From the IMG/VR virus record IMGVR_UViG_3300003877_000001, positions 261,855 through 325,854 of that record: a stretch of 64,000 nt of DNA; one strand, written 5' to 3'. Under the pieces are notes generated by a model that had not been told where the DNA came from, made no database searches, and worked only from the letters and a program-made list of their open reading frames with translations. This document shows positions 1 to 64,000 of the stretch, piece by piece. Position numbers and translations under genes: made by a program. Positions within the stretch are counted from its first letter, which is position 1; every line of letters starts with the position of its first letter.

Positions 1-197
1 TCTTTATTCTTATCACTTAAAACAGTAACTTGATCTGAAAGCCAACCATTATCTCCACCAGATGATAACTCATTAATTTTATCAGCTACCTTAGTAACAT
101 TCTTAATATCAACTTTTACACTGCCACCGAATAGTTCATTAACTCTTTCTTTTGCAGCATCTCTTCTTTGTACTTCTTCTTTTGTAGGTCTTGCCAT
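1..197 (-). CDS. hypothetical protein, partial (runs off window start)
   Basis: ATG at 197 (MARPTKEEVQRRDAAKERVNE...), open to the window edge; GTATTTATA motif upstream at 230-238. Confidence 0.7.
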   Translation of the reverse strand, partial: MARPTKEEVQRRDAAKERVNELFGGSVKVDIKNVTKVADKINELSSGGDNGWLSDQVTVLSDKNK

Positions 198-259
198 AAT
201 ATAAATTTTTATTGTTTTCTATAATTTATTATAAATACGTCAACTTTAGAAAAAATCAC

Positions 260-289
260 AAAAAAAAAGGAAATTATTTCTAATTTCCT
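260..289 (-). terminator. intrinsic terminator
   Basis: AGGAAATTA/TAATTTCCT stem then a T-run on the minus strand, just after the 313..1827 stop. Confidence 0.7.
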
Positions 290-312
290 AATTAATCAAC
301 AGTTGGAAGATT

Positions 313-1827
313 TTAATGTTCTCTATCGAAATCTGTAAAATTGAAATTAAGATGTCCAATCATACCAGACTTATCATTCCATATGAATGCTTCACCTGCT
401 TTTTGACTACCAATATATCCTTTCTTATAGTGCCATTCTTCTGTTCCAGACAATGAAGATAAATATCTTACCGTAACACCCAATTCTTCATTAAGCAATT
501 GTGCTTTATCTAATACAGTAAATTTAAGATTACGTTTCTTATGAAAATGACCTAAATGCCATTCATGATAATTAGTTCTACCCCACATTTCTTTTTCTTC
601 AACAGCCATTAACATTGGAAGTGAATTTTCCTTTTCTTCATTACCATGTGTAAATGCTAACATAACTTGACCCCACTCATAATACTTTCTAACTTTAGCA
701 CTATTATTTACGTGTACTTGTGGATCGTTTCTAAACCAAGCATCAATTACAGAACCCATATATTTCATACGTTCTTGATCATGATTACCAGAAATTACAG
801 GAATTTCAATTGGTACACCAGTTGCTTTAAGAAGTATAATTGCATCAACTAATAATTCAATAGCAACATCCCATGTTTTTTGCCAACGCAAATCTTCATC
901 TTGTGGTGTTCCTTTTGTTGTTGTATTAAATTGATTATCTGAATTAAAGAAATCATTTCCGATTGGAAACATGATTTTATTGAATGTAAATCCGTTTGCT
1001 CGTTTGAGCAATGTTGTAATAGCATCTAAAAATCTTGCTCTTGCTATTTTTGTATCATAATTCTCACCAACTTCACCTGCCCATCCTAATTTACCAATAT
1101 GTAAATCAAATAAAGATACTTCTAATAGGTTATTTTCAATATTTTTATTACTACCATATACATTTTTACCGAGAATTTCATTATTGATTGCTGGTGGTGA
1201 ATAATTTTTCGCTAATTTTTCAAATATTTCAGCAAAATTTTGTGCAGCTACAACTTCTTTTTTTCTAGATAGTGTTGCTTTAACTTGAAAATTTTCCCAA
1301 GTTGTTGGGTAACCTGCTTTAAATGAGGTAACATCCCATTTATTTACTATATGTCTTTCAACATTCCATTCATTTAAATCAACTTCTGCTCTTTCTAAAA
1401 GGTCTTCTAATGTTTTAATATGATTAGGTGGATATCCAAAATGATTTAAATTATCATCATCACCTTCAGTATCATCTAAATTAAGATCAAGATTTATTGG
1501 TATTCCATTTTTCCAAATTACAGTTGCGGTGTCACCCATTTCACTGAATTCAATCTTTTCTTCTGTAATTGGTTCGTCAAAATCAATATCTGGAAGTGTC
1601 TTATCCATTTTTTTTATGTTTTCATACTTTTCATATGTATCCATAAAAATATTATAATCATCATCTTCTAATGTTCCATTTTCATATGCAACATTTACTG
1701 CTCTTTTAACATTCTTTACATAGGTATTAGCATACCCACATTTAACAGATGCCTCTCTAACTGATATATCATGTTTAATAGCATATTCAATTACTTCAAT
1801 AGCATTTAAAATTCTTTCTTTTGTCAT
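313..1827 (-). CDS. calcineurin-like metallophosphoesterase with N-terminal HTH-like region
   Basis: Motifs DLHIG, GND, GNHD, FTHG, GHFH. Confidence 0.85.
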   Translation of the reverse strand: MTKERILNAIEVIEYAIKHDISVREASVKCGYANTYVKNVKRAVNVAYENGTLEDDDYNIFMDTYEKYENIKKMDKTLPDIDFDEPITEEKIEFSEMGDTATVIWKNGIPINLDLNLDDTEGDDDNLNHFGYPPNHIKTLEDLLERAEVDLNEWNVERHIVNKWDVTSFKAGYPTTWENFQVKATLSRKKEVVAAQNFAEIFEKLAKNYSPPAINNEILGKNVYGSNKNIENNLLEVSLFDLHIGKLGWAGEVGENYDTKIARARFLDAITTLLKRANGFTFNKIMFPIGNDFFNSDNQFNTTTKGTPQDEDLRWQKTWDVAIELLVDAIILLKATGVPIEIPVISGNHDQERMKYMGSVIDAWFRNDPQVHVNNSAKVRKYYEWGQVMLAFTHGNEEKENSLPMLMAVEEKEMWGRTNYHEWHLGHFHKKRNLKFTVLDKAQLLNEELGVTVRYLSSLSGTEEWHYKKGYIGSQKAGEAFIWNDKSGMIGHLNFNFTDFDREH

Positions 1828-1859
1828 AAATTTATGTGTTTTATATGTGTTATTTCTTG

Positions 1860-1891
1860 CAAATATATAATAATTTAATTAATAATGTCAA
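1860..1891 (-). promoter_or_regulatory. Bacteroidota primary-sigma-type promoter
   Basis: Minus strand TTGACA-18 nt-TATATTTG (TAnnTTTG -7 element), ~32 nt upstream of ATG 1827. Confidence 0.65.
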
Positions 1892-1894
1892 GTT

Positions 1895-2203
1895 TTATAT
1901 GAAATAGTTTCCCTCTTTCTTTAAAAAAAGGATGTTCTCTTCTATTTTAGTGCACTCAGCTATAAATACTACTTCTTCACTTAATGATAAATTAAACCAT
2001 TCCCCATGTGCACGTAAATGTCCATATCTATTATGCATAGCTGTTTCTACTTTTCTAGCGAATTCAGATTTGAATTCGTGAATGAGTTGTATTTCTTCAC
2101 CAGAACCTGTTTGAAGTTGTTTAATACGTTTTTTTGGATTTTTAGATATTCCTATTTTATATTTAGATGTTTCTAAATTTTGAATTAAATATACATATGA
2201 CAT
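1895..2203 (-). CDS. GIY-YIG family nuclease (T5orf172/MUG113-like)
   Basis: YVYLI..YKIGISKNPKKRIKQLQTG...E..MH...GEWF. Confidence 0.85.
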   Translation of the reverse strand: MSYVYLIQNLETSKYKIGISKNPKKRIKQLQTGSGEEIQLIHEFKSEFARKVETAMHNRYGHLRAHGEWFNLSLSEEVVFIAECTKIEENILFLKKEGNYFI

Positions 2204-2367
2204 TAATATTGCTTGTATTCAGCATAACCTTCAGATACTAACCATTCATTAATATTTGCTAGTCTTATTTTTTGTTTACGAAATGCCACACCAAATCCTA
2301 AATCCATATCAACAGTAATGGTATCACCATCATAAACTCCCGTTACTAATGCTTCGTATGTATACAT
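2203..2367 (-). pseudogene. internally deleted thermonuclease (SNase-like)
   Basis: YEALVTGVYDGDTITVDMDLGF...KIRLANIN joined directly to the C-terminal helix INEWLVSEGYA; central catalytic part missing; likely start ATG 2367. Confidence 0.7.
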
Positions 2368-2369
2368 AA

Positions 2370-2984
2370 TTATAAAATACTCATTACTTTTAATCCAGAA
2401 TACCCTACACAATATGCATCACTCATATCATATGAACTATCTCTTATTGTATTATTTCTAGTATAAAACCATTCAATATGTGGTTCTAATTTAGCAACCT
2501 TGCTTCTAATATATTCTTTCTTTTCTTTATTTTTCCAACCTTTAGGAAATGATAATGTTTCTTTTATTTCACCAGTTCTTTTTTTAGTTGTTTTAATAAA
2601 TTCAGGACAGAATATTTTTCTTGAGTCATGAACACTTATTTTTTTAGGTATAACATCAAAAATTTCATATATTTTATATGATGCAATCCCATTAAATCCT
2701 AATAGCATTGCAGTTGTATTGATATTTTTTGGGGTGTTTGATAAAGGTGCTTCAATAAATATATTACTAACAACACATTTATACTCGTTTTCAACTCTAT
2801 ATTTAAATGAAATTAAATAGTCTCTAAATAAATTTGTTTTATAAACATATCTATCTTCAACAGGGATATTTTTATCTATCTTTAATTCAAGATGTTTTAA
2901 TTCTTCTAATTTTCCATTTTCATCCCATAATGCAACACCAACATTGGTTGTTGATACATCTAAAGATAGTGAGTAGTTTTTCAT
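2370..2984 (-). CDS. ruvC: RuvC-like Holliday junction resolvase
   Basis: LSLDVSTTNVGVAL, IFIEAP, DMSDAY acidic tetrad pattern. Confidence 0.8.
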   Translation of the reverse strand: MKNYSLSLDVSTTNVGVALWDENGKLEELKHLELKIDKNIPVEDRYVYKTNLFRDYLISFKYRVENEYKCVVSNIFIEAPLSNTPKNINTTAMLLGFNGIASYKIYEIFDVIPKKISVHDSRKIFCPEFIKTTKKRTGEIKETLSFPKGWKNKEKKEYIRSKVAKLEPHIEWFYTRNNTIRDSSYDMSDAYCVGYSGLKVMSIL

Positions 2985-3181
2985 TAAGCGTTATCTTTAA
3001 CTTCATCAATTAATTTTTGTAATCTTTTGGGATCATGAAGATATAATCTTATTAAATCTTCGATAACACCACCAATCTTCAAACTCTTTCCTTTGCAAAA
3101 TAGTTTGAATTCGCCATGAACATCACCATTGATGATCACAGATTTAGATTTTGTATTTGTCATAGTAAGTACATTTTCCAT
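2984..3181 (-). CDS. small DNA-binding protein (ribbon-helix-helix-like)
   Basis: KSVIINGDVHGEFKLFCK...IGGVIEDLIRLY strand-helix-helix pattern; GTATTTATA at 3199-3207. Confidence 0.5.
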   Translation of the reverse strand: MENVLTMTNTKSKSVIINGDVHGEFKLFCKGKSLKIGGVIEDLIRLYLHDPKRLQKLIDEVKDNA

Positions 3182-3252
3182 TATTATTATATTTTAGTTA
3201 TAAATACTGTGTTTTATAAAAAATTATAAAAAAAGGTTGTATTTGTGAAATT

Positions 3253-3795
3253 TTATTTGTATAAGGATTTGAATATTCTATAATATGTGCTTTCTTCTCT
3301 TTCCATTGCATCAATTTCTTGTGGTCTATCATCATGTTCAATGATATTATTATTAATAGTATCACCTTTATAAATATAAATCCCACTATAAAAATTAAGT
3401 TGTCTTAAATCACCCGATTCAAATTGATCAAGATGTACTAACTCATGTCCTAATACAATACCTAATTTATGACCTGCTAAGTATCTTGATATGAAAATAG
3501 CATAATGATGTTTAAAAAAGAAATCTTCAACAATAAATGCTCCATATTTTTCAGCATATACATCATCCATATATTCAAATTTTATTGAAACACTATCAAT
3601 ACATAGGACATCACTTAACATTAATTTTACTGGTGGTTCTAAATTATATTGTGTATTGTTTATAATAGTAATTGATTCAGAAGAATAATCTGTAACATCT
3701 TTTTTTATTATTGAATTATTAATTGAAATAAGGAAGCTAATAAGTATTATTGCACCTATGGATAATAATGTTTTTATCTTATCTCTTACTTTCAT
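3253..3795 (-). CDS. membrane-anchored zincin-like metallopeptidase
   Basis: N-terminal hydrophobic helix; GHELVH (HExxH) and downstream PQEIDA. Confidence 0.65.
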   Translation of the reverse strand: MKVRDKIKTLLSIGAIILISFLISINNSIIKKDVTDYSSESITIINNTQYNLEPPVKLMLSDVLCIDSVSIKFEYMDDVYAEKYGAFIVEDFFFKHHYAIFISRYLAGHKLGIVLGHELVHLDQFESGDLRQLNFYSGIYIYKGDTINNNIIEHDDRPQEIDAMEREESTYYRIFKSLYK

Positions 3796-3798
3796 TCA

Positions 3799-4542
3799 TT
3801 AGAAATCTAATTGAAATGCAATTGTACGTGCAATTGTGGGATCTTTTTTTATTGGGTTATTTAATTTACCAATTGCAACTAGGTTATTATTATCATCATA
3901 TATCCCAACTTCACTAATTGCAACCGATCCCATACCATCCCATGTTGGGTTTGTTGTTGAGTTAAATTCGTTAAGTGGTAATTGTATTGAGATATCTGTA
4001 GTATATACTGTTGCTCTAATATCTGTTCTAATAGTACCAAAGAAAAAAGCTTCTTCTCCATAACCCATTTCATCTTCAGAAGAAACTGAAGATGGATATG
4101 ATAAATAATCTAAACTATATTCATTTGGGGATGTTAAATCAGTGAAATTAACAATAAAATTAGTATTAAGTAAATTTGATTTTGTAATACTATCACCAAT
4201 TGTTTGACCAGAAATTTGATTTGTTACATCAACTTTAAACCATCCACCAGCATCTGGCGTTATTGTTAATCCAGAATCAGAAATACCATCAACAACTTGT
4301 GCTAAAATATTAAGTCTTGTTGCAGTAAAACCAGTACCATTACTACTAGTACTATCGGCTAAAAAAAATAATTCTTCTTCATTTAAAAAAAATGTATTTA
4401 TTGACTTACCTGCAATAATATCTGTTTCCAATTTTTGTATATATGTACAATGTGTAGATCCAGATATACCATATACATTAGATGCATTTGCTGGTGCTCC
4501 TTCAAATTGATATGTTATAAATACTGTTTTTCCTGTTGCCAT
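3799..4542 (-). CDS. baseplate/tail-collar-like structural protein
   Basis: C-terminal NPTW...ISEVGIYDDNNNLVAIGKLNNPIKK; start moved to MATGK (4542), 15 nt below GTATTTATA at 4558-4566. Confidence 0.6.
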   Translation of the reverse strand: MATGKTVFITYQFEGAPANASNVYGISGSTHCTYIQKLETDIIAGKSINTFFLNEEELFFLADSTSSNGTGFTATRLNILAQVVDGISDSGLTITPDAGGWFKVDVTNQISGQTIGDSITKSNLLNTNFIVNFTDLTSPNEYSLDYLSYPSSVSSEDEMGYGEEAFFFGTIRTDIRATVYTTDISIQLPLNEFNSTTNPTWDGMGSVAISEVGIYDDNNNLVAIGKLNNPIKKDPTIARTIAFQLDF

Positions 4543-4549
4543 GATTTTA

Positions 4550-5845
4550 TTATTGATTATAAATACTCCCATCTGTATTTAGTAAAATTATTCTATTTTC
4601 ATCACTACCATTATAATCAGTAAATTGACCACTAATTAAATATTTATTATCGCTTGTTTCAATTAATGATTTAGGTGCATCATTAAACCCACTACCAATG
4701 TTGAATGAATTATCAACACTTCCATCTGTGTTTAATCTTATAATTCTATTTTTTGCATTTCCATTATAATTAGTAAATTGACCACCAATTAAATATTTAT
4801 TATCGCTTGTTTCAATTAATTCCCAAACAAAAGAGTCAAACCCACTACCAATGTTGAATGAATTATCAACACTTCCATCTGTATTTAATCTTACAATTCT
4901 ATTTTTTGCATTTCCATTATAATCAGTAAATTGACCACCAATTAAATATTTATTATCGCTTGTTTCAATTATTGATAAGACAGTACCATCAAACCCACTA
5001 CCAATATTGAATGAATTATCAACACTTCCATCTGTATTTAATCTTACAATTCTATATTTTACATTTCCATTATAATCAGTAAATTGACCACCAATTAAAT
5101 ATTTATTATCGCTTGTTTCAATTAATTTCCAAACAGAAGTATTGAACCCACTACCAATGTTGAATGAATTATCAACACTTCCATCTGTGTTTAATCTTAT
5201 AATTCTATTTTTTACATTTCCATTATAATTAGTAAATTGACCACCAATTAAATATTTATTATCGCTTGTTTCAATTATACTTGAAAGACTAAAATCAAAC
5301 CCACTACCAATGTTGAATGAATTATCAACACTTCCATCTGTGTTTAATCTTATAATTCTATTTTTTGCATTTCCATTATAATTTATAAAAACACCACCAA
5401 TTAAATATTTATTATTGCTTGTTTCAATTAATGATTTAGGTGCATCATTAAACCCACTACCAATGTTGAATGAATTATCAACACTTCCATCTGTGTTTAA
5501 TCTTACAATTCTATTTTTTGCATTTCCATTATAGTAAATGAAAGGACCTATTGAAAGATATTTATTATCACTTGTTTCAATAATATTATCAACATCAGTT
5601 GAAAAACCACTTCCAAAATTTGGTGGTGGTGTTAGTGTTGTGGTTAGATTTTTAGTTCCTGTTTTTACCCCACTAGCAGTATCGTATATTGTTACACTAT
5701 ATTCACCAATATTAGATAAATTAGTAAACGAATAAATACCTTCCATATCATGTACTTGATTATCAATAACAGCACCATTCAATGCAAGTTCAACACCAAA
5801 TGGTGGGTATGAACCTATTATTTTATATGTTATTGTTTGTGCCAT
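4550..5845 (-). CDS. beta-propeller repeat protein (delta-60/DUF5122-like)
   Basis: Seven 51-aa repeats GSGFxxxxxxxIETSDNKYLIGGxFxxYNGxxKNRIxRLNTDGSVDNSFNI. Confidence 0.8.
   Translation of the reverse strand: MAQTITYKIIGSYPPFGVELALNGAVIDNQVHDMEGIYSFTNLSNIGEYSVTIYDTASGVKTGTKNLTTTLTPPPNFGSGFSTDVDNIIETSDNKYLSIGPFIYYNGNAKNRIVRLNTDGSVDNSFNIGSGFNDAPKSLIETSNNKYLIGGVFINYNGNAKNRIIRLNTDGSVDNSFNIGSGFDFSLSSIIETSDNKYLIGGQFTNYNGNVKNRIIRLNTDGSVDNSFNIGSGFNTSVWKLIETSDNKYLIGGQFTDYNGNVKYRIVRLNTDGSVDNSFNIGSGFDGTVLSIIETSDNKYLIGGQFTDYNGNAKNRIVRLNTDGSVDNSFNIGSGFDSFVWELIETSDNKYLIGGQFTNYNGNAKNRIIRLNTDGSVDNSFNIGSGFNDAPKSLIETSDNKYLISGQFTDYNGSDENRIILLNTDGSIYNQ
4553..5615. repeat. 153-bp coding tandem repeat x7
   Basis: CCCACTACCA anchors at 4688, 4841, 4994, 5147, 5300, 5453 (degenerate copy ~5606). 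Confidence 0.9.
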
Positions 5846-5856
5846 AATATTTCATT

Positions 5857-6909
5857 TTAACATGGTGCTGATTGTTGACCTTGATTTATATAAAAACTAA
5901 AACTATCAACTTGATTACCATTATAATGTAATAATAAGGTAATTAATGCTTTAGATTGACTACTACCATTACCATTAATAAATTTAAATGAATTATTATT
6001 AAATAGACATCCATATCCACCATCAAAATTAACAGTATCATTATTAGATGCTAATGAATTTTGTCCAACACCTAAAATTATATATTCACCATCAACAAAA
6101 AACCCACCAGTATTATATTCTACACCAATTTGATTATCTAATGTTGTTGCAACTTCTATATAAAATTGTGCAGGGAAAGAACCATTTACACCACTATTAC
6201 CTTTTACATCTACACTAATTTCTACCCCAGAAGGGAATGGGTCGTTAAAACCACCTGTAAGACCACCAATACTACCAGATTGATTTGTAAAATCCATATT
6301 AAATTCAATTGGATCTTGTGTTATTGTTATACTGCCTTGAGCAGTACAACCCTCAACAATTCCATTAGGTGTAATACCTTCAATAAGAATACTATATGTT
6401 GTTGGTTGAGACCCTACAAGTGCAGGTTTTGTGTAAGAACCATCACCAGATCCTATTGTTGGTAATCCAATAGGGTTACCTAATTGATTATATAATGTAT
6501 ATGTAAAATCTTCACCCTGTGTACCAATTACATCGAACACCAAATAAGGAGGTATATGTGATAAATTAAGCATTTGAAACCCTAAACAAGGATCAATTGT
6601 TGTGGTGGTGGTAGTAGTTGTGGTTGTTGTGGTTGTTGTGGGTGCTAACGTTGTTGTAGTTGTAGTGGTTGTGGGTACTAATGTAGTTGTTGTTGTAATA
6701 CTATTACCAATAAAACTATTACTATAAAATCCCATTCCTGTATCATAAATCTCTAATTCATATATTAATTCATCAGGAACAATAAATGAACCACCATCAC
6801 CAGAATTAGATAATAAATTACTATCAATAACATCCCCATTGTTATCTTTTACTAAAACCATAAAAGGAGTAAAAGTACCATCAACAATATATTCTACAAG
6901 TTTCCCCAT
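5857..6909 (-). CDS. putative structural protein with mucin-like poly-Thr linker
   Basis: ITTTTTLVPTTTTTTTTLAPTTTTTTTTTTTTTTIDP; tail gene context. Confidence 0.6.
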   Translation of the reverse strand: MGKLVEYIVDGTFTPFMVLVKDNNGDVIDSNLLSNSGDGGSFIVPDELIYELEIYDTGMGFYSNSFIGNSITTTTTLVPTTTTTTTTLAPTTTTTTTTTTTTTTIDPCLGFQMLNLSHIPPYLVFDVIGTQGEDFTYTLYNQLGNPIGLPTIGSGDGSYTKPALVGSQPTTYSILIEGITPNGIVEGCTAQGSITITQDPIEFNMDFTNQSGSIGGLTGGFNDPFPSGVEISVDVKGNSGVNGSFPAQFYIEVATTLDNQIGVEYNTGGFFVDGEYIILGVGQNSLASNNDTVNFDGGYGCLFNNNSFKFINGNGSSQSKALITLLLHYNGNQVDSFSFYINQGQQSAPC

Positions 6910-6920
6910 TTAAATTTAAA

Positions 6921-8252
6921 TTATGGTAATATCATTATTTCAAGATCACTATCAGGACAAGATGATGCATTGAACCCTGTATTAATTGGTGGTAGTGTCC
7001 AACTTCTATTTGATTTATATGACATTGCCTGAAGTAATTCTTGATCTTCAATTATGAATACTTTTAAATCATTAAATACTTTACCAACAACATTATCATA
7101 TTGATCAACTAAATTAGCATATGATGTATTTAATTCAGGTAACTGACCTAGACTAGTAAAATCACCACTAAGTGTTATCCCAATCGTACCACTAGTGTTT
7201 TTATGCCACATAATTGTTGGTAGATCAATAGTTGGTGTTGTTGTATTTGTTAAAACAAACCCTTCACCATAATTATTTGAGGGTGAATTATTACTATAAT
7301 GTATTAATCCAATATTTTTAACTTTTGGGCTTATTTTTTCTAGATATTGTATTAATCCACCAAAAGCAACGCTTGGATTCGCACTAATATTTCTCATTGG
7401 TGGTATAATATTACCACCAGTACCAATAACATCTTCAGTATATACAATTGACATATTCCAAACTGGTACATCAATTGTTGGTATATCATAATTTTCAATG
7501 AATGCAAGCATTGATTCAGATACAAAATCAGTTACAAAGGGCGATCCATAATAGTTTTGAATTGAGTCACCTGAAAAATGTCTACCATTATTATTTGGAT
7601 ATATTAATGCACCACTATCAAAACCAACGATTCCATTAAAATCAGGAATATTACGATCAACCGTAACTTGTAAATTATTATTGGTTAATGAACCTGTGAT
7701 TGCTATTATTTTATACCATAAATATGGTATTGCTTTATCAACATCAAACCCAACAGTATGACCAACAACCTGATTTGCCCATCTAACAACCACATAATCA
7801 CCAATTTCTGGTTCTGTTAAATTTGATGATGTTGCTGCCAATTTTAAAATATTCCCACCATCAACATTAGCACCAACAATTTTACAATTAGGTTGTTTTA
7901 CATGAACAACATCATTAAAAATAGTTTTTGTTCCACCAGTAACATTAAACATACCCTTTTGCTGTATTGTATTTGTAATAATAGAAGTATTAGATACTAC
8001 CGTTGGTAGATTAACTAAAGAATCTCCACTCACTACTTGAGTTATAAAACTAACAATTTCAGGATTTTTATCAACAGGTTTAAATATTGCAACATTAAAA
8101 GGGTCTAATGATACTTCATTATTATATTCATAATCTATTTCACTATCACCAATAGCAAATTTTTTAAATCTAAGTTCACCTCTAGATAATAGTTCTCTAC
8201 CTTTATCTGTTAATTTTATTTGTAATACTGTTTGATCTACTGAAAATGCCAT
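6921..8252 (-). CDS. putative baseplate/tail structural protein
   Basis: IKLTDKGRELLSRGELRFKKFAIGDSEIDY N-terminus resembles large-phage baseplate proteins; promoter motif 8268-8276. Confidence 0.55.
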   Translation of the reverse strand: MAFSVDQTVLQIKLTDKGRELLSRGELRFKKFAIGDSEIDYEYNNEVSLDPFNVAIFKPVDKNPEIVSFITQVVSGDSLVNLPTVVSNTSIITNTIQQKGMFNVTGGTKTIFNDVVHVKQPNCKIVGANVDGGNILKLAATSSNLTEPEIGDYVVVRWANQVVGHTVGFDVDKAIPYLWYKIIAITGSLTNNNLQVTVDRNIPDFNGIVGFDSGALIYPNNNGRHFSGDSIQNYYGSPFVTDFVSESMLAFIENYDIPTIDVPVWNMSIVYTEDVIGTGGNIIPPMRNISANPSVAFGGLIQYLEKISPKVKNIGLIHYSNNSPSNNYGEGFVLTNTTTPTIDLPTIMWHKNTSGTIGITLSGDFTSLGQLPELNTSYANLVDQYDNVVGKVFNDLKVFIIEDQELLQAMSYKSNRSWTLPPINTGFNASSCPDSDLEIMILP

Positions 8253-8277
8253 TTAAATAATCTTTAATATAAATACA

Positions 8278-9315
8278 TTATAATTTTTTTATTAATTCAT
8301 TGAAATTCCTTTTAGTATTTTGAATTTCTTCAACATATTTTATTGAACCACGTTCCTTATTAACATATGAAAAATCTTCATTAAATGGATGATTTTTAAC
8401 ATATTGTGTTTTATTAAATAAATATTTTTGATCAAACACACCTGCATTATGAAATATGTTTGTTTTATAATATTCACTTAAATTCCCCGTTGCCCATGAA
8501 AAATCCATATCATTATGTATTACTGTTATATGTCCTAATTTCCATGCATTCCATATTACTGCCCACATATCCGCTGTCCATGATTGTATTGGGTGTTTTG
8601 GATTAAATTTATGTATAGTACTTGTCATTAATTCATATAGGTTCTCAGAATCACTTTCAACATTTTCCCAAAATTCAGCATCAGCATTTTTCATTATATA
8701 TTGTGCACCACCAGCATTACCATCCATATTTACAACTAATTCTGGATCAATATTCACAGTTTTACACATTAAATTAAATAATTCAGTACTTTTACTTTTA
8801 ATATATGTTGAATTTAAATATGATTTCGTATTACTAACAAACCAATCAGGAGTTAAATAGATATAATCATCATATGTTGGTTTTTCTCTAAATAGTACAT
8901 CTGGGTCTAAATAATAAAACATTCTAGACTCGTCTGGAAATTTAATAAAATGTTTTTTTAATATATGTGGTCTAATAGATGAGGAATACCTAGATTTTTC
9001 TCTTTCGTCTTTATATGTGAAAATTTTAACACCAGTTTCTTTTTGAATGTAATTTAACTTTGGACTTCTTCTATTTTTTATAGAAATCACATAACTTAAA
9101 TCATCTAAAATTCCTAGTCTTTTAAAATTATTAATTTGAACCAACATTTGCCATCTAAAATATGGGGTATCTGAAGTTGCCACAACATATTTCATATTAC
9201 ATATTTTATTTGTTGAATAATTATATTGTGTTAGTGTTGATTTAACATCAACACTATATTCTTCAATATATTCAGGTGGTATTGTTGTTAGTTTTTTAGT
9301 TAAAAAAAATGACAT
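8278..9315 (-). CDS. GT-A glycosyltransferase resembling protein O-glycosyltransferases (HPAT/SGT, GT95/GT96-like)
   Basis: YFRWQ, YLDPDVLF (DxD), GGAQY, WTADMWA, IFHNAG; alternative start MKYVV at 9195. Confidence 0.6.
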   Translation of the reverse strand: MSFFLTKKLTTIPPEYIEEYSVDVKSTLTQYNYSTNKICNMKYVVATSDTPYFRWQMLVQINNFKRLGILDDLSYVISIKNRRSPKLNYIQKETGVKIFTYKDEREKSRYSSSIRPHILKKHFIKFPDESRMFYYLDPDVLFREKPTYDDYIYLTPDWFVSNTKSYLNSTYIKSKSTELFNLMCKTVNIDPELVVNMDGNAGGAQYIMKNADAEFWENVESDSENLYELMTSTIHKFNPKHPIQSWTADMWAVIWNAWKLGHITVIHNDMDFSWATGNLSEYYKTNIFHNAGVFDQKYLFNKTQYVKNHPFNEDFSYVNKERGSIKYVEEIQNTKRNFNELIKKL

Positions 9316-9318
9316 AAT

Positions 9319-12300
9319 TTATATGAAAGTAATGTTATTATTTATACTGTATGGTATTTCTTCTCTTTCTATTAACACACCACCATCAAATGTTTTATAT
9401 AACCATTGTTTTTGTGATGAAAGATTATATGTTGTTGCCCACCAAGTATTTTCATCAAGAATATATGGTCTACCTGCTTGATTTATTTCAGGGTCAATAC
9501 CTATTGGTAATTCATGTATTGTCCAAGTATCACCACCATCATTTGTTATTGCAACAGATGCAGGGTCGTTAGTATATGAGGATATTATACCAAGATCTGC
9601 GTTTGCAAAATATATTGATCTTGTAAAAAATGGTACAGTTACATCAAACCAAGTAGCACCACCATCTGTTGATTTTTTTAAATCAACTTGTGTTGAATAT
9701 ATTGTATTACTATCTCCAATAGATATTGCTGGTGATGTTACTTGAGTTGTTGGTGCATATAATGATGTTCTATCAACCCATGTAGCACCACCATCATTTG
9801 ATATAAACATCCCTAATGGTTGATTAAACTGTGCAACAACTAAATCACCTAATGCATCAACAGCAATTACACCACCAAACCCAGTAAAAGGTATATCTGT
9901 TGTTGTTCTATTAAATGTAGCACCACCATCTGTTGATTTATATAAAAACCAAACATGAGAACTACTAATATTACCAACATATATGTTATTAACATCTTTA
10001 GTCGACATAACACCAAAACTTTCATTAAATGATAATGCAGTACCAAATGTTGGTTCTGTCCATGTTGCACCAGCATCTGTTGATCTTCTTACATGTGAAT
10101 CAACACCATTTATTAATCCATCTGAAGTTCTTACAGCAACAATTGTATTTGTATTTACAGCAATCACACCATAACTACCAATATTTGGGTCATCTAATGT
10201 CCATGTTTCACCACCATCATTACTAAAAGTATTTGAAGTATCACCATTAATAAAACCAAATGTTGTTGTAGGTGCTGCCGTAGTTGTTGTGGTTGTGGTT
10301 GTTGTAGGTGCTATCGTAGTAGTTGTTGGTGCTGTGGTAGTCGTAGTTGTAGTTGTTGTAATTTGAACACATGCAGGTGTGTCAAATGTTGATAATAACA
10401 ATAAATTATCTCTTTCTAATTGTGTTGACACACCAATGTAAATTAAAAAATCACTAACTCTTGTTGCATATGCAGAATCCGATAACCCACCTAAAGAAGT
10501 AAGTGATATTGCAGAATATGAAGAAAACGTATCATTAATATAATATATATTAGTTGTTACTATTGTTGAATTTCCACTTGGTTGTAATTCATTACACTTT
10601 AATTCGTGTCTTCTTGCATTAGTTGATGTTATTGTTGATACACAAATTAAATTAATTGACCATTCATATGTTGTTTGTGGTTGTACAACAATAAATGTAC
10701 TTCCATCATCCCCTAAATATTCTAAGTTTGAATCAAAATTTACACCTCTAGGATATCTAAATTTTTGTCTAGTAAATGCAGTATTTCTAATCAATATACC
10801 ACCCTTACCTAAAATTATTGTTGCTGGTAATAATTCATTTACAAATCTATTAAAGAATGCATTATATTGATTTATAAATGAATATAAATTACCGAAATTA
10901 TAACCATTACTTTGTAATGGGTTACCATTGGGAAGAAAACTTCTTTTTAAATATTCATCATAAATATGTTGTACTGTTGGATAATATCCACCAGTATTAT
11001 CAGTAATCGTTTTTCTTCTAGGTACATTAATTAATCTTCTAGTAATTAATTCAAGATATTCTAAGAAACTCATATCACCAATGTCAGGGAATGTTGAGTC
11101 TACAGGTAATAATGGTGGTACATAACTACCATCATCAATAATATAGTATGCACCAATAATAAAACCTAAATTTATTGATGATGGTAAGTATACTTGTTTT
11201 TTATTTAGTGGATTTAATGTAAAATCTGTTCCATTTTGCAACGTAATACCATTAACAGTTATTTTAATTGAGTCAAGATTAAATGCCGTAAAATCTAAAA
11301 CATAGATATATTTATTAATACCTGCATTATAATAGAATTTAGATGAACTAAATGAATCCACTCTAAACGCTTCTGATCTTTTTTCAGCATTAGAAGGTAA
11401 ACTACCATCTTTAATATACCATGTTCTAATAACTGGATTTGTTAATAAATATGCTTTTAAGTCGTTATTTTGTATAATTAATTTAGTGCGATCTAGAGTA
11501 TCAATCATAAAATCACCACTAAATAATGTTGTACCTTTAGTCATTGTTATACCGTTAATAACTAATTGAACATCACCTTTAGGTTCTTCAGGAAGTTGAA
11601 GAACAGCACCAGCAGATAATACCGTAGGTGCTTGAACCAAATATTCTACTTGTGTATATCCAGTATTCCCAAGTCTATTATATAAATATGTTACAGTTAT
11701 CACATCTTGACCTGTTGTTGCACTAACGGCAGTTGCAGGATTAATAGTAACAGTACCAAGGTTATTATCAAAATTATAATCTGTTGTTGGTGTTAATGTT
11801 ACCCCATTATAATTCATTTGAATGGCACTCCCACTCATAGGTATTTCAGGTAAATTAAATGTTGTAGGATCATCTACTTCCAATTCCATATTAATATAGA
11901 TATATGGACTTGTTGTACCTGTTGAAGTAATTGGTGAATCAATAAATTTATTATAACAAAATACGTCATATTCAATTCCACGTGCAGTATCTAATGTTAC
12001 ATCAACTTCCTTAGTATTTATAATTAATTTACTATCTTCCTGATAATAATTAGGTGTTGATGGATGAATCCTTTCAATAAATCCACCTTCTACCCATGAT
12101 TTTTTATTATCAATAGTTCTATTTACATCAAATCCCATGTTTCTAAAATTATCGATATATGCTTGTCCATTATCACTATTACCAGATATTTGAAAATAGA
12201 AATCATCAGTTTCTACTGGTGCAATAGGATATCCATCCCCATCAAATGGAAATGATGCTGAAGGTATGTCTTCCAATGACAATTCTACATCATTAGGATT

Positions 12301-13740
12301 TATTTTACCATCAACAGTATAAACATATTCAGTAATATTAATAAATGGTTCAGGAATACCAATTAATTGAAACATCGATTTTATTGCATGTCTAGTACCT
12401 TTAGACTTCCAATAATAATTAGTATTAATTAAAATTCTTCTCCAAAGTTCAATATCGATTTCAGCAGGAAGTAAATCGTTTTCACCAAATTCTTTTTCAG
12501 ATGAAAAGAATGCTTCGGTTACATCTTGTTCTGTTACTAAATCAAAAACATCCCAACCCATTGTTTTAGCTAAGTTTCTAACTAAAATATCTGGAATATT
12601 ATTCTTTTTATCATATGTTGTTTTATTGATATTAACAATAGCATCAATAAATAATCTTAATTCATCAAATTCACGACCATATATTCTTAATAACTTAGTC
12701 ATTTTACCTTCATCAGTAAGATCATAAAGTTTTAAAGAAGCTGGTGTTAAAAATCTTGCAATTAAATCGGTTTTTACTTTATCATATGAAGTACCAATAC
12801 TTAATATTGTTGTTAAAAAGGTTTCAAATAGTGAACCTTGAATATTTGGATTATAATTATCTGTTGTATTCCATAATATATTTACATCACCATAAAAAAC
12901 ACCACCAGTATCTAAAATAGTTACTTTTTTTAATTTTATTTGAAACCCACTATAATCTGCTAATCTATTAGATATGAAATATGTTTCCAATTGATTTGAG
13001 TTCTTTAAAAATTTATTATATTCTAAAACATTTGGTTTCATATGAAAATTAACTGAACCAGTTGTTGCACCTGATAATGTTGGAAATGGATTACCTTGTA
13101 CTGTTAATTCAATCCAAGGTGTATTTACTGTGTCACCAGTAAAACCAAGAACATTATGTGTATTATTTTCAGGATCAGTACTTTGCCAAATAACAAAATT
13201 TTCATAACTTAAATTAAGATTTCTTAATTTATTATCTATTGGATTTGATAAGTTCCCATTATCAAATATTATTGTAAATGTGTTTGAAACTACGGATGAT
13301 AACATTCTAAAATTTGACGTATCAGTAAATGGATCATATGTAAAATTATAGAACGTATCAGTACCATTACCTTGTGAATCAAGATATATACTTGCAGGAT
13401 AATTTTTTATAATTTCATCTATGGTTACTCTAAAAAGTTCAGCAGCAGAACCGAATCTAACATATGATTTAATATCCGATTTATCGAAATTTAATGTTAC
13501 TGTATTTGTAAAATCAAATATATCTTGTGATTGATTATTATCAATACCTAATGTTTCTAATGTAATTGGATTTGAAAACGAACTTAAAGTATTTGAATAA
13601 TCTCTAGTCTTTTTGCCTGTAAAATTTGACTTAACAACAAAATCACCCAATGAGAACACCGTTTCCGATGCTACATTAGTAAAATTTCCACCAATTAGGT
13701 CTTGATTCTGACCTTTATTTATAACCTTTTTTCTAGCCAC
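9319..13740 (-). CDS. large baseplate wedge-like protein with poly-Thr linker and C-terminal BNR/Asp-box propeller
   Basis: GTG start; LAKTMGW...WRRILINTNYYWKSKGTRHAI (P2 gpI/wedge-like); Thr tract ~10261-10360; SxDGGxTW repeats in the C-terminal ~310 aa. Confidence 0.7.
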   Translation of the reverse strand: MARKKVINKGQNQDLIGGNFTNVASETVFSLGDFVVKSNFTGKKTRDYSNTLSSFSNPITLETLGIDNNQSQDIFDFTNTVTLNFDKSDIKSYVRFGSAAELFRVTIDEIIKNYPASIYLDSQGNGTDTFYNFTYDPFTDTSNFRMLSSVVSNTFTIIFDNGNLSNPIDNKLRNLNLSYENFVIWQSTDPENNTHNVLGFTGDTVNTPWIELTVQGNPFPTLSGATTGSVNFHMKPNVLEYNKFLKNSNQLETYFISNRLADYSGFQIKLKKVTILDTGGVFYGDVNILWNTTDNYNPNIQGSLFETFLTTILSIGTSYDKVKTDLIARFLTPASLKLYDLTDEGKMTKLLRIYGREFDELRLFIDAIVNINKTTYDKKNNIPDILVRNLAKTMGWDVFDLVTEQDVTEAFFSSEKEFGENDLLPAEIDIELWRRILINTNYYWKSKGTRHAIKSMFQLIGIPEPFINITEYVYTVDGKINPNDVELSLEDIPSASFPFDGDGYPIAPVETDDFYFQISGNSDNGQAYIDNFRNMGFDVNRTIDNKKSWVEGGFIERIHPSTPNYYQEDSKLIINTKEVDVTLDTARGIEYDVFCYNKFIDSPITSTGTTSPYIYINMELEVDDPTTFNLPEIPMSGSAIQMNYNGVTLTPTTDYNFDNNLGTVTINPATAVSATTGQDVITVTYLYNRLGNTGYTQVEYLVQAPTVLSAGAVLQLPEEPKGDVQLVINGITMTKGTTLFSGDFMIDTLDRTKLIIQNNDLKAYLLTNPVIRTWYIKDGSLPSNAEKRSEAFRVDSFSSSKFYYNAGINKYIYVLDFTAFNLDSIKITVNGITLQNGTDFTLNPLNKKQVYLPSSINLGFIIGAYYIIDDGSYVPPLLPVDSTFPDIGDMSFLEYLELITRRLINVPRRKTITDNTGGYYPTVQHIYDEYLKRSFLPNGNPLQSNGYNFGNLYSFINQYNAFFNRFVNELLPATIILGKGGILIRNTAFTRQKFRYPRGVNFDSNLEYLGDDGSTFIVVQPQTTYEWSINLICVSTITSTNARRHELKCNELQPSGNSTIVTTNIYYINDTFSSYSAISLTSLGGLSDSAYATRVSDFLIYIGVSTQLERDNLLLLSTFDTPACVQITTTTTTTTTAPTTTTIAPTTTTTTTTTAAPTTTFGFINGDTSNTFSNDGGETWTLDDPNIGSYGVIAVNTNTIVAVRTSDGLINGVDSHVRRSTDAGATWTEPTFGTALSFNESFGVMSTKDVNNIYVGNISSSHVWFLYKSTDGGATFNRTTTDIPFTGFGGVIAVDALGDLVVAQFNQPLGMFISNDGGATWVDRTSLYAPTTQVTSPAISIGDSNTIYSTQVDLKKSTDGGATWFDVTVPFFTRSIYFANADLGIISSYTNDPASVAITNDGGDTWTIHELPIGIDPEINQAGRPYILDENTWWATTYNLSSQKQWLYKTFDGGVLIEREEIPYSINNNITFI

Positions 13741-13837
13741 TGATAATTTCTTTCATATAAATACAATTAAAGAAAAAACCCCAACATTTTTGTTAGGAAT
13801 TTTTTTAATTATAAATACTATAAAATTTTATAAAAAT

Positions 13838-14030
13838 TTATATTATAAGTAATTCTTTCTTTAAAACATTATTAATATCTTCATTATATTTAATATGTAA
13901 TAACTTAATATTATTATTTTTAGCAAATTCACCATGTGCAGGACATATAATTTTAACTTTAGTTTTTGATGTATTATATTCAACAAATGAATAATAGTAT
14001 TTATTTCCATGAATTTTTATTGATCTTTCA
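13838..14030 (-). pseudogene. deleted remnant of Zn-repeat/Vsr-like homing endonuclease
   Basis: Manual translation VERSIKIHGNKYYYSFVEYNTSKTKVKIICPAHGEF|AKNNNIKLLHIKYNEDINNVLKKELLII* matches both ends of the 24054..24998 family; no in-frame ATG. Confidence 0.75.
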
Positions 14031-14064
14031 ACATGTAAATATATACTAAGAAAATTTATAAAAC

Positions 14065-14967
14065 CTATCCAACTGAATCTATTATGATATTTATGTCTTG
14101 ACTATTATCAATCACATTTCTTTTTTCTTTCACTTCAAATAATGCATCATCAGTAACATCATCATCAATTTCAAATAAATTAAATTGTTTAAGAATATTT
14201 CTATCAGTATCATAATTAGTAAGAATACCACGTTTAACATCTTTGATTTGTTCACCAGCTACAACATCAACAACAGTATCTATTGTATTTTCAACAAATT
14301 CTACTTCAACAGTGAGGGGGTTTACATTTGTATTATACATTAAGATTGATTGATTAGGTTTTCCTATAAAGGGATTAACATTTGGTTTAACGTTTGAAGC
14401 CGAAGATGGTGTTAACTGTAAAAATATTAATGAACCAGAATCATCAAAACGATAACGTACTGCTGTTTGAGATGTGTTACCAATATTTTCTGTTACAGGA
14501 ATTGCTCTATTAGATGTTACAACGTATCTTACAGTATTTCGTAGCTTAGTACCATCATCATTAATATATTCGATTCTATACCCATCTAAAGCACCGTTAG
14601 TGGTTAATTCAATAGGTAGTTGATTGGAGTCTAACACAATACCCTTTACTGTCGGTAAAGCCGATAGAACCCCACAATCTACAATTACAGTTCTTAATTG
14701 TTTTGGTCTAATAAATAAAGTATAAAATCCTAATTGATTAAATATTGTTGCAGGTAAAATTAGATTATATAATCCACCAAGCAAATTATCTTCACCACTA
14801 ACTTGTTCGTCTGTTGGTGTAAGTATTGGTGCTAAGACTGAAGGTGCATCTAATCTAAATGTTTCATTTGAGTTATCTTCTCTTGATGGACTAAATGTAT
14901 AGAATATATCCAAATCATTTACCGATATATCTGCTGCTCTTAAATTTCCATATGTTCCTATACTCAC
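14065..14967 (-). CDS. putative virion structural protein
   Basis: 300-aa ORF with GTG start in baseplate cluster. Confidence 0.55.
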   Translation of the reverse strand: MSIGTYGNLRAADISVNDLDIFYTFSPSREDNSNETFRLDAPSVLAPILTPTDEQVSGEDNLLGGLYNLILPATIFNQLGFYTLFIRPKQLRTVIVDCGVLSALPTVKGIVLDSNQLPIELTTNGALDGYRIEYINDDGTKLRNTVRYVVTSNRAIPVTENIGNTSQTAVRYRFDDSGSLIFLQLTPSSASNVKPNVNPFIGKPNQSILMYNTNVNPLTVEVEFVENTIDTVVDVVAGEQIKDVKRGILTNYDTDRNILKQFNLFEIDDDVTDDALFEVKEKRNVIDNSQDINIIIDSVG

Positions 14968-15182
14968 TTTTTATTGTTTTACTTCTTTTAATTTATTATT
15001 TCTTTTATCAACAATCATAATTTTAACTAGTCTCACATTCTCATTAACCCACTCATTTTTTTTCATATTGTTTTGATAAATACTCAATATATATATTTTC
15101 ACATATGTACCATTACATTTTTCTATTCCTAGAATTACTTAATTTTCTTTAATTTCAATATCACTAAAAATAGGTTTCTTCA

Positions 15183-15626
15183 TTATGTGTTGTTTAATAT
15201 ATTAAATTTAGCACCACCAGCATATTTTTCCAATTCAGAAATATTTCTAATATCTTGTAATCTATAGACATTTTGAAAAACTGGTAATGATTGTCTTATT
15301 ATAAATACATTATTATCAATTTCTGGTTTATCAATAATATTTTGTTTTACTTCATCCTTAATAATTTTATAATCACTAAAATTATTCGGATCATCATATC
15401 CTAATGAATTAAACGAAAATGTTGTTGTTTTATTTATTACATCATCAACATAAGTAATTCCACCAATATAATATGTCCAAGTGGTGGGTGTTTGTGTTAA
15501 TAATCCGTTAACACCATCATTTATATTTGGGTCAGTAGAAGTAAAATATAGTTCACTAAGCGTACCTGTAACTGTGAACTTTCTTAATTCAGATAATCGA
15601 GATGAAGATGTTCCTGTAACTATCAT
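15183..15626 (-). CDS. hypothetical protein (structural cluster)
   Basis: 147-aa ORF coupled to the upstream GT gene. Confidence 0.6.
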   Translation of the reverse strand: MIVTGTSSSRLSELRKFTVTGTLSELYFTSTDPNINDGVNGLLTQTPTTWTYYIGGITYVDDVINKTTTFSFNSLGYDDPNNFSDYKIIKDEVKQNIIDKPEIDNNVFIIRQSLPVFQNVYRLQDIRNISELEKYAGGAKFNILNNT

Positions 15627-16519
15627 TATATTTTATTTAAATATTCAGATTCAAATTCTTTTATTATATGTGAATATTGTGGAAAAAATTTATTAATTTT
15701 AAATTTAATTTTTTCAATAACAATATCTTTATATTTAGTATAACTCCATAAATGAGCATAACCGATTTCATCGGCAATTTGAAACCAATTATAATTTCTT
15801 TTTTCAATCTCTTTAATGGGTATTATTTCAAACGGTTCTACATTATTTTCTTTTAAAATGTAATGTAAGAGTGATTGTTCCGCAATTAAAAACATACCTT
15901 CATATTTTTTTCGATTACTTTTAAAATCACCATTAGTTGAAATATCAACTAAAATTTCTTTTACTTTATTTGCATATATGTTTTTTAATTTCATATCACT
16001 AAATCCAACAACCCCACAATTATATGCTGCTAAATTATATTTATTCCAATCAATTCCATGATTATTCATTTTATCAAATGGATTTTTTGATCTCGAATAA
16101 ATATCATGAAAATGATTACCAATTGTTTTATCATTTTCAAGTGATTGAACAGCCACTTTATACCTTCCACTAGTAATATTATCACCAATAATGTCTCGAA
16201 ATAAAAGTACATCTCCATCGATATGTATATATGGTTCTGTCATTAATATATGTGTTTTAATTTTTCCCCAAATCCAAAACTTACTACTAACCCCATCCGA
16301 ATCAAAATCAACAATATGTATTTTATCATACGGTATCATTGAATATAGATTATATGCATGTTTATCACAATATAATTCAATAACATATCCTAATTTTTTT
16401 ATTAAAATTACACTCATTAAATAAGTGTAAAAGTTTTTATTTAAATATTTTATATCATAATCGTTATCAAAATTATCTTTTATTGATGGTGTTGACCATA
16501 TTGAATGTATATATTTCAT
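15626..16519 (-). CDS. GT-A fold glycosyltransferase (DUF6734-like)
   Basis: IHSIWS, LYCD, WIWGKI, YIHIDGDVLL (DxD), YNCGVVG, AEQSLL, YAHL. Confidence 0.65.
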   Translation of the reverse strand: MKYIHSIWSTPSIKDNFDNDYDIKYLNKNFYTYLMSVILIKKLGYVIELYCDKHAYNLYSMIPYDKIHIVDFDSDGVSSKFWIWGKIKTHILMTEPYIHIDGDVLLFRDIIGDNITSGRYKVAVQSLENDKTIGNHFHDIYSRSKNPFDKMNNHGIDWNKYNLAAYNCGVVGFSDMKLKNIYANKVKEILVDISTNGDFKSNRKKYEGMFLIAEQSLLHYILKENNVEPFEIIPIKEIEKRNYNWFQIADEIGYAHLWSYTKYKDIVIEKIKFKINKFFPQYSHIIKEFESEYLNKI

Positions 16520-16528
16520 CCTTATTTA

Positions 16529-16771
16529 TTATATAAAATTATCATCTAATAATAGTGATTCGCCAATACCCTGAGTAAACTCATCGTATTCACCATAGTA
16601 CCCATAGGGTATTACAACATCGAAGAAACCAAAATCGATGTCTCTTGCAGTTAACATTATTTTAAAATTATATAATATAGATAAATCGGGAATTTCAACA
16701 TAACAATCTATACAACCAGTTGTAGAACCCGTTGTCATAATTCTTTGTACTTGTTTTTTTATTAATTCCAT
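16529..16771 (-). CDS. hypothetical protein
   Basis: 80-aa ORF in operon-like packing. Confidence 0.55.
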   Translation of the reverse strand: MELIKKQVQRIMTTGSTTGCIDCYVEIPDLSILYNFKIMLTARDIDFGFFDVVIPYGYYGEYDEFTQGIGESLLLDDNFI

Positions 16772-16773
16772 TA

Positions 16774-18627
16774 TTAAACACCAAGATTAACCTTTTTACG
16801 TAAAATTACTTTAATATCTTTTTCGGGATATTTTATTTCAAACATACTATCTTCTGCGGAATATATTGTTTGATTTACAACTTCAATTTCACCAGTTATT
16901 GGATTACTAATTGTTTGTTCAATTGGATTTACAGAATATTGACCACCAATCTTATTAAATATTTTAACTGAAAGAATATTTACCACATTAGTAACATTAT
17001 TTATAACCTCAACTAATGGTGTTATAAATATATCTTCATTCATTTGATGATTATTAATATCAAAGTAATCTCTTACTGAAGTAATTACTGAATTAGCTAT
17101 TTGATTATCATTATTTTCATTTACAAACAATTCAATAATAAACCCTAAATTGAAAATTCTACCGTCACGAACTTCAATATAGTCATTAACCATTCTAAAT
17201 TCAGTAAGATATTCGGTCATATTAGATTTTAATAAACTATTAGAGGTGTTATTTAATTTACCATCAGAACCAACACCAAGAATTGGTATTATAATTTTAT
17301 TATTTTCTCTAAATGCATTTGCTCTAAAAGGTGAACCAAATTTACCATCCATTTCAAATACTTGAAATAAATAATCATTTATTTGTACATTTCTTCTTTG
17401 TGATGAAAAATTATATTTAGTTAAATTTCTTATTTGTTCAATAGATAAACCATCATTTCCACCAATTGCTGGAATTGGGTTGTTTACGGTTAAACTTCTT
17501 TTTACTTGTTGATTAAAGTCTTGACGAGAACCGTTTACATTAATTGTTACAGTACCTAATGATGTTAATGTATTTGCACCTAAATTTGATGCACTACCAC
17601 CACCTGTTTTATATCTAACAAATAACGTGAAACCTGCTTTTAATTTCTCACCTAATGCGGTATTTTCAAGATAGTTATTTAAAAATTGTTGATTTGTAAC
17701 ACCTGCCTTTAAAAATCCTTCTTTAAAAGCATCTAATTCACCATTACCCCCACCAAAAGTTAATTCACAAAAACCATCTGCTGTAAATTCTTTTATAAAT
17801 TTTTGGGTTATGTCTATCCAAATACCTGCTTTTATTCCAGTATTTCCAATTGTTAAATTATTTGTACCACCATTAGGGTCTTCTACAAAAACTCTTTGTT
17901 GTGCTAACCAATCAACCTCTTCATATCTATTATCTTGATTATTAAATTCTGCTTCGTTGGGGTTTCCAGAGAAATTAGTACCAGCTAATAATATTACATC
18001 AGACACTACTAATACATCCGGATCTGGAAGTCTTAATATATAAAAAGGAACTACTTCATTAGTAGTAATTGATTTTCTTAATATACTAGATGCACCATTA
18101 ATTACAACCTCTCTTTTGGTTATTTGATAATTACGAATAATACCATTAGAATCTAATTGTGGTATTATTGATCTATTTGGTGCTCCTAATGCTGAAAATG
18201 GGGATGCAAAATCAATTACTTCATCATTCTCAAATGTTTTACCACCACCAACTACTTGTGATTGTGGTGATATTGTTGGATAATAATCAGCATCTGGTTG
18301 GTCGCCTTTAACTGGTACAGTAACAATATAATCAACAACAGTAACTGAAGGTCTTTTAGCTGGAATATTAAACCCCATATTTTTAGCAATTCCAAGTACT
18401 GATTCGGTTTGTTGTGCATATTCTAATTGAGTTTCTTGGAATGCACGATCTGTGTTGGTTGCTAAATTATTTGCAACACCTGCATTAAGATCAATAAGCA
18501 TTGATCCCACATTAGAATCAGTAAAATCAGTAAGAACTTCAGGATAGTATTCCTTAACTAATGTTATTAATTCTTCTTTTATTTCACTAAATGTTCTTTT
18601 TTGAAAATTTACTCTATTGTCTCCCAT
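16774..18627 (-). CDS. baseplate wedge protein (T4 gp6 / P2 gpJ-like)
   Basis: NFQKRTFSEIKEELI...DFTDSNVGSMLID, IAKNMGF, LTFGGG, GGNDGLSIEQIR; follows the gp25-like gene. Confidence 0.85.
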   Translation of the reverse strand: MGDNRVNFQKRTFSEIKEELITLVKEYYPEVLTDFTDSNVGSMLIDLNAGVANNLATNTDRAFQETQLEYAQQTESVLGIAKNMGFNIPAKRPSVTVVDYIVTVPVKGDQPDADYYPTISPQSQVVGGGKTFENDEVIDFASPFSALGAPNRSIIPQLDSNGIIRNYQITKREVVINGASSILRKSITTNEVVPFYILRLPDPDVLVVSDVILLAGTNFSGNPNEAEFNNQDNRYEEVDWLAQQRVFVEDPNGGTNNLTIGNTGIKAGIWIDITQKFIKEFTADGFCELTFGGGNGELDAFKEGFLKAGVTNQQFLNNYLENTALGEKLKAGFTLFVRYKTGGGSASNLGANTLTSLGTVTINVNGSRQDFNQQVKRSLTVNNPIPAIGGNDGLSIEQIRNLTKYNFSSQRRNVQINDYLFQVFEMDGKFGSPFRANAFRENNKIIIPILGVGSDGKLNNTSNSLLKSNMTEYLTEFRMVNDYIEVRDGRIFNLGFIIELFVNENNDNQIANSVITSVRDYFDINNHQMNEDIFITPLVEVINNVTNVVNILSVKIFNKIGGQYSVNPIEQTISNPITGEIEVVNQTIYSAEDSMFEIKYPEKDIKVILRKKVNLGV

Positions 18628-18629
18628 TT

Positions 18630-19028
18630 TTATATTGTTAACGTTATACTACCTGTTTCACTAAATACATCTTCTGAATATTTAAACTCTACAAGAATAT
18701 TAATTTGATTATCACCAATATCATCACCAATATCATCAGTATCACTAAAAAATGTTACTTTTGATATTGTAAGTTGAGGTATAAACAATTTTACTGTTTC
18801 TCTTATTTCTTCTTCGATATCACTTTGTGTCACACCATCTTTAGGTTCAAAAAGATATTTTCTAATATTAACCCCATACTCAGGTTCATAATATCTCTCA
18901 CCCTTTTCAGTTAATAATAATAATATTAAATTTGAAGTTAGTGCTTCTTTTGTAATACTATTCATTTTAAATAATCTGTTAGTTACGTTATCATCCTCTA
19001 ATGGAAATTTAATATTTATTGTATTCAT
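18630..19028 (-). CDS. baseplate protein gp25/GPW-like
   Basis: NLILLLLTEKGERYYEPEYGVNIRKYLFEP. Confidence 0.9.
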   Translation of the reverse strand: MNTINIKFPLEDDNVTNRLFKMNSITKEALTSNLILLLLTEKGERYYEPEYGVNIRKYLFEPKDGVTQSDIEEEIRETVKLFIPQLTISKVTFFSDTDDIGDDIGDNQINILVEFKYSEDVFSETGSITLTI

Positions 19029-19057
19029 CTTTTTGTTTTTTATAAATACATATAAAG

Positions 19058-19085
19058 AAAAAATCCGACTATTTAGGTCGGATTT
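19058..19085 (-). terminator. intrinsic terminator
   Basis: AAATCCGAC-TATTTAG-GTCGGATTT stem with minus-strand T-run; GTATTTATA follows at 19041-19049. Confidence 0.75.
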
Positions 19086-19105
19086 ATAATAATATTTGTA
19101 GATTT

Positions 19106-19261
19106 TTATTCCATAATGACCATATATTCAAAATCAGATTCAAAAGTTGTATTTATTTTTGTTAAATATAAATAATTATAACCAGTATCATCATATATAA
19201 ACCCATTTTCAGGGTAATTATCCTTCTCCATTTTCTTTTCTTTTTTTCTCTTCTTCCCCAT
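19106..19261 (-). CDS. small hypothetical protein (51 aa), below ORF-track cutoff
   Basis: MGKKRKKEKKMEKDNYPENGFIYDDTGYNYLYLTKINTTFESDFEYMVIME*; fills the gap before the terminator. Confidence 0.4.
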   Translation of the reverse strand: MGKKRKKEKKMEKDNYPENGFIYDDTGYNYLYLTKINTTFESDFEYMVIME

Positions 19262-19631
19262 CTTTATTATATTTTTCATTAAATTTATTTTTCATTTCTT
19301 CAATTAATTCCTCTTGTTTTTCAATAATTTCTAAATATTGTTTACTAACATCTTTAAATTCTTTATTTAATTCTTTTAGTTCTGTTTCACCATTTTCTAT
19401 GTTAGCAACTAATCTTAATTTATGATCCTCTTCTTCTAATTTTAACATTCTTTCTTTTGCTCTTAAATTAAGTTGTTTTGCATCATTACCATCCATAGTG
19501 GATGCCAATTTATGTATTTCATTTATTTTATTGATTGAATCAACACCTTTACTTGCATCGCCACTTTCAACAGCTTGTTTTAAATTTTCTAAAAAATTAT
19601 TTTGTGTTCCTTCTTGTAATTTTTTTTTCAT
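19218..19631 (-). CDS. coiled-coil hypothetical protein
   Basis: K/E-rich heptads. Confidence 0.6.
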   Translation of the reverse strand: MKKKLQEGTQNNFLENLKQAVESGDASKGVDSINKINEIHKLASTMDGNDAKQLNLRAKERMLKLEEEDHKLRLVANIENGETELKELNKEFKDVSKQYLEIIEKQEELIEEMKNKFNEKYNKDGEEEKKRKENGEG

Positions 19632-20635
19632 TATCCTATTTTTTCTATTTTAGTTCCTCTTAATTTTACAACATGATATATTACTTGATCTTTATCTTTT
19701 GGGATACTTTCATCAAGTATTTCACTACGTTTATAATAACTCCCTATTTTATATCCATATCGATTATCATATTCATCTTTAATCCATACTAAATCAATAT
19801 CGATAAGTTCCTCAAATATGCTACTTTTTTCTGAATATGTAAAGACTTTATATTTTGCAGGTATAAAAAATTCTAATATTTTATGACTATCATCAACTCT
19901 TTTAATATGAACATATTCAGCCAGTTGTTCAATCTTATTAAAACATTCTTCATTTTTTCTTTTAACTGTTAGAGGATATTTTCTTAATTTAGATTTCTCA
20001 TAACTATTTAATTCTCTAAATCCCAACGATAAATCTTCAACAACTTCATGATTATTTCCAATTCCAATATTTGGTGGTTTATTTGAAAACATAAATTCTA
20101 TGGGATATTTATTATCATCATTGGTTGTTCTTTCATGTATTTCTTCAACCATAACCTCTCCCATTGTTTTTCCATAGTTTTTATTCTTAGGATCATAAAA
20201 CCCAAAATGATCATATCTTCTACCCCACTTATCTTTTTTTGGTTTTTCATTTTGTTTCCGACCAACATTTTTAAATTCTTCATCTGTTTTACCAACAGAC
20301 ATTCCCCACTTATTAGCAGCCATTTCCATTTGTTCTGGTGTGGAATTACGTAAAAATTTATCTGCACTTTTTAAAACTTCATAATAATCTTGAACAAACT
20401 TCTGATCACGTTGACCTTGAAGCATTTTTTCTGCAATACGATTTTTATGTCTAACTCTTTGATTTTGATTATTTTTTTCATTTAATACATTTGGGTCAGC
20501 TTTAAGTGTTTCTACTTCCGCATTATATAAACCAATACTAATTCGTATCATCAAAAGATGTAACGAAGTATATAACCACAATAAACCTAATTTAATATTA
20601 TTCCAAATATATTTCATTAATATTCTAATAACCAA
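19631..20635 (-). CDS. hypothetical protein
   Basis: 334-aa ORF, hydrophobic N-terminal segment. Confidence 0.65.
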   Translation of the reverse strand: MVIRILMKYIWNNIKLGLLWLYTSLHLLMIRISIGLYNAEVETLKADPNVLNEKNNQNQRVRHKNRIAEKMLQGQRDQKFVQDYYEVLKSADKFLRNSTPEQMEMAANKWGMSVGKTDEEFKNVGRKQNEKPKKDKWGRRYDHFGFYDPKNKNYGKTMGEVMVEEIHERTTNDDNKYPIEFMFSNKPPNIGIGNNHEVVEDLSLGFRELNSYEKSKLRKYPLTVKRKNEECFNKIEQLAEYVHIKRVDDSHKILEFFIPAKYKVFTYSEKSSIFEELIDIDLVWIKDEYDNRYGYKIGSYYKRSEILDESIPKDKDQVIYHVVKLRGTKIEKIG

Positions 20636-21200
20636 TTTTTTCTAATCTTTTATATAATCTAACACCGTTATTAATAGATGCTGAAAAATCATTAAAAAGA
20701 TGCGTTCCCTTATCATACCCATGTTTATTTATAAACATTGATTTATTATTTTTAAATGCTTTTCTAACTTTAACTTCATCTTTTTTTCTATTTAAAGCAT
20801 ATGATAATTTAGTAAAAATTTTATATTCTGCAATTGCCCAATATTGAATTTCTCTACCAAATTCTTTCATTAATTCCCAGCTTTCTTTTATTTTTAATTT
20901 AATCTTTTTAAACCATAATTTAAATTTACAGGTTTTTTTTATTTCTAATGGATTTGAAGCAAACGGATTATCTTCATACTCATTAGTAATTAATTTACTC
21001 CAATTTAACACATTTGTTGGTGTTTTAGCATTTTCATTAGCAATAGTATTTAATTCATCTACTTTACGTAGAACACTATTAAAATGTTTTTCATATGTTT
21101 CCTTATCTTTATTATATTGAATAGCATTCTTCAATCCTTTTAAAAAAACATTGTTTTTTCTTTTTTCTACCTTTTTAAAATTTCTTTTAAATATTTTCAT
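20625..21200 (-). CDS. hypothetical basic protein
   Basis: 191-aa ORF. Confidence 0.6.
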   Translation of the reverse strand: MKIFKRNFKKVEKRKNNVFLKGLKNAIQYNKDKETYEKHFNSVLRKVDELNTIANENAKTPTNVLNWSKLITNEYEDNPFASNPLEIKKTCKFKLWFKKIKLKIKESWELMKEFGREIQYWAIAEYKIFTKLSYALNRKKDEVKVRKAFKNNKSMFINKHGYDKGTHLFNDFSASINNGVRLYKRLEKIGY

Positions 21201-21267
21201 AATTATAAGTTTTTATATTTTATTATTATTAACTATAAATAGTCATAACTTCTGAAACTAGATTAAT

Positions 21268-22644
21268 TTAAAGTTGTAATTTTTTTTCTATCACACTTTC
21301 ATAGAAATTTGCTCGATTATTTGTTACATTTTTTAAGTTGTATTTTACGCTGAATGTATCATATAATCCTTGACCAATTTTATTTCTATACTCTTCATCT
21401 AGAATTAATTTCTTTAATGCTTTGTACCAATACTTATCTGTATTCTTTTTATTTGGAATTAATACACAATTCACACCATCAACACCATCAACATTATATG
21501 GTGGAATATCTGTTGTAACAACAGGTATTTTTCTACTCCAACATTCTACTTGTTTTAGATTAGACTTCATCTTATTAAACATATTATCTGCAAGTGGTGC
21601 AATTGATATATCTGTTTCATTTAAAACTTCAGCATAAATATTAGCTTTTCTTGTCCAACGTCTAGCATATCTATCTTCGTTTGGATATGTATCTCTTTCA
21701 AATTTATCCAACCATTTAAGATATTCCTTATCAGTTATAAGATAATGATTATTTGTTAATATTTTTTCATATTCAAGATATACAGATTCTACCGATTTAA
21801 TATCTCTTTTATTACTATGAAATATATTATCTTTAAATCTTTCAATTAAGTCAGCAGGTACATTAGGTATTTTATTAATATCACCACCACTTTTATTTAT
21901 TGCTTTTACCATTTTACTATCCCAAAGTCTTCTTTTTTGAAGTTCTTTTCCAAAATCTTCATTAAACTTAACATCTGTTGTTGTTCCTTGGGTATCCCAA
22001 CCAGCAACAATTATTTTAAATTTACCTTTAGTTTGTGAATCTGCTTCAAGCCTATTTATAGCACCAACTAATTGTTGAACATCATTCATGTGTGATGAAC
22101 CAGCCATATAAGATATTCTAACAAGACCATCTGGATCTGGTTTTCTTTTATCTCTAAATTGTTTCATCCAAGTAGGATCAACAGAGTTAGGAAAAACCAT
22201 AACATTATCTTTAGCTGTAATTTTTTTTATCTCACTAGCAAATAAATCACTTGTAGTGGTAACAAAATCAGCTAGTTTAATATTATCAACAATATCTTGA
22301 TGTAATTTTTGATCGATTGATGCTCTATAAAATGGGTGTGTTTTATCTAAATGCCAGTAATCATCAATATCCATAACCATGATTACACCAGCAGCACTTA
22401 ATTCATTTTTAAGTTTAATCATATTATCAACACCACCAATAAGTTGTCTATGATAATTAATTATATGAAAACCCTTTAAATATTCAACAACATTAGGGTC
22501 ATTAAAATCTAAATCTGAATTTATTTCTACATGGAATTTATCTGAGTGATCTCTTTCTAATTGAATTGCAGGGGTATTAGTTCTGAAATAATTAACACCA
22601 GCAGCATCTTTGTTGTGAAATAATATTTTAATTCTATCATCCAT
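21268..22644 (-). CDS. GT-B glycosyltransferase (GT4-like)
   Basis: AGVNYFR..P, MDIDDYW, DISIAPL..N.FNKMKSNLKQVE, PVVTTDIPPY. Confidence 0.85.
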   Translation of the reverse strand: MDDRIKILFHNKDAAGVNYFRTNTPAIQLERDHSDKFHVEINSDLDFNDPNVVEYLKGFHIINYHRQLIGGVDNMIKLKNELSAAGVIMVMDIDDYWHLDKTHPFYRASIDQKLHQDIVDNIKLADFVTTTSDLFASEIKKITAKDNVMVFPNSVDPTWMKQFRDKRKPDPDGLVRISYMAGSSHMNDVQQLVGAINRLEADSQTKGKFKIIVAGWDTQGTTTDVKFNEDFGKELQKRRLWDSKMVKAINKSGGDINKIPNVPADLIERFKDNIFHSNKRDIKSVESVYLEYEKILTNNHYLITDKEYLKWLDKFERDTYPNEDRYARRWTRKANIYAEVLNETDISIAPLADNMFNKMKSNLKQVECWSRKIPVVTTDIPPYNVDGVDGVNCVLIPNKKNTDKYWYKALKKLILDEEYRNKIGQGLYDTFSVKYNLKNVTNNRANFYESVIEKKLQL

Positions 22645-22736
22645 ATTTTATAATTTTTTATAATTTATTATAAATACGATGAAAATTTTAAAAATCACAA
22701 TTTTTATCAAAAATAAATGATTTATTTTAAAACAGC

Positions 22737-22769
22737 AAAACTCGGTACATATCTTGATGTATCGAGTTT
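22737..22769 (-). terminator. hairpin / putative terminator
   Basis: AAACTCGGTACAT-ATCTTG-ATGTATCGAGTTT. Confidence 0.55.
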
Positions 22770-22807
22770 CGAATCCTTTTCTTCCTTATATGGTAAGATA
22801 GAGAAAT

Positions 22808-23212
22808 TTATATTTCTTCTTTTACTGTTACAGTTGATTCTGTTTTCTTTTTAGAAGTCATTTTCTTTTTTGGAACTGGTTCTGTTTTAATTTTAGTTGA
22901 AATATGTTTTTTTATTGGTTCACTTTTAATTTTAGTTGATATTGGCTTCTTTACTGGTTTCTTTGCACTAGGCTTTTGAAGTCTATTGAACTCATTTTCA
23001 CTTATTTCAATAACATTAATTAATTGTTTTGCTCTTAGACTTTGAATTGAAACTGGTAATTTTCTACATGAAAGAACAATTTCATTATCAGCATTTAATT
23101 CATGATATTTTTTTTGAAAACCAACATGATATTCGATTTTCACTTTCATATCTTTATTAATGTGTCTCTTAGGTAATTTACCTGTAACATTCTTTATTTT
23201 ATAATATGACAT
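22808..23212 (-). CDS. hypothetical protein with Lys/Pro-rich tail
   Basis: KKPVKKPISTKIKSEPIKKHISTKIKTEP repeats. Confidence 0.65.
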   Translation of the reverse strand: MSYYKIKNVTGKLPKRHINKDMKVKIEYHVGFQKKYHELNADNEIVLSCRKLPVSIQSLRAKQLINVIEISENEFNRLQKPSAKKPVKKPISTKIKSEPIKKHISTKIKTEPVPKKKMTSKKKTESTVTVKEEI

Positions 23213-23224
23213 ATTTTTATATTT

Positions 23225-24076
23225 TTAATTTAAACCTTGTACCATAATATCACCATACTTAATACCATCATAACCCATCTGTTTTGCTTTTTCAGCAACA
23301 GCACGATTAATAATACTATCAGTACTTACATTATGATTTTTTGAAATTTTATTAAAATCAATATTAGGAAACCAACTATTCGCTAATACTGAAACAGGAT
23401 TAATATCACTTTTAAATGTTAAATCTAAATCATTTGTATTGAGAATATTATCAAATTCCATTTCATATTTATTATATCCATCAACAGGTTTTAATGAAAA
23501 GAAGTTTCCAACCTTTGAAATTTCACTAATTTCATCTCTTCTATAACCTGTTATTTTCTTTGGTTTTTTACCAGATGTTTCATCGTGTAAAATTTCTTTA
23601 TCATCATCTTCTAATTCACCTTCTAATGTTGTTAAAAAATCACCACCATCAGTACCTTCAGAATCAATATCATTCATTCCGTTAATTTGATCTTGTGCAA
23701 CTACTTCCATTACACTTTCTTGATTTTCATATTCAAAAATGTCCTGTATTTTATTTAATAATCTTATGGCATCTTTTTGCGATAACATTATTTGAAGTGC
23801 TTTAATTGGGACTGCACGACTTAATGCAGCAACATATCTATGATGCCCATCTAACACTTTCATTTCTTTTGATATCCAAATAGGTTGAACATTATCCATA
23901 TCTATTTGAGATACTTTATCTTGTGCTACTATTCCTTGTGATGGTATTAATTCATCTGGATCAATTTGAAGATACTTATAATCAACACCTTCCTTATCTA
24001 ACATATTTAATGTATAATTAAAAGGAGCGTTCACTTGGGGTAACCACATTGGTTTATAACGTAGGTCTATACTCAT
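23225..24076 (-). CDS. ParB/Srx-like domain protein
   Basis: LIPSQ...PIWISKEMKVLDGHHRYVAA. Confidence 0.7.
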   Translation of the reverse strand: MSIDLRYKPMWLPQVNAPFNYTLNMLDKEGVDYKYLQIDPDELIPSQGIVAQDKVSQIDMDNVQPIWISKEMKVLDGHHRYVAALSRAVPIKALQIMLSQKDAIRLLNKIQDIFEYENQESVMEVVAQDQINGMNDIDSEGTDGGDFLTTLEGELEDDDKEILHDETSGKKPKKITGYRRDEISEISKVGNFFSLKPVDGYNKYEMEFDNILNTNDLDLTFKSDINPVSVLANSWFPNIDFNKISKNHNVSTDSIINRAVAEKAKQMGYDGIKYGDIMVQGLN

Positions 24077-24998
24077 TTTCTAATTTATTTTCTAATATTT
24101 TTTCAATGCTATTATATTCATAATATGGAATTCTAATTAAATGAATATTATTTTTTATTGAAAATTCGTTTTTTAATTTATCATTTATTTGTCTTTCTTT
24201 AAATCCCTTAAAACCCCCAAATATTTTTACTACTTCAAAATGTTGTTTACCATCATATTCAATTAAAATATTTCTATTGGGTAAATAAAAATCAAACAAT
24301 AAATTTGATTTATTTATACAACCGTCAAATTTTTTTTGACCATTAAATACAATACCTCTTTTTACTAAATACTCTCTAATTCGTTTTTCACCTTTAGATT
24401 CCCTACATGTTGGACATCCTTGACCAGATAAATGTGAATTTGGTGTTTGTTTAAATATTCCATGTTTTAAACAAATAATTTCAACTTTTGTCATATAATT
24501 ATAATATGACGAATTATCGTAATTATATTTATCACCATGTACTTCCTTTGCTTTTTTAATGAATTCTTCTTTTGTTAATGAAAACTTATCACTTAAAATA
24601 TCTTTACCACATTTTAAACAACCATGTCTCATATGATTATTAGGTGTTTGTTTAAACATTCCATGTTCTAAACATATTATATTAACTTTCGTATTTGAGT
24701 TGATGTATTCAACTAAGGTATAATCATATTTATCACCATGTACTTCCTTTCCTTTTTTAATAAATTCTTCTTTTGTTAATGAAAATTTTTTTGATAAAAT
24801 TTCGTTTCTACATTTAGAACAATTACTTCCTGTGTAATGATTCTTAGGATAAACACTAAATAATCCATGTTCTGGACATATAATATCAATCTTAGTACTA
24901 ATATTAATATATCTAACTAAAGAATAGTCATATCTATTACCATGTATTTTTTTTGATTTTTCTATAAACTTTTCATTAGTAAGTCTTTTCACTATCAT
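24054..24998 (-). CDS. free-standing homing endonuclease (3 Zn-binding DUF723-like repeats + Vsr/PD-(D/E)xK-like nuclease)
   Basis: FIxKxKxxHGxxYxY...IICxxHGxF...CxxC x3; SKGE; FDFYLP...IEYDGKQH. Confidence 0.8.
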   Translation of the reverse strand: MIVKRLTNEKFIEKSKKIHGNRYDYSLVRYINISTKIDIICPEHGLFSVYPKNHYTGSNCSKCRNEILSKKFSLTKEEFIKKGKEVHGDKYDYTLVEYINSNTKVNIICLEHGMFKQTPNNHMRHGCLKCGKDILSDKFSLTKEEFIKKAKEVHGDKYNYDNSSYYNYMTKVEIICLKHGIFKQTPNSHLSGQGCPTCRESKGEKRIREYLVKRGIVFNGQKKFDGCINKSNLLFDFYLPNRNILIEYDGKQHFEVVKIFGGFKGFKERQINDKLKNEFSIKNNIHLIRIPYYEYNSIEKILENKLENEYRPTL

Positions 24999-25050
24999 AA
25001 ATACTCACTAATTGTTTTTTATTTAAACACTTTTGATTATATCTCATAAA

Positions 25051-25908
25051 TTATCCAGTACTATCAATAAAATTGATATCTTTAATGGAAATTTTTTCAG
25101 GTGATTTATATGATTTGCTTCTTGCTCTATGAGTATAAACGAAGAATCCATTTTTATCCGCACCTAAACTAACCCCATCAATTTTTTGTGTTTTATTTTT
25201 TAATTCTTCTGATTTAATTAATCCATGAAGATAACCACCTTCCTTATATTTACTACCAGATGAAATATATGGTAATATCTTTTCTTTCATTTCTTTTGAA
25301 ATTGATTTTGAACGTTTTAATGATTCTTTTGGGTTTACTTTAGATTCATTAATTAATATTTTCAACTCTTCAGAAATTATTTTATTTAACTTATTATTAG
25401 ATTCTACTAATGCAAAACTACCATCAGTAACACGATAAACATTAATCTGATATAGGTCACCTAGTTCTTCTTTCATTTTTGCGAAAACTACCATTTCCTT
25501 TTCTCTATCATCATAAACATTTATCGTATCTACATCTGGATATCGATTAAGATATTGTCTTATTCGATCATCTTTCTCACCCCCACCTTGTTTTAAAGAT
25601 AATTCATCAAACACAATATTGTGTGATTGTAATATCTTTTCTATTTCAGGTTGTAGTTTTTTTAGTCGTGAAGTGAGCATAATTGTTTTGGTGTCACTCT
25701 TAGTCGTATCACTTCTAAATTGGTTTAAAACACTTGGGATTGGGTTTATCTTAAATACTTTCATATTTAAGCTGTCAGGTCTACCCCACCATCCAACATG
25801 TGGATAATCTTTACCTGTTTTTGTTTTCCATAATTTCTTACCTTCATCAGGCATTGGTGTATCCATAAGAGTACCATCAAAATCATAAAAGGATAATGTT
25901 GTTATCAT
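25051..25908 (-). CDS. HAD phosphatase (Swiss-Army-Knife/PNKP RNA-repair-like) plus C-terminal extra domain
   Basis: FYDFDGTL, GWW, MLTSR, GEK, VYDDR. Confidence 0.8.
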   Translation of the reverse strand: MITTLSFYDFDGTLMDTPMPDEGKKLWKTKTGKDYPHVGWWGRPDSLNMKVFKINPIPSVLNQFRSDTTKSDTKTIMLTSRLKKLQPEIEKILQSHNIVFDELSLKQGGGEKDDRIRQYLNRYPDVDTINVYDDREKEMVVFAKMKEELGDLYQINVYRVTDGSFALVESNNKLNKIISEELKILINESKVNPKESLKRSKSISKEMKEKILPYISSGSKYKEGGYLHGLIKSEELKNKTQKIDGVSLGADKNGFFVYTHRARSKSYKSPEKISIKDINFIDSTG

Positions 25909-25918
25909 AATTCTTTAT

Positions 25919-26299
25919 TTAAAGGTAACCAACTTCTGCAACTTTTCCACTTAATTCGATTGCGAATTGAATTGGTTTCCAATTAGTTATTTTATTTGAC
26001 ATAAAAGGTTTTCCACCTTCTTTTCTATTAACAGCTATTGTTATGTGTGGTATTACATTATCAGTAGGTACAATGGTTTCTACCATAGCTGCCATTGCTA
26101 AATCAGACATACCTATCTTAACAACTCTTAGTTGTGCTGTCATACCTAAATATTTTTCATATTCTTCTTTAATTTCACCCATGTTAAGTGTCATATGGTG
26201 TGCCACATTTTCCCAACCTTCAGGAATTTCAGAATATTGTAATAGCTTTGTTCTAGATGGTTCATCTAAAACCAATGCAGTATATGAAACCTTACCCAT
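25919..26299 (-). CDS. 2H phosphoesterase (2',3'-cyclic phosphodiesterase-like)
   Basis: Two HxT motifs, HHMTL and PHITI. Confidence 0.8.
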   Translation of the reverse strand: MGKVSYTALVLDEPSRTKLLQYSEIPEGWENVAHHMTLNMGEIKEEYEKYLGMTAQLRVVKIGMSDLAMAAMVETIVPTDNVIPHITIAVNRKEGGKPFMSNKITNWKPIQFAIELSGKVAEVGYL

Positions 26300-27408
26300 T
26301 ATTTTATTTCGTTATATTTAACAATTCGTACTCTTTCGTTACCAACAACATCAATTACCTTAATTTTTAATTCTTGGTCTGTAATATCAATGAAAAATGG
26401 TTTTGTATATTCTTTAAATTTATCAACATTATTTAGTTGAACCATTATTTTACTTACACCTGATTTATTATCTATTGCAGTTAATGTTATTTTTCTCAAA
26501 TTTGTTAATTCGTTTTTTATGATTTCTTCATTAACAAAAATTTCTGGTGGTATTGCATCTAAATAAAATTCAAATATATTTTCATTTTCTTTATTATTAA
26601 TCCAATCATTAGAAAAATACCACAATATATGTTCACCATCATTTAGTTTATTTAATTTTATCGGTTCAATATATTTTATAAATTCTGTACTATCAAAATT
26701 ATAATATGTTGAATTTACACCAACACCATCAATATCTTCACTAATTAAATTTATCACATCATTAGGTGATAGTAATATATTAACATCCCCTATATATGTT
26801 TTTGGTGGTGAATTGTCAATCCCAAAATTAAAATTATTATTATCATAGTCATACGATAATTCACTAATTTTTTCTACATTACCAACATTATCAACACTAT
26901 AAAACTTTAAATCAATATCAATACCAGCCTCAAATATAATAAAATTTTCATATAATGTAAAGTTTTTTCCATTAATTGAGTAATAAATTTTATCAACACC
27001 AGATAATTCATCTTCTCCAACTAATTCAATTTTTAAATCATCACCATAATATCTTTTACCTCTAAAAACATATGTTTCTTTAGAAATAAAATTTACCTTT
27101 GTTTTTGGTGCTTTACTATCTGCATATATTTTCCATATTTGTTCTCCAAATGGATAAACATATTTACCTGTTGAATCCATTTCCCATTTAGTTCTTAAAT
27201 AGTTTATTCCTTCGGTATCTAAATAAAAGGGTTTTTTTAACATTACACCATCTAAATTTGGTGATGATAATGTAATATATATGGGGAGTTTTTTATTCCA
27301 AAATATCTTTTCCCCATCAACATATGATTTTTCTATTTCTGTATGTTGTATTTGTGCTAAACCTATATTAGATAATAGTAAAAATATAATAAATAATATA
27401 TATTTCAT
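26299..27408 (-). CDS. secreted protein with OmpL47-like Ig-like repeats
   Basis: Signal peptide ending A-Q; DSKAPKT...DELSGVDKIYYSING...FYSVDNVGNVE repeated ~3x. Confidence 0.65.
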   Translation of the reverse strand: MKYILFIIFLLLSNIGLAQIQHTEIEKSYVDGEKIFWNKKLPIYITLSSPNLDGVMLKKPFYLDTEGINYLRTKWEMDSTGKYVYPFGEQIWKIYADSKAPKTKVNFISKETYVFRGKRYYGDDLKIELVGEDELSGVDKIYYSINGKNFTLYENFIIFEAGIDIDLKFYSVDNVGNVEKISELSYDYDNNNFNFGIDNSPPKTYIGDVNILLSPNDVINLISEDIDGVGVNSTYYNFDSTEFIKYIEPIKLNKLNDGEHILWYFSNDWINNKENENIFEFYLDAIPPEIFVNEEIIKNELTNLRKITLTAIDNKSGVSKIMVQLNNVDKFKEYTKPFFIDITDQELKIKVIDVVGNERVRIVKYNEIK

Positions 27409-28085
27409 TAATTAAACTCTTTTTTTATTTTCTTTTTTATTTGCTCCAATTCTTTTTTTAATCTTGGATTTAAATTTTTTCCACCTTTGATTACTGTTAT
27501 TGAATCAAGTCTTGGCTGTCCAATTATAACTTCACCGTTTTCTCTTACATATATAGAAATAAGATTATATTTATCTAATCTAGTAATGTAATTACCTGCT
27601 GGTAAATTTTCAAAAGTTGATGCTTCTATTGGTACTTTTACTTCTGGAACTGAAGTTTTGTCTTTTTTTACTATTTCATCACTTTCGCCTGATAATTTTC
27701 GTATTCTATCCAATTCTTTTTTTATACGATCAATTTCCGAAAGTAACTTTTTTTTTAGTTTATCGTTTTCTTTTTTTTTATATTCATAAGCAAGACTTTC
27801 CATCTTATCTGCTCTTTCATCTAATGAATCTAATTTAGATATTAAAGATAATTTTGTTAATAATATTTTATCTAAAATACTATTAACATTTTCCTTATTT
27901 TCATCAAAATCAATATTTAAATCTCTTGCTAATTGAATTATTGAATCTTCCTTTGTTAAAATACCACTAGAAAATTCAACATTTCTATCCTCATTAACCA
28001 CTTCTGGTGATTTATCACAAGATATTAGTATAATAAGAAGACTATTTACTAAGAAGTATTTCCAGAACTTTATCAACTCTTTCAT
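27408..28085 (-). CDS. lipoprotein with coiled coil
   Basis: Lipobox-like LLIILISC-D; long heptad region. Confidence 0.6.
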   Translation of the reverse strand: MKELIKFWKYFLVNSLLIILISCDKSPEVVNEDRNVEFSSGILTKEDSIIQLARDLNIDFDENKENVNSILDKILLTKLSLISKLDSLDERADKMESLAYEYKKKENDKLKKKLLSEIDRIKKELDRIRKLSGESDEIVKKDKTSVPEVKVPIEASTFENLPAGNYITRLDKYNLISIYVRENGEVIIGQPRLDSITVIKGGKNLNPRLKKELEQIKKKIKKEFN

Positions 28086-28359
28086 TAGTTTTATCTATTT
28101 TATCATTTAATTTAGTATTGGCATCTTGAATATTTTCTAATTGTTGTAAAAGCAACTCATAGTTTACCCCTTCAAGATTTTTAACCCTTCCATTTAGTTC
28201 AGCATAATTTTTATCATGTTCATCATGACGATAATTACTAACCATGTAATTACCAATACCAGTTCCTATAACAGCAACAATAAGTATTACATTATACCAA
28301 TTTCCAATCTTATTGAACATACCTTTTACACCGCTATTTATCTTTTCTGTCATTATCAA
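28042..28359 (-). CDS. single-TM coiled-coil protein (i-spanin- or holin-like)
   Basis: WYNVILIVAVIGTGIGNYMV followed by heptads. Confidence 0.55.
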   Translation of the reverse strand: MIMTEKINSGVKGMFNKIGNWYNVILIVAVIGTGIGNYMVSNYRHDEHDKNYAELNGRVKNLEGVNYELLLQQLENIQDANTKLNDKIDKTNERVDKVLEILLSK

Positions 28360-28401
28360 ATATTTAATTAAGAATAATATTATATTCTAATATAAATACC
28401 T

Positions 28402-30186
28402 TTATGATTTAGGATTATTCAATAAATTAAGTAAATCTTCTCTATTATTTTTTATTTTATCACCATAAACATTTATTAATGCTGACCTAAGACCATCACC
28501 AATTTCTTTACCTTTAAGACCCATCTCCATTAAATCATTACCATTAACAGCTAACTCTCCAATTGATTTAGGGTATAAACCCGAATCTAAATCTACAATA
28601 CCTCTTTTCAATTTTTCTGGAAGAATTTGACTATTAAGTGATTCTGGTGATTTAGTAAACATGTTATGTGCAACTACACGATTTTTTACATTATCATTAC
28701 TTACATTAGTGAATCCATTTGATAAGGCTTCAATCTCTTTAACTGTTGGTATATCACCTTTCAATGTTTTTCTAAATACTTCTGCTGGATTATCTAATTG
28801 TCTTGTTAATAAGTAAATAAATTCACCCATTGTATTTACTTTATTAAATGGACTTTCATCAATAATTGATTGATCTAAATCAACACCAAACATATTTTGA
28901 AATAATCCAGTATTTTTTAATAATTGTGCTCCAACCTTTTTATCACCCTTAGTTACAATTTTTTCTAATTCAATAAACATTCTTTCACCTGCAATTTCTT
29001 TAATCTTAGGTGCGTTTTGTTTAATTAAATCCATTGTATGTGGTTCGATTGTGAAACCAAACCTAGATGCGAATTGAACACCTCTAAGCATTCTAAGAGG
29101 ATCATCAGCAAATGCTTCTGGATTAACAACTCTAATAATTTTATTTCTTAAATCATCCTGACCGTTATATGGGTCAATTAAATTACCGTTAACATCTTTT
29201 GCAATTGCATTAATTGTAAAATCTCTTCTTTTTAAATCATCTTCAATAGGTAATTCGTGATCTGATTTTACATCAAATCCTTTATGTCCATCACCAACCT
29301 TTTGTTCTGTTCTAGGAATTGCAATATCAATATCATCGGTTGCACCTTTAGGTACAAACTTAATAACACCAAATGACTTACCTACTGCATCTACTTTACC
29401 GTATTTAGTTAATAGTCTTTCTAGTTTATCCATAGGTATTCCAGTAATAAGAATATCTAAATCTTTAGAATCTTTTCCTAAAAATTTATCTCTTACTGCA
29501 CCACCTACTGAAAATATTTTACCACCAAGTTTTTCAATTTCTTGTTTGAATGGTAAATCTTCTAAAGACATTATATTTGCTTCTTTAATCATATTTTTCT
29601 TATACGTACTATTCGACTCTTGGGTTACACTATTTACTTGTTCCCATATACATCTATGAAACTTATCATAATCCATGTTACTTAATTTAAGTGTAGGATT
29701 AACCTTTATTGTTAAATTCATATTTAAAGGTTTATTAAGTATTTTTGCTGCATAATATCTATGATGTCCATCTTGGATATAAAACCCTTCACTCCAACCA
29801 TTAGGTTTATCATAATCAACTTCAATTGGTTCTGACAAATCAACAGATTGTGCATATTCGATATCTGATAAACCCTTTTGTTCTATTTCCCATTTAACAT
29901 TTTCCAAATCATTTCTCCATCTAACCTTTAATTCATTTGGCATTATGGTATTTTTTTCTTGAGTGAATCCAAATGCCCATTGATCAAATAAATCATCAGG
30001 TAATCCACCGCTTCTTAATAAATCTTCATCACTCTTAAATTTTTTTAAATAGTTTGATACGTAATCAGGTATTTCAAGTTTTTCACATTCATTATTTTCT
30101 TCATTTATAGTATTTTCATATAAACTACTTCCTGAATCAGTTACATCTTCTCTTGTATGATTAGCAGGATATGTATTTTTTACCAT
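28402..30186 (-). CDS. cca: ParB-like domain fused to class II tRNA nucleotidyltransferase (CCA-adding), no HD domain
   Basis: IQDGHHRY; SVGGAVRD, DLDI, VGKSFGV, RTE loop, RRDFTINA, DDPLRMLR. Confidence 0.85.
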   Translation of the reverse strand: MVKNTYPANHTREDVTDSGSSLYENTINEENNECEKLEIPDYVSNYLKKFKSDEDLLRSGGLPDDLFDQWAFGFTQEKNTIMPNELKVRWRNDLENVKWEIEQKGLSDIEYAQSVDLSEPIEVDYDKPNGWSEGFYIQDGHHRYYAAKILNKPLNMNLTIKVNPTLKLSNMDYDKFHRCIWEQVNSVTQESNSTYKKNMIKEANIMSLEDLPFKQEIEKLGGKIFSVGGAVRDKFLGKDSKDLDILITGIPMDKLERLLTKYGKVDAVGKSFGVIKFVPKGATDDIDIAIPRTEQKVGDGHKGFDVKSDHELPIEDDLKRRDFTINAIAKDVNGNLIDPYNGQDDLRNKIIRVVNPEAFADDPLRMLRGVQFASRFGFTIEPHTMDLIKQNAPKIKEIAGERMFIELEKIVTKGDKKVGAQLLKNTGLFQNMFGVDLDQSIIDESPFNKVNTMGEFIYLLTRQLDNPAEVFRKTLKGDIPTVKEIEALSNGFTNVSNDNVKNRVVAHNMFTKSPESLNSQILPEKLKRGIVDLDSGLYPKSIGELAVNGNDLMEMGLKGKEIGDGLRSALINVYGDKIKNNREDLLNLLNNPKS

Positions 30187-32782
30187 TTTGATCTATTATA
30201 TTAAGACCTGCTTCTTGTGCTACTTTTAATACCGTATTAGTATTATGATCTTCAGCAATTTCTTTTAATCGTTGTTTAGTTATAATCTCTTCATTAATAA
30301 TATTTTTAATTAAGAATATTGATTCATCTAACATTTTATGTCTATCATTTACTGCTTTTTCAAAAGTATCTTCTAACCATTTCCAAGCAGATTTTTTATC
30401 TGCATCAGTAATTTTAATATCTTTTTCATCAATACCTACATCATTTATTGATTCATCTTGCCATGCAAAATATTTATATTTACCAGAATCACTTTCACCT
30501 TCAGTATATTTATTTCCAGCTTCTACTGGTGGAATCATTACATATTTATGATTCCAAGCTAAATTACCTTTAATATCCCAAGGATATTCAGGTTCTTTTT
30601 TTGCTTCTTTTTCTTTATCAGATAATTTCAACCCATAATCATGTGTTATTTCAACTTTAAAATACATAACGGGATATTCCCAATCACCACCAGCTTCCCA
30701 TAGTTCAGCATTAATTTCATATTTTATTGGTTGGTTTTTACGTAAATCTTTATTAAAGTAAAAAGTTTTCTTTTGTTTAGTACTATCATTATTTTCTAAA
30801 TCAAAATTAACTTTATAGAATTCTTGACCTTGTTTTATTGGATCACTCCATGCATCATTTATTATACTACTATAATCAAAAATTTCATCCTTTTCTTTTC
30901 TATTAATTATAGATTCAGTTAAATCATTTATTGTTTCGTTAATTTTTCTATCTATGTCTTGAAAATAATGTCTTTCTTTAACATCATCTTCAGCTACATT
31001 TGTAGTGTTTGCTTTTCTACGATGTTGATTATCATCATTAATATCTGTTAATACAACATTATTTATGTCTCCTTGATTACATGCTTTTGATGTTCCATTA
31101 CCATTTCCACCTAATTGACATTCTTTTTTTATTGTAACTGCTTTAGATTTTGGCATCCAACTTGTTATTCTTTCGGTAATTATATTTGCAGTAATATCTA
31201 AAAACATTTCATTTAAATCCCAAATATCATCTTCTGCATTAACAGTACCTTGTGCATTAGTATATAATGAAGTCCCATCTTCATTTATACCTTGTCCACC
31301 TAACTTATATTTATCAGATTCTGAATCTGCACTACCATCAACACCCCAATATACTAAATCTTCCTTAATTAAGCCAACCCTTTTAAAGAATTTTTGAATC
31401 TTCATTAAATTATTAAAAAATTTAACATTATTATTAGATATTTTTAATGAGTTTTCAATATTTTGTGAACCAATTAAATAATTTTTCAATAATTTAGAAA
31501 CCATTTCGCCTGTTGGTTTATAAATATTACCATGTGCTTCTATAAAATCGGTTGATTGTTTTAAATCCTCTGAAGAAATATCTCTATAATCTTCATATGC
31601 ATATTCATTTAAGTCATCACCAACCAATTCATTAGATGATGTGAATGCATTACCACCATACCCACCATCTTTTATATTAGCATCTTCAGCAGCATTATCT
31701 AAAAAATCTTGCATTTGAAATTGTACTTCATTAATACTATCTTCTTTATTTTCAATCCCTTCTCTTTGTCTACTTTTATTATAATATGTATTATAAACAT
31801 CATGAGATAAACCATAATCAATTACAACAATCTGAGGTTGACCATCCCTATTAACCTCACCGTATGATGATATTCTATCTAAATCACCAGCACTTTGAGC
31901 AAAATTAGCAATCATTTCACCTAAACTAGAGGTAAACTCATTTTCCCACATATCTTCTTCAATGGATTTATCTAATTCAGCACCATAATATTGACCACGA
32001 CCATTTGCCTTATGATCATATAGTTTTAGAAATGCACCAACATCTTCAACACGATAACCCGTTAATTCTTTAAATCTGTTTTTACCTACTTTTTTTGCTC
32101 TTTCAGATTCAATCCATAAATCATTTGGATGACTATCAATAACTTTAGTAATTACATCATCATTCCATCCTTGTGTTGATACTGAAGTTTCTTCGGCATT
32201 TTGTGCTAAACCCTTTTGATTAGCTGCTAGTTTTAATGCCATTTTATCATCAACAGCATATACGTGTCTACCACTTCCACTTGCAATTTTTTCTAAGTGT
32301 TCATCAGCATATCTTTTTCTAGCAGCAAATGATGTTAAACCTTTAAATTCGTCCATATTAAATGATACTGGATAATCTTCTTCTAAATTATCTTCATTCA
32401 TAGTCCAAATTTCTCTACGAATTATTTCATCTAAATTTTCATCTATTTCTTTTTTTGGTTCTCTAAACATAAGTTCCATTGTTTCATAATCTTTGTTTCT
32501 GCCTTTATTCATGATAAAACCTAGACTTTTATACCAATTAATTAGTTTATTTTTATTAGCACCAAAATCACTAGAAGGTGTTAACGCTAATATTTTACCT
32601 CTTTCGTTAGCATAATTTATTATTTGCTCCATAGTTTCTTGAGCATAACCACTACCTCTAAAATCAGGGTTTATTCTGATTTGATTTAACACAAGAAATT
32701 TACCTCTATCTGTTAAATAGAATTTCCCAACTTCTTGTCCATTAAAAAATATTGTTTCTGAATTAAAATCTAGATTTACCAT
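30161..32782 (-). CDS. polyvalent protein: GNAT acetyltransferase + kinase-like domain + unknown domains
   Basis: RINPDFRGSGYA...WYKSLGF (GNAT); SGSGRHVY..ALKLA..QNAEE...VIDYG (kinase-like). Confidence 0.7.
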   Translation of the reverse strand: MVNLDFNSETIFFNGQEVGKFYLTDRGKFLVLNQIRINPDFRGSGYAQETMEQIINYANERGKILALTPSSDFGANKNKLINWYKSLGFIMNKGRNKDYETMELMFREPKKEIDENLDEIIRREIWTMNEDNLEEDYPVSFNMDEFKGLTSFAARKRYADEHLEKIASGSGRHVYAVDDKMALKLAANQKGLAQNAEETSVSTQGWNDDVITKVIDSHPNDLWIESERAKKVGKNRFKELTGYRVEDVGAFLKLYDHKANGRGQYYGAELDKSIEEDMWENEFTSSLGEMIANFAQSAGDLDRISSYGEVNRDGQPQIVVIDYGLSHDVYNTYYNKSRQREGIENKEDSINEVQFQMQDFLDNAAEDANIKDGGYGGNAFTSSNELVGDDLNEYAYEDYRDISSEDLKQSTDFIEAHGNIYKPTGEMVSKLLKNYLIGSQNIENSLKISNNNVKFFNNLMKIQKFFKRVGLIKEDLVYWGVDGSADSESDKYKLGGQGINEDGTSLYTNAQGTVNAEDDIWDLNEMFLDITANIITERITSWMPKSKAVTIKKECQLGGNGNGTSKACNQGDINNVVLTDINDDNQHRRKANTTNVAEDDVKERHYFQDIDRKINETINDLTESIINRKEKDEIFDYSSIINDAWSDPIKQGQEFYKVNFDLENNDSTKQKKTFYFNKDLRKNQPIKYEINAELWEAGGDWEYPVMYFKVEITHDYGLKLSDKEKEAKKEPEYPWDIKGNLAWNHKYVMIPPVEAGNKYTEGESDSGKYKYFAWQDESINDVGIDEKDIKITDADKKSAWKWLEDTFEKAVNDRHKMLDESIFLIKNIINEEIITKQRLKEIAEDHNTNTVLKVAQEAGLNIIDQNGKKYISC

Positions 32783-32790
32783 AGTAATAT

Positions 32791-32819
32791 AAAAAACCCA
32801 TAGCAGTAACTATGGGTTT
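32791..32819 (-). terminator. hairpin / terminator or attenuator
   Basis: AAACCCATAG-CAGTAA-CTATGGGTTT with minus-strand T-run. Confidence 0.6.
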
Positions 32820-32839
32820 ATTCTGCTTTCATATAAATA

Positions 32840-33589
32840 CTATTGTTTTTTTGATTTATTAATTTTTTGTAAATCGATAATTGTTTCACGTACAATTTGT
32901 TCAATTACTGTACGATTTTCCTCTAATGCCTCTTTAATTACTTCTGCTTTATATGATTCAATGATTGAATTTTTCATTGCTTCAGCAAATAAATGTCCAA
33001 AATTTTCATTTAATAATTGTGTTGCAACATTATTAACTTGTTCGATAATTAATTGTGGTGGTGCACCAACAGCCATTTGATTTTGCATCATTTGCTGTTC
33101 ATTTAAGATTCCACCTTGATTTCCCATAGGTGTTCCTACATGTCCCATTTGTTGATATTGTGATATTGCATCAGCAACACCAACAGTTGAAGTAGGTTGT
33201 CCCATTGGTTTGTTATAATTAGTATTAGATTGTTCTCTAATTCTTTTAGCCTCATTCATTCTTGCAACTTCAGCAGCAGAAGGAATATGCCCATTTGTTT
33301 GTTGTGGTTGAATACTTTGTGTTGGTGCACTTGAAGTAACATGTTCCAATATTGAAGGGTCTACCGTTTTACCTGCTAATTTCGCTTCAGCTACTTGATT
33401 TACTGTTTTTACTTTAACACTAGCACCTGTTTGTTCACCTGTTTGTCTTGTATGTACCAATTCTCTTAAAAATTGATCACCACTTACTGGAATGATTGTA
33501 CTTTCACCTAGTGCTGTTTTTCTAACATTTTGTTCCTGCTTTGTCTTATCTATTGTTTCTCTTAGTTTTTCTAAGTCTAATTTTGACAT
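32840..33589 (-). CDS. hypothetical protein (possible head core/scaffold)
   Basis: Helical ends, Q/M/G-rich middle, several I/L-x-E sites. Confidence 0.6.
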   Translation of the reverse strand: MSKLDLEKLRETIDKTKQEQNVRKTALGESTIIPVSGDQFLRELVHTRQTGEQTGASVKVKTVNQVAEAKLAGKTVDPSILEHVTSSAPTQSIQPQQTNGHIPSAAEVARMNEAKRIREQSNTNYNKPMGQPTSTVGVADAISQYQQMGHVGTPMGNQGGILNEQQMMQNQMAVGAPPQLIIEQVNNVATQLLNENFGHLFAEAMKNSIIESYKAEVIKEALEENRTVIEQIVRETIIDLQKINKSKKQ

Positions 33590-33646
33590 ATTCTATTTTT
33601 ATAAAATTTTATTATTTTTTATAAATACTACAAAAAAGAAAAAAAT

Positions 33647-34555
33647 TTAACTATTTTGTAAATTTCTTTCAAATTCTACCTTTTGTTTATTAAAAAAGGT
33701 TTTATCTATTGGTTTACTACGTTCACCACCTAGTAATGAACCAGAATTATTTAATTTATTTTGAAAATTTTCAAATGCACTTTGAGAAACCCTTTTGGTA
33801 TCTTTAAGTCCTGCTACTTCTTTAAATAAATCATCTAAATTACCTACAATACTTTGAGAATCAAGCCTTACTTCCCAATTTTTAGTTTTATATTCTAATT
33901 GTCCATTAGGTTTTTGAACTACAATATAGTTTGCAGGGTTTTGTTTTCTACTAAATTTAACCCTACCAAACAAATTTGTAAGTTCCTTTTTAAATTGAAA
34001 ATCATTGGTATCATTAACAAAACTCTTTAAACTAGCAGCTTGATTATCAAATACCGAACCTTCTCTTGATTGGAAATTTGGTTCTTCTATTGAATCTTGT
34101 CCTTTCATATTATCTTGAGGGATTTCTTCATCAGTATATGCTGCAATTACGTTCAATGCACTATCATTAGGATTAAAATTAGGTCTTGGTGTTACTGCAT
34201 TTTTAAATTTTTCATTTGTTGGCATAAATGATGATATACCTTCAACATTAAATAATCTCCAACCACCTTTATTTAAACCACCGCTATTCCATTTATCTGG
34301 TCTAGTACGTTTAGTATCACTAGCACCTGCTTGTTGATACGATCTCAGCAATAAATTTCCTGTTGTTTTATGTGTTCCTAAGACATACGGTTCAATTGTA
34401 CGATATCCACGATTAGTTGTATTATCACCTTGATAATATATATACATAACGTCTTTACCTTCAATAGCATCTACAATTGATTTTTGATCAACAGATTCTG
34501 TTAAAAGTCTAAGATTTTTAATATTATCCTTTATAAGGTGATTTTCATTTAACAT
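33647..34555 (-). CDS. WYL domain protein
   Basis: IVDAI...IYY...RTIEPYVLG...LRSYQ...WRLFNVEGI. Confidence 0.8.
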   Translation of the reverse strand: MLNENHLIKDNIKNLRLLTESVDQKSIVDAIEGKDVMYIYYQGDNTTNRGYRTIEPYVLGTHKTTGNLLLRSYQQAGASDTKRTRPDKWNSGGLNKGGWRLFNVEGISSFMPTNEKFKNAVTPRPNFNPNDSALNVIAAYTDEEIPQDNMKGQDSIEEPNFQSREGSVFDNQAASLKSFVNDTNDFQFKKELTNLFGRVKFSRKQNPANYIVVQKPNGQLEYKTKNWEVRLDSQSIVGNLDDLFKEVAGLKDTKRVSQSAFENFQNKLNNSGSLLGGERSKPIDKTFFNKQKVEFERNLQNS

Positions 34556-34559
34556 GATT

Positions 34560-34796
34560 TTATGCTTTTGTTATATCATATGGGTCATTTTGAGTGAATT
34601 GGTTTTTTGCTTCCAATTGTTTTCTCTTTTTGATATCTGTTGCACTACCAATTGTTTCAGTTTCACCTTTACCATGTTCATCACCATCAGATAAAGCATT
34701 TTCATGTCCAACATTATATTCATCATTGTTTGTAAACTCATTTTTTGCTAACAATGGATTTCTATATTGTGGTGAATTTTCTAATAATCTACTCAT
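34560..34796 (-). CDS. small hypothetical protein
   Basis: Internal repeat LLAKNEFT / LEAKNQFT; promoter motif 34828-34836. Confidence 0.65.
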   Translation of the reverse strand: MSRLLENSPQYRNPLLAKNEFTNNDEYNVGHENALSDGDEHGKGETETIGSATDIKKRKQLEAKNQFTQNDPYDITKA

Positions 34797-34845
34797 TTCT
34801 CTTTATTTATTTTTAAATGTTATTTCTTATAAATACTTTTAAGTT

Positions 34846-35097
34846 TTAAATATGTTTCCATCTTTCTTTATCTACAATTGTAGATGATGATAGGTCTGAT
34901 TCTAATATTCCATAAATAAACGAAGATTCACCATATTTATTATATGATCTTTGTAGAAGATTATTATAATGTTTACCTCTTCTTAATTCTGCAAAATGTT
35001 TGTTGATTCTTTTATAAATATTTAAAGAACTACCAACATATATTTTTTTATTAACATTATTTTTAATTAAATAAACACCAGAAAATTTTCTATTCAT
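34846..35097 (-). pseudogene. truncated GIY-YIG homing endonuclease
   Basis: SGVYLIKN...YVGSS...R...H...LQRSYNKYGE...E then stop; no YN motif or DNA-binding tail (compare 45373..46227). Confidence 0.7.
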
Positions 35098-35959
35098 ACT
35101 TTGTTAGTGCAATTTTAACATAATCCATAAGATTAGGTACTGTATCTAATTTATCTATTTCATCAATTGAATACCAACCATAATCTTGATGTTCATCATT
35201 CAATTCAACATCATCATTATCACCATCATATTTTGCAATAAACATATGTTCCACACTGTCTTCATTTCTTTGTAAAACAAACTTCTCAATAAACTTATTA
35301 ATATCAAGACCTGTCTCTTCTTTTATTTCTCTTTGAACCGCTTCTACTGGTTCTTCACCTTCTTCGACACCACCACCAACTAATGCTATTTTTTCAGGCA
35401 TCCATTGCTCTTTATAAGACGATCTCTGTAAGAGTAGTACTTCCATATCATTATTAAAAATAATCGCTAGAGCGTTCTTTGTGAGGTTATTATCAATTTC
35501 TTCACCTTCTAATATTTCACCTTCAGGAATTTTTTTTCTTCCAATTCTATCCAACCAACCTTCATGATTATGTAAAAGTCTTTGTTCTGATTCTCTTAAA
35601 TTAACTTCACCATTTTGTGCAGTTAAATCTAATGAATTAGCCATAACCATTGTTGGTTTTTTTATTTCTTTTGATTTAGCAGTTCTATCTCTTTCATTTC
35701 CTAATTGTTGATCGATAAACATTTTCATTTCATTACCACCTGCATAATCAAGTTCATCTTTAGATGTTGTTTGTGCATTGAAATTATCGAAAAAGTTTTT
35801 TAACCTTTTCATTTGCTCATACGATATATTACCGCTATTAACAAGACCCTTTGCTCTTTTTATTCCATTACCTGTTGGGCTAGTATATATTTTAGCATTA
35901 ATCTTATTTAAAATTTCTTTTGGTATTGGATATGTATTACCATATAACTCCGAATTCAT
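35090..35959 (-). CDS. Nudix hydrolase with N-terminal extra domain
   Basis: Nudix box GGVEEGEEPVEAVQREIKEETGL. Confidence 0.9.
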   Translation of the reverse strand: MNSELYGNTYPIPKEILNKINAKIYTSPTGNGIKRAKGLVNSGNISYEQMKRLKNFFDNFNAQTTSKDELDYAGGNEMKMFIDQQLGNERDRTAKSKEIKKPTMVMANSLDLTAQNGEVNLRESEQRLLHNHEGWLDRIGRKKIPEGEILEGEEIDNNLTKNALAIIFNNDMEVLLLQRSSYKEQWMPEKIALVGGGVEEGEEPVEAVQREIKEETGLDINKFIEKFVLQRNEDSVEHMFIAKYDGDNDDVELNDEHQDYGWYSIDEIDKLDTVPNLMDYVKIALTKYE

Positions 35960-35960
35960 A

Positions 35961-36470
35961 TTATTTCTTTCTTTTTCCCTCCAATAGGTTAATTAATTTA
36001 TCTAATTCTGCTTTAGGTAATTTACCTAATAAATCAGCAACTTTATCTACATTACCACCAACTAAATCTTTATTTTTTTTTTCTGGTGGAATTAATTTAT
36101 CTTCCTTTTTAGGTGATATTTTATCTTCAACTACTTTACCCTCATTTATTGAACCATCTCCTTCAAATGCTTCTTCTAGGAATGGCTTAATGGTTTCCAT
36201 AACAGCATTTGCTTTATCACCAACAACACCTTCTAATGCCTCAACAACAGCAGGTTTATCAGAACTATCAGACTCATAAAAATAAAACCCAAAACGACCT
36301 AAAAAATCATTTTTAAAATTCTGACCATGAACTTTTGCATTATAATCAGTTGTTTTAGTTGCTTGTGTTTCGTTATCTGGTGATGATTCAGGTCTATCTA
36401 CACTACCAATAATATTACTTTCACTATCGATAATTTCTTGTATTTTATCTTTTGTTATTTTCATATTCAA
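35961..36470 (-). CDS. hypothetical protein
   Basis: 169-aa ORF; promoter motif 36480-36488. Confidence 0.65.
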   Translation of the reverse strand: MNMKITKDKIQEIIDSESNIIGSVDRPESSPDNETQATKTTDYNAKVHGQNFKNDFLGRFGFYFYESDSSDKPAVVEALEGVVGDKANAVMETIKPFLEEAFEGDGSINEGKVVEDKISPKKEDKLIPPEKKNKDLVGGNVDKVADLLGKLPKAELDKLINLLEGKRKK

Positions 36471-36490
36471 ATACTTTTATATAAATACTA

Positions 36491-36519
36491 AGAAAAGGGG
36501 AATTATTATAAATCCCCTT
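36491..36519 (-). terminator. terminator overlapping DNA polymerase stop
   Basis: AAGGGGA...TCCCCTT stem with T-rich tail on minus strand. Confidence 0.5.
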
Positions 36520-39500
36520 CATCAAAATAAATATCAGGTTCGAAATCAGCTTCCTTTTCATTAACATAATCATCAAAAGCTAATTTCACATTTGGTACTT
36601 TTTCAAACAATTCATCCATATCATAATGTGGTGGTATGTTATTATCTTTTACAAAAGACTTAAAATATTCAATTTTTTTCATTCTCTCTTTAACAATCTT
36701 CTCCTTTTGCACATTAATATAATTAACATCTTCCACTCTAAGTTTTTGTAATTCAGCTTCCTTTACCTTTTCAGCTTCTTCCCATTGATGTTCTGTTGGT
36801 GAAAGTGGTACTTTAACATCATCATACTTTTTCAATATTTCAATGAATTCACCATTATTATACCCAATTGTATATTTATCTCTAACCCAATGATTACCAT
36901 TTTTATAAACATATTTATTTTCAATTTTTGGTTTAGATGCATTAACTACTAAAGGAGTAATATCACCAACCTTTATAATATTTTTAATTAAAACATAATC
37001 ACCACGAATCGTTTTATCATTAATAGATTTAATCCTAGACTTACCAGACTTTTCCATTGCATCACTAAGATAGTTCAATGCATGATTATATATTTCATAA
37101 TTAACTAATCCATATTTTTCAACATCTTTTGTTTTAAAACCATCCCATATTAATCTTGGATCATAACCAGTTTTATTCCAAAAATCAACTTCCCTATCTT
37201 CAAGATACATAGAGTCTTCATAATCATCATGATTAAAGTTTTTTAAGACTAATTGATCTGATTTAAATTCTCCCTTTTTAAGATCGATTTGCTCAACCTT
37301 TGCACCTGATGCATCTTCAATTTTTTTTCTAACTATTTTAACTAAAATTTCATCTCTTATTTCAGCATCAAATCCATCAAGTAATACTTTAACACGTTTA
37401 TTAAATGCTGCAAGATATTTTTCTACATTATAATCACCTGTTGTTTCAGGATTTTCTTCTAAATCTTTTTGGTTGATTAATCTAGCTTTAATAATAGTTT
37501 CACCTGTTTTAGAATCACTTTTAACATCACCATGAGACTTACGTGTACCTGTGTTAACATAATAAACAGTAGTATCTAATTCAGGTTCAGGTGGCATATA
37601 TGTTTCAACCTTCTCTATTATTGTCATTATATCATAATCACCAATTTCTCTATTATCATCATCTTTAAATTTTTCAAAATCATTTTCAAAGATTTTTCTA
37701 GCAATATTTTCACGTTCAGCAATAATAAGTTCCATATGTACTTGTTTTGCCTTTAATTTACCATTTTTATTTGTACCACGATTAAGATAATCATCTATTG
37801 AATTTTTAATTCTAGATTTAGATGCTATTTTTTTCAATGGTATTTGTTTATAAAAAATTGTTTCAGAATAATTATAATAATATTCTATAAAACCTTCACC
37901 ATTACCATCTAAAATTAATTTCATGCTTTCATCAATAAAATCTTCAATGAATTCAGGCATTGTTTTAGACTTAATTGTATTACCAGTAAATTTAATTTTT
38001 TTCTTATTAATAAAACACCCATTAAAGTTTGGATCAGGGACTTGTTTTGGTTTACCTGTTTCTTTATCTATATCGTCTGACATTAAAGCATAATTAATTC
38101 TAGATAAATTTAAACATGAGTCAAACTCACCATCATTATCTACGGATAAATAAGAATTTTCACGACCTAACGAGGTATAATGATCTTTTAAATAATCATT
38201 GAACTTTTCTATCAATGCTGAAACACCTGTCTTATTATTATATTCCCACATTTCTTCAATTACACCCTCACTTACTCCCTCACTTACACCCTCATTAGTA
38301 GCTCTAATTGTTGTAGTATCTGGAATGCTAAAGTTAATACCATCTGTTACAGCAAGTAATGGAATTAATCCAAATTTATTAAACCAATCAATTGCTTGTC
38401 TTAAATATATTCTACCTGTTGTAGTAATTCTAGCAGCACATATATTATCTGACCAATTAAATGCATATCCTGAACCTAATGCACCAAATAATGAATTGTT
38501 AAGAATTTTAATAGGTAACTGCTTAACAATAAATATATTTATTTGTTCTTTAGTAAATTTACCACTAAAAAATATTTGATATGATTCATTATCGATTGTT
38601 TTTAATAATTCAATTTCATTATCTGTAAGTTTATCTTCATTTCCAAGTTTCTTATATATGTTACGAGTTGTTGTCATATAAGTAAGCATCTTCTTAATAA
38701 CACCAGTAATATCAAACATAGGGAATACATCATGTGTCAACTGTATCATTGGATATAGTGATGCATAATCAATTTTAAGAAGTCTCTTAGTGTAACCTTT
38801 CTTATAACATCTTGCAAGACCACCTGAAAATCTTTCAACATCATCAGGATGTGGAATTGCTAAATCATTTTCATAACTCCATGCTGTCATGAGTAAGTTC
38901 CAAACGGCAGCATTGCCCATTGTTGCAACACGACTATATATTGTTGGAACAATTTTAGCAAGTAAGAATGATGATTGGTTGTATAAATTATCTACTTGTT
39001 CTGTTTCCCATAAATCATCCAATAAATATCTTCTTAAAATATTCTTACCGTTTTCAAATTTAAAATCTATTGTTGTTGATGAAAACTTATCAGGATTTAA
39101 TTTAATAATATTAGGTCTTAACCATTCAACAAATTCAGGGTTTGGTTTTAATAATTCATTTCTAGCTACCTTATATTCATCATCACTGATTTTATCTTTA
39201 TTTTCTTGTAAAAAATATAATTCACTCGATACATTATAGAATTTAGCAGGAATTTCAATATAATCATTATTTTCACTATTTAAAATAAACATAGGATTTT
39301 TATGCCAAAATCTTCCAATATCCTTACCATCATGTATATACATTCTATTAGGTTTGGCAATATCTTCATATTTACAAATATATTTTAATTTGTTATTTTT
39401 GATTTCACTATTAACTGCTGCTGTTTTTTTTACGGCATGTATAATATCTAATATTGTAAAACCATAGGCTATTGTTTGATTATATTTTTCAGTACTATTA

Positions 39501-40441
39501 CCAAATTTAACAGTACTACCCTTTTTTCTCCATAAATCTTCTTCAGGTATTAAGGTAGTTTGTATTCTATTTTTAGGTATATCTTCTTTTTTTCTTTTTC
39601 TAGGAAACCCATTTTTAGTATATTCTGATTCAACATCCATTCCTAATAATCTAGCTCTACCCAATATAAAGTCATAATCAAACATTTCAGAGTTATAACC
39701 TGAAATAATTGCAGGATTAATATATGTAATTAAATTAAAAAAATCTTGTATTATTATTTTTTCTGATTCATCATCATCAGGTTTTTCAACTTCTAATACA
39801 TGTTCAAATCCTTTATTATCTTTCATACCAATAGCAAAGATTCTTGAATGTTCGTATCTTAAACCAGTGGTTTCAATATCAAATGTTAATTTATGTACAT
39901 CATTATATTCTTCAAATCCTTTAAATAATCTAATTCCTGTTGATATGAAAAATTGTTCATTTAGTTTTGGAAGATAAAATAAATCTCTATATTTAGAAAC
40001 ACTAAAACCTCTATTATCTTTAAGTATTTTACCTCTATCATCATAAATTTTTTGATATGGATTTAAACCAGCTTCTTCAAAAAATTTAATTAACATACTA
40101 AATGATTTAGTTGTAGATGCTTTATATGGATAACCATTTTCTAATCTTGGATGGTTACCTGTTTTCATTTTTGTAATCGTTACATCATACTTTTGTAGGA
40201 TTGCCTTATATTTATCAACATTACCATCAAAGAGTTTATACCCAACCTTTTTAAGGTCTTTAAAATAGATGAATGATGTAAATGGTATTCGAACAATTTG
40301 TTTGGTTTTATTTGGTTCATGAATTACACATGTTGCATATTCATGATTATTGTCTGTTTCAACATTAACCAAATATTTTACATCATTATTTTTCCCTTCT
40401 AAAAATTCTTGAATTTCTTTAATAGTATTTTCAGTTGTCAT
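36506..40441 (-). CDS. polB: family B DNA polymerase with 3'-5' exonuclease
   Basis: FDIETTG, GYNSEMFDY, YLLDD; IDYASLYP, KILNNSLFG, AVTDG. Confidence 0.92.
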   Translation of the reverse strand: MTTENTIKEIQEFLEGKNNDVKYLVNVETDNNHEYATCVIHEPNKTKQIVRIPFTSFIYFKDLKKVGYKLFDGNVDKYKAILQKYDVTITKMKTGNHPRLENGYPYKASTTKSFSMLIKFFEEAGLNPYQKIYDDRGKILKDNRGFSVSKYRDLFYLPKLNEQFFISTGIRLFKGFEEYNDVHKLTFDIETTGLRYEHSRIFAIGMKDNKGFEHVLEVEKPDDDESEKIIIQDFFNLITYINPAIISGYNSEMFDYDFILGRARLLGMDVESEYTKNGFPRKRKKEDIPKNRIQTTLIPEEDLWRKKGSTVKFGNSTEKYNQTIAYGFTILDIIHAVKKTAAVNSEIKNNKLKYICKYEDIAKPNRMYIHDGKDIGRFWHKNPMFILNSENNDYIEIPAKFYNVSSELYFLQENKDKISDDEYKVARNELLKPNPEFVEWLRPNIIKLNPDKFSSTTIDFKFENGKNILRRYLLDDLWETEQVDNLYNQSSFLLAKIVPTIYSRVATMGNAAVWNLLMTAWSYENDLAIPHPDDVERFSGGLARCYKKGYTKRLLKIDYASLYPMIQLTHDVFPMFDITGVIKKMLTYMTTTRNIYKKLGNEDKLTDNEIELLKTIDNESYQIFFSGKFTKEQINIFIVKQLPIKILNNSLFGALGSGYAFNWSDNICAARITTTGRIYLRQAIDWFNKFGLIPLLAVTDGINFSIPDTTTIRATNEGVSEGVSEGVIEEMWEYNNKTGVSALIEKFNDYLKDHYTSLGRENSYLSVDNDGEFDSCLNLSRINYALMSDDIDKETGKPKQVPDPNFNGCFINKKKIKFTGNTIKSKTMPEFIEDFIDESMKLILDGNGEGFIEYYYNYSETIFYKQIPLKKIASKSRIKNSIDDYLNRGTNKNGKLKAKQVHMELIIAERENIARKIFENDFEKFKDDDNREIGDYDIMTIIEKVETYMPPEPELDTTVYYVNTGTRKSHGDVKSDSKTGETIIKARLINQKDLEENPETTGDYNVEKYLAAFNKRVKVLLDGFDAEIRDEILVKIVRKKIEDASGAKVEQIDLKKGEFKSDQLVLKNFNHDDYEDSMYLEDREVDFWNKTGYDPRLIWDGFKTKDVEKYGLVNYEIYNHALNYLSDAMEKSGKSRIKSINDKTIRGDYVLIKNIIKVGDITPLVVNASKPKIENKYVYKNGNHWVRDKYTIGYNNGEFIEILKKYDDVKVPLSPTEHQWEEAEKVKEAELQKLRVEDVNYINVQKEKIVKERMKKIEYFKSFVKDNNIPPHYDMDELFEKVPNVKLAFDDYVNEKEADFEPDIYFDEGDL

Positions 40442-43400
40442 TCTTTGTATTTGTTTTTAAGTTTGTTGATAACATCTCTAAGTACAGATTCTGAAATATT
40501 ACTTTCATAATCTTCGTTATCCAATGCTTTCATTATTTCTTTTCGTTTAGATTCTATAACATCAAAAACATACTCATCGAGAGTATCTCTAAATATGATA
40601 GGATAGATGTTAACTGTGTTTTTCTGTGAGATTCTATGAAGCCTATCTGCAACCTGATCATATTGACCAACAGAGAATGGGAGTGTAATAATAATCATTT
40701 TTGATGATGCTGTCAAGGTTAAACCATAATTAGCTGTCTGAATTGATGCTAAAAATATTTTAACATTACTTTCAGGGTCTTGAAATTTAGCTACTAATGC
40801 TGCTCTATCTTCTACTGTTTGATCACCAGTATGTAATGCTGAATTTTCTGGATAAAGATCATGAAGATCATATAATGATTGTTTAAACATATCAACAACA
40901 ACAACTTTTTCACCTTGTTCTAATATATTATCAATGATTTCTCTAATATAGTTAACCTTAATTGATGAAGTATATTGACGTAATCTCAACATTATAGTTA
41001 ATGGATTTGATGTTGGTTTCTCATATATCTCATTAACAACATCTTCCTCAATTTGATCATATAATTTATCTTCCTTAGTATTAAGTTCTAAAATAATTTT
41101 TTGATAAATTTTATCAGGTAAATCGGTTAATACTTCTTCCTTTTTCTTTCTATATACATATGATGCAATTTTATGAAATAGTTCTTCCAATTTTTGATGT
41201 TGTACGTTTGTTGACCAACCACCAAAACCATCCATATCATAGGACATGCCACAATAATATTCATTAAAATGTTTTTTTGTTGCAAAATCAATCGGTGATA
41301 TTTGATTTAGTACCGTATATAATTCATGTGCTCTATTTGGTGCAGGAGTACCTGAAAGAAATACTTTACTAACCTCTCCATTTTTGAATACCTTTTTATT
41401 AAATATTCTTTTGAAATTTTTGAATGTATTTGCTGAAGTATTTTTTAATGCTTGACAATTACTAACTAATATACTATTAGCAAAATAATTATGATTATCC
41501 GCTATTTCTAGATCATATACCCTTTTATTTTGTTCACCACTTCTTCCAAATTTTCGTCTATTTCCTGATTCCAAAATCTCAATACTTTCCACCCAAACAA
41601 TTTCAATATCTCTGTTTTCCTTTTGTCTAGAAATTTCCATTTTTTTGTTTTGTGAGATTTTCCATCTATTTCTATTGATAATTTTATTGATGTAATTCCA
41701 ATATCCACTTTGTAATGTGTTGGTGGAGATTTTATATTCGTAATACCCATTTCCTTTAATGGTTTCATTATTGGTATCACATGTTCCATTTCCATAAATG
41801 TAATGCCTGAAATTTCTCCAAATAATATTAATTGTTGTTTTGTCAATTTTCCATTTCCACCCCTTGATAAAAACGTTCTCCCAATCATTTTTTTTCTCAT
41901 TTTTTCTACTGTTATTGGGTTTGACATTGGATTGTTCAATTTCATCCTCTCCGATTGATTCTTTCTCATTTGAGGGTTCTTTTTGTAAAACTCTATCATA
42001 GATAGACTCCTTTTTTTCGAAAGTTCCTTCATATATAATTTTTCTTTTATTTCTGGTAAAGACATTCTCCATTTTGCTGAACAACTTGTTGAACAAAATT
42101 TCTTTTTTCTTTTTTTCATTACTTGAAATTCCACGCCACATTGTTGACATATCCTTATCTCTCTCAATTGTAAATTGACTTCTTTTTTTCTTCCAGTGTA
42201 TTTTGTTGAACATTTTCTTGAACAAAGTTTTTGTGTTCTTCTTTTCTGTTGAAATAGAGTGTTGCACTCTAGGCAATTTGTTTTTTTTATTAATTTTCCC
42301 TTTTCTTTCCATCTCTGCTTCATTGAACACGTTACAGTGCAACATTTCTTTTTCACATGTTCTTTTATTTGGAATTCTTTCTCGCAAAATTGGCAATTTC
42401 GTGTTATTATTTTGCTTTGTTTTCTTTTTAATAAGTTTTTCCCCATATTTAAAATTTTTAATAGGTTTATATTTATTTTCAGTAATTGAATAAAATTTGT
42501 GGTCTGGTGTACATTCGATTATTTCACCATTAGATAATTTTATTTTAATTACATCTTTATATCCGTTATATAAATACCTACTAATTGTTTTTGTTTCAAT
42601 CTTTTTTAACGTATGATTATAGGATAAAACTTTTACATCTAATTTATCTTCAACAATTTTCCCAATTTTCATTTTCCCTTTATCAGTATCAATTAATGTA
42701 TTATATGTAAAACATTCGTCTGCAATTAATACATCTATTAAACCAATATTTAAATCTTTAAATTTTTTATCAACTTTTTTCTTATCTCTAGAATTAAAAT
42801 ATTCATAATTAACAATAATATATTTAGATTCTTCCATTGTATGTTTATTCTTAAATTTACTAGATTTAGGAACAATTATATGTGCTTTAGAATGTGTAAA
42901 TTTTTCAACTTCATTAAAGAAATTAAATTTTAATGAGTTAGGTGTTATTACAAACACCCTTTTAAAATTATTCATCTCAACATATGCAATTGCAGAAAGT
43001 GTATTGTGAGTTAAAATACAATTATCTGTAACATATAAATGATCTTCTGCATCAACCATTATACATTGTGCTTCTTTTTTACCAACATAATTAACTTCCT
43101 TTATTGCTCTATTAGGTAAATATTTTGTAGGTGATACATATCTTTCTATTTTACGTTTTAATTTGAAAGGTATTATATTGGGTGGTAATTTTATTGATAA
43201 TCTATAATATGTTGGTTTTACTTCTATCTCTTCATACCATGAAGTTCTAGTTTTATACCTTGCAATACCACCTAATGATTGTACAATAAACTTTACATCA
43301 TCTATTAATTGTTTTGATGCTAATGTTAAATCAATATTCATACCATCAGAACTAATAGTTCCATCCGTATCCATAATTCCCCTTAAAATTTCTAATCTAT

Positions 43401-44544
43401 CTTCAATTGAAGAGAACATATAATCTTTAGGAATAAATTTTGTGTGTGAACCACACCCCTTTAAGTTATATTCTTTTAAATTTTGATTTATGTAATTATT
43501 TTTACCATCTGCCGTTAGATAATAATCTTTTTTACTATTTCCAGATAAAACTAACTGATGATTTTGTGGTAATTTAGAGTCTATCTCGTTAATAATTTCA
43601 TTATCTATATTCGTAAAACTAACACCATATTTTGTTGTAATAGAGCCATCACCCAATAAACAACCTAAAATATATGGGTCTATTTTTAATTTTTTTTCTT
43701 TAAATTCAATTGGTTCAACAATGGGTATATAATGTTTATTATTACCATTATCAAACTGTAACCCCTCATTCATGATTTCTCTAAGTGTTTTTGTTTGATA
43801 TGAATATTTTTTTATTCCTTTATTTGTTCTATGAATTCTAGTTGTTGAATTAACATTCCAAAGATGTTCATCACACGATCTTGCTGTTGTATTGTCATTA
43901 AATTTAATTTCATATATATCTTTTTTACCTTGAGGATAAACTCCAATAACTTTTGTTGATTTACCATTACTTCCAATCACATAATCACCAACTTTAACAT
44001 CGCCCATTCTAATCCAACCATTAGGTGTAAGTAGTTTAGAATCTAAGTCTTGGCTTTTTCCTAAACCCATTTCTAGTGCTAATAAAACACTTTTAACTTC
44101 ATCAATAAACATAGTACCAGCTATTTGATGTGGATATAATATTGTACCTTCTTTAAGATTTTTATGTGTTAGTTCTCTATATTTTTCAAAATCCTTATCT
44201 AATTCATCTTTTAATCTAATCCAAAGATTTTTCTTTTGTACAAGTAATTTTAATTCTAAGATTTTTCTCGCATCATCTTCATCAATTTTTTTGATTTGCT
44301 TAATAAATGCGTGTTTTTCTTCAACACCACCAAAATCAAATACGATTTTATTAGATTTACGATACCTCTTCATTAGTTCATAAAGACCTCTGGTATTCAT
44401 AATCCAACAATTTTCAACAGAATCCCATTTACGCCAATCTACGTTGATTTCCTTTATTCTAGAAACAACTTCTTTATGATAATCGAAAAATACTTTATAT
44501 TTTGATTGTCGTAATATTCTATGACAGGATACTTTAAAGGGCAT
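40438..44544 (-). CDS. SNF2-family helicase precursor with two inteins (~598 aa spliced)
   Basis: LYPHQ, EMGLGK|T, ADE|CQALKN, LSGTPAPN, NYGLTL, QVADRLHRISQ. Confidence 0.9.
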   Translation of the reverse strand: MPFKVSCHRILRQSKYKVFFDYHKEVVSRIKEINVDWRKWDSVENCWIMNTRGLYELMKRYRKSNKIVFDFGGVEEKHAFIKQIKKIDEDDARKILELKLLVQKKNLWIRLKDELDKDFEKYRELTHKNLKEGTILYPHQIAGTMFIDEVKSVLLALEMGLGKSQDLDSKLLTPNGWIRMGDVKVGDYVIGSNGKSTKVIGVYPQGKKDIYEIKFNDNTTARSCDEHLWNVNSTTRIHRTNKGIKKYSYQTKTLREIMNEGLQFDNGNNKHYIPIVEPIEFKEKKLKIDPYILGCLLGDGSITTKYGVSFTNIDNEIINEIDSKLPQNHQLVLSGNSKKDYYLTADGKNNYINQNLKEYNLKGCGSHTKFIPKDYMFSSIEDRLEILRGIMDTDGTISSDGMNIDLTLASKQLIDDVKFIVQSLGGIARYKTRTSWYEEIEVKPTYYRLSIKLPPNIIPFKLKRKIERYVSPTKYLPNRAIKEVNYVGKKEAQCIMVDAEDHLYVTDNCILTHNTLSAIAYVEMNNFKRVFVITPNSLKFNFFNEVEKFTHSKAHIIVPKSSKFKNKHTMEESKYIIVNYEYFNSRDKKKVDKKFKDLNIGLIDVLIADECFTYNTLIDTDKGKMKIGKIVEDKLDVKVLSYNHTLKKIETKTISRYLYNGYKDVIKIKLSNGEIIECTPDHKFYSITENKYKPIKNFKYGEKLIKKKTKQNNNTKLPILRERIPNKRTCEKEMLHCNVFNEAEMERKGKINKKNKLPRVQHSISTEKKNTKTLFKKMFNKIHWKKKRSQFTIERDKDMSTMWRGISSNEKKKKEILFNKLFSKMENVFTRNKRKIIYEGTFEKKESIYDRVLQKEPSNEKESIGEDEIEQSNVKPNNSRKNEKKNDWENVFIKGWKWKIDKTTINIIWRNFRHYIYGNGTCDTNNETIKGNGYYEYKISTNTLQSGYWNYINKIINRNRWKISQNKKMEISRQKENRDIEIVWVESIEILESGNRRKFGRSGEQNKRVYDLEIADNHNYFANSILVSNCQALKNTSANTFKNFKRIFNKKVFKNGEVSKVFLSGTPAPNRAHELYTVLNQISPIDFATKKHFNEYYCGMSYDMDGFGGWSTNVQHQKLEELFHKIASYVYRKKKEEVLTDLPDKIYQKIILELNTKEDKLYDQIEEDVVNEIYEKPTSNPLTIMLRLRQYTSSIKVNYIREIIDNILEQGEKVVVVDMFKQSLYDLHDLYPENSALHTGDQTVEDRAALVAKFQDPESNVKIFLASIQTANYGLTLTASSKMIIITLPFSVGQYDQVADRLHRISQKNTVNIYPIIFRDTLDEYVFDVIESKRKEIMKALDNEDYESNISESVLRDVINKLKNKYKE
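41458..42714 (-). mobile_element. intein 2 (419 aa) in helicase Walker B motif
   Basis: C1 FTYNT..., IECTPDHKF (block B), VYDLEIADNHNYFANSILVSN|C. Confidence 0.88.
41508..42446 (-). CDS. Zn-finger + Vsr/DUF559-like endonuclease nested in the +1 frame of intein 2
   Basis: Three CxxC...CxxxC fingers, NNPM motif, YKVDIG...LSIEIDGKSH...DKRKTEILKLFGWKVLRFWN. Confidence 0.85.
   Translation of the reverse strand: MGKNLLKRKQSKIITRNCQFCEKEFQIKEHVKKKCCTVTCSMKQRWKEKGKLIKKTNCLECNTLFQQKRRTQKLCSRKCSTKYTGRKKEVNLQLREIRICQQCGVEFQVMKKRKKKFCSTSCSAKWRMSLPEIKEKLYMKELSKKRSLSMIEFYKKNPQMRKNQSERMKLNNPMSNPITVEKMRKKMIGRTFLSRGGNGKLTKQQLILFGEISGITFMEMEHVIPIMKPLKEMGITNIKSPPTHYKVDIGITSIKLSIEIDGKSHKTKKWKFLDKRKTEILKLFGWKVLRFWNQEIDENLEEVVNKIKGYMI
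43003..44055 (-). mobile_element. intein 1 (351 aa) with LAGLIDADG endonuclease, in helicase Walker A motif
   Basis: S1 QDLDSKLLTPNGW, CDEHLW, LGCLLGDG, LRGIMDTDG, AQCIMV, ILTHN|T. Confidence 0.92.
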
Positions 44545-44577
44545 ATATTATTTTTAAATTTGTTTAATTATTAGTAG

Positions 44578-45252
44578 TTAAAAATCACGCTCAATTTCCA
44601 TTCTTTTGATACAATCTAGTGGTGTTTCGTTATCTAGTAATTTATAACTACACCCAATCGTTCCACCTTTCCAACTCCATTTCTTTTTCCCAACTTCTTT
44701 TGAAAAATGTATATCAATAGTTTTATTTACTAACGCAAATACTTTAGTCCACTTTAACCATTTAGGTCGCCATTCTCTTTCTTCCACATATATTTTTGTG
44801 GGGATGATTTCGCCATCATATTTATCTTTGTAATCATATTCCCATACTGCTTGTTTAATCTTCCAATTATCTTCATAAAAATTTTTATGATTTCCATTTG
44901 TTTCGTGTTCCCAACTATTATTTTTTAATAAAATTGATGTTCTTATCCAATCTTTTGTAATAAATGGAATATCCCAAGTCCACCATTTACTACCACCATC
45001 CATATTACCCTTACCCCCTTTATAAACCCAAAATGTATTATTGTGAATTGCAATTCCCCATTTAGGACAATCACATTCATTCGTCCATTTGTTTCTAAAA
45101 GGGAGTATAATTGTTAAATTAAAAAATATAAAATCTAAATTAATTCTTGGTCTATTATCAAAATATCCACATATTTCAAAACTAATATCAAAAACTTTTG
45201 ACCAATAAAATATTAACCATTTACTTTCATAAATCCATTTCTCTTTTTTCAT
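44578..45252 (-). CDS. Trp-rich hypothetical protein
   Basis: 224-aa ORF under a host-type promoter. Confidence 0.7.
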   Translation of the reverse strand: MKKEKWIYESKWLIFYWSKVFDISFEICGYFDNRPRINLDFIFFNLTIILPFRNKWTNECDCPKWGIAIHNNTFWVYKGGKGNMDGGSKWWTWDIPFITKDWIRTSILLKNNSWEHETNGNHKNFYEDNWKIKQAVWEYDYKDKYDGEIIPTKIYVEEREWRPKWLKWTKVFALVNKTIDIHFSKEVGKKKWSWKGGTIGCSYKLLDNETPLDCIKRMEIERDF

Positions 45253-45271
45253 ATATTTATTTCTTAGTTCA

Positions 45272-45302
45272 CAAAGATAATAATATTTCCATCAAAATGC
45301 AA
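45272..45302 (-). promoter_or_regulatory. Bacteroidota primary-sigma-type promoter upstream of the helicase-polymerase operon
   Basis: Minus strand TTGCA...TATCTTTG (TAnnTTTG), ~20 nt above ATG 45252. Confidence 0.6.
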
Positions 45303-45360
45303 CCATATTAAAAACATATTCAAATTTACCACAATATTCATAAAGAAAATTAATTTTAAT

Positions 45361-45369
45361 GTATTTATA
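45361..45369 (+). promoter_or_regulatory. phage GTATTTATA promoter motif (plus-strand copy)
   Basis: GTATTTATA 3 nt before the ATG of the only credible plus-strand gene. Confidence 0.6.
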
Positions 45370-45372
45370 TAC

Positions 45373-46227
45373 ATGGAATCTGGAATATATAAAATATTAA
45401 ATAATATAAACGGTAAATTTTATATTGGTAGTACTAAAAATTTTAATAAAAGATGGGTATCACATAAATACCTATTGAGGTTAAATAAACATGAGAATAA
45501 ACATTTACAATATGCATGGAATAAGTATGGTGAAGAACATTTTCAGTTTATTAAATTTCAAGATGTTAAAATAGAAAATCTAATAATTTGGGAACAACAT
45601 TATATTAATACGTTAGACGTATATAATAGAAATATTGGTTATAATTTATCACCAACAGCAAATAGTACATTGGGGTTTAAATTTAGTGAAGAATCTAAAA
45701 TGAAAATGAGTCTAGCTAAAAAGGGTAAGCAATCATCAAGAAAAAATTATAAGCATTCAGAAGAAACTAAGAAAAAAATAGGTGAAAATAATAAAATTAG
45801 TCAATTGGGTAGAATACATAGTGAAGGTACAAAAATAAAAATGAGTAAATGGCATACCAATAAAATTGTAAGTGATGAAACTAAGAAAAAAATAAGTAAA
45901 TATCGAACAGGTAAATTATTATGTGAAGAAACTAAAATAAAAATTTCACAAAAGATGATGGGTAATAAATATGCTTTAGGGCATAAACATACTGAAGAAA
46001 CAAAAAAGAAAATATCTGAAATACTAAAAGGTCATAATGATAATAATAAACCTAGAAATATAGGAGAATCTAATGGTATGTCAAAAACTAACGAATTAGA
46101 AGTTTTATCAATTAGAGATGATTACAATAATAAAAATTTATCAATTAAAGAATTAATGGTAAAATATAATAAAAACTATCAGTTTATATATAAAATAATT
46201 AAACGATTAAGATGGAATTGGTTATAA
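45373..46227 (+). CDS. GIY-YIG homing endonuclease with NUMOD3 repeats
   Basis: SGIYKI...FYIGST...R...H...E...GYN; repeated HSEETKKKIS units. Confidence 0.9.
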   Translation: MESGIYKILNNINGKFYIGSTKNFNKRWVSHKYLLRLNKHENKHLQYAWNKYGEEHFQFIKFQDVKIENLIIWEQHYINTLDVYNRNIGYNLSPTANSTLGFKFSEESKMKMSLAKKGKQSSRKNYKHSEETKKKIGENNKISQLGRIHSEGTKIKMSKWHTNKIVSDETKKKISKYRTGKLLCEETKIKISQKMMGNKYALGHKHTEETKKKISEILKGHNDNNKPRNIGESNGMSKTNELEVLSIRDDYNNKNLSIKELMVKYNKNYQFIYKIIKRLRWNWL

Positions 46228-46611
46228 TACCGTTGTTTTGGTAATACTATCTCCGATAATAATCTGTATGGTATCATCAAGAGGTAATTTAATTTTTCCA
46301 CATTCAGTTCCTAAAAAGTCGACCACAAATTCACCACTGTACAATCCATCTTTTTTAGTATCTTTTAATTTTAATCTTATTGCTAAAGTATAAATTGATT
46401 CATCTAATTTTTCATAAATATTTTCAACAATAATTAATTTAGCTTCTCTATTGGCTACTCTATAATTACCAGTATTTGTATCTATCATTGAAAATGTAAC
46501 AGCTACATTCTTCATCATTTCATTGGAGATGTCTAATTTTTCCATCATCCATTGTTCTAATGGAAATTTAATTTCTGGAAGGGTACTATTTTTTTTTATA
46601 AAGATTGTCAT
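46222..46611 (-). CDS. BppU-N-like Ig-fold structural protein
   Basis: IFIKKNSTLPEIK...VTFSM...DTKKDGLYSGEF. Confidence 0.55.
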   Translation of the reverse strand: MTIFIKKNSTLPEIKFPLEQWMMEKLDISNEMMKNVAVTFSMIDTNTGNYRVANREAKLIIVENIYEKLDESIYTLAIRLKLKDTKKDGLYSGEFVVDFLGTECGKIKLPLDDTIQIIIGDSITKTTVL

Positions 46612-47270
46612 TATACATATATGTTATTTTCTTCGTAATTAATATTTACTTCATTATATAAATACTCTCTAACTTTTGTTCCTTGTGCGTTAATTGGTGA
46701 ATCTAACCAAGTATAATTACTATTGGTCATTATTGAATTTTTTAATGGCTCTAAAATACCTTCAATATATAAACCAATATTTGAAGATATTTCTCCTAAG
46801 AATTGAAATCCACTTGCCTCTGCATTATCTCTTGTCATACCAACTGCTGCTTGTAATAAATATAACGTAGCAATTTTCATATTAGAAATAATACTTCTTC
46901 TTCTTTTTTCACCTGCCGCAATTGATTCTTCAGGTGTATAGTATTTTGTTACGTGATTTATAGCACCTATTGTGTCTCCACTCATTACAGTACCACCACT
47001 ATAATTAATATCACCATCACAATACCAATTAATAATCATCTCACGTCTATTAAGCATACGATTAACACGATAATAAGTTCTTGTTTCTTTAACTATTAAT
47101 TCAGAATATATAGTACCATCATATTCACCGTAATATTCAATTGTTTTTAATTCACCCTTTTCCTTATTTTTCTTTCTATGTAATCCTAATATTGTATAAT
47201 CAATATCAAATGGTGGATTATTAAAATCTATTGGATTACTGTTTTTTGTATAGTTGTATATTTTAAACAT
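46611..47270 (-). CDS. hypothetical virion-associated protein
   Basis: 219-aa ORF in fibre cluster. Confidence 0.6.
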   Translation of the reverse strand: MFKIYNYTKNSNPIDFNNPPFDIDYTILGLHRKKNKEKGELKTIEYYGEYDGTIYSELIVKETRTYYRVNRMLNRREMIINWYCDGDINYSGGTVMSGDTIGAINHVTKYYTPEESIAAGEKRRRSIISNMKIATLYLLQAAVGMTRDNAEASGFQFLGEISSNIGLYIEGILEPLKNSIMTNSNYTWLDSPINAQGTKVREYLYNEVNINYEENNIYV

Positions 47271-47274
47271 AATG

Positions 47275-48357
47275 TTAATATCTAAATCCTGTTATATAAT
47301 ATGCTCCAGAACCTGCTTGTGGAAGTAGAAATGGTGTTAATATAATGTCATCAGCAGGATTATTTGAAATCCATGTGTATAATACTGTTTCATTATCCCA
47401 GTCATTTTCATCGACTTCACATATGTGACATTCAGCACCATCACCACCAGAATTTTCAAATTTCAATTTATAAAATTTATTTACATCAAAACTTATTGTT
47501 TTACCTATATTCTGATTCCAATTAGTAACATCACCACCACCATAAAATGTATTAACACTATTATTATTATTATACATACCAATTTCTTGTTTATAATATG
47601 CGGAACTAATTGTTGAAATATCTAAAGATTTTGATGCTATACCTAGCATAAATAATACATCTGATGTTCTAGTAAAAATAATTTCAAATGTTATATTTTC
47701 AGTTCTATTCCAAAAATATGAACCAAACTTAACACCTCTATTCCACGATGATGTAGAAGATGAAAATCTAAGTCCATTAGTTGTATCTTGTTCAACATTT
47801 ATTCCTGAAGTCATTTCTAATCCTAGATTAACTATTGGTTCACTTCTTAAATCAACAGTAATTTTAGTTTTTATTAAAATTTTATTGAATCCAGATTCTT
47901 TTGATTGTAAATCTGCATTATAAACAATTATATTAAATAATCCTTCATTTGTACCTACCGTAATCTCTACCCTTAATTGTTTTGGTGAATCAAAATAAAC
48001 AGTATTTACGAAATTACCAACACCAGATATTTCAACGGTTGAAAATGGTGAAAAATTAATTCCCATTATTGATATTATTTTCGTAGCAGTTGGTTCAAAA
48101 TCACTATTTACAATATTTTCAATATGTGGTTCTAAATCTAAACCACTTGCAGTTTCTTCATAGAATGTTCTAATTGTTTCTTCATCATTTATAACCACAT
48201 TCATACCATCCCATTTATAGAACATTAAAGGTTGTGAAGTGGGAAAATCATAATCTGTTTCTATTTCAATTTCATTTGCTAATAAATCAAGAAATTTACC
48301 ACCACTAATTTCAATGATTGTATTGTTTTTGTTAATATCTATTTTTATCCAATTCAT
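47275..48357 (-). CDS. beta-rich protein (Ig/TIG-like + lectin-like domain)
   Basis: ISIMGINFSP...V.F.SP..L.V Ig-like pattern; beta-sandwich C-terminus. Confidence 0.5.
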   Translation of the reverse strand: MNWIKIDINKNNTIIEISGGKFLDLLANEIEIETDYDFPTSQPLMFYKWDGMNVVINDEETIRTFYEETASGLDLEPHIENIVNSDFEPTATKIISIMGINFSPFSTVEISGVGNFVNTVYFDSPKQLRVEITVGTNEGLFNIIVYNADLQSKESGFNKILIKTKITVDLRSEPIVNLGLEMTSGINVEQDTTNGLRFSSSTSSWNRGVKFGSYFWNRTENITFEIIFTRTSDVLFMLGIASKSLDISTISSAYYKQEIGMYNNNNSVNTFYGGGDVTNWNQNIGKTISFDVNKFYKLKFENSGGDGAECHICEVDENDWDNETVLYTWISNNPADDIILTPFLLPQAGSGAYYITGFRY

Positions 48358-49877
48358 TATCCTAAATATTTAATTCTAACAAATGAAGCATTTGGTTTTG
48401 TTAAAGTACTATTATTATCACCTAATCTAAACAATATAACATCTAATGTATCATTAATATTAAATTGTATTGTTGTAGTGGGTAATGAATTATGGTTATC
48501 ATCATTAGAACTATTTCTAGTATAATTTGCTGTTAATGTTTTATCAATCACAGTACCATTTTTTCTAATTTGTACACCCGTTGTTGATCTACCATTTGTT
48601 TGATTATTAGAATTAACATTAAATGAGACTTCGTAGTAGCCACTCTTTAATATTGTGATAGTACTACCACTAATTATATGTGAATATGTTGTATTATCAA
48701 TAAATTCATGAGTATCCCATTTCATTGGAATTGGTATTACATTGGTTATTTCTTGCCCACCAACACCATCAATTAATTCACATAAACCATCTAATGGATT
48801 AATAGATACTGGTGCTAATGATACTGTTGCTTTACCACCTGTATTATCTGTAACGGTAAAACCACTATCAAAATTAATTGTATCATGTGGTGTATTTGGA
48901 ACATTAATGTTATTTGATTGTAAATTAACTGAACCACTATTACCAGTTATTGCAGACAATGAAATATTTGTATTATCTAAATTACCACTACTATTAAATG
49001 TTCCAAGATTACCAATTGCACCTGTAACTTTATCTATTTTTTGATCTGTTGTTGCAGATATTGTGTTAACTTTAGTATCGTTTGCAACAGTATAATCAAT
49101 AAAAGATTGTAATGTCGCACCACCATCAACAAGATTACCACTTACATTAAACGTTCCTAAATTACCTGTTACACCAGTAACTATATTAATTTTATTATCT
49201 AAATTCGTTTGTGTTTGTGCTGTATAACCTATAAATGTGTTTTGAGAAACCACTGTTATTCCAGATGTACCAGAAATAGGTACGCCAAATACACCAACAC
49301 TGTGGTCTAAATCAACTAAAACGTCTGGCAATGTACCATTATCACCCTGACCAATTTCAACTCTAAATCCTGTTGTTGATACAATTGATATTTGTGTGTT
49401 AGTATCTGTTGTTGATCCAAATGGTTGTGCAAATACACCATAATTTATTGATGATGTTGGTTGGTTAAATGTATAATCATATCTTCCTACACTTGTTCTT
49501 GTAACTGTTAACCCAAATCCTTCTGTTTGTGTACCATTTCCTAATGTTTTAGAAAATGCATATAATGCAGATTCAGAATTTAATCTATCTAATTCAGTTC
49601 TTGTTGTTGCAGTATATCCTGTAAATTGATTTTGATTAACATCATCCTCTCCAATTAATGGTTCTGTTGAATTTAAATAATTATTAATTGTTTGATCATC
49701 ATTAACTATAATACTACCTGTTGATTCTTTATATAAATAAAGTGGCTGAATTTCAGGTATATCAAAATCAATAAATATTTCACCAGTATTAGGTGGTAGG
49801 GGAGCAAAACTATTTACACCCCTATCAATTAACGTATTATTAAAGTTTGTATCGTATAGAAAATATTCAAATGCCAT
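48357..49877 (-). CDS. fibre/decoration protein with C-terminal C1q/TNF-like domain
   Basis: N-terminus paralogous to 49907..52114; ITILKSGYYEVSFNV. Confidence 0.65.
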   Translation of the reverse strand: MAFEYFLYDTNFNNTLIDRGVNSFAPLPPNTGEIFIDFDIPEIQPLYLYKESTGSIIVNDDQTINNYLNSTEPLIGEDDVNQNQFTGYTATTRTELDRLNSESALYAFSKTLGNGTQTEGFGLTVTRTSVGRYDYTFNQPTSSINYGVFAQPFGSTTDTNTQISIVSTTGFRVEIGQGDNGTLPDVLVDLDHSVGVFGVPISGTSGITVVSQNTFIGYTAQTQTNLDNKINIVTGVTGNLGTFNVSGNLVDGGATLQSFIDYTVANDTKVNTISATTDQKIDKVTGAIGNLGTFNSSGNLDNTNISLSAITGNSGSVNLQSNNINVPNTPHDTINFDSGFTVTDNTGGKATVSLAPVSINPLDGLCELIDGVGGQEITNVIPIPMKWDTHEFIDNTTYSHIISGSTITILKSGYYEVSFNVNSNNQTNGRSTTGVQIRKNGTVIDKTLTANYTRNSSNDDNHNSLPTTTIQFNINDTLDVILFRLGDNNSTLTKPNASFVRIKYLG

Positions 49878-49906
49878 ATAATTTTACTGTTCACCATTTC
49901 AATATA

Positions 49907-52114
49907 TTATTGAAGTTTATCTTTTTTCTTTATTAATATGCTACCATTTGGTGATGTTATTGCACTACCACTTCTAGCTGTTCTAAATCCAACCAAATCT
50001 AAACTATCACCTGCTGTTAAAGTAATTAATATTGTTGGTAAATTTATTGTACCAGCAGCGTTATTCCTAGAAGTCCAACCTGCTGATGTAGCATTATCGA
50101 TTGTTGTGGCATTATTTAATATTAAATTAGTACCAATTGATTTATCTGTATTATTACCAGATTGATTAAATGGTATATTATAGTTAATTTCATAATCACC
50201 AGTATCATTAATTATTATTTGACTACCACCAGTCCATGAGTATGCTGAATCAATAATTACACTACTATCCCATAATATTGGAGTTGCAATAATACTATTT
50301 AAATTAGTACCACCAGTATGTATTAAGAATAATTCATTTGATTGTGTACTTGCGGTATAACCCGTAAATATTATGGTATCTAATTTAGTATCTGTAATTC
50401 CAGATATATTTGTGATATCAATAGTGTTTTGTGTTGTTTCAGCAGATATTGCTAGTATATCTATGATATTCTGATCTGTTTTTGCCGAAACAGCATCAAT
50501 ATCAATTCTCAATTGACCAGTATCAGCAGTTACAGTCGCTAACGTGTTTTCAATATTTGTTATTCTTGTATCGGTAATGGCACTATATGAGATAAATACA
50601 CTTGTTTCCAACTTATTTGCTAACGCATCACCTAATGTATTTCCTGTTGAAATATCTATATTTAATTGTGTACCGCTCCAACTTATACTCTCACCAGCAA
50701 CATTAGCACCATCAAATGTGATAACACCACTAGTAATATCTATACCAACACCTGCTGTTAATACACCAGCTTCACTAAATTGTGTAAAGTTTAATTCATC
50801 AACACCAATATTAACAGGATCTATGGCAAGCAATACCCAACCAGAACCCCCGTATGTTGTACCTGTTTCAGTAAATGTAAATGCACCTGCTGTAACATTT
50901 GGATTATCAAAATCATTTGCTCTTGCAAATGTATTAACACCAGATGAATAAATATATATACCATTATCAATTTTATTTGTTTGATCTTTAACTAATATTC
51001 TCCACCCATCTTGAATTGTAATACCATCAATAGAACCACCAAATGTACCTAATGTTAAGTCAATATTTGTGGTTGTTACAACTCTAACAGATTCTTTTAA
51101 ATCTAAACCAGAACCTATTGCATCAACATATCCTTTATCTACTAATGATCTAACAGTAAAGTTTGTACTATAATCACCTCCATATTCAAGACCTTTTGCT
51201 AATATTCTTAAATCAGTAAACACAGCATTTGTACCACCAGTAACAGTAATATTCACATCACCAACAGCAGTATATGCATTTAAATCTAATTCAATTATAT
51301 CATTATTAGTTAATTGATTAGAATTAATACCAGCACCACCACTTAAAATATCTTGTTTATTTGCTGTTGTTGCAGACAATATTACAATATTTGATGTGTT
51401 TATATCTGTTTGACCACTAACTATTTGTATATTAGTAGTGTTTTGAATAACATCCCCACTAATAGTAATTATATCCCCTTCAATATTTGTTATTCTACTA
51501 TTTGTTGTTGCAGTATATCCAGTAAATTCATTTTTTGTTATATTATTATTTGTTAATCCAGATAATTCAATTGCAACATCTGATTCACCTTCGGTTCTTT
51601 GTAATTCTAATACTGTATTATTTAATGTACCACCAGACACATAAATATCAATAGGTGTTGACCCTGTTAAATCGGCAACACTATAACCACTATCAATTAA
51701 ATTACCACTTACATCAAATTCACCAACATTACCAGTTGCACCTGTAACAATATTAATTTTATTATCTAAATCTGTTTGAGTTTGTGCTGTATACCCACTA
51801 AAAATTGTAAAGCTAACTTTAGTATCTATATCTGTTTGAGTTTGTGCAGTATATCCTGTAAATATATTATAATTAATTGAATCATCTGGCGATATAGGTG
51901 TAATATGATCTAACCAATTATTAATATTTTGGTCAGTATTTGGAACTACATCAGTACCCCCAGTTATTCTCCACAAATAAAGTGGTTGTATTTCAGGGAT
52001 TACAAAATCACTAAATAATGATTGTTCAGTTCCACCTGTTGAATTATTAGTAGGGTTTTCTCTTACTATTGTATTACCAAAATCGGTACGATAAATTAAA
52101 TATCTAAATGCCAT
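49907..52114 (-). CDS. fibre protein with coiled stalk and C1q/TNF-like tip
   Basis: SLVDKGYVD..SGLD.K, DGWRILVKDQ..NGIY, IINDTGDYEINYNI. Confidence 0.7.
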   Translation of the reverse strand: MAFRYLIYRTDFGNTIVRENPTNNSTGGTEQSLFSDFVIPEIQPLYLWRITGGTDVVPNTDQNINNWLDHITPISPDDSINYNIFTGYTAQTQTDIDTKVSFTIFSGYTAQTQTDLDNKINIVTGATGNVGEFDVSGNLIDSGYSVADLTGSTPIDIYVSGGTLNNTVLELQRTEGESDVAIELSGLTNNNITKNEFTGYTATTNSRITNIEGDIITISGDVIQNTTNIQIVSGQTDINTSNIVILSATTANKQDILSGGAGINSNQLTNNDIIELDLNAYTAVGDVNITVTGGTNAVFTDLRILAKGLEYGGDYSTNFTVRSLVDKGYVDAIGSGLDLKESVRVVTTTNIDLTLGTFGGSIDGITIQDGWRILVKDQTNKIDNGIYIYSSGVNTFARANDFDNPNVTAGAFTFTETGTTYGGSGWVLLAIDPVNIGVDELNFTQFSEAGVLTAGVGIDITSGVITFDGANVAGESISWSGTQLNIDISTGNTLGDALANKLETSVFISYSAITDTRITNIENTLATVTADTGQLRIDIDAVSAKTDQNIIDILAISAETTQNTIDITNISGITDTKLDTIIFTGYTASTQSNELFLIHTGGTNLNSIIATPILWDSSVIIDSAYSWTGGSQIIINDTGDYEINYNIPFNQSGNNTDKSIGTNLILNNATTIDNATSAGWTSRNNAAGTINLPTILITLTAGDSLDLVGFRTARSGSAITSPNGSILIKKKDKLQ

Positions 52115-52132
52115 TCCTTATATTATTTTTCT

Positions 52133-53161
52133 CTATATTATTTTCTCTATTTTAATCCATGATCCATCTGGGACTGTAAGTACACTACCAGATGACCCAA
52201 TTCTAAATCCCATTAACTCAATGTAATTACCATTAATTAGGTCTACTTTATATTGAGGCATTGAATTTGTTGATGTATCATTAACAGTATTTCTACTATA
52301 TGATGCACTACTTAATGGTGTTATTTCATTAACCCCATTTTTTCTTATAACACTTCCTATTATTTTTCTTGAATTTGATTGATTTTCTAAATTTAATAAA
52401 TATGAAATCTCATATGAAGCAGTTTCTTGTATATAAATACGAGAACCTCCAGTAAAATTTAACGATGTTCCACTATATTCTTCTGTTGTCCAAATAATAG
52501 GTGTTTTAGCTATTGTATTTACTTCTGTATTACCTGAAATATCTTTTAATTGAAGCGAATCAGGTAGATTTATACTAATAGTATTACCGCTATCAATTAA
52601 TATTCCTGAACCTGCAATTAATGTATCTTGCTTATTTTGAATTAGTGATAATGTTATACCACTATATGTATTAAAATTAGATATACCTAAATATGTGTTT
52701 GGTGCTGTTGTTCCAGTATAGTCTTGAAATGCTGATAAATTTACTTTAGAATCTAAATCAGTTAAATATGCTATTGTACCAGATGCATCTTGAATAGTAA
52801 GTGTTCTTGTTGTTCCAGATGTTATTCCAGATGTTTGTACTTCAATCCCCTTTGTATCATCACTACCATCATATATTTGAAAATTATCCGAATTTAAAAA
52901 TGATGGTATATCACCTAATCTTCTCCAAACAATATTATTAGAATAATATAAACCAGCTTCTTTTCTATTTAAAACATATGAACCTGTTGATTGACGAACC
53001 AGATATGTTTTACCGTTATTACCAGCAGCACTTGGTAATTCTCCATACGTATTTACTTCAGGATATGTTGAACCTGAAGTTGTACCAGTATTACCACCAC
53101 CAAAATCAGGAACAAATAAAAAAACGTTCCCTGAAATTAAATCTATTGCAAATGTTGCCAT
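52133..53161 (-). CDS. fibre/decoration protein with C1q/TNF-like tip
   Basis: IYIQETASYEISY; C-terminus paralogous to the two downstream genes. Confidence 0.65.
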   Translation of the reverse strand: MATFAIDLISGNVFLFVPDFGGGNTGTTSGSTYPEVNTYGELPSAAGNNGKTYLVRQSTGSYVLNRKEAGLYYSNNIVWRRLGDIPSFLNSDNFQIYDGSDDTKGIEVQTSGITSGTTRTLTIQDASGTIAYLTDLDSKVNLSAFQDYTGTTAPNTYLGISNFNTYSGITLSLIQNKQDTLIAGSGILIDSGNTISINLPDSLQLKDISGNTEVNTIAKTPIIWTTEEYSGTSLNFTGGSRIYIQETASYEISYLLNLENQSNSRKIIGSVIRKNGVNEITPLSSASYSRNTVNDTSTNSMPQYKVDLINGNYIELMGFRIGSSGSVLTVPDGSWIKIEKII

Positions 53162-53208
53162 TAAATATTATTTTTTTATATAAATACTTAATATTTTTTC
53201 TTAAAAAG

Positions 53209-53234
53209 AAAAAAGGTGATTAAAAATCACCTTT
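53209..53234 (-). terminator. intrinsic terminator
   Basis: AAAGGTGATT-AAA-AATCACCTTT with T-run; GTATTTATA at 53179-53187. Confidence 0.75.
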
Positions 53235-53259
53235 AATTAAATTATTAATATTTTTCCCT

Positions 53260-53589
53260 TTATAGATATGTTAATGTTGCCCTATCATCCCATACATGTC
53301 GATAAAATTCCTCACCATTTACATATTTTTGCTCCCATACAGTACCAACTTGTTGAATTCTTCTAATTTTCCATAATGGTTCGCTTTCAAGAGTAGACAA
53401 TTCTGCCCAACCTAAATAAAATAAACTATCACTTACTTCATCAATTCTTGTAGGTATTTCAGGTCGTGCTAAAACGATTTCACGTCCATTAGCATCTGTA
53501 CCTTCAGTATCAAACTTAATAGGTGCTGTGTTAGTACCTATCGGTCTTAGTACCGTTCCTTTATTTCTACCAGTTGCATTTCTACTCAT
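53260..53589 (-). CDS. small hypothetical structural protein
   Basis: FYLGWA...WKIRRI...WDDRATLTY. Confidence 0.65.
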   Translation of the reverse strand: MSRNATGRNKGTVLRPIGTNTAPIKFDTEGTDANGREIVLARPEIPTRIDEVSDSLFYLGWAELSTLESEPLWKIRRIQQVGTVWEQKYVNGEEFYRHVWDDRATLTYL

Positions 53590-53605
53590 ATGATTATATT
53601 TTTTA

Positions 53606-53920
53606 TTATGAATTAATCACAACAGTACCAATACCTAAAAACCCTTCTAAATAATCTTTAATATGTTCATGTATTACTACTGGTGTTAAATTTACAAACT
53701 CTGAATCTGTTAATTGTTTATTATAATTCAATCTAGGTATTTCTACTAGATTAAGTGTTCTTAAACCATTATTTTTTGCTGCTTGATCTCTCCAAACTGA
53801 AATATTAACATTATATTCACCACCTTGTGTTGGAAAATATACGTCAAATTGTGCAAATGAACCTGTTGTTACTGTACCACCATCATTTGTTGTTAAAGGT
53901 GTGTTAATAGTTAAACTCAT
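53606..53920 (-). CDS. small hypothetical protein (possible fibre chaperone)
   Basis: 104-aa ORF directly after the adhesin gene; promoter motif 53942-53950. Confidence 0.6.
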   Translation of the reverse strand: MSLTINTPLTTNDGGTVTTGSFAQFDVYFPTQGGEYNVNISVWRDQAAKNNGLRTLNLVEIPRLNYNKQLTDSEFVNLTPVVIHEHIKDYLEGFLGIGTVVINS

Positions 53921-53969
53921 AATTTTTTTCTTTTAATTTATTATAAATACATATTTTTATTAAAATTAT

Positions 53970-55472
53970 TTATGAACTAGCAATTGTTGTTATAGTACCT
54001 GATGATCCAACAAATTTTAATGCACCATTTTCAACATATAATGTTCCACCTCCTGTTGGTGTTGATGGTGTTGCACTTTGATTTATCATAAATACCGCAC
54101 CTTCTAAATGTAATTTTTCTTGCCCTGTTTGTCCTGTGATTCCTGTTGCACCTGAACCTATAATTAAATTTCCAGTACCATTAATAAATTGACTTGCAGT
54201 TTGTGCAAATCTTACTCTAGGTTCTACTGCACACCATCCAAAAGCAATTGAATTTGTAGTATTATTTGTTACATATGTACCATCATTAATACCATTACCT
54301 ATCATGAATGCACCTTGTGCACCTGCACATGCAAAATCACCTAATACTGTCGCATGTGTTCCATTTGCATGAGTAACCGCACCAATTGCTACTGCAAAAT
54401 TACCTTGTGAACATGCTTCTCTACCTATTGATATCGAACAAACACCTAATGCTGCTGCTAAATGACCAATTGCCACACCACTAGATGTATTACTATATGA
54501 TGAGACACCGACAACTGTTGAAGAATTACCATATGACCTATTTCCACTTCCAACACTTAATGATGATGCGTTTGTTGATCGTGAAGCGAAACCAATTGCA
54601 ACAGCACAATTACCTACATTTGTTGTACATGCACCATCACCAATTGCAATTGATGTATTTGCACATGCAATTGCTGCTACGCCAATTCCAATAGTATTTA
54701 CTCCAATAGATTTAGATAAATTACCTATTGCAATACTACCACTACCAATTGCTTGATTTGTTGTACTATAATTTGCTCTACGACCAATTGAAATGTTATT
54801 TATACCTGTTAACCCAGTCCCATTATTACCACTAAATATACCAATAGAAATAGATTCACTTGCACCAACATAAGCACTATTACCTATTGCTATTGAAGAT
54901 GTTGTTGCATTTTCACATGCATTACTACCGATTGCAATACCAGCAGAACCAAACGCATTAGCACCTGAACCAAATGCATTAGCACCTGAACCTGTTGAAT
55001 GTGCATTCCTACCCATTGCTAATGATGATGTGTTTGTTGCACATGAACTACTACCAATAACAACCGAATAACTACCAGATGCGTGTGTATCTGCACCCAA
55101 AGCAACACTTCTACTTCCAGATGAAATTGCAACTGAACCCAATGAAACCGAACACGTTGCTAATGCATCTGCTTGATAGCCTATTGCAAGTGATCTGTCA
55201 CCAAATACTTGTGCAGAATGTCCTATTCCAACTGAACCTAACCCCCCATTTGTTGTTGTATTTTGACCTAGTTCTACCGAACTAAGTGTGTTATTACCTG
55301 CATTTAAAAATGAAGTACCACTAATTTGAAAACCAGAATCACTAGTTATTATTCCACCATTTTCTACTTGTAGTTCACCATGTACTTCTGTAATACCATT
55401 AAGTGTTAGTGTTTCTCCTGAAAATTGTTCAAATTTATCGTTACTTAAATTCGGTTTAGTATCGAATGCCAT
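53970..55472 (-). CDS. YadA/Hep_Hag-like head-repeat fibre protein
   Basis: ~14-aa AxGxxSxAIG repeats over ~330 aa. Confidence 0.75.
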   Translation of the reverse strand: MAFDTKPNLSNDKFEQFSGETLTLNGITEVHGELQVENGGIITSDSGFQISGTSFLNAGNNTLSSVELGQNTTTNGGLGSVGIGHSAQVFGDRSLAIGYQADALATCSVSLGSVAISSGSRSVALGADTHASGSYSVVIGSSSCATNTSSLAMGRNAHSTGSGANAFGSGANAFGSAGIAIGSNACENATTSSIAIGNSAYVGASESISIGIFSGNNGTGLTGINNISIGRRANYSTTNQAIGSGSIAIGNLSKSIGVNTIGIGVAAIACANTSIAIGDGACTTNVGNCAVAIGFASRSTNASSLSVGSGNRSYGNSSTVVGVSSYSNTSSGVAIGHLAAALGVCSISIGREACSQGNFAVAIGAVTHANGTHATVLGDFACAGAQGAFMIGNGINDGTYVTNNTTNSIAFGWCAVEPRVRFAQTASQFINGTGNLIIGSGATGITGQTGQEKLHLEGAVFMINQSATPSTPTGGGTLYVENGALKFVGSSGTITTIASS

Positions 55473-55561
55473 ATTATTTCTATTTTTTCTCTAAATTCTT
55501 ATCAGATTAATAATACCTTTCATTAACCTTTTCTATAAATACTTTTAAAGATTTTAGAAAT

Positions 55562-55597
55562 AAAAAAAGTCCCAAATAAATTACATTATTGGGACTT
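55562..55597 (-). terminator. intrinsic terminator
   Basis: AAGTCCCAA...TTGGGACTT with T-run; GTATTTATA at 55534-55542. Confidence 0.6.
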
Positions 55598-55699
55598 ATA
55601 TTTGAAACATATTACTTTATTCCTTTTTTTAACGATTAAAAACATATTTTTTTTATAGATTTTTCACTATTTCTATCATTGTACTAACATATGTAAATT

Positions 55700-56605
55700 T
55701 TATTGTTTTTTCAATGATTCCATAATTTCATTAATATCAAATAAATTTATTGTATTATATGGAAATTCTTGAATTGTTCCCGTAATATTATATTGCTCTA
55801 AAAATGAAAACTTATTCATTTCATAAATTTTATCAGCACTAGGTCTTATATTATCATGAATTTCATAACCAAAAACTTTTGGATCATTTGAAATCCAACA
55901 AACTGTTGAAGGTAAATCTAATGCTGCTGCCACATGCTGCATAAATGAATCAATTAATAATCTCTTTTTAGAAAATGTCATTACTGCATATAATTCTCTA
56001 TGTGGTAATGTTACTGCTTCAACATTTCTTAATGCTGGTTGTTCAGGTAATCTTATATGTAATATTCTATAAGATTTTGAATAATAATCAGCCAATTTTT
56101 GTGCAATTTCAATCGGCATATCTCTTGCCCACGATTTTTTTGAATATTGACTATTTGGTAATCCACCATGTGTTTGTAATATCATAATTGGTTTACCTTG
56201 TTCTGGTTTAATCTTATCTTTAGCTATTTCAATTTCTCTTGGATTTAAATATATTTTAGGCATCTCACCATTAAATGGGATATTAAACATATTTGCCCAT
56301 ATTTCATTTAAATGTTTTTCTCTCAATAAATAACTTTGCTCATGATAAGGGTCATGTTGAAAGATTAAAACATCTTTATTATGAATATAATCATCATAAA
56401 AATAATTATTTAATTGATCAAATGTATAAAATCTATATATGTTTTTATTATTTCCATAAAAAGGACCGTCCCAAGAAGAAATTACAATTATTTTTCTATC
56501 TGGATATTTTTTTTTCATTGCAGCAATTACTGCTGTACTCATGATACATTTACCATGTCCACCAGCCACGATTAGGCAAATGTACCTATCTTTTACTTCT
56601 TTCAT
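55700..56605 (-). CDS. GT9-like (heptosyltransferase-fold) glycosyltransferase
   Basis: GGHGKCIMST....MKKKYPDRKIIV; LIDSFMQHVAAALDLPSTVCW. Confidence 0.75.
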   Translation of the reverse strand: MKEVKDRYICLIVAGGHGKCIMSTAVIAAMKKKYPDRKIIVISSWDGPFYGNNKNIYRFYTFDQLNNYFYDDYIHNKDVLIFQHDPYHEQSYLLREKHLNEIWANMFNIPFNGEMPKIYLNPREIEIAKDKIKPEQGKPIMILQTHGGLPNSQYSKKSWARDMPIEIAQKLADYYSKSYRILHIRLPEQPALRNVEAVTLPHRELYAVMTFSKKRLLIDSFMQHVAAALDLPSTVCWISNDPKVFGYEIHDNIRPSADKIYEMNKFSFLEQYNITGTIQEFPYNTINLFDINEIMESLKKQ

Positions 56606-56646
56606 AATTTTTAATTTTTCTCTAAAATAATAAGATTATAATCTAT

Positions 56647-57510
56647 TTATATAATTCCTTTTACTATTGATATTTCATCAATAAAATTAGTAACATCTTG
56701 AAATCTTTCATTTTCAAGTTTTTCAATATAATCACCATTGAATACTGTTAAATCTCTTGTTCTAGGACGATCTAATTTACCTTCTCTTATAGTATGTAAT
56801 GATTGTGGTGCAAACCCATGATGCATATCTTCTTCAAATAATGTTTGCTTAACATTTTCAAAATCATGTTCATATCTAGGAAGTCCTAATTCATCATAAA
56901 TTCTATTAAATGTTTCTGTTGGATATGTTAACATGTCGTTGTAAGGAACAAACACAATTCTATCTCTATGATTCCTATACATCATCTCTCTTAGCTTTAA
57001 TATTGATAATCCAAACACACCATCATCTTTAACAAAATTTTCAGCACGACCCACCGTAGTCTGTTCATTTAAAAAATTACCATTATCCCCATGATTATTT
57101 AATGTTGACTTTCTATTCATTTTTTCCATCGAGATAACACAGTCACCAATATGTCTAATTGGAAATATTATTTTAACATCACACCCAAATACTTCATCAA
57201 GAAAATCTTCCATTCCAGCCCACGCTCTATTTTTATCAATTGGTAACAACCCTTCTAATACTTCCTTTTCATAATACCCAATCATCATATTTTTGAGCAT
57301 TGTTTTTATTTTAGGATATATATATTTTTCACCATTTGATTTATATATATCATTTACTCTCCAATTATCTCTAATTCCAATTACCGAACTAACTAATCCT
57401 GATGTTGGTGTTGGGGATAATTTGGGGTTTTGTGCTAAGATATTAGCTAATAATGTACTACCAGCTCTAGGAAATCCTGCCATGAACAATACTTTCTGTT
57501 TTTTATTCAT
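56647..57510 (-). CDS. PAPS-dependent sulfotransferase
   Basis: 5'-PSB loop GFPRAGSTLLANILAQNP; DKNRAW; 3'-PB IRHIGDCVIS. Confidence 0.85.
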   Translation of the reverse strand: MNKKQKVLFMAGFPRAGSTLLANILAQNPKLSPTPTSGLVSSVIGIRDNWRVNDIYKSNGEKYIYPKIKTMLKNMMIGYYEKEVLEGLLPIDKNRAWAGMEDFLDEVFGCDVKIIFPIRHIGDCVISMEKMNRKSTLNNHGDNGNFLNEQTTVGRAENFVKDDGVFGLSILKLREMMYRNHRDRIVFVPYNDMLTYPTETFNRIYDELGLPRYEHDFENVKQTLFEEDMHHGFAPQSLHTIREGKLDRPRTRDLTVFNGDYIEKLENERFQDVTNFIDEISIVKGII

Positions 57511-57562
57511 ATTATATTTTTTTATAATTTATTATAAATACTTATTTTAGTTAAAAAGACAT

Positions 57563-57592
57563 AAAAAAAGGGGTTTTCTTTCAAAAACCCCT
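57563..57592 (-). terminator. intrinsic terminator
   Basis: AGGGGTTTT...AAAACCCCT with T-run; GTATTTATA at 57533-57541. Confidence 0.75.
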
Positions 57593-57614
57593 CAATTTTA
57601 TTTATTATTATTTA

Positions 57615-60146
57615 TTAGTTAATAAATGCTAAACTATACCATTCACTATCTATAAGACTATAAACAATTTCTAATGCACCATAATCAGTATTAATTGTAG
57701 CATTTGGTGCACCATCAATAATATTACCGTTACCATTAACAATAATATTATTAGTAAGAGCATTCCCCATATCCTTTATTTTATATGCTTGACCATTAAT
57801 AGGTGAAGAAGGAAGTGTAATTGTTTGAGTTGTACCTGAAGTTTGAACTAATACCACATATTCAGCGGTGGTTAATGTTGAAGATGTTATTCCTGTTATA
57901 TTATAAATATTATTAGCATCACCCAATTCAGAATTAGCAACAGTTTTCACAATACCAGTAGTTGGGTTTCTAACAAGTACACTATCTGATGTTGTACCAA
58001 CAGAAGGAGTATCCCAGATTGCAACCGCATTTATAATTAAATGATTTTGATAATTAGTACCACCAGTTGCTTTAATTCCTGTCCCTAATATAGTTGCACA
58101 ATTGTTTGTTGCACCTAAATTATTATTATATCCAAACACTAAACCTGTGGAAACAGTGTTTTTTATATTTCTACCAAATGACACTGAAAAATCTTCAGTA
58201 CTACAAACTTTTCGACCAAATGCTAATGAACTTACACCACCTGCAAAAATATTATCATTTATTCCATCATCATATGTTGTATTACCCATTGCAAATGAAC
58301 CAGAACCATTTGCACAAATTTTAGCACCACCAACATAACCCATTGCAAATGAACCAGAACCACCTGCACAAATAGAACCACCGTTTGTATTATAATTAGC
58401 ACTACCCATTGCAAGAGAACCTGTTGTATATGATACAATTGAACTACCTTGATATGCACTACCCATTGCAAGAGAACCTGAACCTCTAGAATATATAGTT
58501 GCATTATTATAATTAGCACTACCCATTGCAAGAGAACCAGCACCATTTGGATGGTTTTTTATTGTACCATATGAATAACCAAATGCAATAGAATTTTCAC
58601 CCGCAATAACAGTACCACCATTATATCCACATCCACCTGCAAATGAGTTATATGCATTTGAACAAGTATTTCCACCTATTGCTAACGAATTTTTACCAGT
58701 TGCTTTAGTATAACTACCAATCGCTAATGAGTTTGCACCACCTTCAAGTGTATTATAACCAATCCTTAAACTATGCGAATCGTTTGTACTAATTTCTGTG
58801 TTACCTGTTAATGTACCACCAAGCACTATATTATTACTTGTTTTTGTTAATCCATTAGAAGCTGTTGTAGGAACATTATCGAATTGTGATAAATCAACAG
58901 TTATATCACCACTAATTGTTCTAGATAATTCTAATGTACTTGCATTCATTGTACCACCACTAACAACATCAGCAGCTAATACTCCTGATGATAATGTTAA
59001 TGCTGTACCTGCAATTGTACTTCCTACTCTTAATCTACCAGAAGTTGAATTACTATCAAAATCTAATCCTGAATTAGTTGCTAATTCAATAGAAACTGAT
59101 CTATTACCACCAACAATTGAAACTGTTGTACCTGTACCCTCAACCAAGTCAAATAATTTACTAGCAATTGTAAAATTAATTTCTGTTATTCCTACTGTAA
59201 TGGGATCTAGTGTTGTTACTAACCATGATGTACTAGATAATGTATTACCAGTTACAATGAATGTAAATGAACCTTGTGATACTTCACCTACAGGATCACC
59301 ATTAAAATCTCCTGATCTTGTGAATCCAGAAGCAGATGCTGAATAATCATATATTCCATTTTCAACAATATTACTTTGATTTTTTATTAACACTCTCCAA
59401 CCATCTTGAACAACAATACCATCTAATGTTGTACCCGATACGAAAGTACCACCACTAATATCAATATTACCATCAGAAGCAGTTGTAGCAACTATTGATG
59501 CATCTTTTGGATCTAATCCAGATGCAATTGCATCAACATATGCTTTATCAACCAATGATCTATCTGTATAATCTAAAGAATAATCAGCTACATATTGTAA
59601 ACCAGCAGCAGTTGCTCTATTATCAGTTACTGAAAATAAATTTGAATTATAATCTAAATTAAATCCAACACCACTTGTAAAATCATCACCAGCTAAAGTA
59701 CCTGATTGTGATTTAATTACTAATTGTGAATTAGATTTAGCATTTAAATCTAATATTCCTGAAGCACCTGTTGTCGAAAGAGTACCATTAGTTAAATCAT
59801 TAATTGCTAATGAATATCCACCAGCACCAATTGTTGTATTACCACTTAATGTTCCACCTAATATTACATTACCATTTTCTACAGATAAACCATTAGTAGC
59901 ACCAGTTACATTAGTAGATACACCACCAATTTTAACAACAAGATCACCATCCGTGACACCATTTTCATACCAATATTCTTCATTGTTTATATTTACCGTT
60001 AAACCTTCAAATCTTAATCCTTCAACAATCGTATTATTAACTTCAGTAACACTACTATATGGTATATTAAGTGTTGGATTTAAATATTTATTTTCAATTG
60101 GTTTCCCTAAGTTAGCTTGAATGTTATCATTTAAAATAATTGCCAT
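57615..60146 (-). CDS. mosaic tail fibre/adhesin with GSxAMG repeats
   Basis: Shared N-terminal module, DGWRVLIKNQ module, GSGSLAMGS repeats, C-terminal INTDYG module. Confidence 0.75.
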   Translation of the reverse strand: MAIILNDNIQANLGKPIENKYLNPTLNIPYSSVTEVNNTIVEGLRFEGLTVNINNEEYWYENGVTDGDLVVKIGGVSTNVTGATNGLSVENGNVILGGTLSGNTTIGAGGYSLAINDLTNGTLSTTGASGILDLNAKSNSQLVIKSQSGTLAGDDFTSGVGFNLDYNSNLFSVTDNRATAAGLQYVADYSLDYTDRSLVDKAYVDAIASGLDPKDASIVATTASDGNIDISGGTFVSGTTLDGIVVQDGWRVLIKNQSNIVENGIYDYSASASGFTRSGDFNGDPVGEVSQGSFTFIVTGNTLSSTSWLVTTLDPITVGITEINFTIASKLFDLVEGTGTTVSIVGGNRSVSIELATNSGLDFDSNSTSGRLRVGSTIAGTALTLSSGVLAADVVSGGTMNASTLELSRTISGDITVDLSQFDNVPTTASNGLTKTSNNIVLGGTLTGNTEISTNDSHSLRIGYNTLEGGANSLAIGSYTKATGKNSLAIGGNTCSNAYNSFAGGCGYNGGTVIAGENSIAFGYSYGTIKNHPNGAGSLAMGSANYNNATIYSRGSGSLAMGSAYQGSSIVSYTTGSLAMGSANYNTNGGSICAGGSGSFAMGYVGGAKICANGSGSFAMGNTTYDDGINDNIFAGGVSSLAFGRKVCSTEDFSVSFGRNIKNTVSTGLVFGYNNNLGATNNCATILGTGIKATGGTNYQNHLIINAVAIWDTPSVGTTSDSVLVRNPTTGIVKTVANSELGDANNIYNITGITSSTLTTAEYVVLVQTSGTTQTITLPSSPINGQAYKIKDMGNALTNNIIVNGNGNIIDGAPNATINTDYGALEIVYSLIDSEWYSLAFIN

Positions 60147-60177
60147 TTTCTCTATTTTTTATTTTTTCTTTTATTTA

Positions 60178-61189
60178 TTAACTATTTCTAAATTCCACAT
60201 TTGTTTCAATGCTTTTAGCTTCTGAAATATAAAATTTATAATTTATACCACCCCAAAGAGTTGTTGGTGAATTTACATTTACTGTTGAAGGTGCTGGATA
60301 TTTATTACCACTAGGGTATACGCCACCAATTATTCCATTTGATAATGCTGTTACATACCATATTACTTTTGTTGTTTCGCTTGCTGGATGTGCCATCCAT
60401 GTCCATTCAGCACCTGAAGTATTAAAATTAGCATTTACAGTTCCACTTGAAGCTGCTACTACTTTAGTACCACTATCAATTAATGCTTGATTAGGTGTTG
60501 GTCTTGTTGCACCAGCATCTGTTCCATAAAACCAAGGGTATATACCTGTTACCGTTGTAGACTTTGAACCTGTTGTACCTGCTGCTAATGGTGTACTAAA
60601 ATTACCACCAGCACTATCTAATGGTTGTTCACCAATATCATATGATACTGTTGAACTCCAAGTATTTGCACCTAACAATATCACATAATCAGTAATTGAT
60701 GGTGATAAAGATAACGATGTGGATAATGTTGAAGATGGTAAACCTGTACCAGTAAAATTATATGTATTTGGTAATCCACTTCTAAATCCTGATGTGCCAT
60801 AAGCTGGTGTTATTAAACCCCTATCAAATGTTGCAGTGAAATTAATTGTACCCAGGTGCAACTAATGTTGGAAATAATGTAGGAACTAAAAGTTCTTCTA
60901 ACAATTCATTTGATGTTTTACCTGTTAAAACAGTACCTGTTGTAATTCCACCAACATCGATTGCTGCTGGTGAAGATAGATTATAAGTAATACCACTAGT
61001 ACCACTAACAACATTATCATCAACATATTTTTTTGTTACAATTTCTTCATCATTAGTAAATGTTGGTTGTGAATTATATTTTAAACTACCATCATCACCA
61101 ATAATATTATCACCTAATAAGTTTAATGTTGAACCTGTTTGTTGTTCAAATTTACTATTATCTAAATTTAATTTTGTGCTAAATGCCAT
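60178..61189 (-). CDS. fibre/decoration gene split by a +1 frameshift at ~60853 (ORFs 60842..61189 and 60178..60861)
   Basis: ...PTLVAP then +1 frame GTINFTATFDRGLITP...; same two-part architecture as 62025..63304. Confidence 0.65.
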
Positions 61190-61278
61190 TTTCTATATAT
61201 TTTTATTTTAATATTTATTTGGTTTCAATTTAATATAAATAGTTTTTTTTTATCTATAACCCAATTATTTTTTTATTA

Positions 61279-62013
61279 TTATGGTACTTGTGAAGTTACA
61301 CTCCAAAACACTCCATTATAAACAATTGTAAATGAACCATAATCAGTATTAATTAATGCACTAATATCATTTAATATATTATTACCATTTCCATTAATTG
61401 TAATATTAGTTGTACCAGCAGTACCAACACCATCAATAAATGTAACCTCATTCCCAATTAGTGGAGATGAACTTAAAGTATATCCTGTTGTACCTGATGC
61501 GATATAAATTTTATCTGTTGTTGTTGTTGGGATGTTTATATTAATACCTGTTGTAACAAAAGTTTCTTTTGGTGTCCCACTTCCACCTGATAATGCACTT
61601 AAATCAGCAATAATATCTGGTAATCCAATAGTTCTACTTAAAATTAAATTACTACCAACTAATGTTGCTCCTGAAACAACACCATCTGTAACACCACTCA
61701 CACCAATATTAACATTAATATCAGATAAACCTTGTGTTCTATGTAACAATAATGTTGAACCACTATATGTCGCACCAGATACATATATATCTTTAACTGT
61801 TTTTACTAATAAATCACCATCACTAATAGCAGTTTCATACCAATATTCAACATTACCAATATTAACAGTTAAACCAATATATCTTTCAGAAGATAATATT
61901 ATACTATTAACTTCCGCAATTGAAGCATATGGTAAATTAGAGTTATTTAAGTATCTCTTATCTACTGGTTTCGGTGCTGATATTTTAAAATTATCGTTAA
62001 ATGCTATTGCCAT
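61279..62013 (-). CDS. short fibre/decoration protein
   Basis: Shares N-terminal module with 57615 and 62714 ORFs, and C-terminal INTDYG module with 57615. Confidence 0.7.
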   Translation of the reverse strand: MAIAFNDNFKISAPKPVDKRYLNNSNLPYASIAEVNSIILSSERYIGLTVNIGNVEYWYETAISDGDLLVKTVKDIYVSGATYSGSTLLLHRTQGLSDINVNIGVSGVTDGVVSGATLVGSNLILSRTIGLPDIIADLSALSGGSGTPKETFVTTGININIPTTTTDKIYIASGTTGYTLSSSPLIGNEVTFIDGVGTAGTTNITINGNGNNILNDISALINTDYGSFTIVYNGVFWSVTSQVP

Positions 62014-62024
62014 TTTATTTTATT

Positions 62025-63304
62025 TTAACTATTTTTAAATGTTAATGTATAAGGAACACCACCATCATATGATGATGTTTGAAAATTACTTATATATATT
62101 TTATAATTAATACCACTCCATAAAGAAGTTGGTGAATCAATATTTATTACATCAGGATCTGGAAATAAATTACCACCTCCTGAAACAGCACCACCAATTA
62201 ATCCATTATTACTCGGTGAATTCGAACCTTCCCATTTAGTTTTTGATGTTGATATATTTGGTATTGCAAACCAAATCCACTCACCAGTTGCATTAAAATT
62301 ACCAACAGATATTGTTCCAACACTACTAGTAACTTGTTTATTTATATCACCACTATCAATTAATGCTTGATTAGGTGTTGGTCTTGTTGCACCAGCAACA
62401 GTTCCATAAAACCAAGGGTATATACCTGTAATTGTATTTGAAACTGCACCTGTTGTACCTGCTGCTAATGGTGTACTAAAATTACCACCAGCACTATCTA
62501 ATGGTTGTTCACCAATATCATATGATATACTACTTGTCCATGTATTACTACCTAATAAAATACTATAATTCGTTATTGACTGATTATCAGTTAATGCTGT
62601 TAATGCGACAGGTAAAACAGGTAAATCTGTTCCAGTATAATTATATGTATTTGGTAATCCACTTCTAAATCCTGATGTGCCATAAGCTGGTGTTATTAAA
62701 CCCCTATCAAATGTTAAATAAAACCAACTTCCTTTATTGCAGTTTGATCATCTATAAACATATTACTTGGTGCAACCAATGTTGGTGTATAAACTGTTGT
62801 TACAATATCTTCAATTATTTCTGATAATGTTTTACCAATTAATGGTGTTCCCGAAACCATGCCACCAGCATCAATATTTGATGGTGATGCACCTGTATAT
62901 ATTGGTTGTGTGTTACCAGTGACTTGGGTAAATATTATTATCTCACTACCACTTGTTGTTACCACAGTATCACCAGAACCTTTAATTGTTCTTAATTCAG
63001 CAGTAGTACCACTTAATCCAGAATAAACTTGACCAGCACCAGTACCTGTATTTTGAATACCAACAATACTAGTTCCACCAGAAGCTGTAATTTTTTGAAC
63101 TAATTGACCATCTGCAACACCGTCTTTATACCAATACTCTTCATTAGCTATGTTAACAGTTAGACCTAAATATCTTTGGGCAATACCAATAGTTGTATTA
63201 ACCTCTAAAACGTCAACATAGGGTGTATTATCACCATTAAGATACTTATCATCTAATGGAGCACCAACTAATATTTTTAAATTATCATTTAATATAATTG
63301 CCAT
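62025..63304 (-). CDS. fibre/decoration gene split by a -1 frameshift at ~62720 (ORF 62714..63304 plus start-less frame 62025..62747)
   Basis: KEVGFI* overlaps -1 frame ...YLTFDRGLITPAYG...TLTFKNS*. Confidence 0.65.
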
Positions 63305-63306
63305 AA

Positions 63307-64000
63307 TTAACTATTTCTAAATTCCATATAAGTCGCAGCTTGTTGTTTATTTGCGATATATATATCATAATTTACACCAGACCATAATCCTGTTGGTGAA
63401 TTTATATTTATTCCAGCAGCACTATCACTTACAAGTGAAGGAAATAAATTACCACCTGCTGACACCAAACCACCAATTACACCATTTGATAATCCATTTA
63501 CATACCAAATTAGTTTTGATGTTGATGTACTCGGTATTGCAAACCATACATAATCATCACCTGTTGCACCAAAATTATTTACTATTATTGTACCATCACT
63601 ACCTGCAACTACTTTAGTACCACTATTAATTAATGTTTGATCTGGTAATGGTCTATTTCCACCAGCAACAGCACCACCAGAAGGAACAGTTCCATAAAAC
63701 CAAGGATATATACCAGTTATATTTAATGACTTTGAACCTGTTGTACCTGCTGCTAATGGTGTACTAAAATTACCACCAGCACTATCTAATGGTTGTTCAC
63801 CAATATCATATGATACTATTGAACTCCAAGTTTGTATACCTAATAGTATTATATAATTTGTAATTTGTTGGACATTAGTTAATGATGTCGATACTGCTGT
63901 TGTAGGTAAATCTGTTCCAGTATAATTATATGTATTTGGTAATCCACTTCTAAATCCTGATGTGCCATAAGCTGGTGTTATTAAACCCCTATCAAATGTT
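63307..64000 (-). CDS. fibre/decoration protein C-terminal part, partial
   Basis: Open frame TFDRGLITPAYG...MEFRNS*, third paralogous copy; start lies beyond the window. Confidence 0.75.
   Translation of the reverse strand, partial: TFDRGLITPAYGTSGFRSGLPNTYNYTGTDLPTTAVSTSLTNVQQITNYIILLGIQTWSSIVSYDIGEQPLDSAGGNFSTPLAAGTTGSKSLNITGIYPWFYGTVPSGGAVAGGNRPLPDQTLINSGTKVVAGSDGTIIVNNFGATGDDYVWFAIPSTSTSKLIWYVNGLSNGVIGGLVSAGGNLFPSLVSDSAAGININSPTGLWSGVNYDIYIANKQQAATYMEFRNS

Follow-up and report, generated by a model that had tools for sequence, protein, structure and literature searches.

The baseplate and fibre end of a 326-kb jumbo phage from a hydrothermal-vent metagenome (IMG/VR record IMGVR_UViG_3300003877_000001) encodes four predicted glycosyltransferases and a sulfotransferase. 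These genes lie within the stretch of 64,000 nucleotides analysed here (positions 261,855 to 325,854 of the record, hereafter the window). All five ORFs were confirmed on the minus strand, and they and their surroundings are as follows.

5857-6909 (-): 350-aa protein with a T5/T8/T14 linker at aa 72-104 (nt 6598-6696); predicted acceptor.
8278-9315 (-): GT-A-fold glycosyltransferase of the PHROG 4417 family; predicted poly-Thr-directed protein O-glycosyltransferase.
9319-13740 (-): 1473-aa structural protein ending 3 nt before the GT-A ORF, with a poly-Thr linker at aa 1128-1154 (nt 10279-10359) followed by BNR-like 'DGG.TW' repeats; predicted acceptor.
13779-13798 (-): terminator-like hairpin closing the baseplate/DUF6734 unit; promoter motifs at 13756 and 13810 lie around it, ahead of the 1473-aa gene.
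15626-16519 (-): DUF6734 protein with a GT8-like GT-A fold, co-transcribed with the baseplate wedge genes (no terminator lies between 19041 and 13798 on this strand).
16774-19028 (-): baseplate wedge genes, gp6/J-like (16774-18627) and gp25/W-like (18630-19028), heading the operon that contains DUF6734.
19041-19049 (-): GTATTTATA promoter motif of the baseplate operon; the preceding terminator is at 19061-19085.
21268-22644 (-): GT-B (GT1/GT4-like) glycosyltransferase, a core gene of the lineage with its own promoter motif at 22669-22677.
49907-52114: fibre-like gene.
53970-55472 (-): 500-aa YadA-head-like repeat fibre protein downstream of the GT9-like gene; its N-terminal ~40 aa are conserved in relatives.
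55562-55597 (-): hairpin plus T-run terminator after the GT9-like gene; the next promoter motif is at 55534-55542.
55700-56605 (-): GT9-fold (heptosyltransferase-like) enzyme, a conserved island inside the fibre module.
56647-57510 (-): PAPS-type sulfotransferase, an accessory gene.
57533-57541 (-): promoter motif of the sulfotransferase-GT9 unit.
57563-57593 (-): hairpin plus T-run terminator after the 843-aa fibre gene.
57615-60146 (-): 843-aa fibre protein upstream of the sulfotransferase.

Enzyme folds, operons and sequence motifs

The original prediction, made from sequence alone, was right in what it observed: all five genes encode the fold classes it named, and four of them lie in baseplate or fibre transcription units. 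The exception is the GT4-like gene, whose neighbours are not recognisably structural, as that prediction had implied. The GT-A at 8278-9315 had no Pfam hit and matched no curated glycosyltransferase family HMM, but it matched PHROG 4417, listed as 'unknown function', at 5e-65. Its AF2 model (pLDDT 87.6) resembled the retaining GT-A enzymes UGGT, glycogenin, GT6 and LgtC in the PDB, while its nearest Swiss-Prot folds were plant hydroxyproline O-arabinosyltransferases, which are peptide O-glycosyltransferases (TM about 0.6, E 1e-9). The motif D137-P-D139 is invariant. Homologues are about 305 aa long, so the true start is probably M41, near 9195. The protein at 15626-16519 matched Pfam DUF6734 with 83.7 bits, and its Atlas structure neighbours are GT8 (TM 0.6-0.64). 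For the protein at 21268-22644 the Glyco_trans_1_4 hit was below its cut-off, yet PHROG 7162 'glycosyltransferase' scored 2.6e-32 and its Atlas neighbours are phage GT1-family GT-B proteins (TM 0.7-0.85). The protein at 55700-56605 had no Pfam hit, including to the Pfam GT9 model, but the top matches of its AF2 model (pLDDT 81.9) were all GT9. The sulfotransferase matched Sulfotransfer_3 (48.6 bits) and Sulfotransfer_1 (38.6 bits), both above their cut-offs, and its PAPS-loop residues are invariant.

The sulfotransferase-GT9 pair has its own promoter motif, 23 nt upstream of the sulfotransferase start, and is bounded by hairpin-T-run terminators. The motif GTATTTATA occurs 25 times in the window against 4 expected, but it is genome-wide (78 copies, in all gene classes), so it is the general promoter of the phage and not one dedicated to this pair. 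Poly-Thr runs of 8 or more occur in only two of 448 called proteins, those at 9319-13740 and 5857-6909, which flank the GT-A. The [ST]GxT motif is 4-7 times over composition in the fibre proteins, and in 43 of 64 cases it follows a hydrophobic residue, against a background of 0.38. It looks like a structural beta-strand/turn repeat. No test linked it to any of the glycosyltransferases, and the idea that it is a glycosylation sequon is not supported.

Outside the window the phage carries a 14-kb sugar cluster, at 15.9-30 kb of the genome, encoding GMD, WecB, two DegT-like proteins, methyltransferases, three GT2 proteins, Glyco_tranf_2_5 and a second, weak sulfotransferase hit (Sulfotransfer_2). 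None of its proteins has a predicted membrane segment, and it lies on the same strand, between fibre and baseplate genes once the record is circularised. The phage also encodes HldD, above its cut-off, as well as HldE-kinase-like and adenylyltransferase-like genes that score below their equivalog cut-offs but are the best NCBIfam hits. HldD was found in only 3 of 13 relatives, and no APS kinase was found in the phage. The phage has the capacity to make complex and possibly sulfated glycans.

Distribution of the genes and association with poly-Thr tracts

Whether the presence of the glycosyltransferases tracks motif-rich structural proteins had been set out beforehand as a test, and for the GT-A and poly-Thr tracts it gave the strongest new evidence. 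The GT-A is present in 7 of 13 large relatives, and in-frame poly-Thr tracts of 6 or more occur in exactly those 7; including the window's own genome this is 8/8 against 0/6 (Fisher p = 3e-4). The homologous upstream proteins in genomes G002 and G004 carry T6 at the same place as the linker of the 1473-aa protein. On a GT9 tree, GT-A-positive and GT-A-negative genomes are interleaved. Of 63 non-identical IMG/VR loci with the GT-A, 50 have a same-strand poly-Thr tract within 6 kb, usually at the 3' end of the gene just upstream (within 1 kb upstream of the GT in 37 of these), while 13 have none within that distance; the figure is 5 of 62 in control fibre loci (p = 5.6e-17). These counts include related genomes and mosaic modules, so the p-values overstate independence. 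In six of six cultured phages inspected, the homologue sits in or beside the structural module next to poly-Thr-bearing proteins; the tracts include C-terminal tails of major tail proteins (VPE25, iLp84, SA2 and TPWB06) and of a major capsid protein (iLp84).

The five genes nonetheless have different phyletic patterns. The GT4-like and GT9-like genes are core (13/13), whereas the GT-A is in 7/13 and DUF6734 in 4/13, and these two are mutually exclusive in the relatives. The GT9-like family comprises 858 homologue clusters at about 60% identity, and fibre-gene homologues flank it in 60 of 62 loci, making it a conserved island inside hypervariable fibre genes. A distant homologue directly follows the tail fibre gene of pelagiphage HTVC112P. 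The sulfotransferase is rare (4/62 loci) and absent from most relatives, but it lies directly 5' of the GT9-like gene in all seven distinct related loci where it was found: L020, L021, L022 (these three re-checked by tblastn), a 212,892-bp Logan contig, L063, L064 and L065.

Proposed acceptors and alternative readings

It had been proposed that an initiating O-glycosyltransferase, extending glycosyltransferases and a sulfotransferase together build a sulfated glycan coat on the virion, for shielding, adhesion or mimicry of host substrates; our results support this only in part. Virion protein O-glycosylation is the best reading for the GT-A, but given the phyletic patterns the five genes appear to be separate modules and not one pathway. 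A Bacteroidota host and mimicry of sulfated host glycans are not supported either, since the source is a hydrothermal-vent metagenome and host evidence is only suggestive. We favour, with moderate confidence, a model of several separate glycan-modifying modules expressed together with virion genes. In the best supported of these, the GT-A would be a cytoplasmic protein O-glycosyltransferase that puts sugar on the poly-Thr linkers of the structural proteins encoded beside it (9319-13740 and 5857-6909), as mucin-type or extensin-type glycosylation does, with the likely effect of stiffening and protecting these linkers and putting glycan on the tail surface. In a second module the GT9-like enzyme would probably use ADP-heptose, for which the phage has part of the pathway, and act on a fibre-related acceptor, and in a minority of phages, this one included, the adjacent sulfotransferase would add sulfate from host PAPS to the same product. 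DUF6734 and the core GT-B enzyme would form two further modules, with acceptors as yet unidentified. While the folds, motifs, operon structure, synteny and co-occurrence are demonstrated by our analysis, every acceptor, every donor and the presence of glycan or sulfate on virions are inferred, without direct evidence that any virion protein is modified, and the sulfation step remains unproven.

Alternatively, some or all of the enzymes, above all the GT9-like enzyme with the sulfotransferase and the distant sugar cluster, could remodel host LPS or capsule during infection, using host lipid carriers and export, and so block superinfection or stop progeny re-adsorbing to debris. The GT9 model indeed best matches the LPS core heptosyltransferases WaaF, WaaC, WaaQ and OpsX (E 1e-9), more closely than the protein heptosyltransferases TibC and Aah (E 1e-4 to 1e-5), and the ADP-heptose genes and O-antigen-like sugar cluster resemble envelope polysaccharide loci. 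Receptor-modifying genes also commonly sit beside tailspike genes in temperate phages, as in P22 and the Shigella phages, so synteny alone does not fix the acceptor, which for this pair could be the fibre or host LPS. Yet a hydropathy scan of the genome found no flippase, polymerase, ligase or polyprenyl-phosphate transferase-like multi-pass membrane protein, the genes sit inside late structural operons and not in a moron or lysogeny region, the GT9-like gene is a core gene held at about 60% identity inside otherwise hypervariable fibre genes, and the association of the GT-A with poly-Thr has no place in this scenario, which we consider doubtful.

It also seems unlikely, though possible, that the sulfotransferase acts not on a glycan but directly on protein, by tyrosine O-sulfation of a fibre or host protein, or on a small molecule. 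The best solved relatives of the family profile are the protein-tyrosine sulfotransferases TPST1 and TPST2 (E 3e-9 to 3e-7), followed by the PKS sulfotransferase CurM, and its nearest relatives in cultured phages are cyanophage 'sulfotransferase' genes that are not next to fibre genes. However, the similarity covers mainly the shared PAPS-binding core, strict adjacency to the GT9-like gene points to a shared product, and the weak hit in the sugar cluster is of the carbohydrate type. Glycosylation of modified bases in the phage genome, as by the T4 alpha- and beta-glucosyltransferases, is very unlikely. The core GT-B enzyme does have distant relatives in Phapecoctavirus glycosyltransferase clusters beside primase and polymerase genes, and it lies at the border between structural and nucleic-acid-metabolism genes. 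Nevertheless, no thymidylate-synthase-like hydroxymethylase was found in the genome, nor any TET/JBP hit, although the control for the latter search was uninformative; four of the five genes are in baseplate or fibre units, and the GT-A tracks poly-Thr proteins.

Relation to known glycosylation systems

The 'moraphage' jumbo phages (PMC12619734) are likewise large aquatic phages, probably of Bacteroidota, in which four glycosyltransferase orthogroups are core genes of unknown role; heat-shock genes are reported in all moraphages, whereas no HSP70 was found in this genome, so that membership is doubtful on present evidence. By analogy only, the Mimivirus fibril and chlorovirus capsid glycans are also made by a virus-encoded, membrane-independent set of nucleotide-sugar enzymes and many glycosyltransferases that decorates the particle surface, but those are eukaryotic viruses and sulfation is not a known feature there. 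The GT9-like enzyme shares the GT-B fold of family GT9 with the LPS core enzymes WaaC, WaaF and WaaQ, to which its model is closer, and with the autotransporter heptosyltransferases TibC and Aah. The latter set a precedent for a GT9 enzyme modifying beta-helical adhesins in the cytoplasm, and the neighbouring genes here are YadA-like repeat fibres, although donor and acceptor are inferred.

The plant hydroxyproline O-arabinosyltransferases (HPAT, RDN, PLENTY; GT95) are the best characterised fold match of the GT-A and, like the enzymes of mucin-type or serine-rich-repeat adhesin O-glycosylation, are initiating peptide O-glycosyltransferases acting on low-complexity repeats. Identity is only 14-16%, however, and the plant enzymes are Golgi membrane proteins that act on hydroxyproline, whereas here the enzyme is soluble and the associated repeat is poly-Thr. 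In mycobacteriophage virion O-glycosylation (Freeman et al., 2023, Cell Host Microbe; cited through PMC12619734 and PMC13313380), phage-encoded cytoplasmic glycosyltransferases are likewise thought to modify Ser/Thr-rich segments of structural proteins. The enzyme family predicted here, from sequence and structure models alone, is a different one (PHROG 4417, an HPAT/GT8-like GT-A with no Pfam model), its hosts are outside Actinomycetota except for the Arcanobacterium phage, a sulfotransferase and a GT9-like enzyme are added, and in the jumbo phage the predicted acceptors are internal poly-Thr linkers of baseplate and fibre proteins. In iLp84, VPE25, SA2 and TPWB06, by contrast, the poly-Thr lies at the C-termini of capsid and tail-tube proteins, the same sites reported for the mycobacteriophages.

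Predicted folds and genomic context of the five enzymes

The 325,854-bp IMG/VR record, of which the window is the last 64 kb, is rated complete by CheckV and was assembled from a hydrothermal-vent metagenome. GC content is about 27% and almost all genes lie on the - strand. Near-DNA searches of the window against cultured phages found nothing, so that no cultured phage is close at the DNA level. The first gene of the record is a paralogue of the fibre genes at the right end of the window; the record is therefore a circular permutation, and the fibre block of the window continues into positions 1-38 kb of the record. Membership of the moraphages is doubtful given the absence of HSP70, and host assignment through the GDP-mannose dehydratase was ambiguous, since the best hit (72%) was a 9-kb contig binned to Prolixibacteraceae while the remainder (45-51%) were spread across several phyla.

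The original prediction held as an observation, in that all five genes were confirmed to encode the predicted fold classes:

8278-9315, predicted GT-A-fold nucleotide-sugar glycosyltransferase (GT8/GT24/GT95-like), PHROG 4417
15626-16519, DUF6734 protein, GT8-like by model
21268-22644, GT-B (GT4-like) glycosyltransferase
55700-56605, predicted GT9-like enzyme
56647-57510, PAPS-type sulfotransferase

The GT-A protein matched no Pfam or NCBIfam model, its only hit being PHROG 4417, listed as "unknown function". However, an AlphaFold (AF2) model built on 18 homologues reached pLDDT 87.6 and matched retaining GT-A enzymes in the PDB, with Foldseek matches at E 1e-7 to 1e-9 to UGGT, glycogenin, LgtC and HPATs; in Swiss-Prot its best matches were the plant hydroxyproline O-arabinosyltransferases (TM about 0.6, E 1e-9). 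D137-P138-D139, read from sequence alone as the DxD metal/nucleotide-sugar motif, is invariant in the 18 homologues. As homologues are about 305 aa, translation probably starts at M41. The protein at 15626-16519 is identified by Pfam DUF6734, and its Atlas model resembles GT8 enzymes, whereas that at 21268-22644 gave a weak Pfam GT1 hit but clearly belongs to a large, phage-specific GT-B family. In some relatives (for example G005, positions 238602-241094, and one Atlas entry) this GT-B gene is interrupted by an insertion of about 380 aa with LAGLIDADG features; an intein in a glycosyltransferase suggests that the gene is indispensable.

The GT9-like protein gave no PF01075 hit even at E 1, and against the NCBIfam heptosyltransferase equivalogs only N-terminal 60-aa hits far below the cut-offs. 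Sequence and profile searches against the PDB were likewise uninformative, and only the fold search was productive: the model (pLDDT 81.9) matched GT9 or GT9-like chains in its top 32 PDB matches, and heptosyltransferases or PnsB1 in its top 13 Swiss-Prot matches. It may be that the canonical N-terminal catalytic Asp of GT9 enzymes is replaced here (GGHGK), although this is no more than a suspicion and we base no claim on it. The sulfotransferase is secure, with PF13469 at 48.6 bits (cut-off 27) and PF00685 at 38.6 bits (cut-off 22). Residues G12, P14, R15, G17, T19 and R119...S127, corresponding to the 5'-phosphosulfate loop and 3'-phosphate motif that bind PAPS, are invariant in 16 homologues, and the loop aligns with that of TPST. 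No APS kinase was found in the phage genome, so PAPS must be supplied by the host.

Baseplate wedge genes lie at 16774-19028. On the - strand, a promoter motif at 19041 precedes a unit made up of the gp25-like gene, the gp6-like gene, an 80-aa gene, DUF6734, a 147-aa gene and a 300-aa gene, and no terminator-like site appears until 13798-13779. The GT-A ORF begins 3 nt after the 1473-aa structural gene (9319-13740). The sulfotransferase-GT9 pair lies between an 843-aa fibre gene (57615-60146) and a 500-aa YadA-like gene (53970-55472), with a promoter motif 23 nt upstream and hairpin terminators on both sides. The promoter-like motif, GTATTTATA, is strand-specific and occurs 25 times in the window (4 expected) and 78 times in the genome, mostly 12-35 nt before start codons of all gene classes. 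We therefore take it to be the phage's general promoter, and the idea of a promoter dedicated to the sulfotransferase-GT9 pair was rejected. The neighbours of the GT4-like gene are small unknown ORFs and RNA-repair-type genes. Other features of the window are:

4550-5845 (-), 431-aa protein made of seven or eight near-identical ~48-aa 'delta-60'-like repeats (NTDGSVDNSFNIGSGF...); relatives carry Pfam DUF5122 in fibre genes next to the GT9-like gene
25051-25908, HAD domain of the RNA-repair type
28402-30186 (-), CCA-adding tRNA nucleotidyltransferase (PolyA_pol head plus RNA-binding domains), although the window holds no tRNA gene
40438-44544 (-), SNF2-family helicase ORF of 1368 aa, against 596-598 aa in relatives; it shows LAGLIDADG-like and Hint-like stretches and so probably carries one or two inteins
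44578-45252 (-), homologue of the CBASS inhibitor Acb3 (PF25187, 121.7 bits), an anti-defence gene between the fibre block and the helicase
45373-46227 (+), the only sizeable + strand gene in this part of the window, with a GIY-YIG-like N-terminus and repeated NUMOD-like motifs judged by eye, preceded by the promoter motif at 45361; probably a free-standing homing endonuclease, such genes lying next to the GT9-like gene in relatives

Association of the GT-A gene with poly-Thr tracts

Only two of 448 called proteins have poly-Thr runs of 8 or more, and they flank the GT-A: the 1473-aa structural protein (9319-13740) and a 350-aa protein (5857-6909). We examined 13 large relatives, chosen because they carry the GT9-like gene, of which seven have the GT-A. 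A search for six consecutive ACN codons hit exactly those seven genomes and none of the other six, while the backwards control pattern hit all genomes alike. The hits inspected (in relatives G002, G004, G005, G007, G009, G011 and G012) are in-frame poly-Thr or Thr/Ser mucin-like linkers of up to about 100 residues, and in seven of the eight GT-A-positive genomes they lie in the gene immediately upstream of the GT-A. Including the window's own genome, the comparison is 8/8 against 0/6 (p = 3e-4). In the partial contigs (G014-G025), which cannot show absence, hits to the six-ACN pattern in G015 and G025 turned out not to be poly-Thr in any ORF. On a GT9 tree, GT-A-positive and GT-A-negative genomes are interleaved, and the pattern is therefore not a single clade split.

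A larger sample agreed with this. Of 63 non-identical IMG/VR loci with a GT-A homologue, 50 have a same-strand poly-Thr tract within 6 kb, and 37 of these lie within 1 kb upstream. In 62 control fibre loci the figure is 5, and at least three of those five lie in genomes shown to carry the GT-A elsewhere (p = 5.6e-17).

The association also held in the six cultured phages inspected. In Lactobacillus phage iLp84 the gene lies between the capsid and connector genes; the major capsid protein ends ...VPTTTTTTTSK, the major tail protein ends ...ETTTTTTTSK, and a 129-aa protein just upstream is full of T7-T10 runs. The major tail proteins of Enterococcus phage VPE25, Staphylococcus phage SA2 and Arcanobacterium phage TPWB06 end in T8-T10, and Lactobacillus phage Lpa804 and Chryseobacterium phage MA9V-3 have poly-Thr or Thr/Ser proteins just upstream of the gene. 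In SA2 (locus L154, 5667-5930) and TPWB06 (locus L156, 5720-5926), a small ORF encoding almost only poly-Thr overlaps the 3' end of the major tail protein gene directly upstream of the PHROG 4417 gene, and may be a frameshift extension of the tail tube protein. The predicted acceptor proteins are not homologous to one another, so simple hitch-hiking is unlikely.

The GT9-like gene, the sulfotransferase and wider glycan capacity

The GT9-like protein has 858 homologue clusters at about 60% identity, many on contigs of 200-365 kb. In 60 of 62 IMG/VR loci its gene is flanked by homologues of the window's fibre genes, upstream of the SNF2 helicase and the PolB polymerase, and a distant homologue directly follows the tail fibre gene of pelagiphage HTVC112P. 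The sulfotransferase, in contrast, is present in only 4 of those 62 loci, and none of the 13 large relatives has a homologue next to GT9. Yet wherever it occurs it is immediately 5' of the GT9-like gene, once with a homing endonuclease between them, and the two genes therefore probably share a product.

Outside the window, positions 15909-29900 of the record hold a 14-kb sugar-biosynthesis and glycosyltransferase cluster. It encodes a PfkB kinase whose best hit is heptose-7-phosphate kinase, WecB, GDP-mannose 4,6-dehydratase, two DegT-like proteins, a GNAT, FkbM-type and other methyltransferases, three GT2 proteins, a Glyco_tranf_2_5 protein and a weak Sulfotransfer_2 hit. None of these has a predicted membrane segment, and the cluster is flanked by fibre, tape-measure-like and baseplate genes. 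Parts of an ADP-heptose pathway are also encoded, namely HldD at 152479-153456 (344 bits, cut-off 274.6) and, below their equivalog cut-offs, an HldE-domain-II-like adenylyltransferase at 66469-66891 and the kinase-like gene at 15909-16688; no GmhA-type SIS domain was found, and only 3 of 13 relatives have HldD. ADP-heptose is thus no more than a possible donor for the GT9-like enzyme. Near the HldD gene, at 156039-156566, lies a small RelA/SpoT-like protein with hydrolase-domain similarity (66.5 bits to TIGR00691). All 13 relatives carry one to nine GT2 genes, often clustered and sometimes next to the GT-A.

Phyletic patterns differ between the five genes. The GT4-like gene is present in 13/13 relatives at 56-64% identity and the GT9-like gene in 13/13 by selection, whereas the GT-A is found in 7/13, DUF6734 in 4/13, in genomes that lack the GT-A, and the sulfotransferase is rare. 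The five genes are therefore separable modules and not one pathway.

Interpretation and comparison with known systems

The proposal that these enzymes together build a sulfated O-glycan coat on the virion was only partly supported. Folds assigned by models and profiles, invariant motifs, gene order and co-occurrence are the results of this analysis; catalysis, donors, acceptors and the presence of any glycan or sulfate on virions are inferred. Virion O-glycosylation is well supported by comparative evidence for one enzyme, and we conclude that PHROG 4417 is most probably a poly-Thr-directed virion protein O-glycosyltransferase. In the literature searched, no paper linked poly-Thr, PHROG 4417, DUF6734 or a sulfotransferase to phage tail proteins. 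The further suggestion that [ST]GxT acts as a glycosylation sequon was rejected as unsupported: the motif is enriched, but it sits in hydrophobic-[ST]G.T repeat units of fibre proteins, and as all relatives carry GT9 and GT4 they offer no presence/absence contrast. Mimicry of glycans of a Bacteroidota host is also unsupported.

For the GT9/sulfotransferase pair, modification of the virion is plausible, but modification of the host envelope is a real rival. The GT9 model is nearer to LPS heptosyltransferases (E 1e-9) than to the autotransporter (protein) heptosyltransferases TibC, Aah and BAHTCr (E 1e-4 to 1e-5), and the sulfotransferase profile is nearest to protein-tyrosine sulfotransferases, so that a protein may be the target of sulfation. 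Against seroconversion or O-antigen modification of the Gtr or Wzy type, which would call for a multi-pass membrane flippase, polymerase or transferase, a hydropathy scan of the genome found no protein with more than 5 hydrophobic segments, and the only 5-segment protein is an 835-aa tape-measure-like protein. Sulfation of a virion glycan remains a minority reading. We likewise consider unlikely, although not excluded, the view in which the GT9-like enzyme heptosylates the phage's own tail fibres and the adjacent sulfotransferase sulfates that glycan, which would be the first sulfated glycan known on any phage particle. Separately, PHROG 4417 would be a widespread poly-Thr-specific virion O-glycosyltransferase family extending virion glycosylation from actinobacteriophages to phages of Bacillota and Bacteroidota and to jumbo phages. 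A sulfated, heptose-bearing fibre glycan would be a new kind of phage surface chemistry.

Virion glycosylation is experimentally known only in some actinobacteriophages, where it alters antibody recognition. If PHROG 4417 enzymes glycosylate poly-Thr tails, the trait is much more widespread, and would occur in Enterococcus, Staphylococcus and Lactobacillus phages that are used or considered for therapy and that matter in food fermentation, where it could affect immunogenicity, stability and adsorption. The prediction also gives a family of "unknown function" a concrete role that can be tested cheaply in cultured phages, and the GT-A together with an adjacent poly-Thr tract provides a simple genomic marker for candidate glycosylated virions in metagenomes.

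With regard to known systems, T4-type DNA glycosylation requires a pathway that makes a hydroxylated base as acceptor, and no thymidylate-synthase-family gene was found in the genome; a TET/JBP search also found nothing, although neither did its control. As in the mycobacteriophage type of virion O-glycosylation, the predicted phage glycosyltransferase (GT-A) is genetically coupled to Ser/Thr-rich segments of structural proteins, across the related genomes, the IMG/VR loci and the six cultured phages alike.
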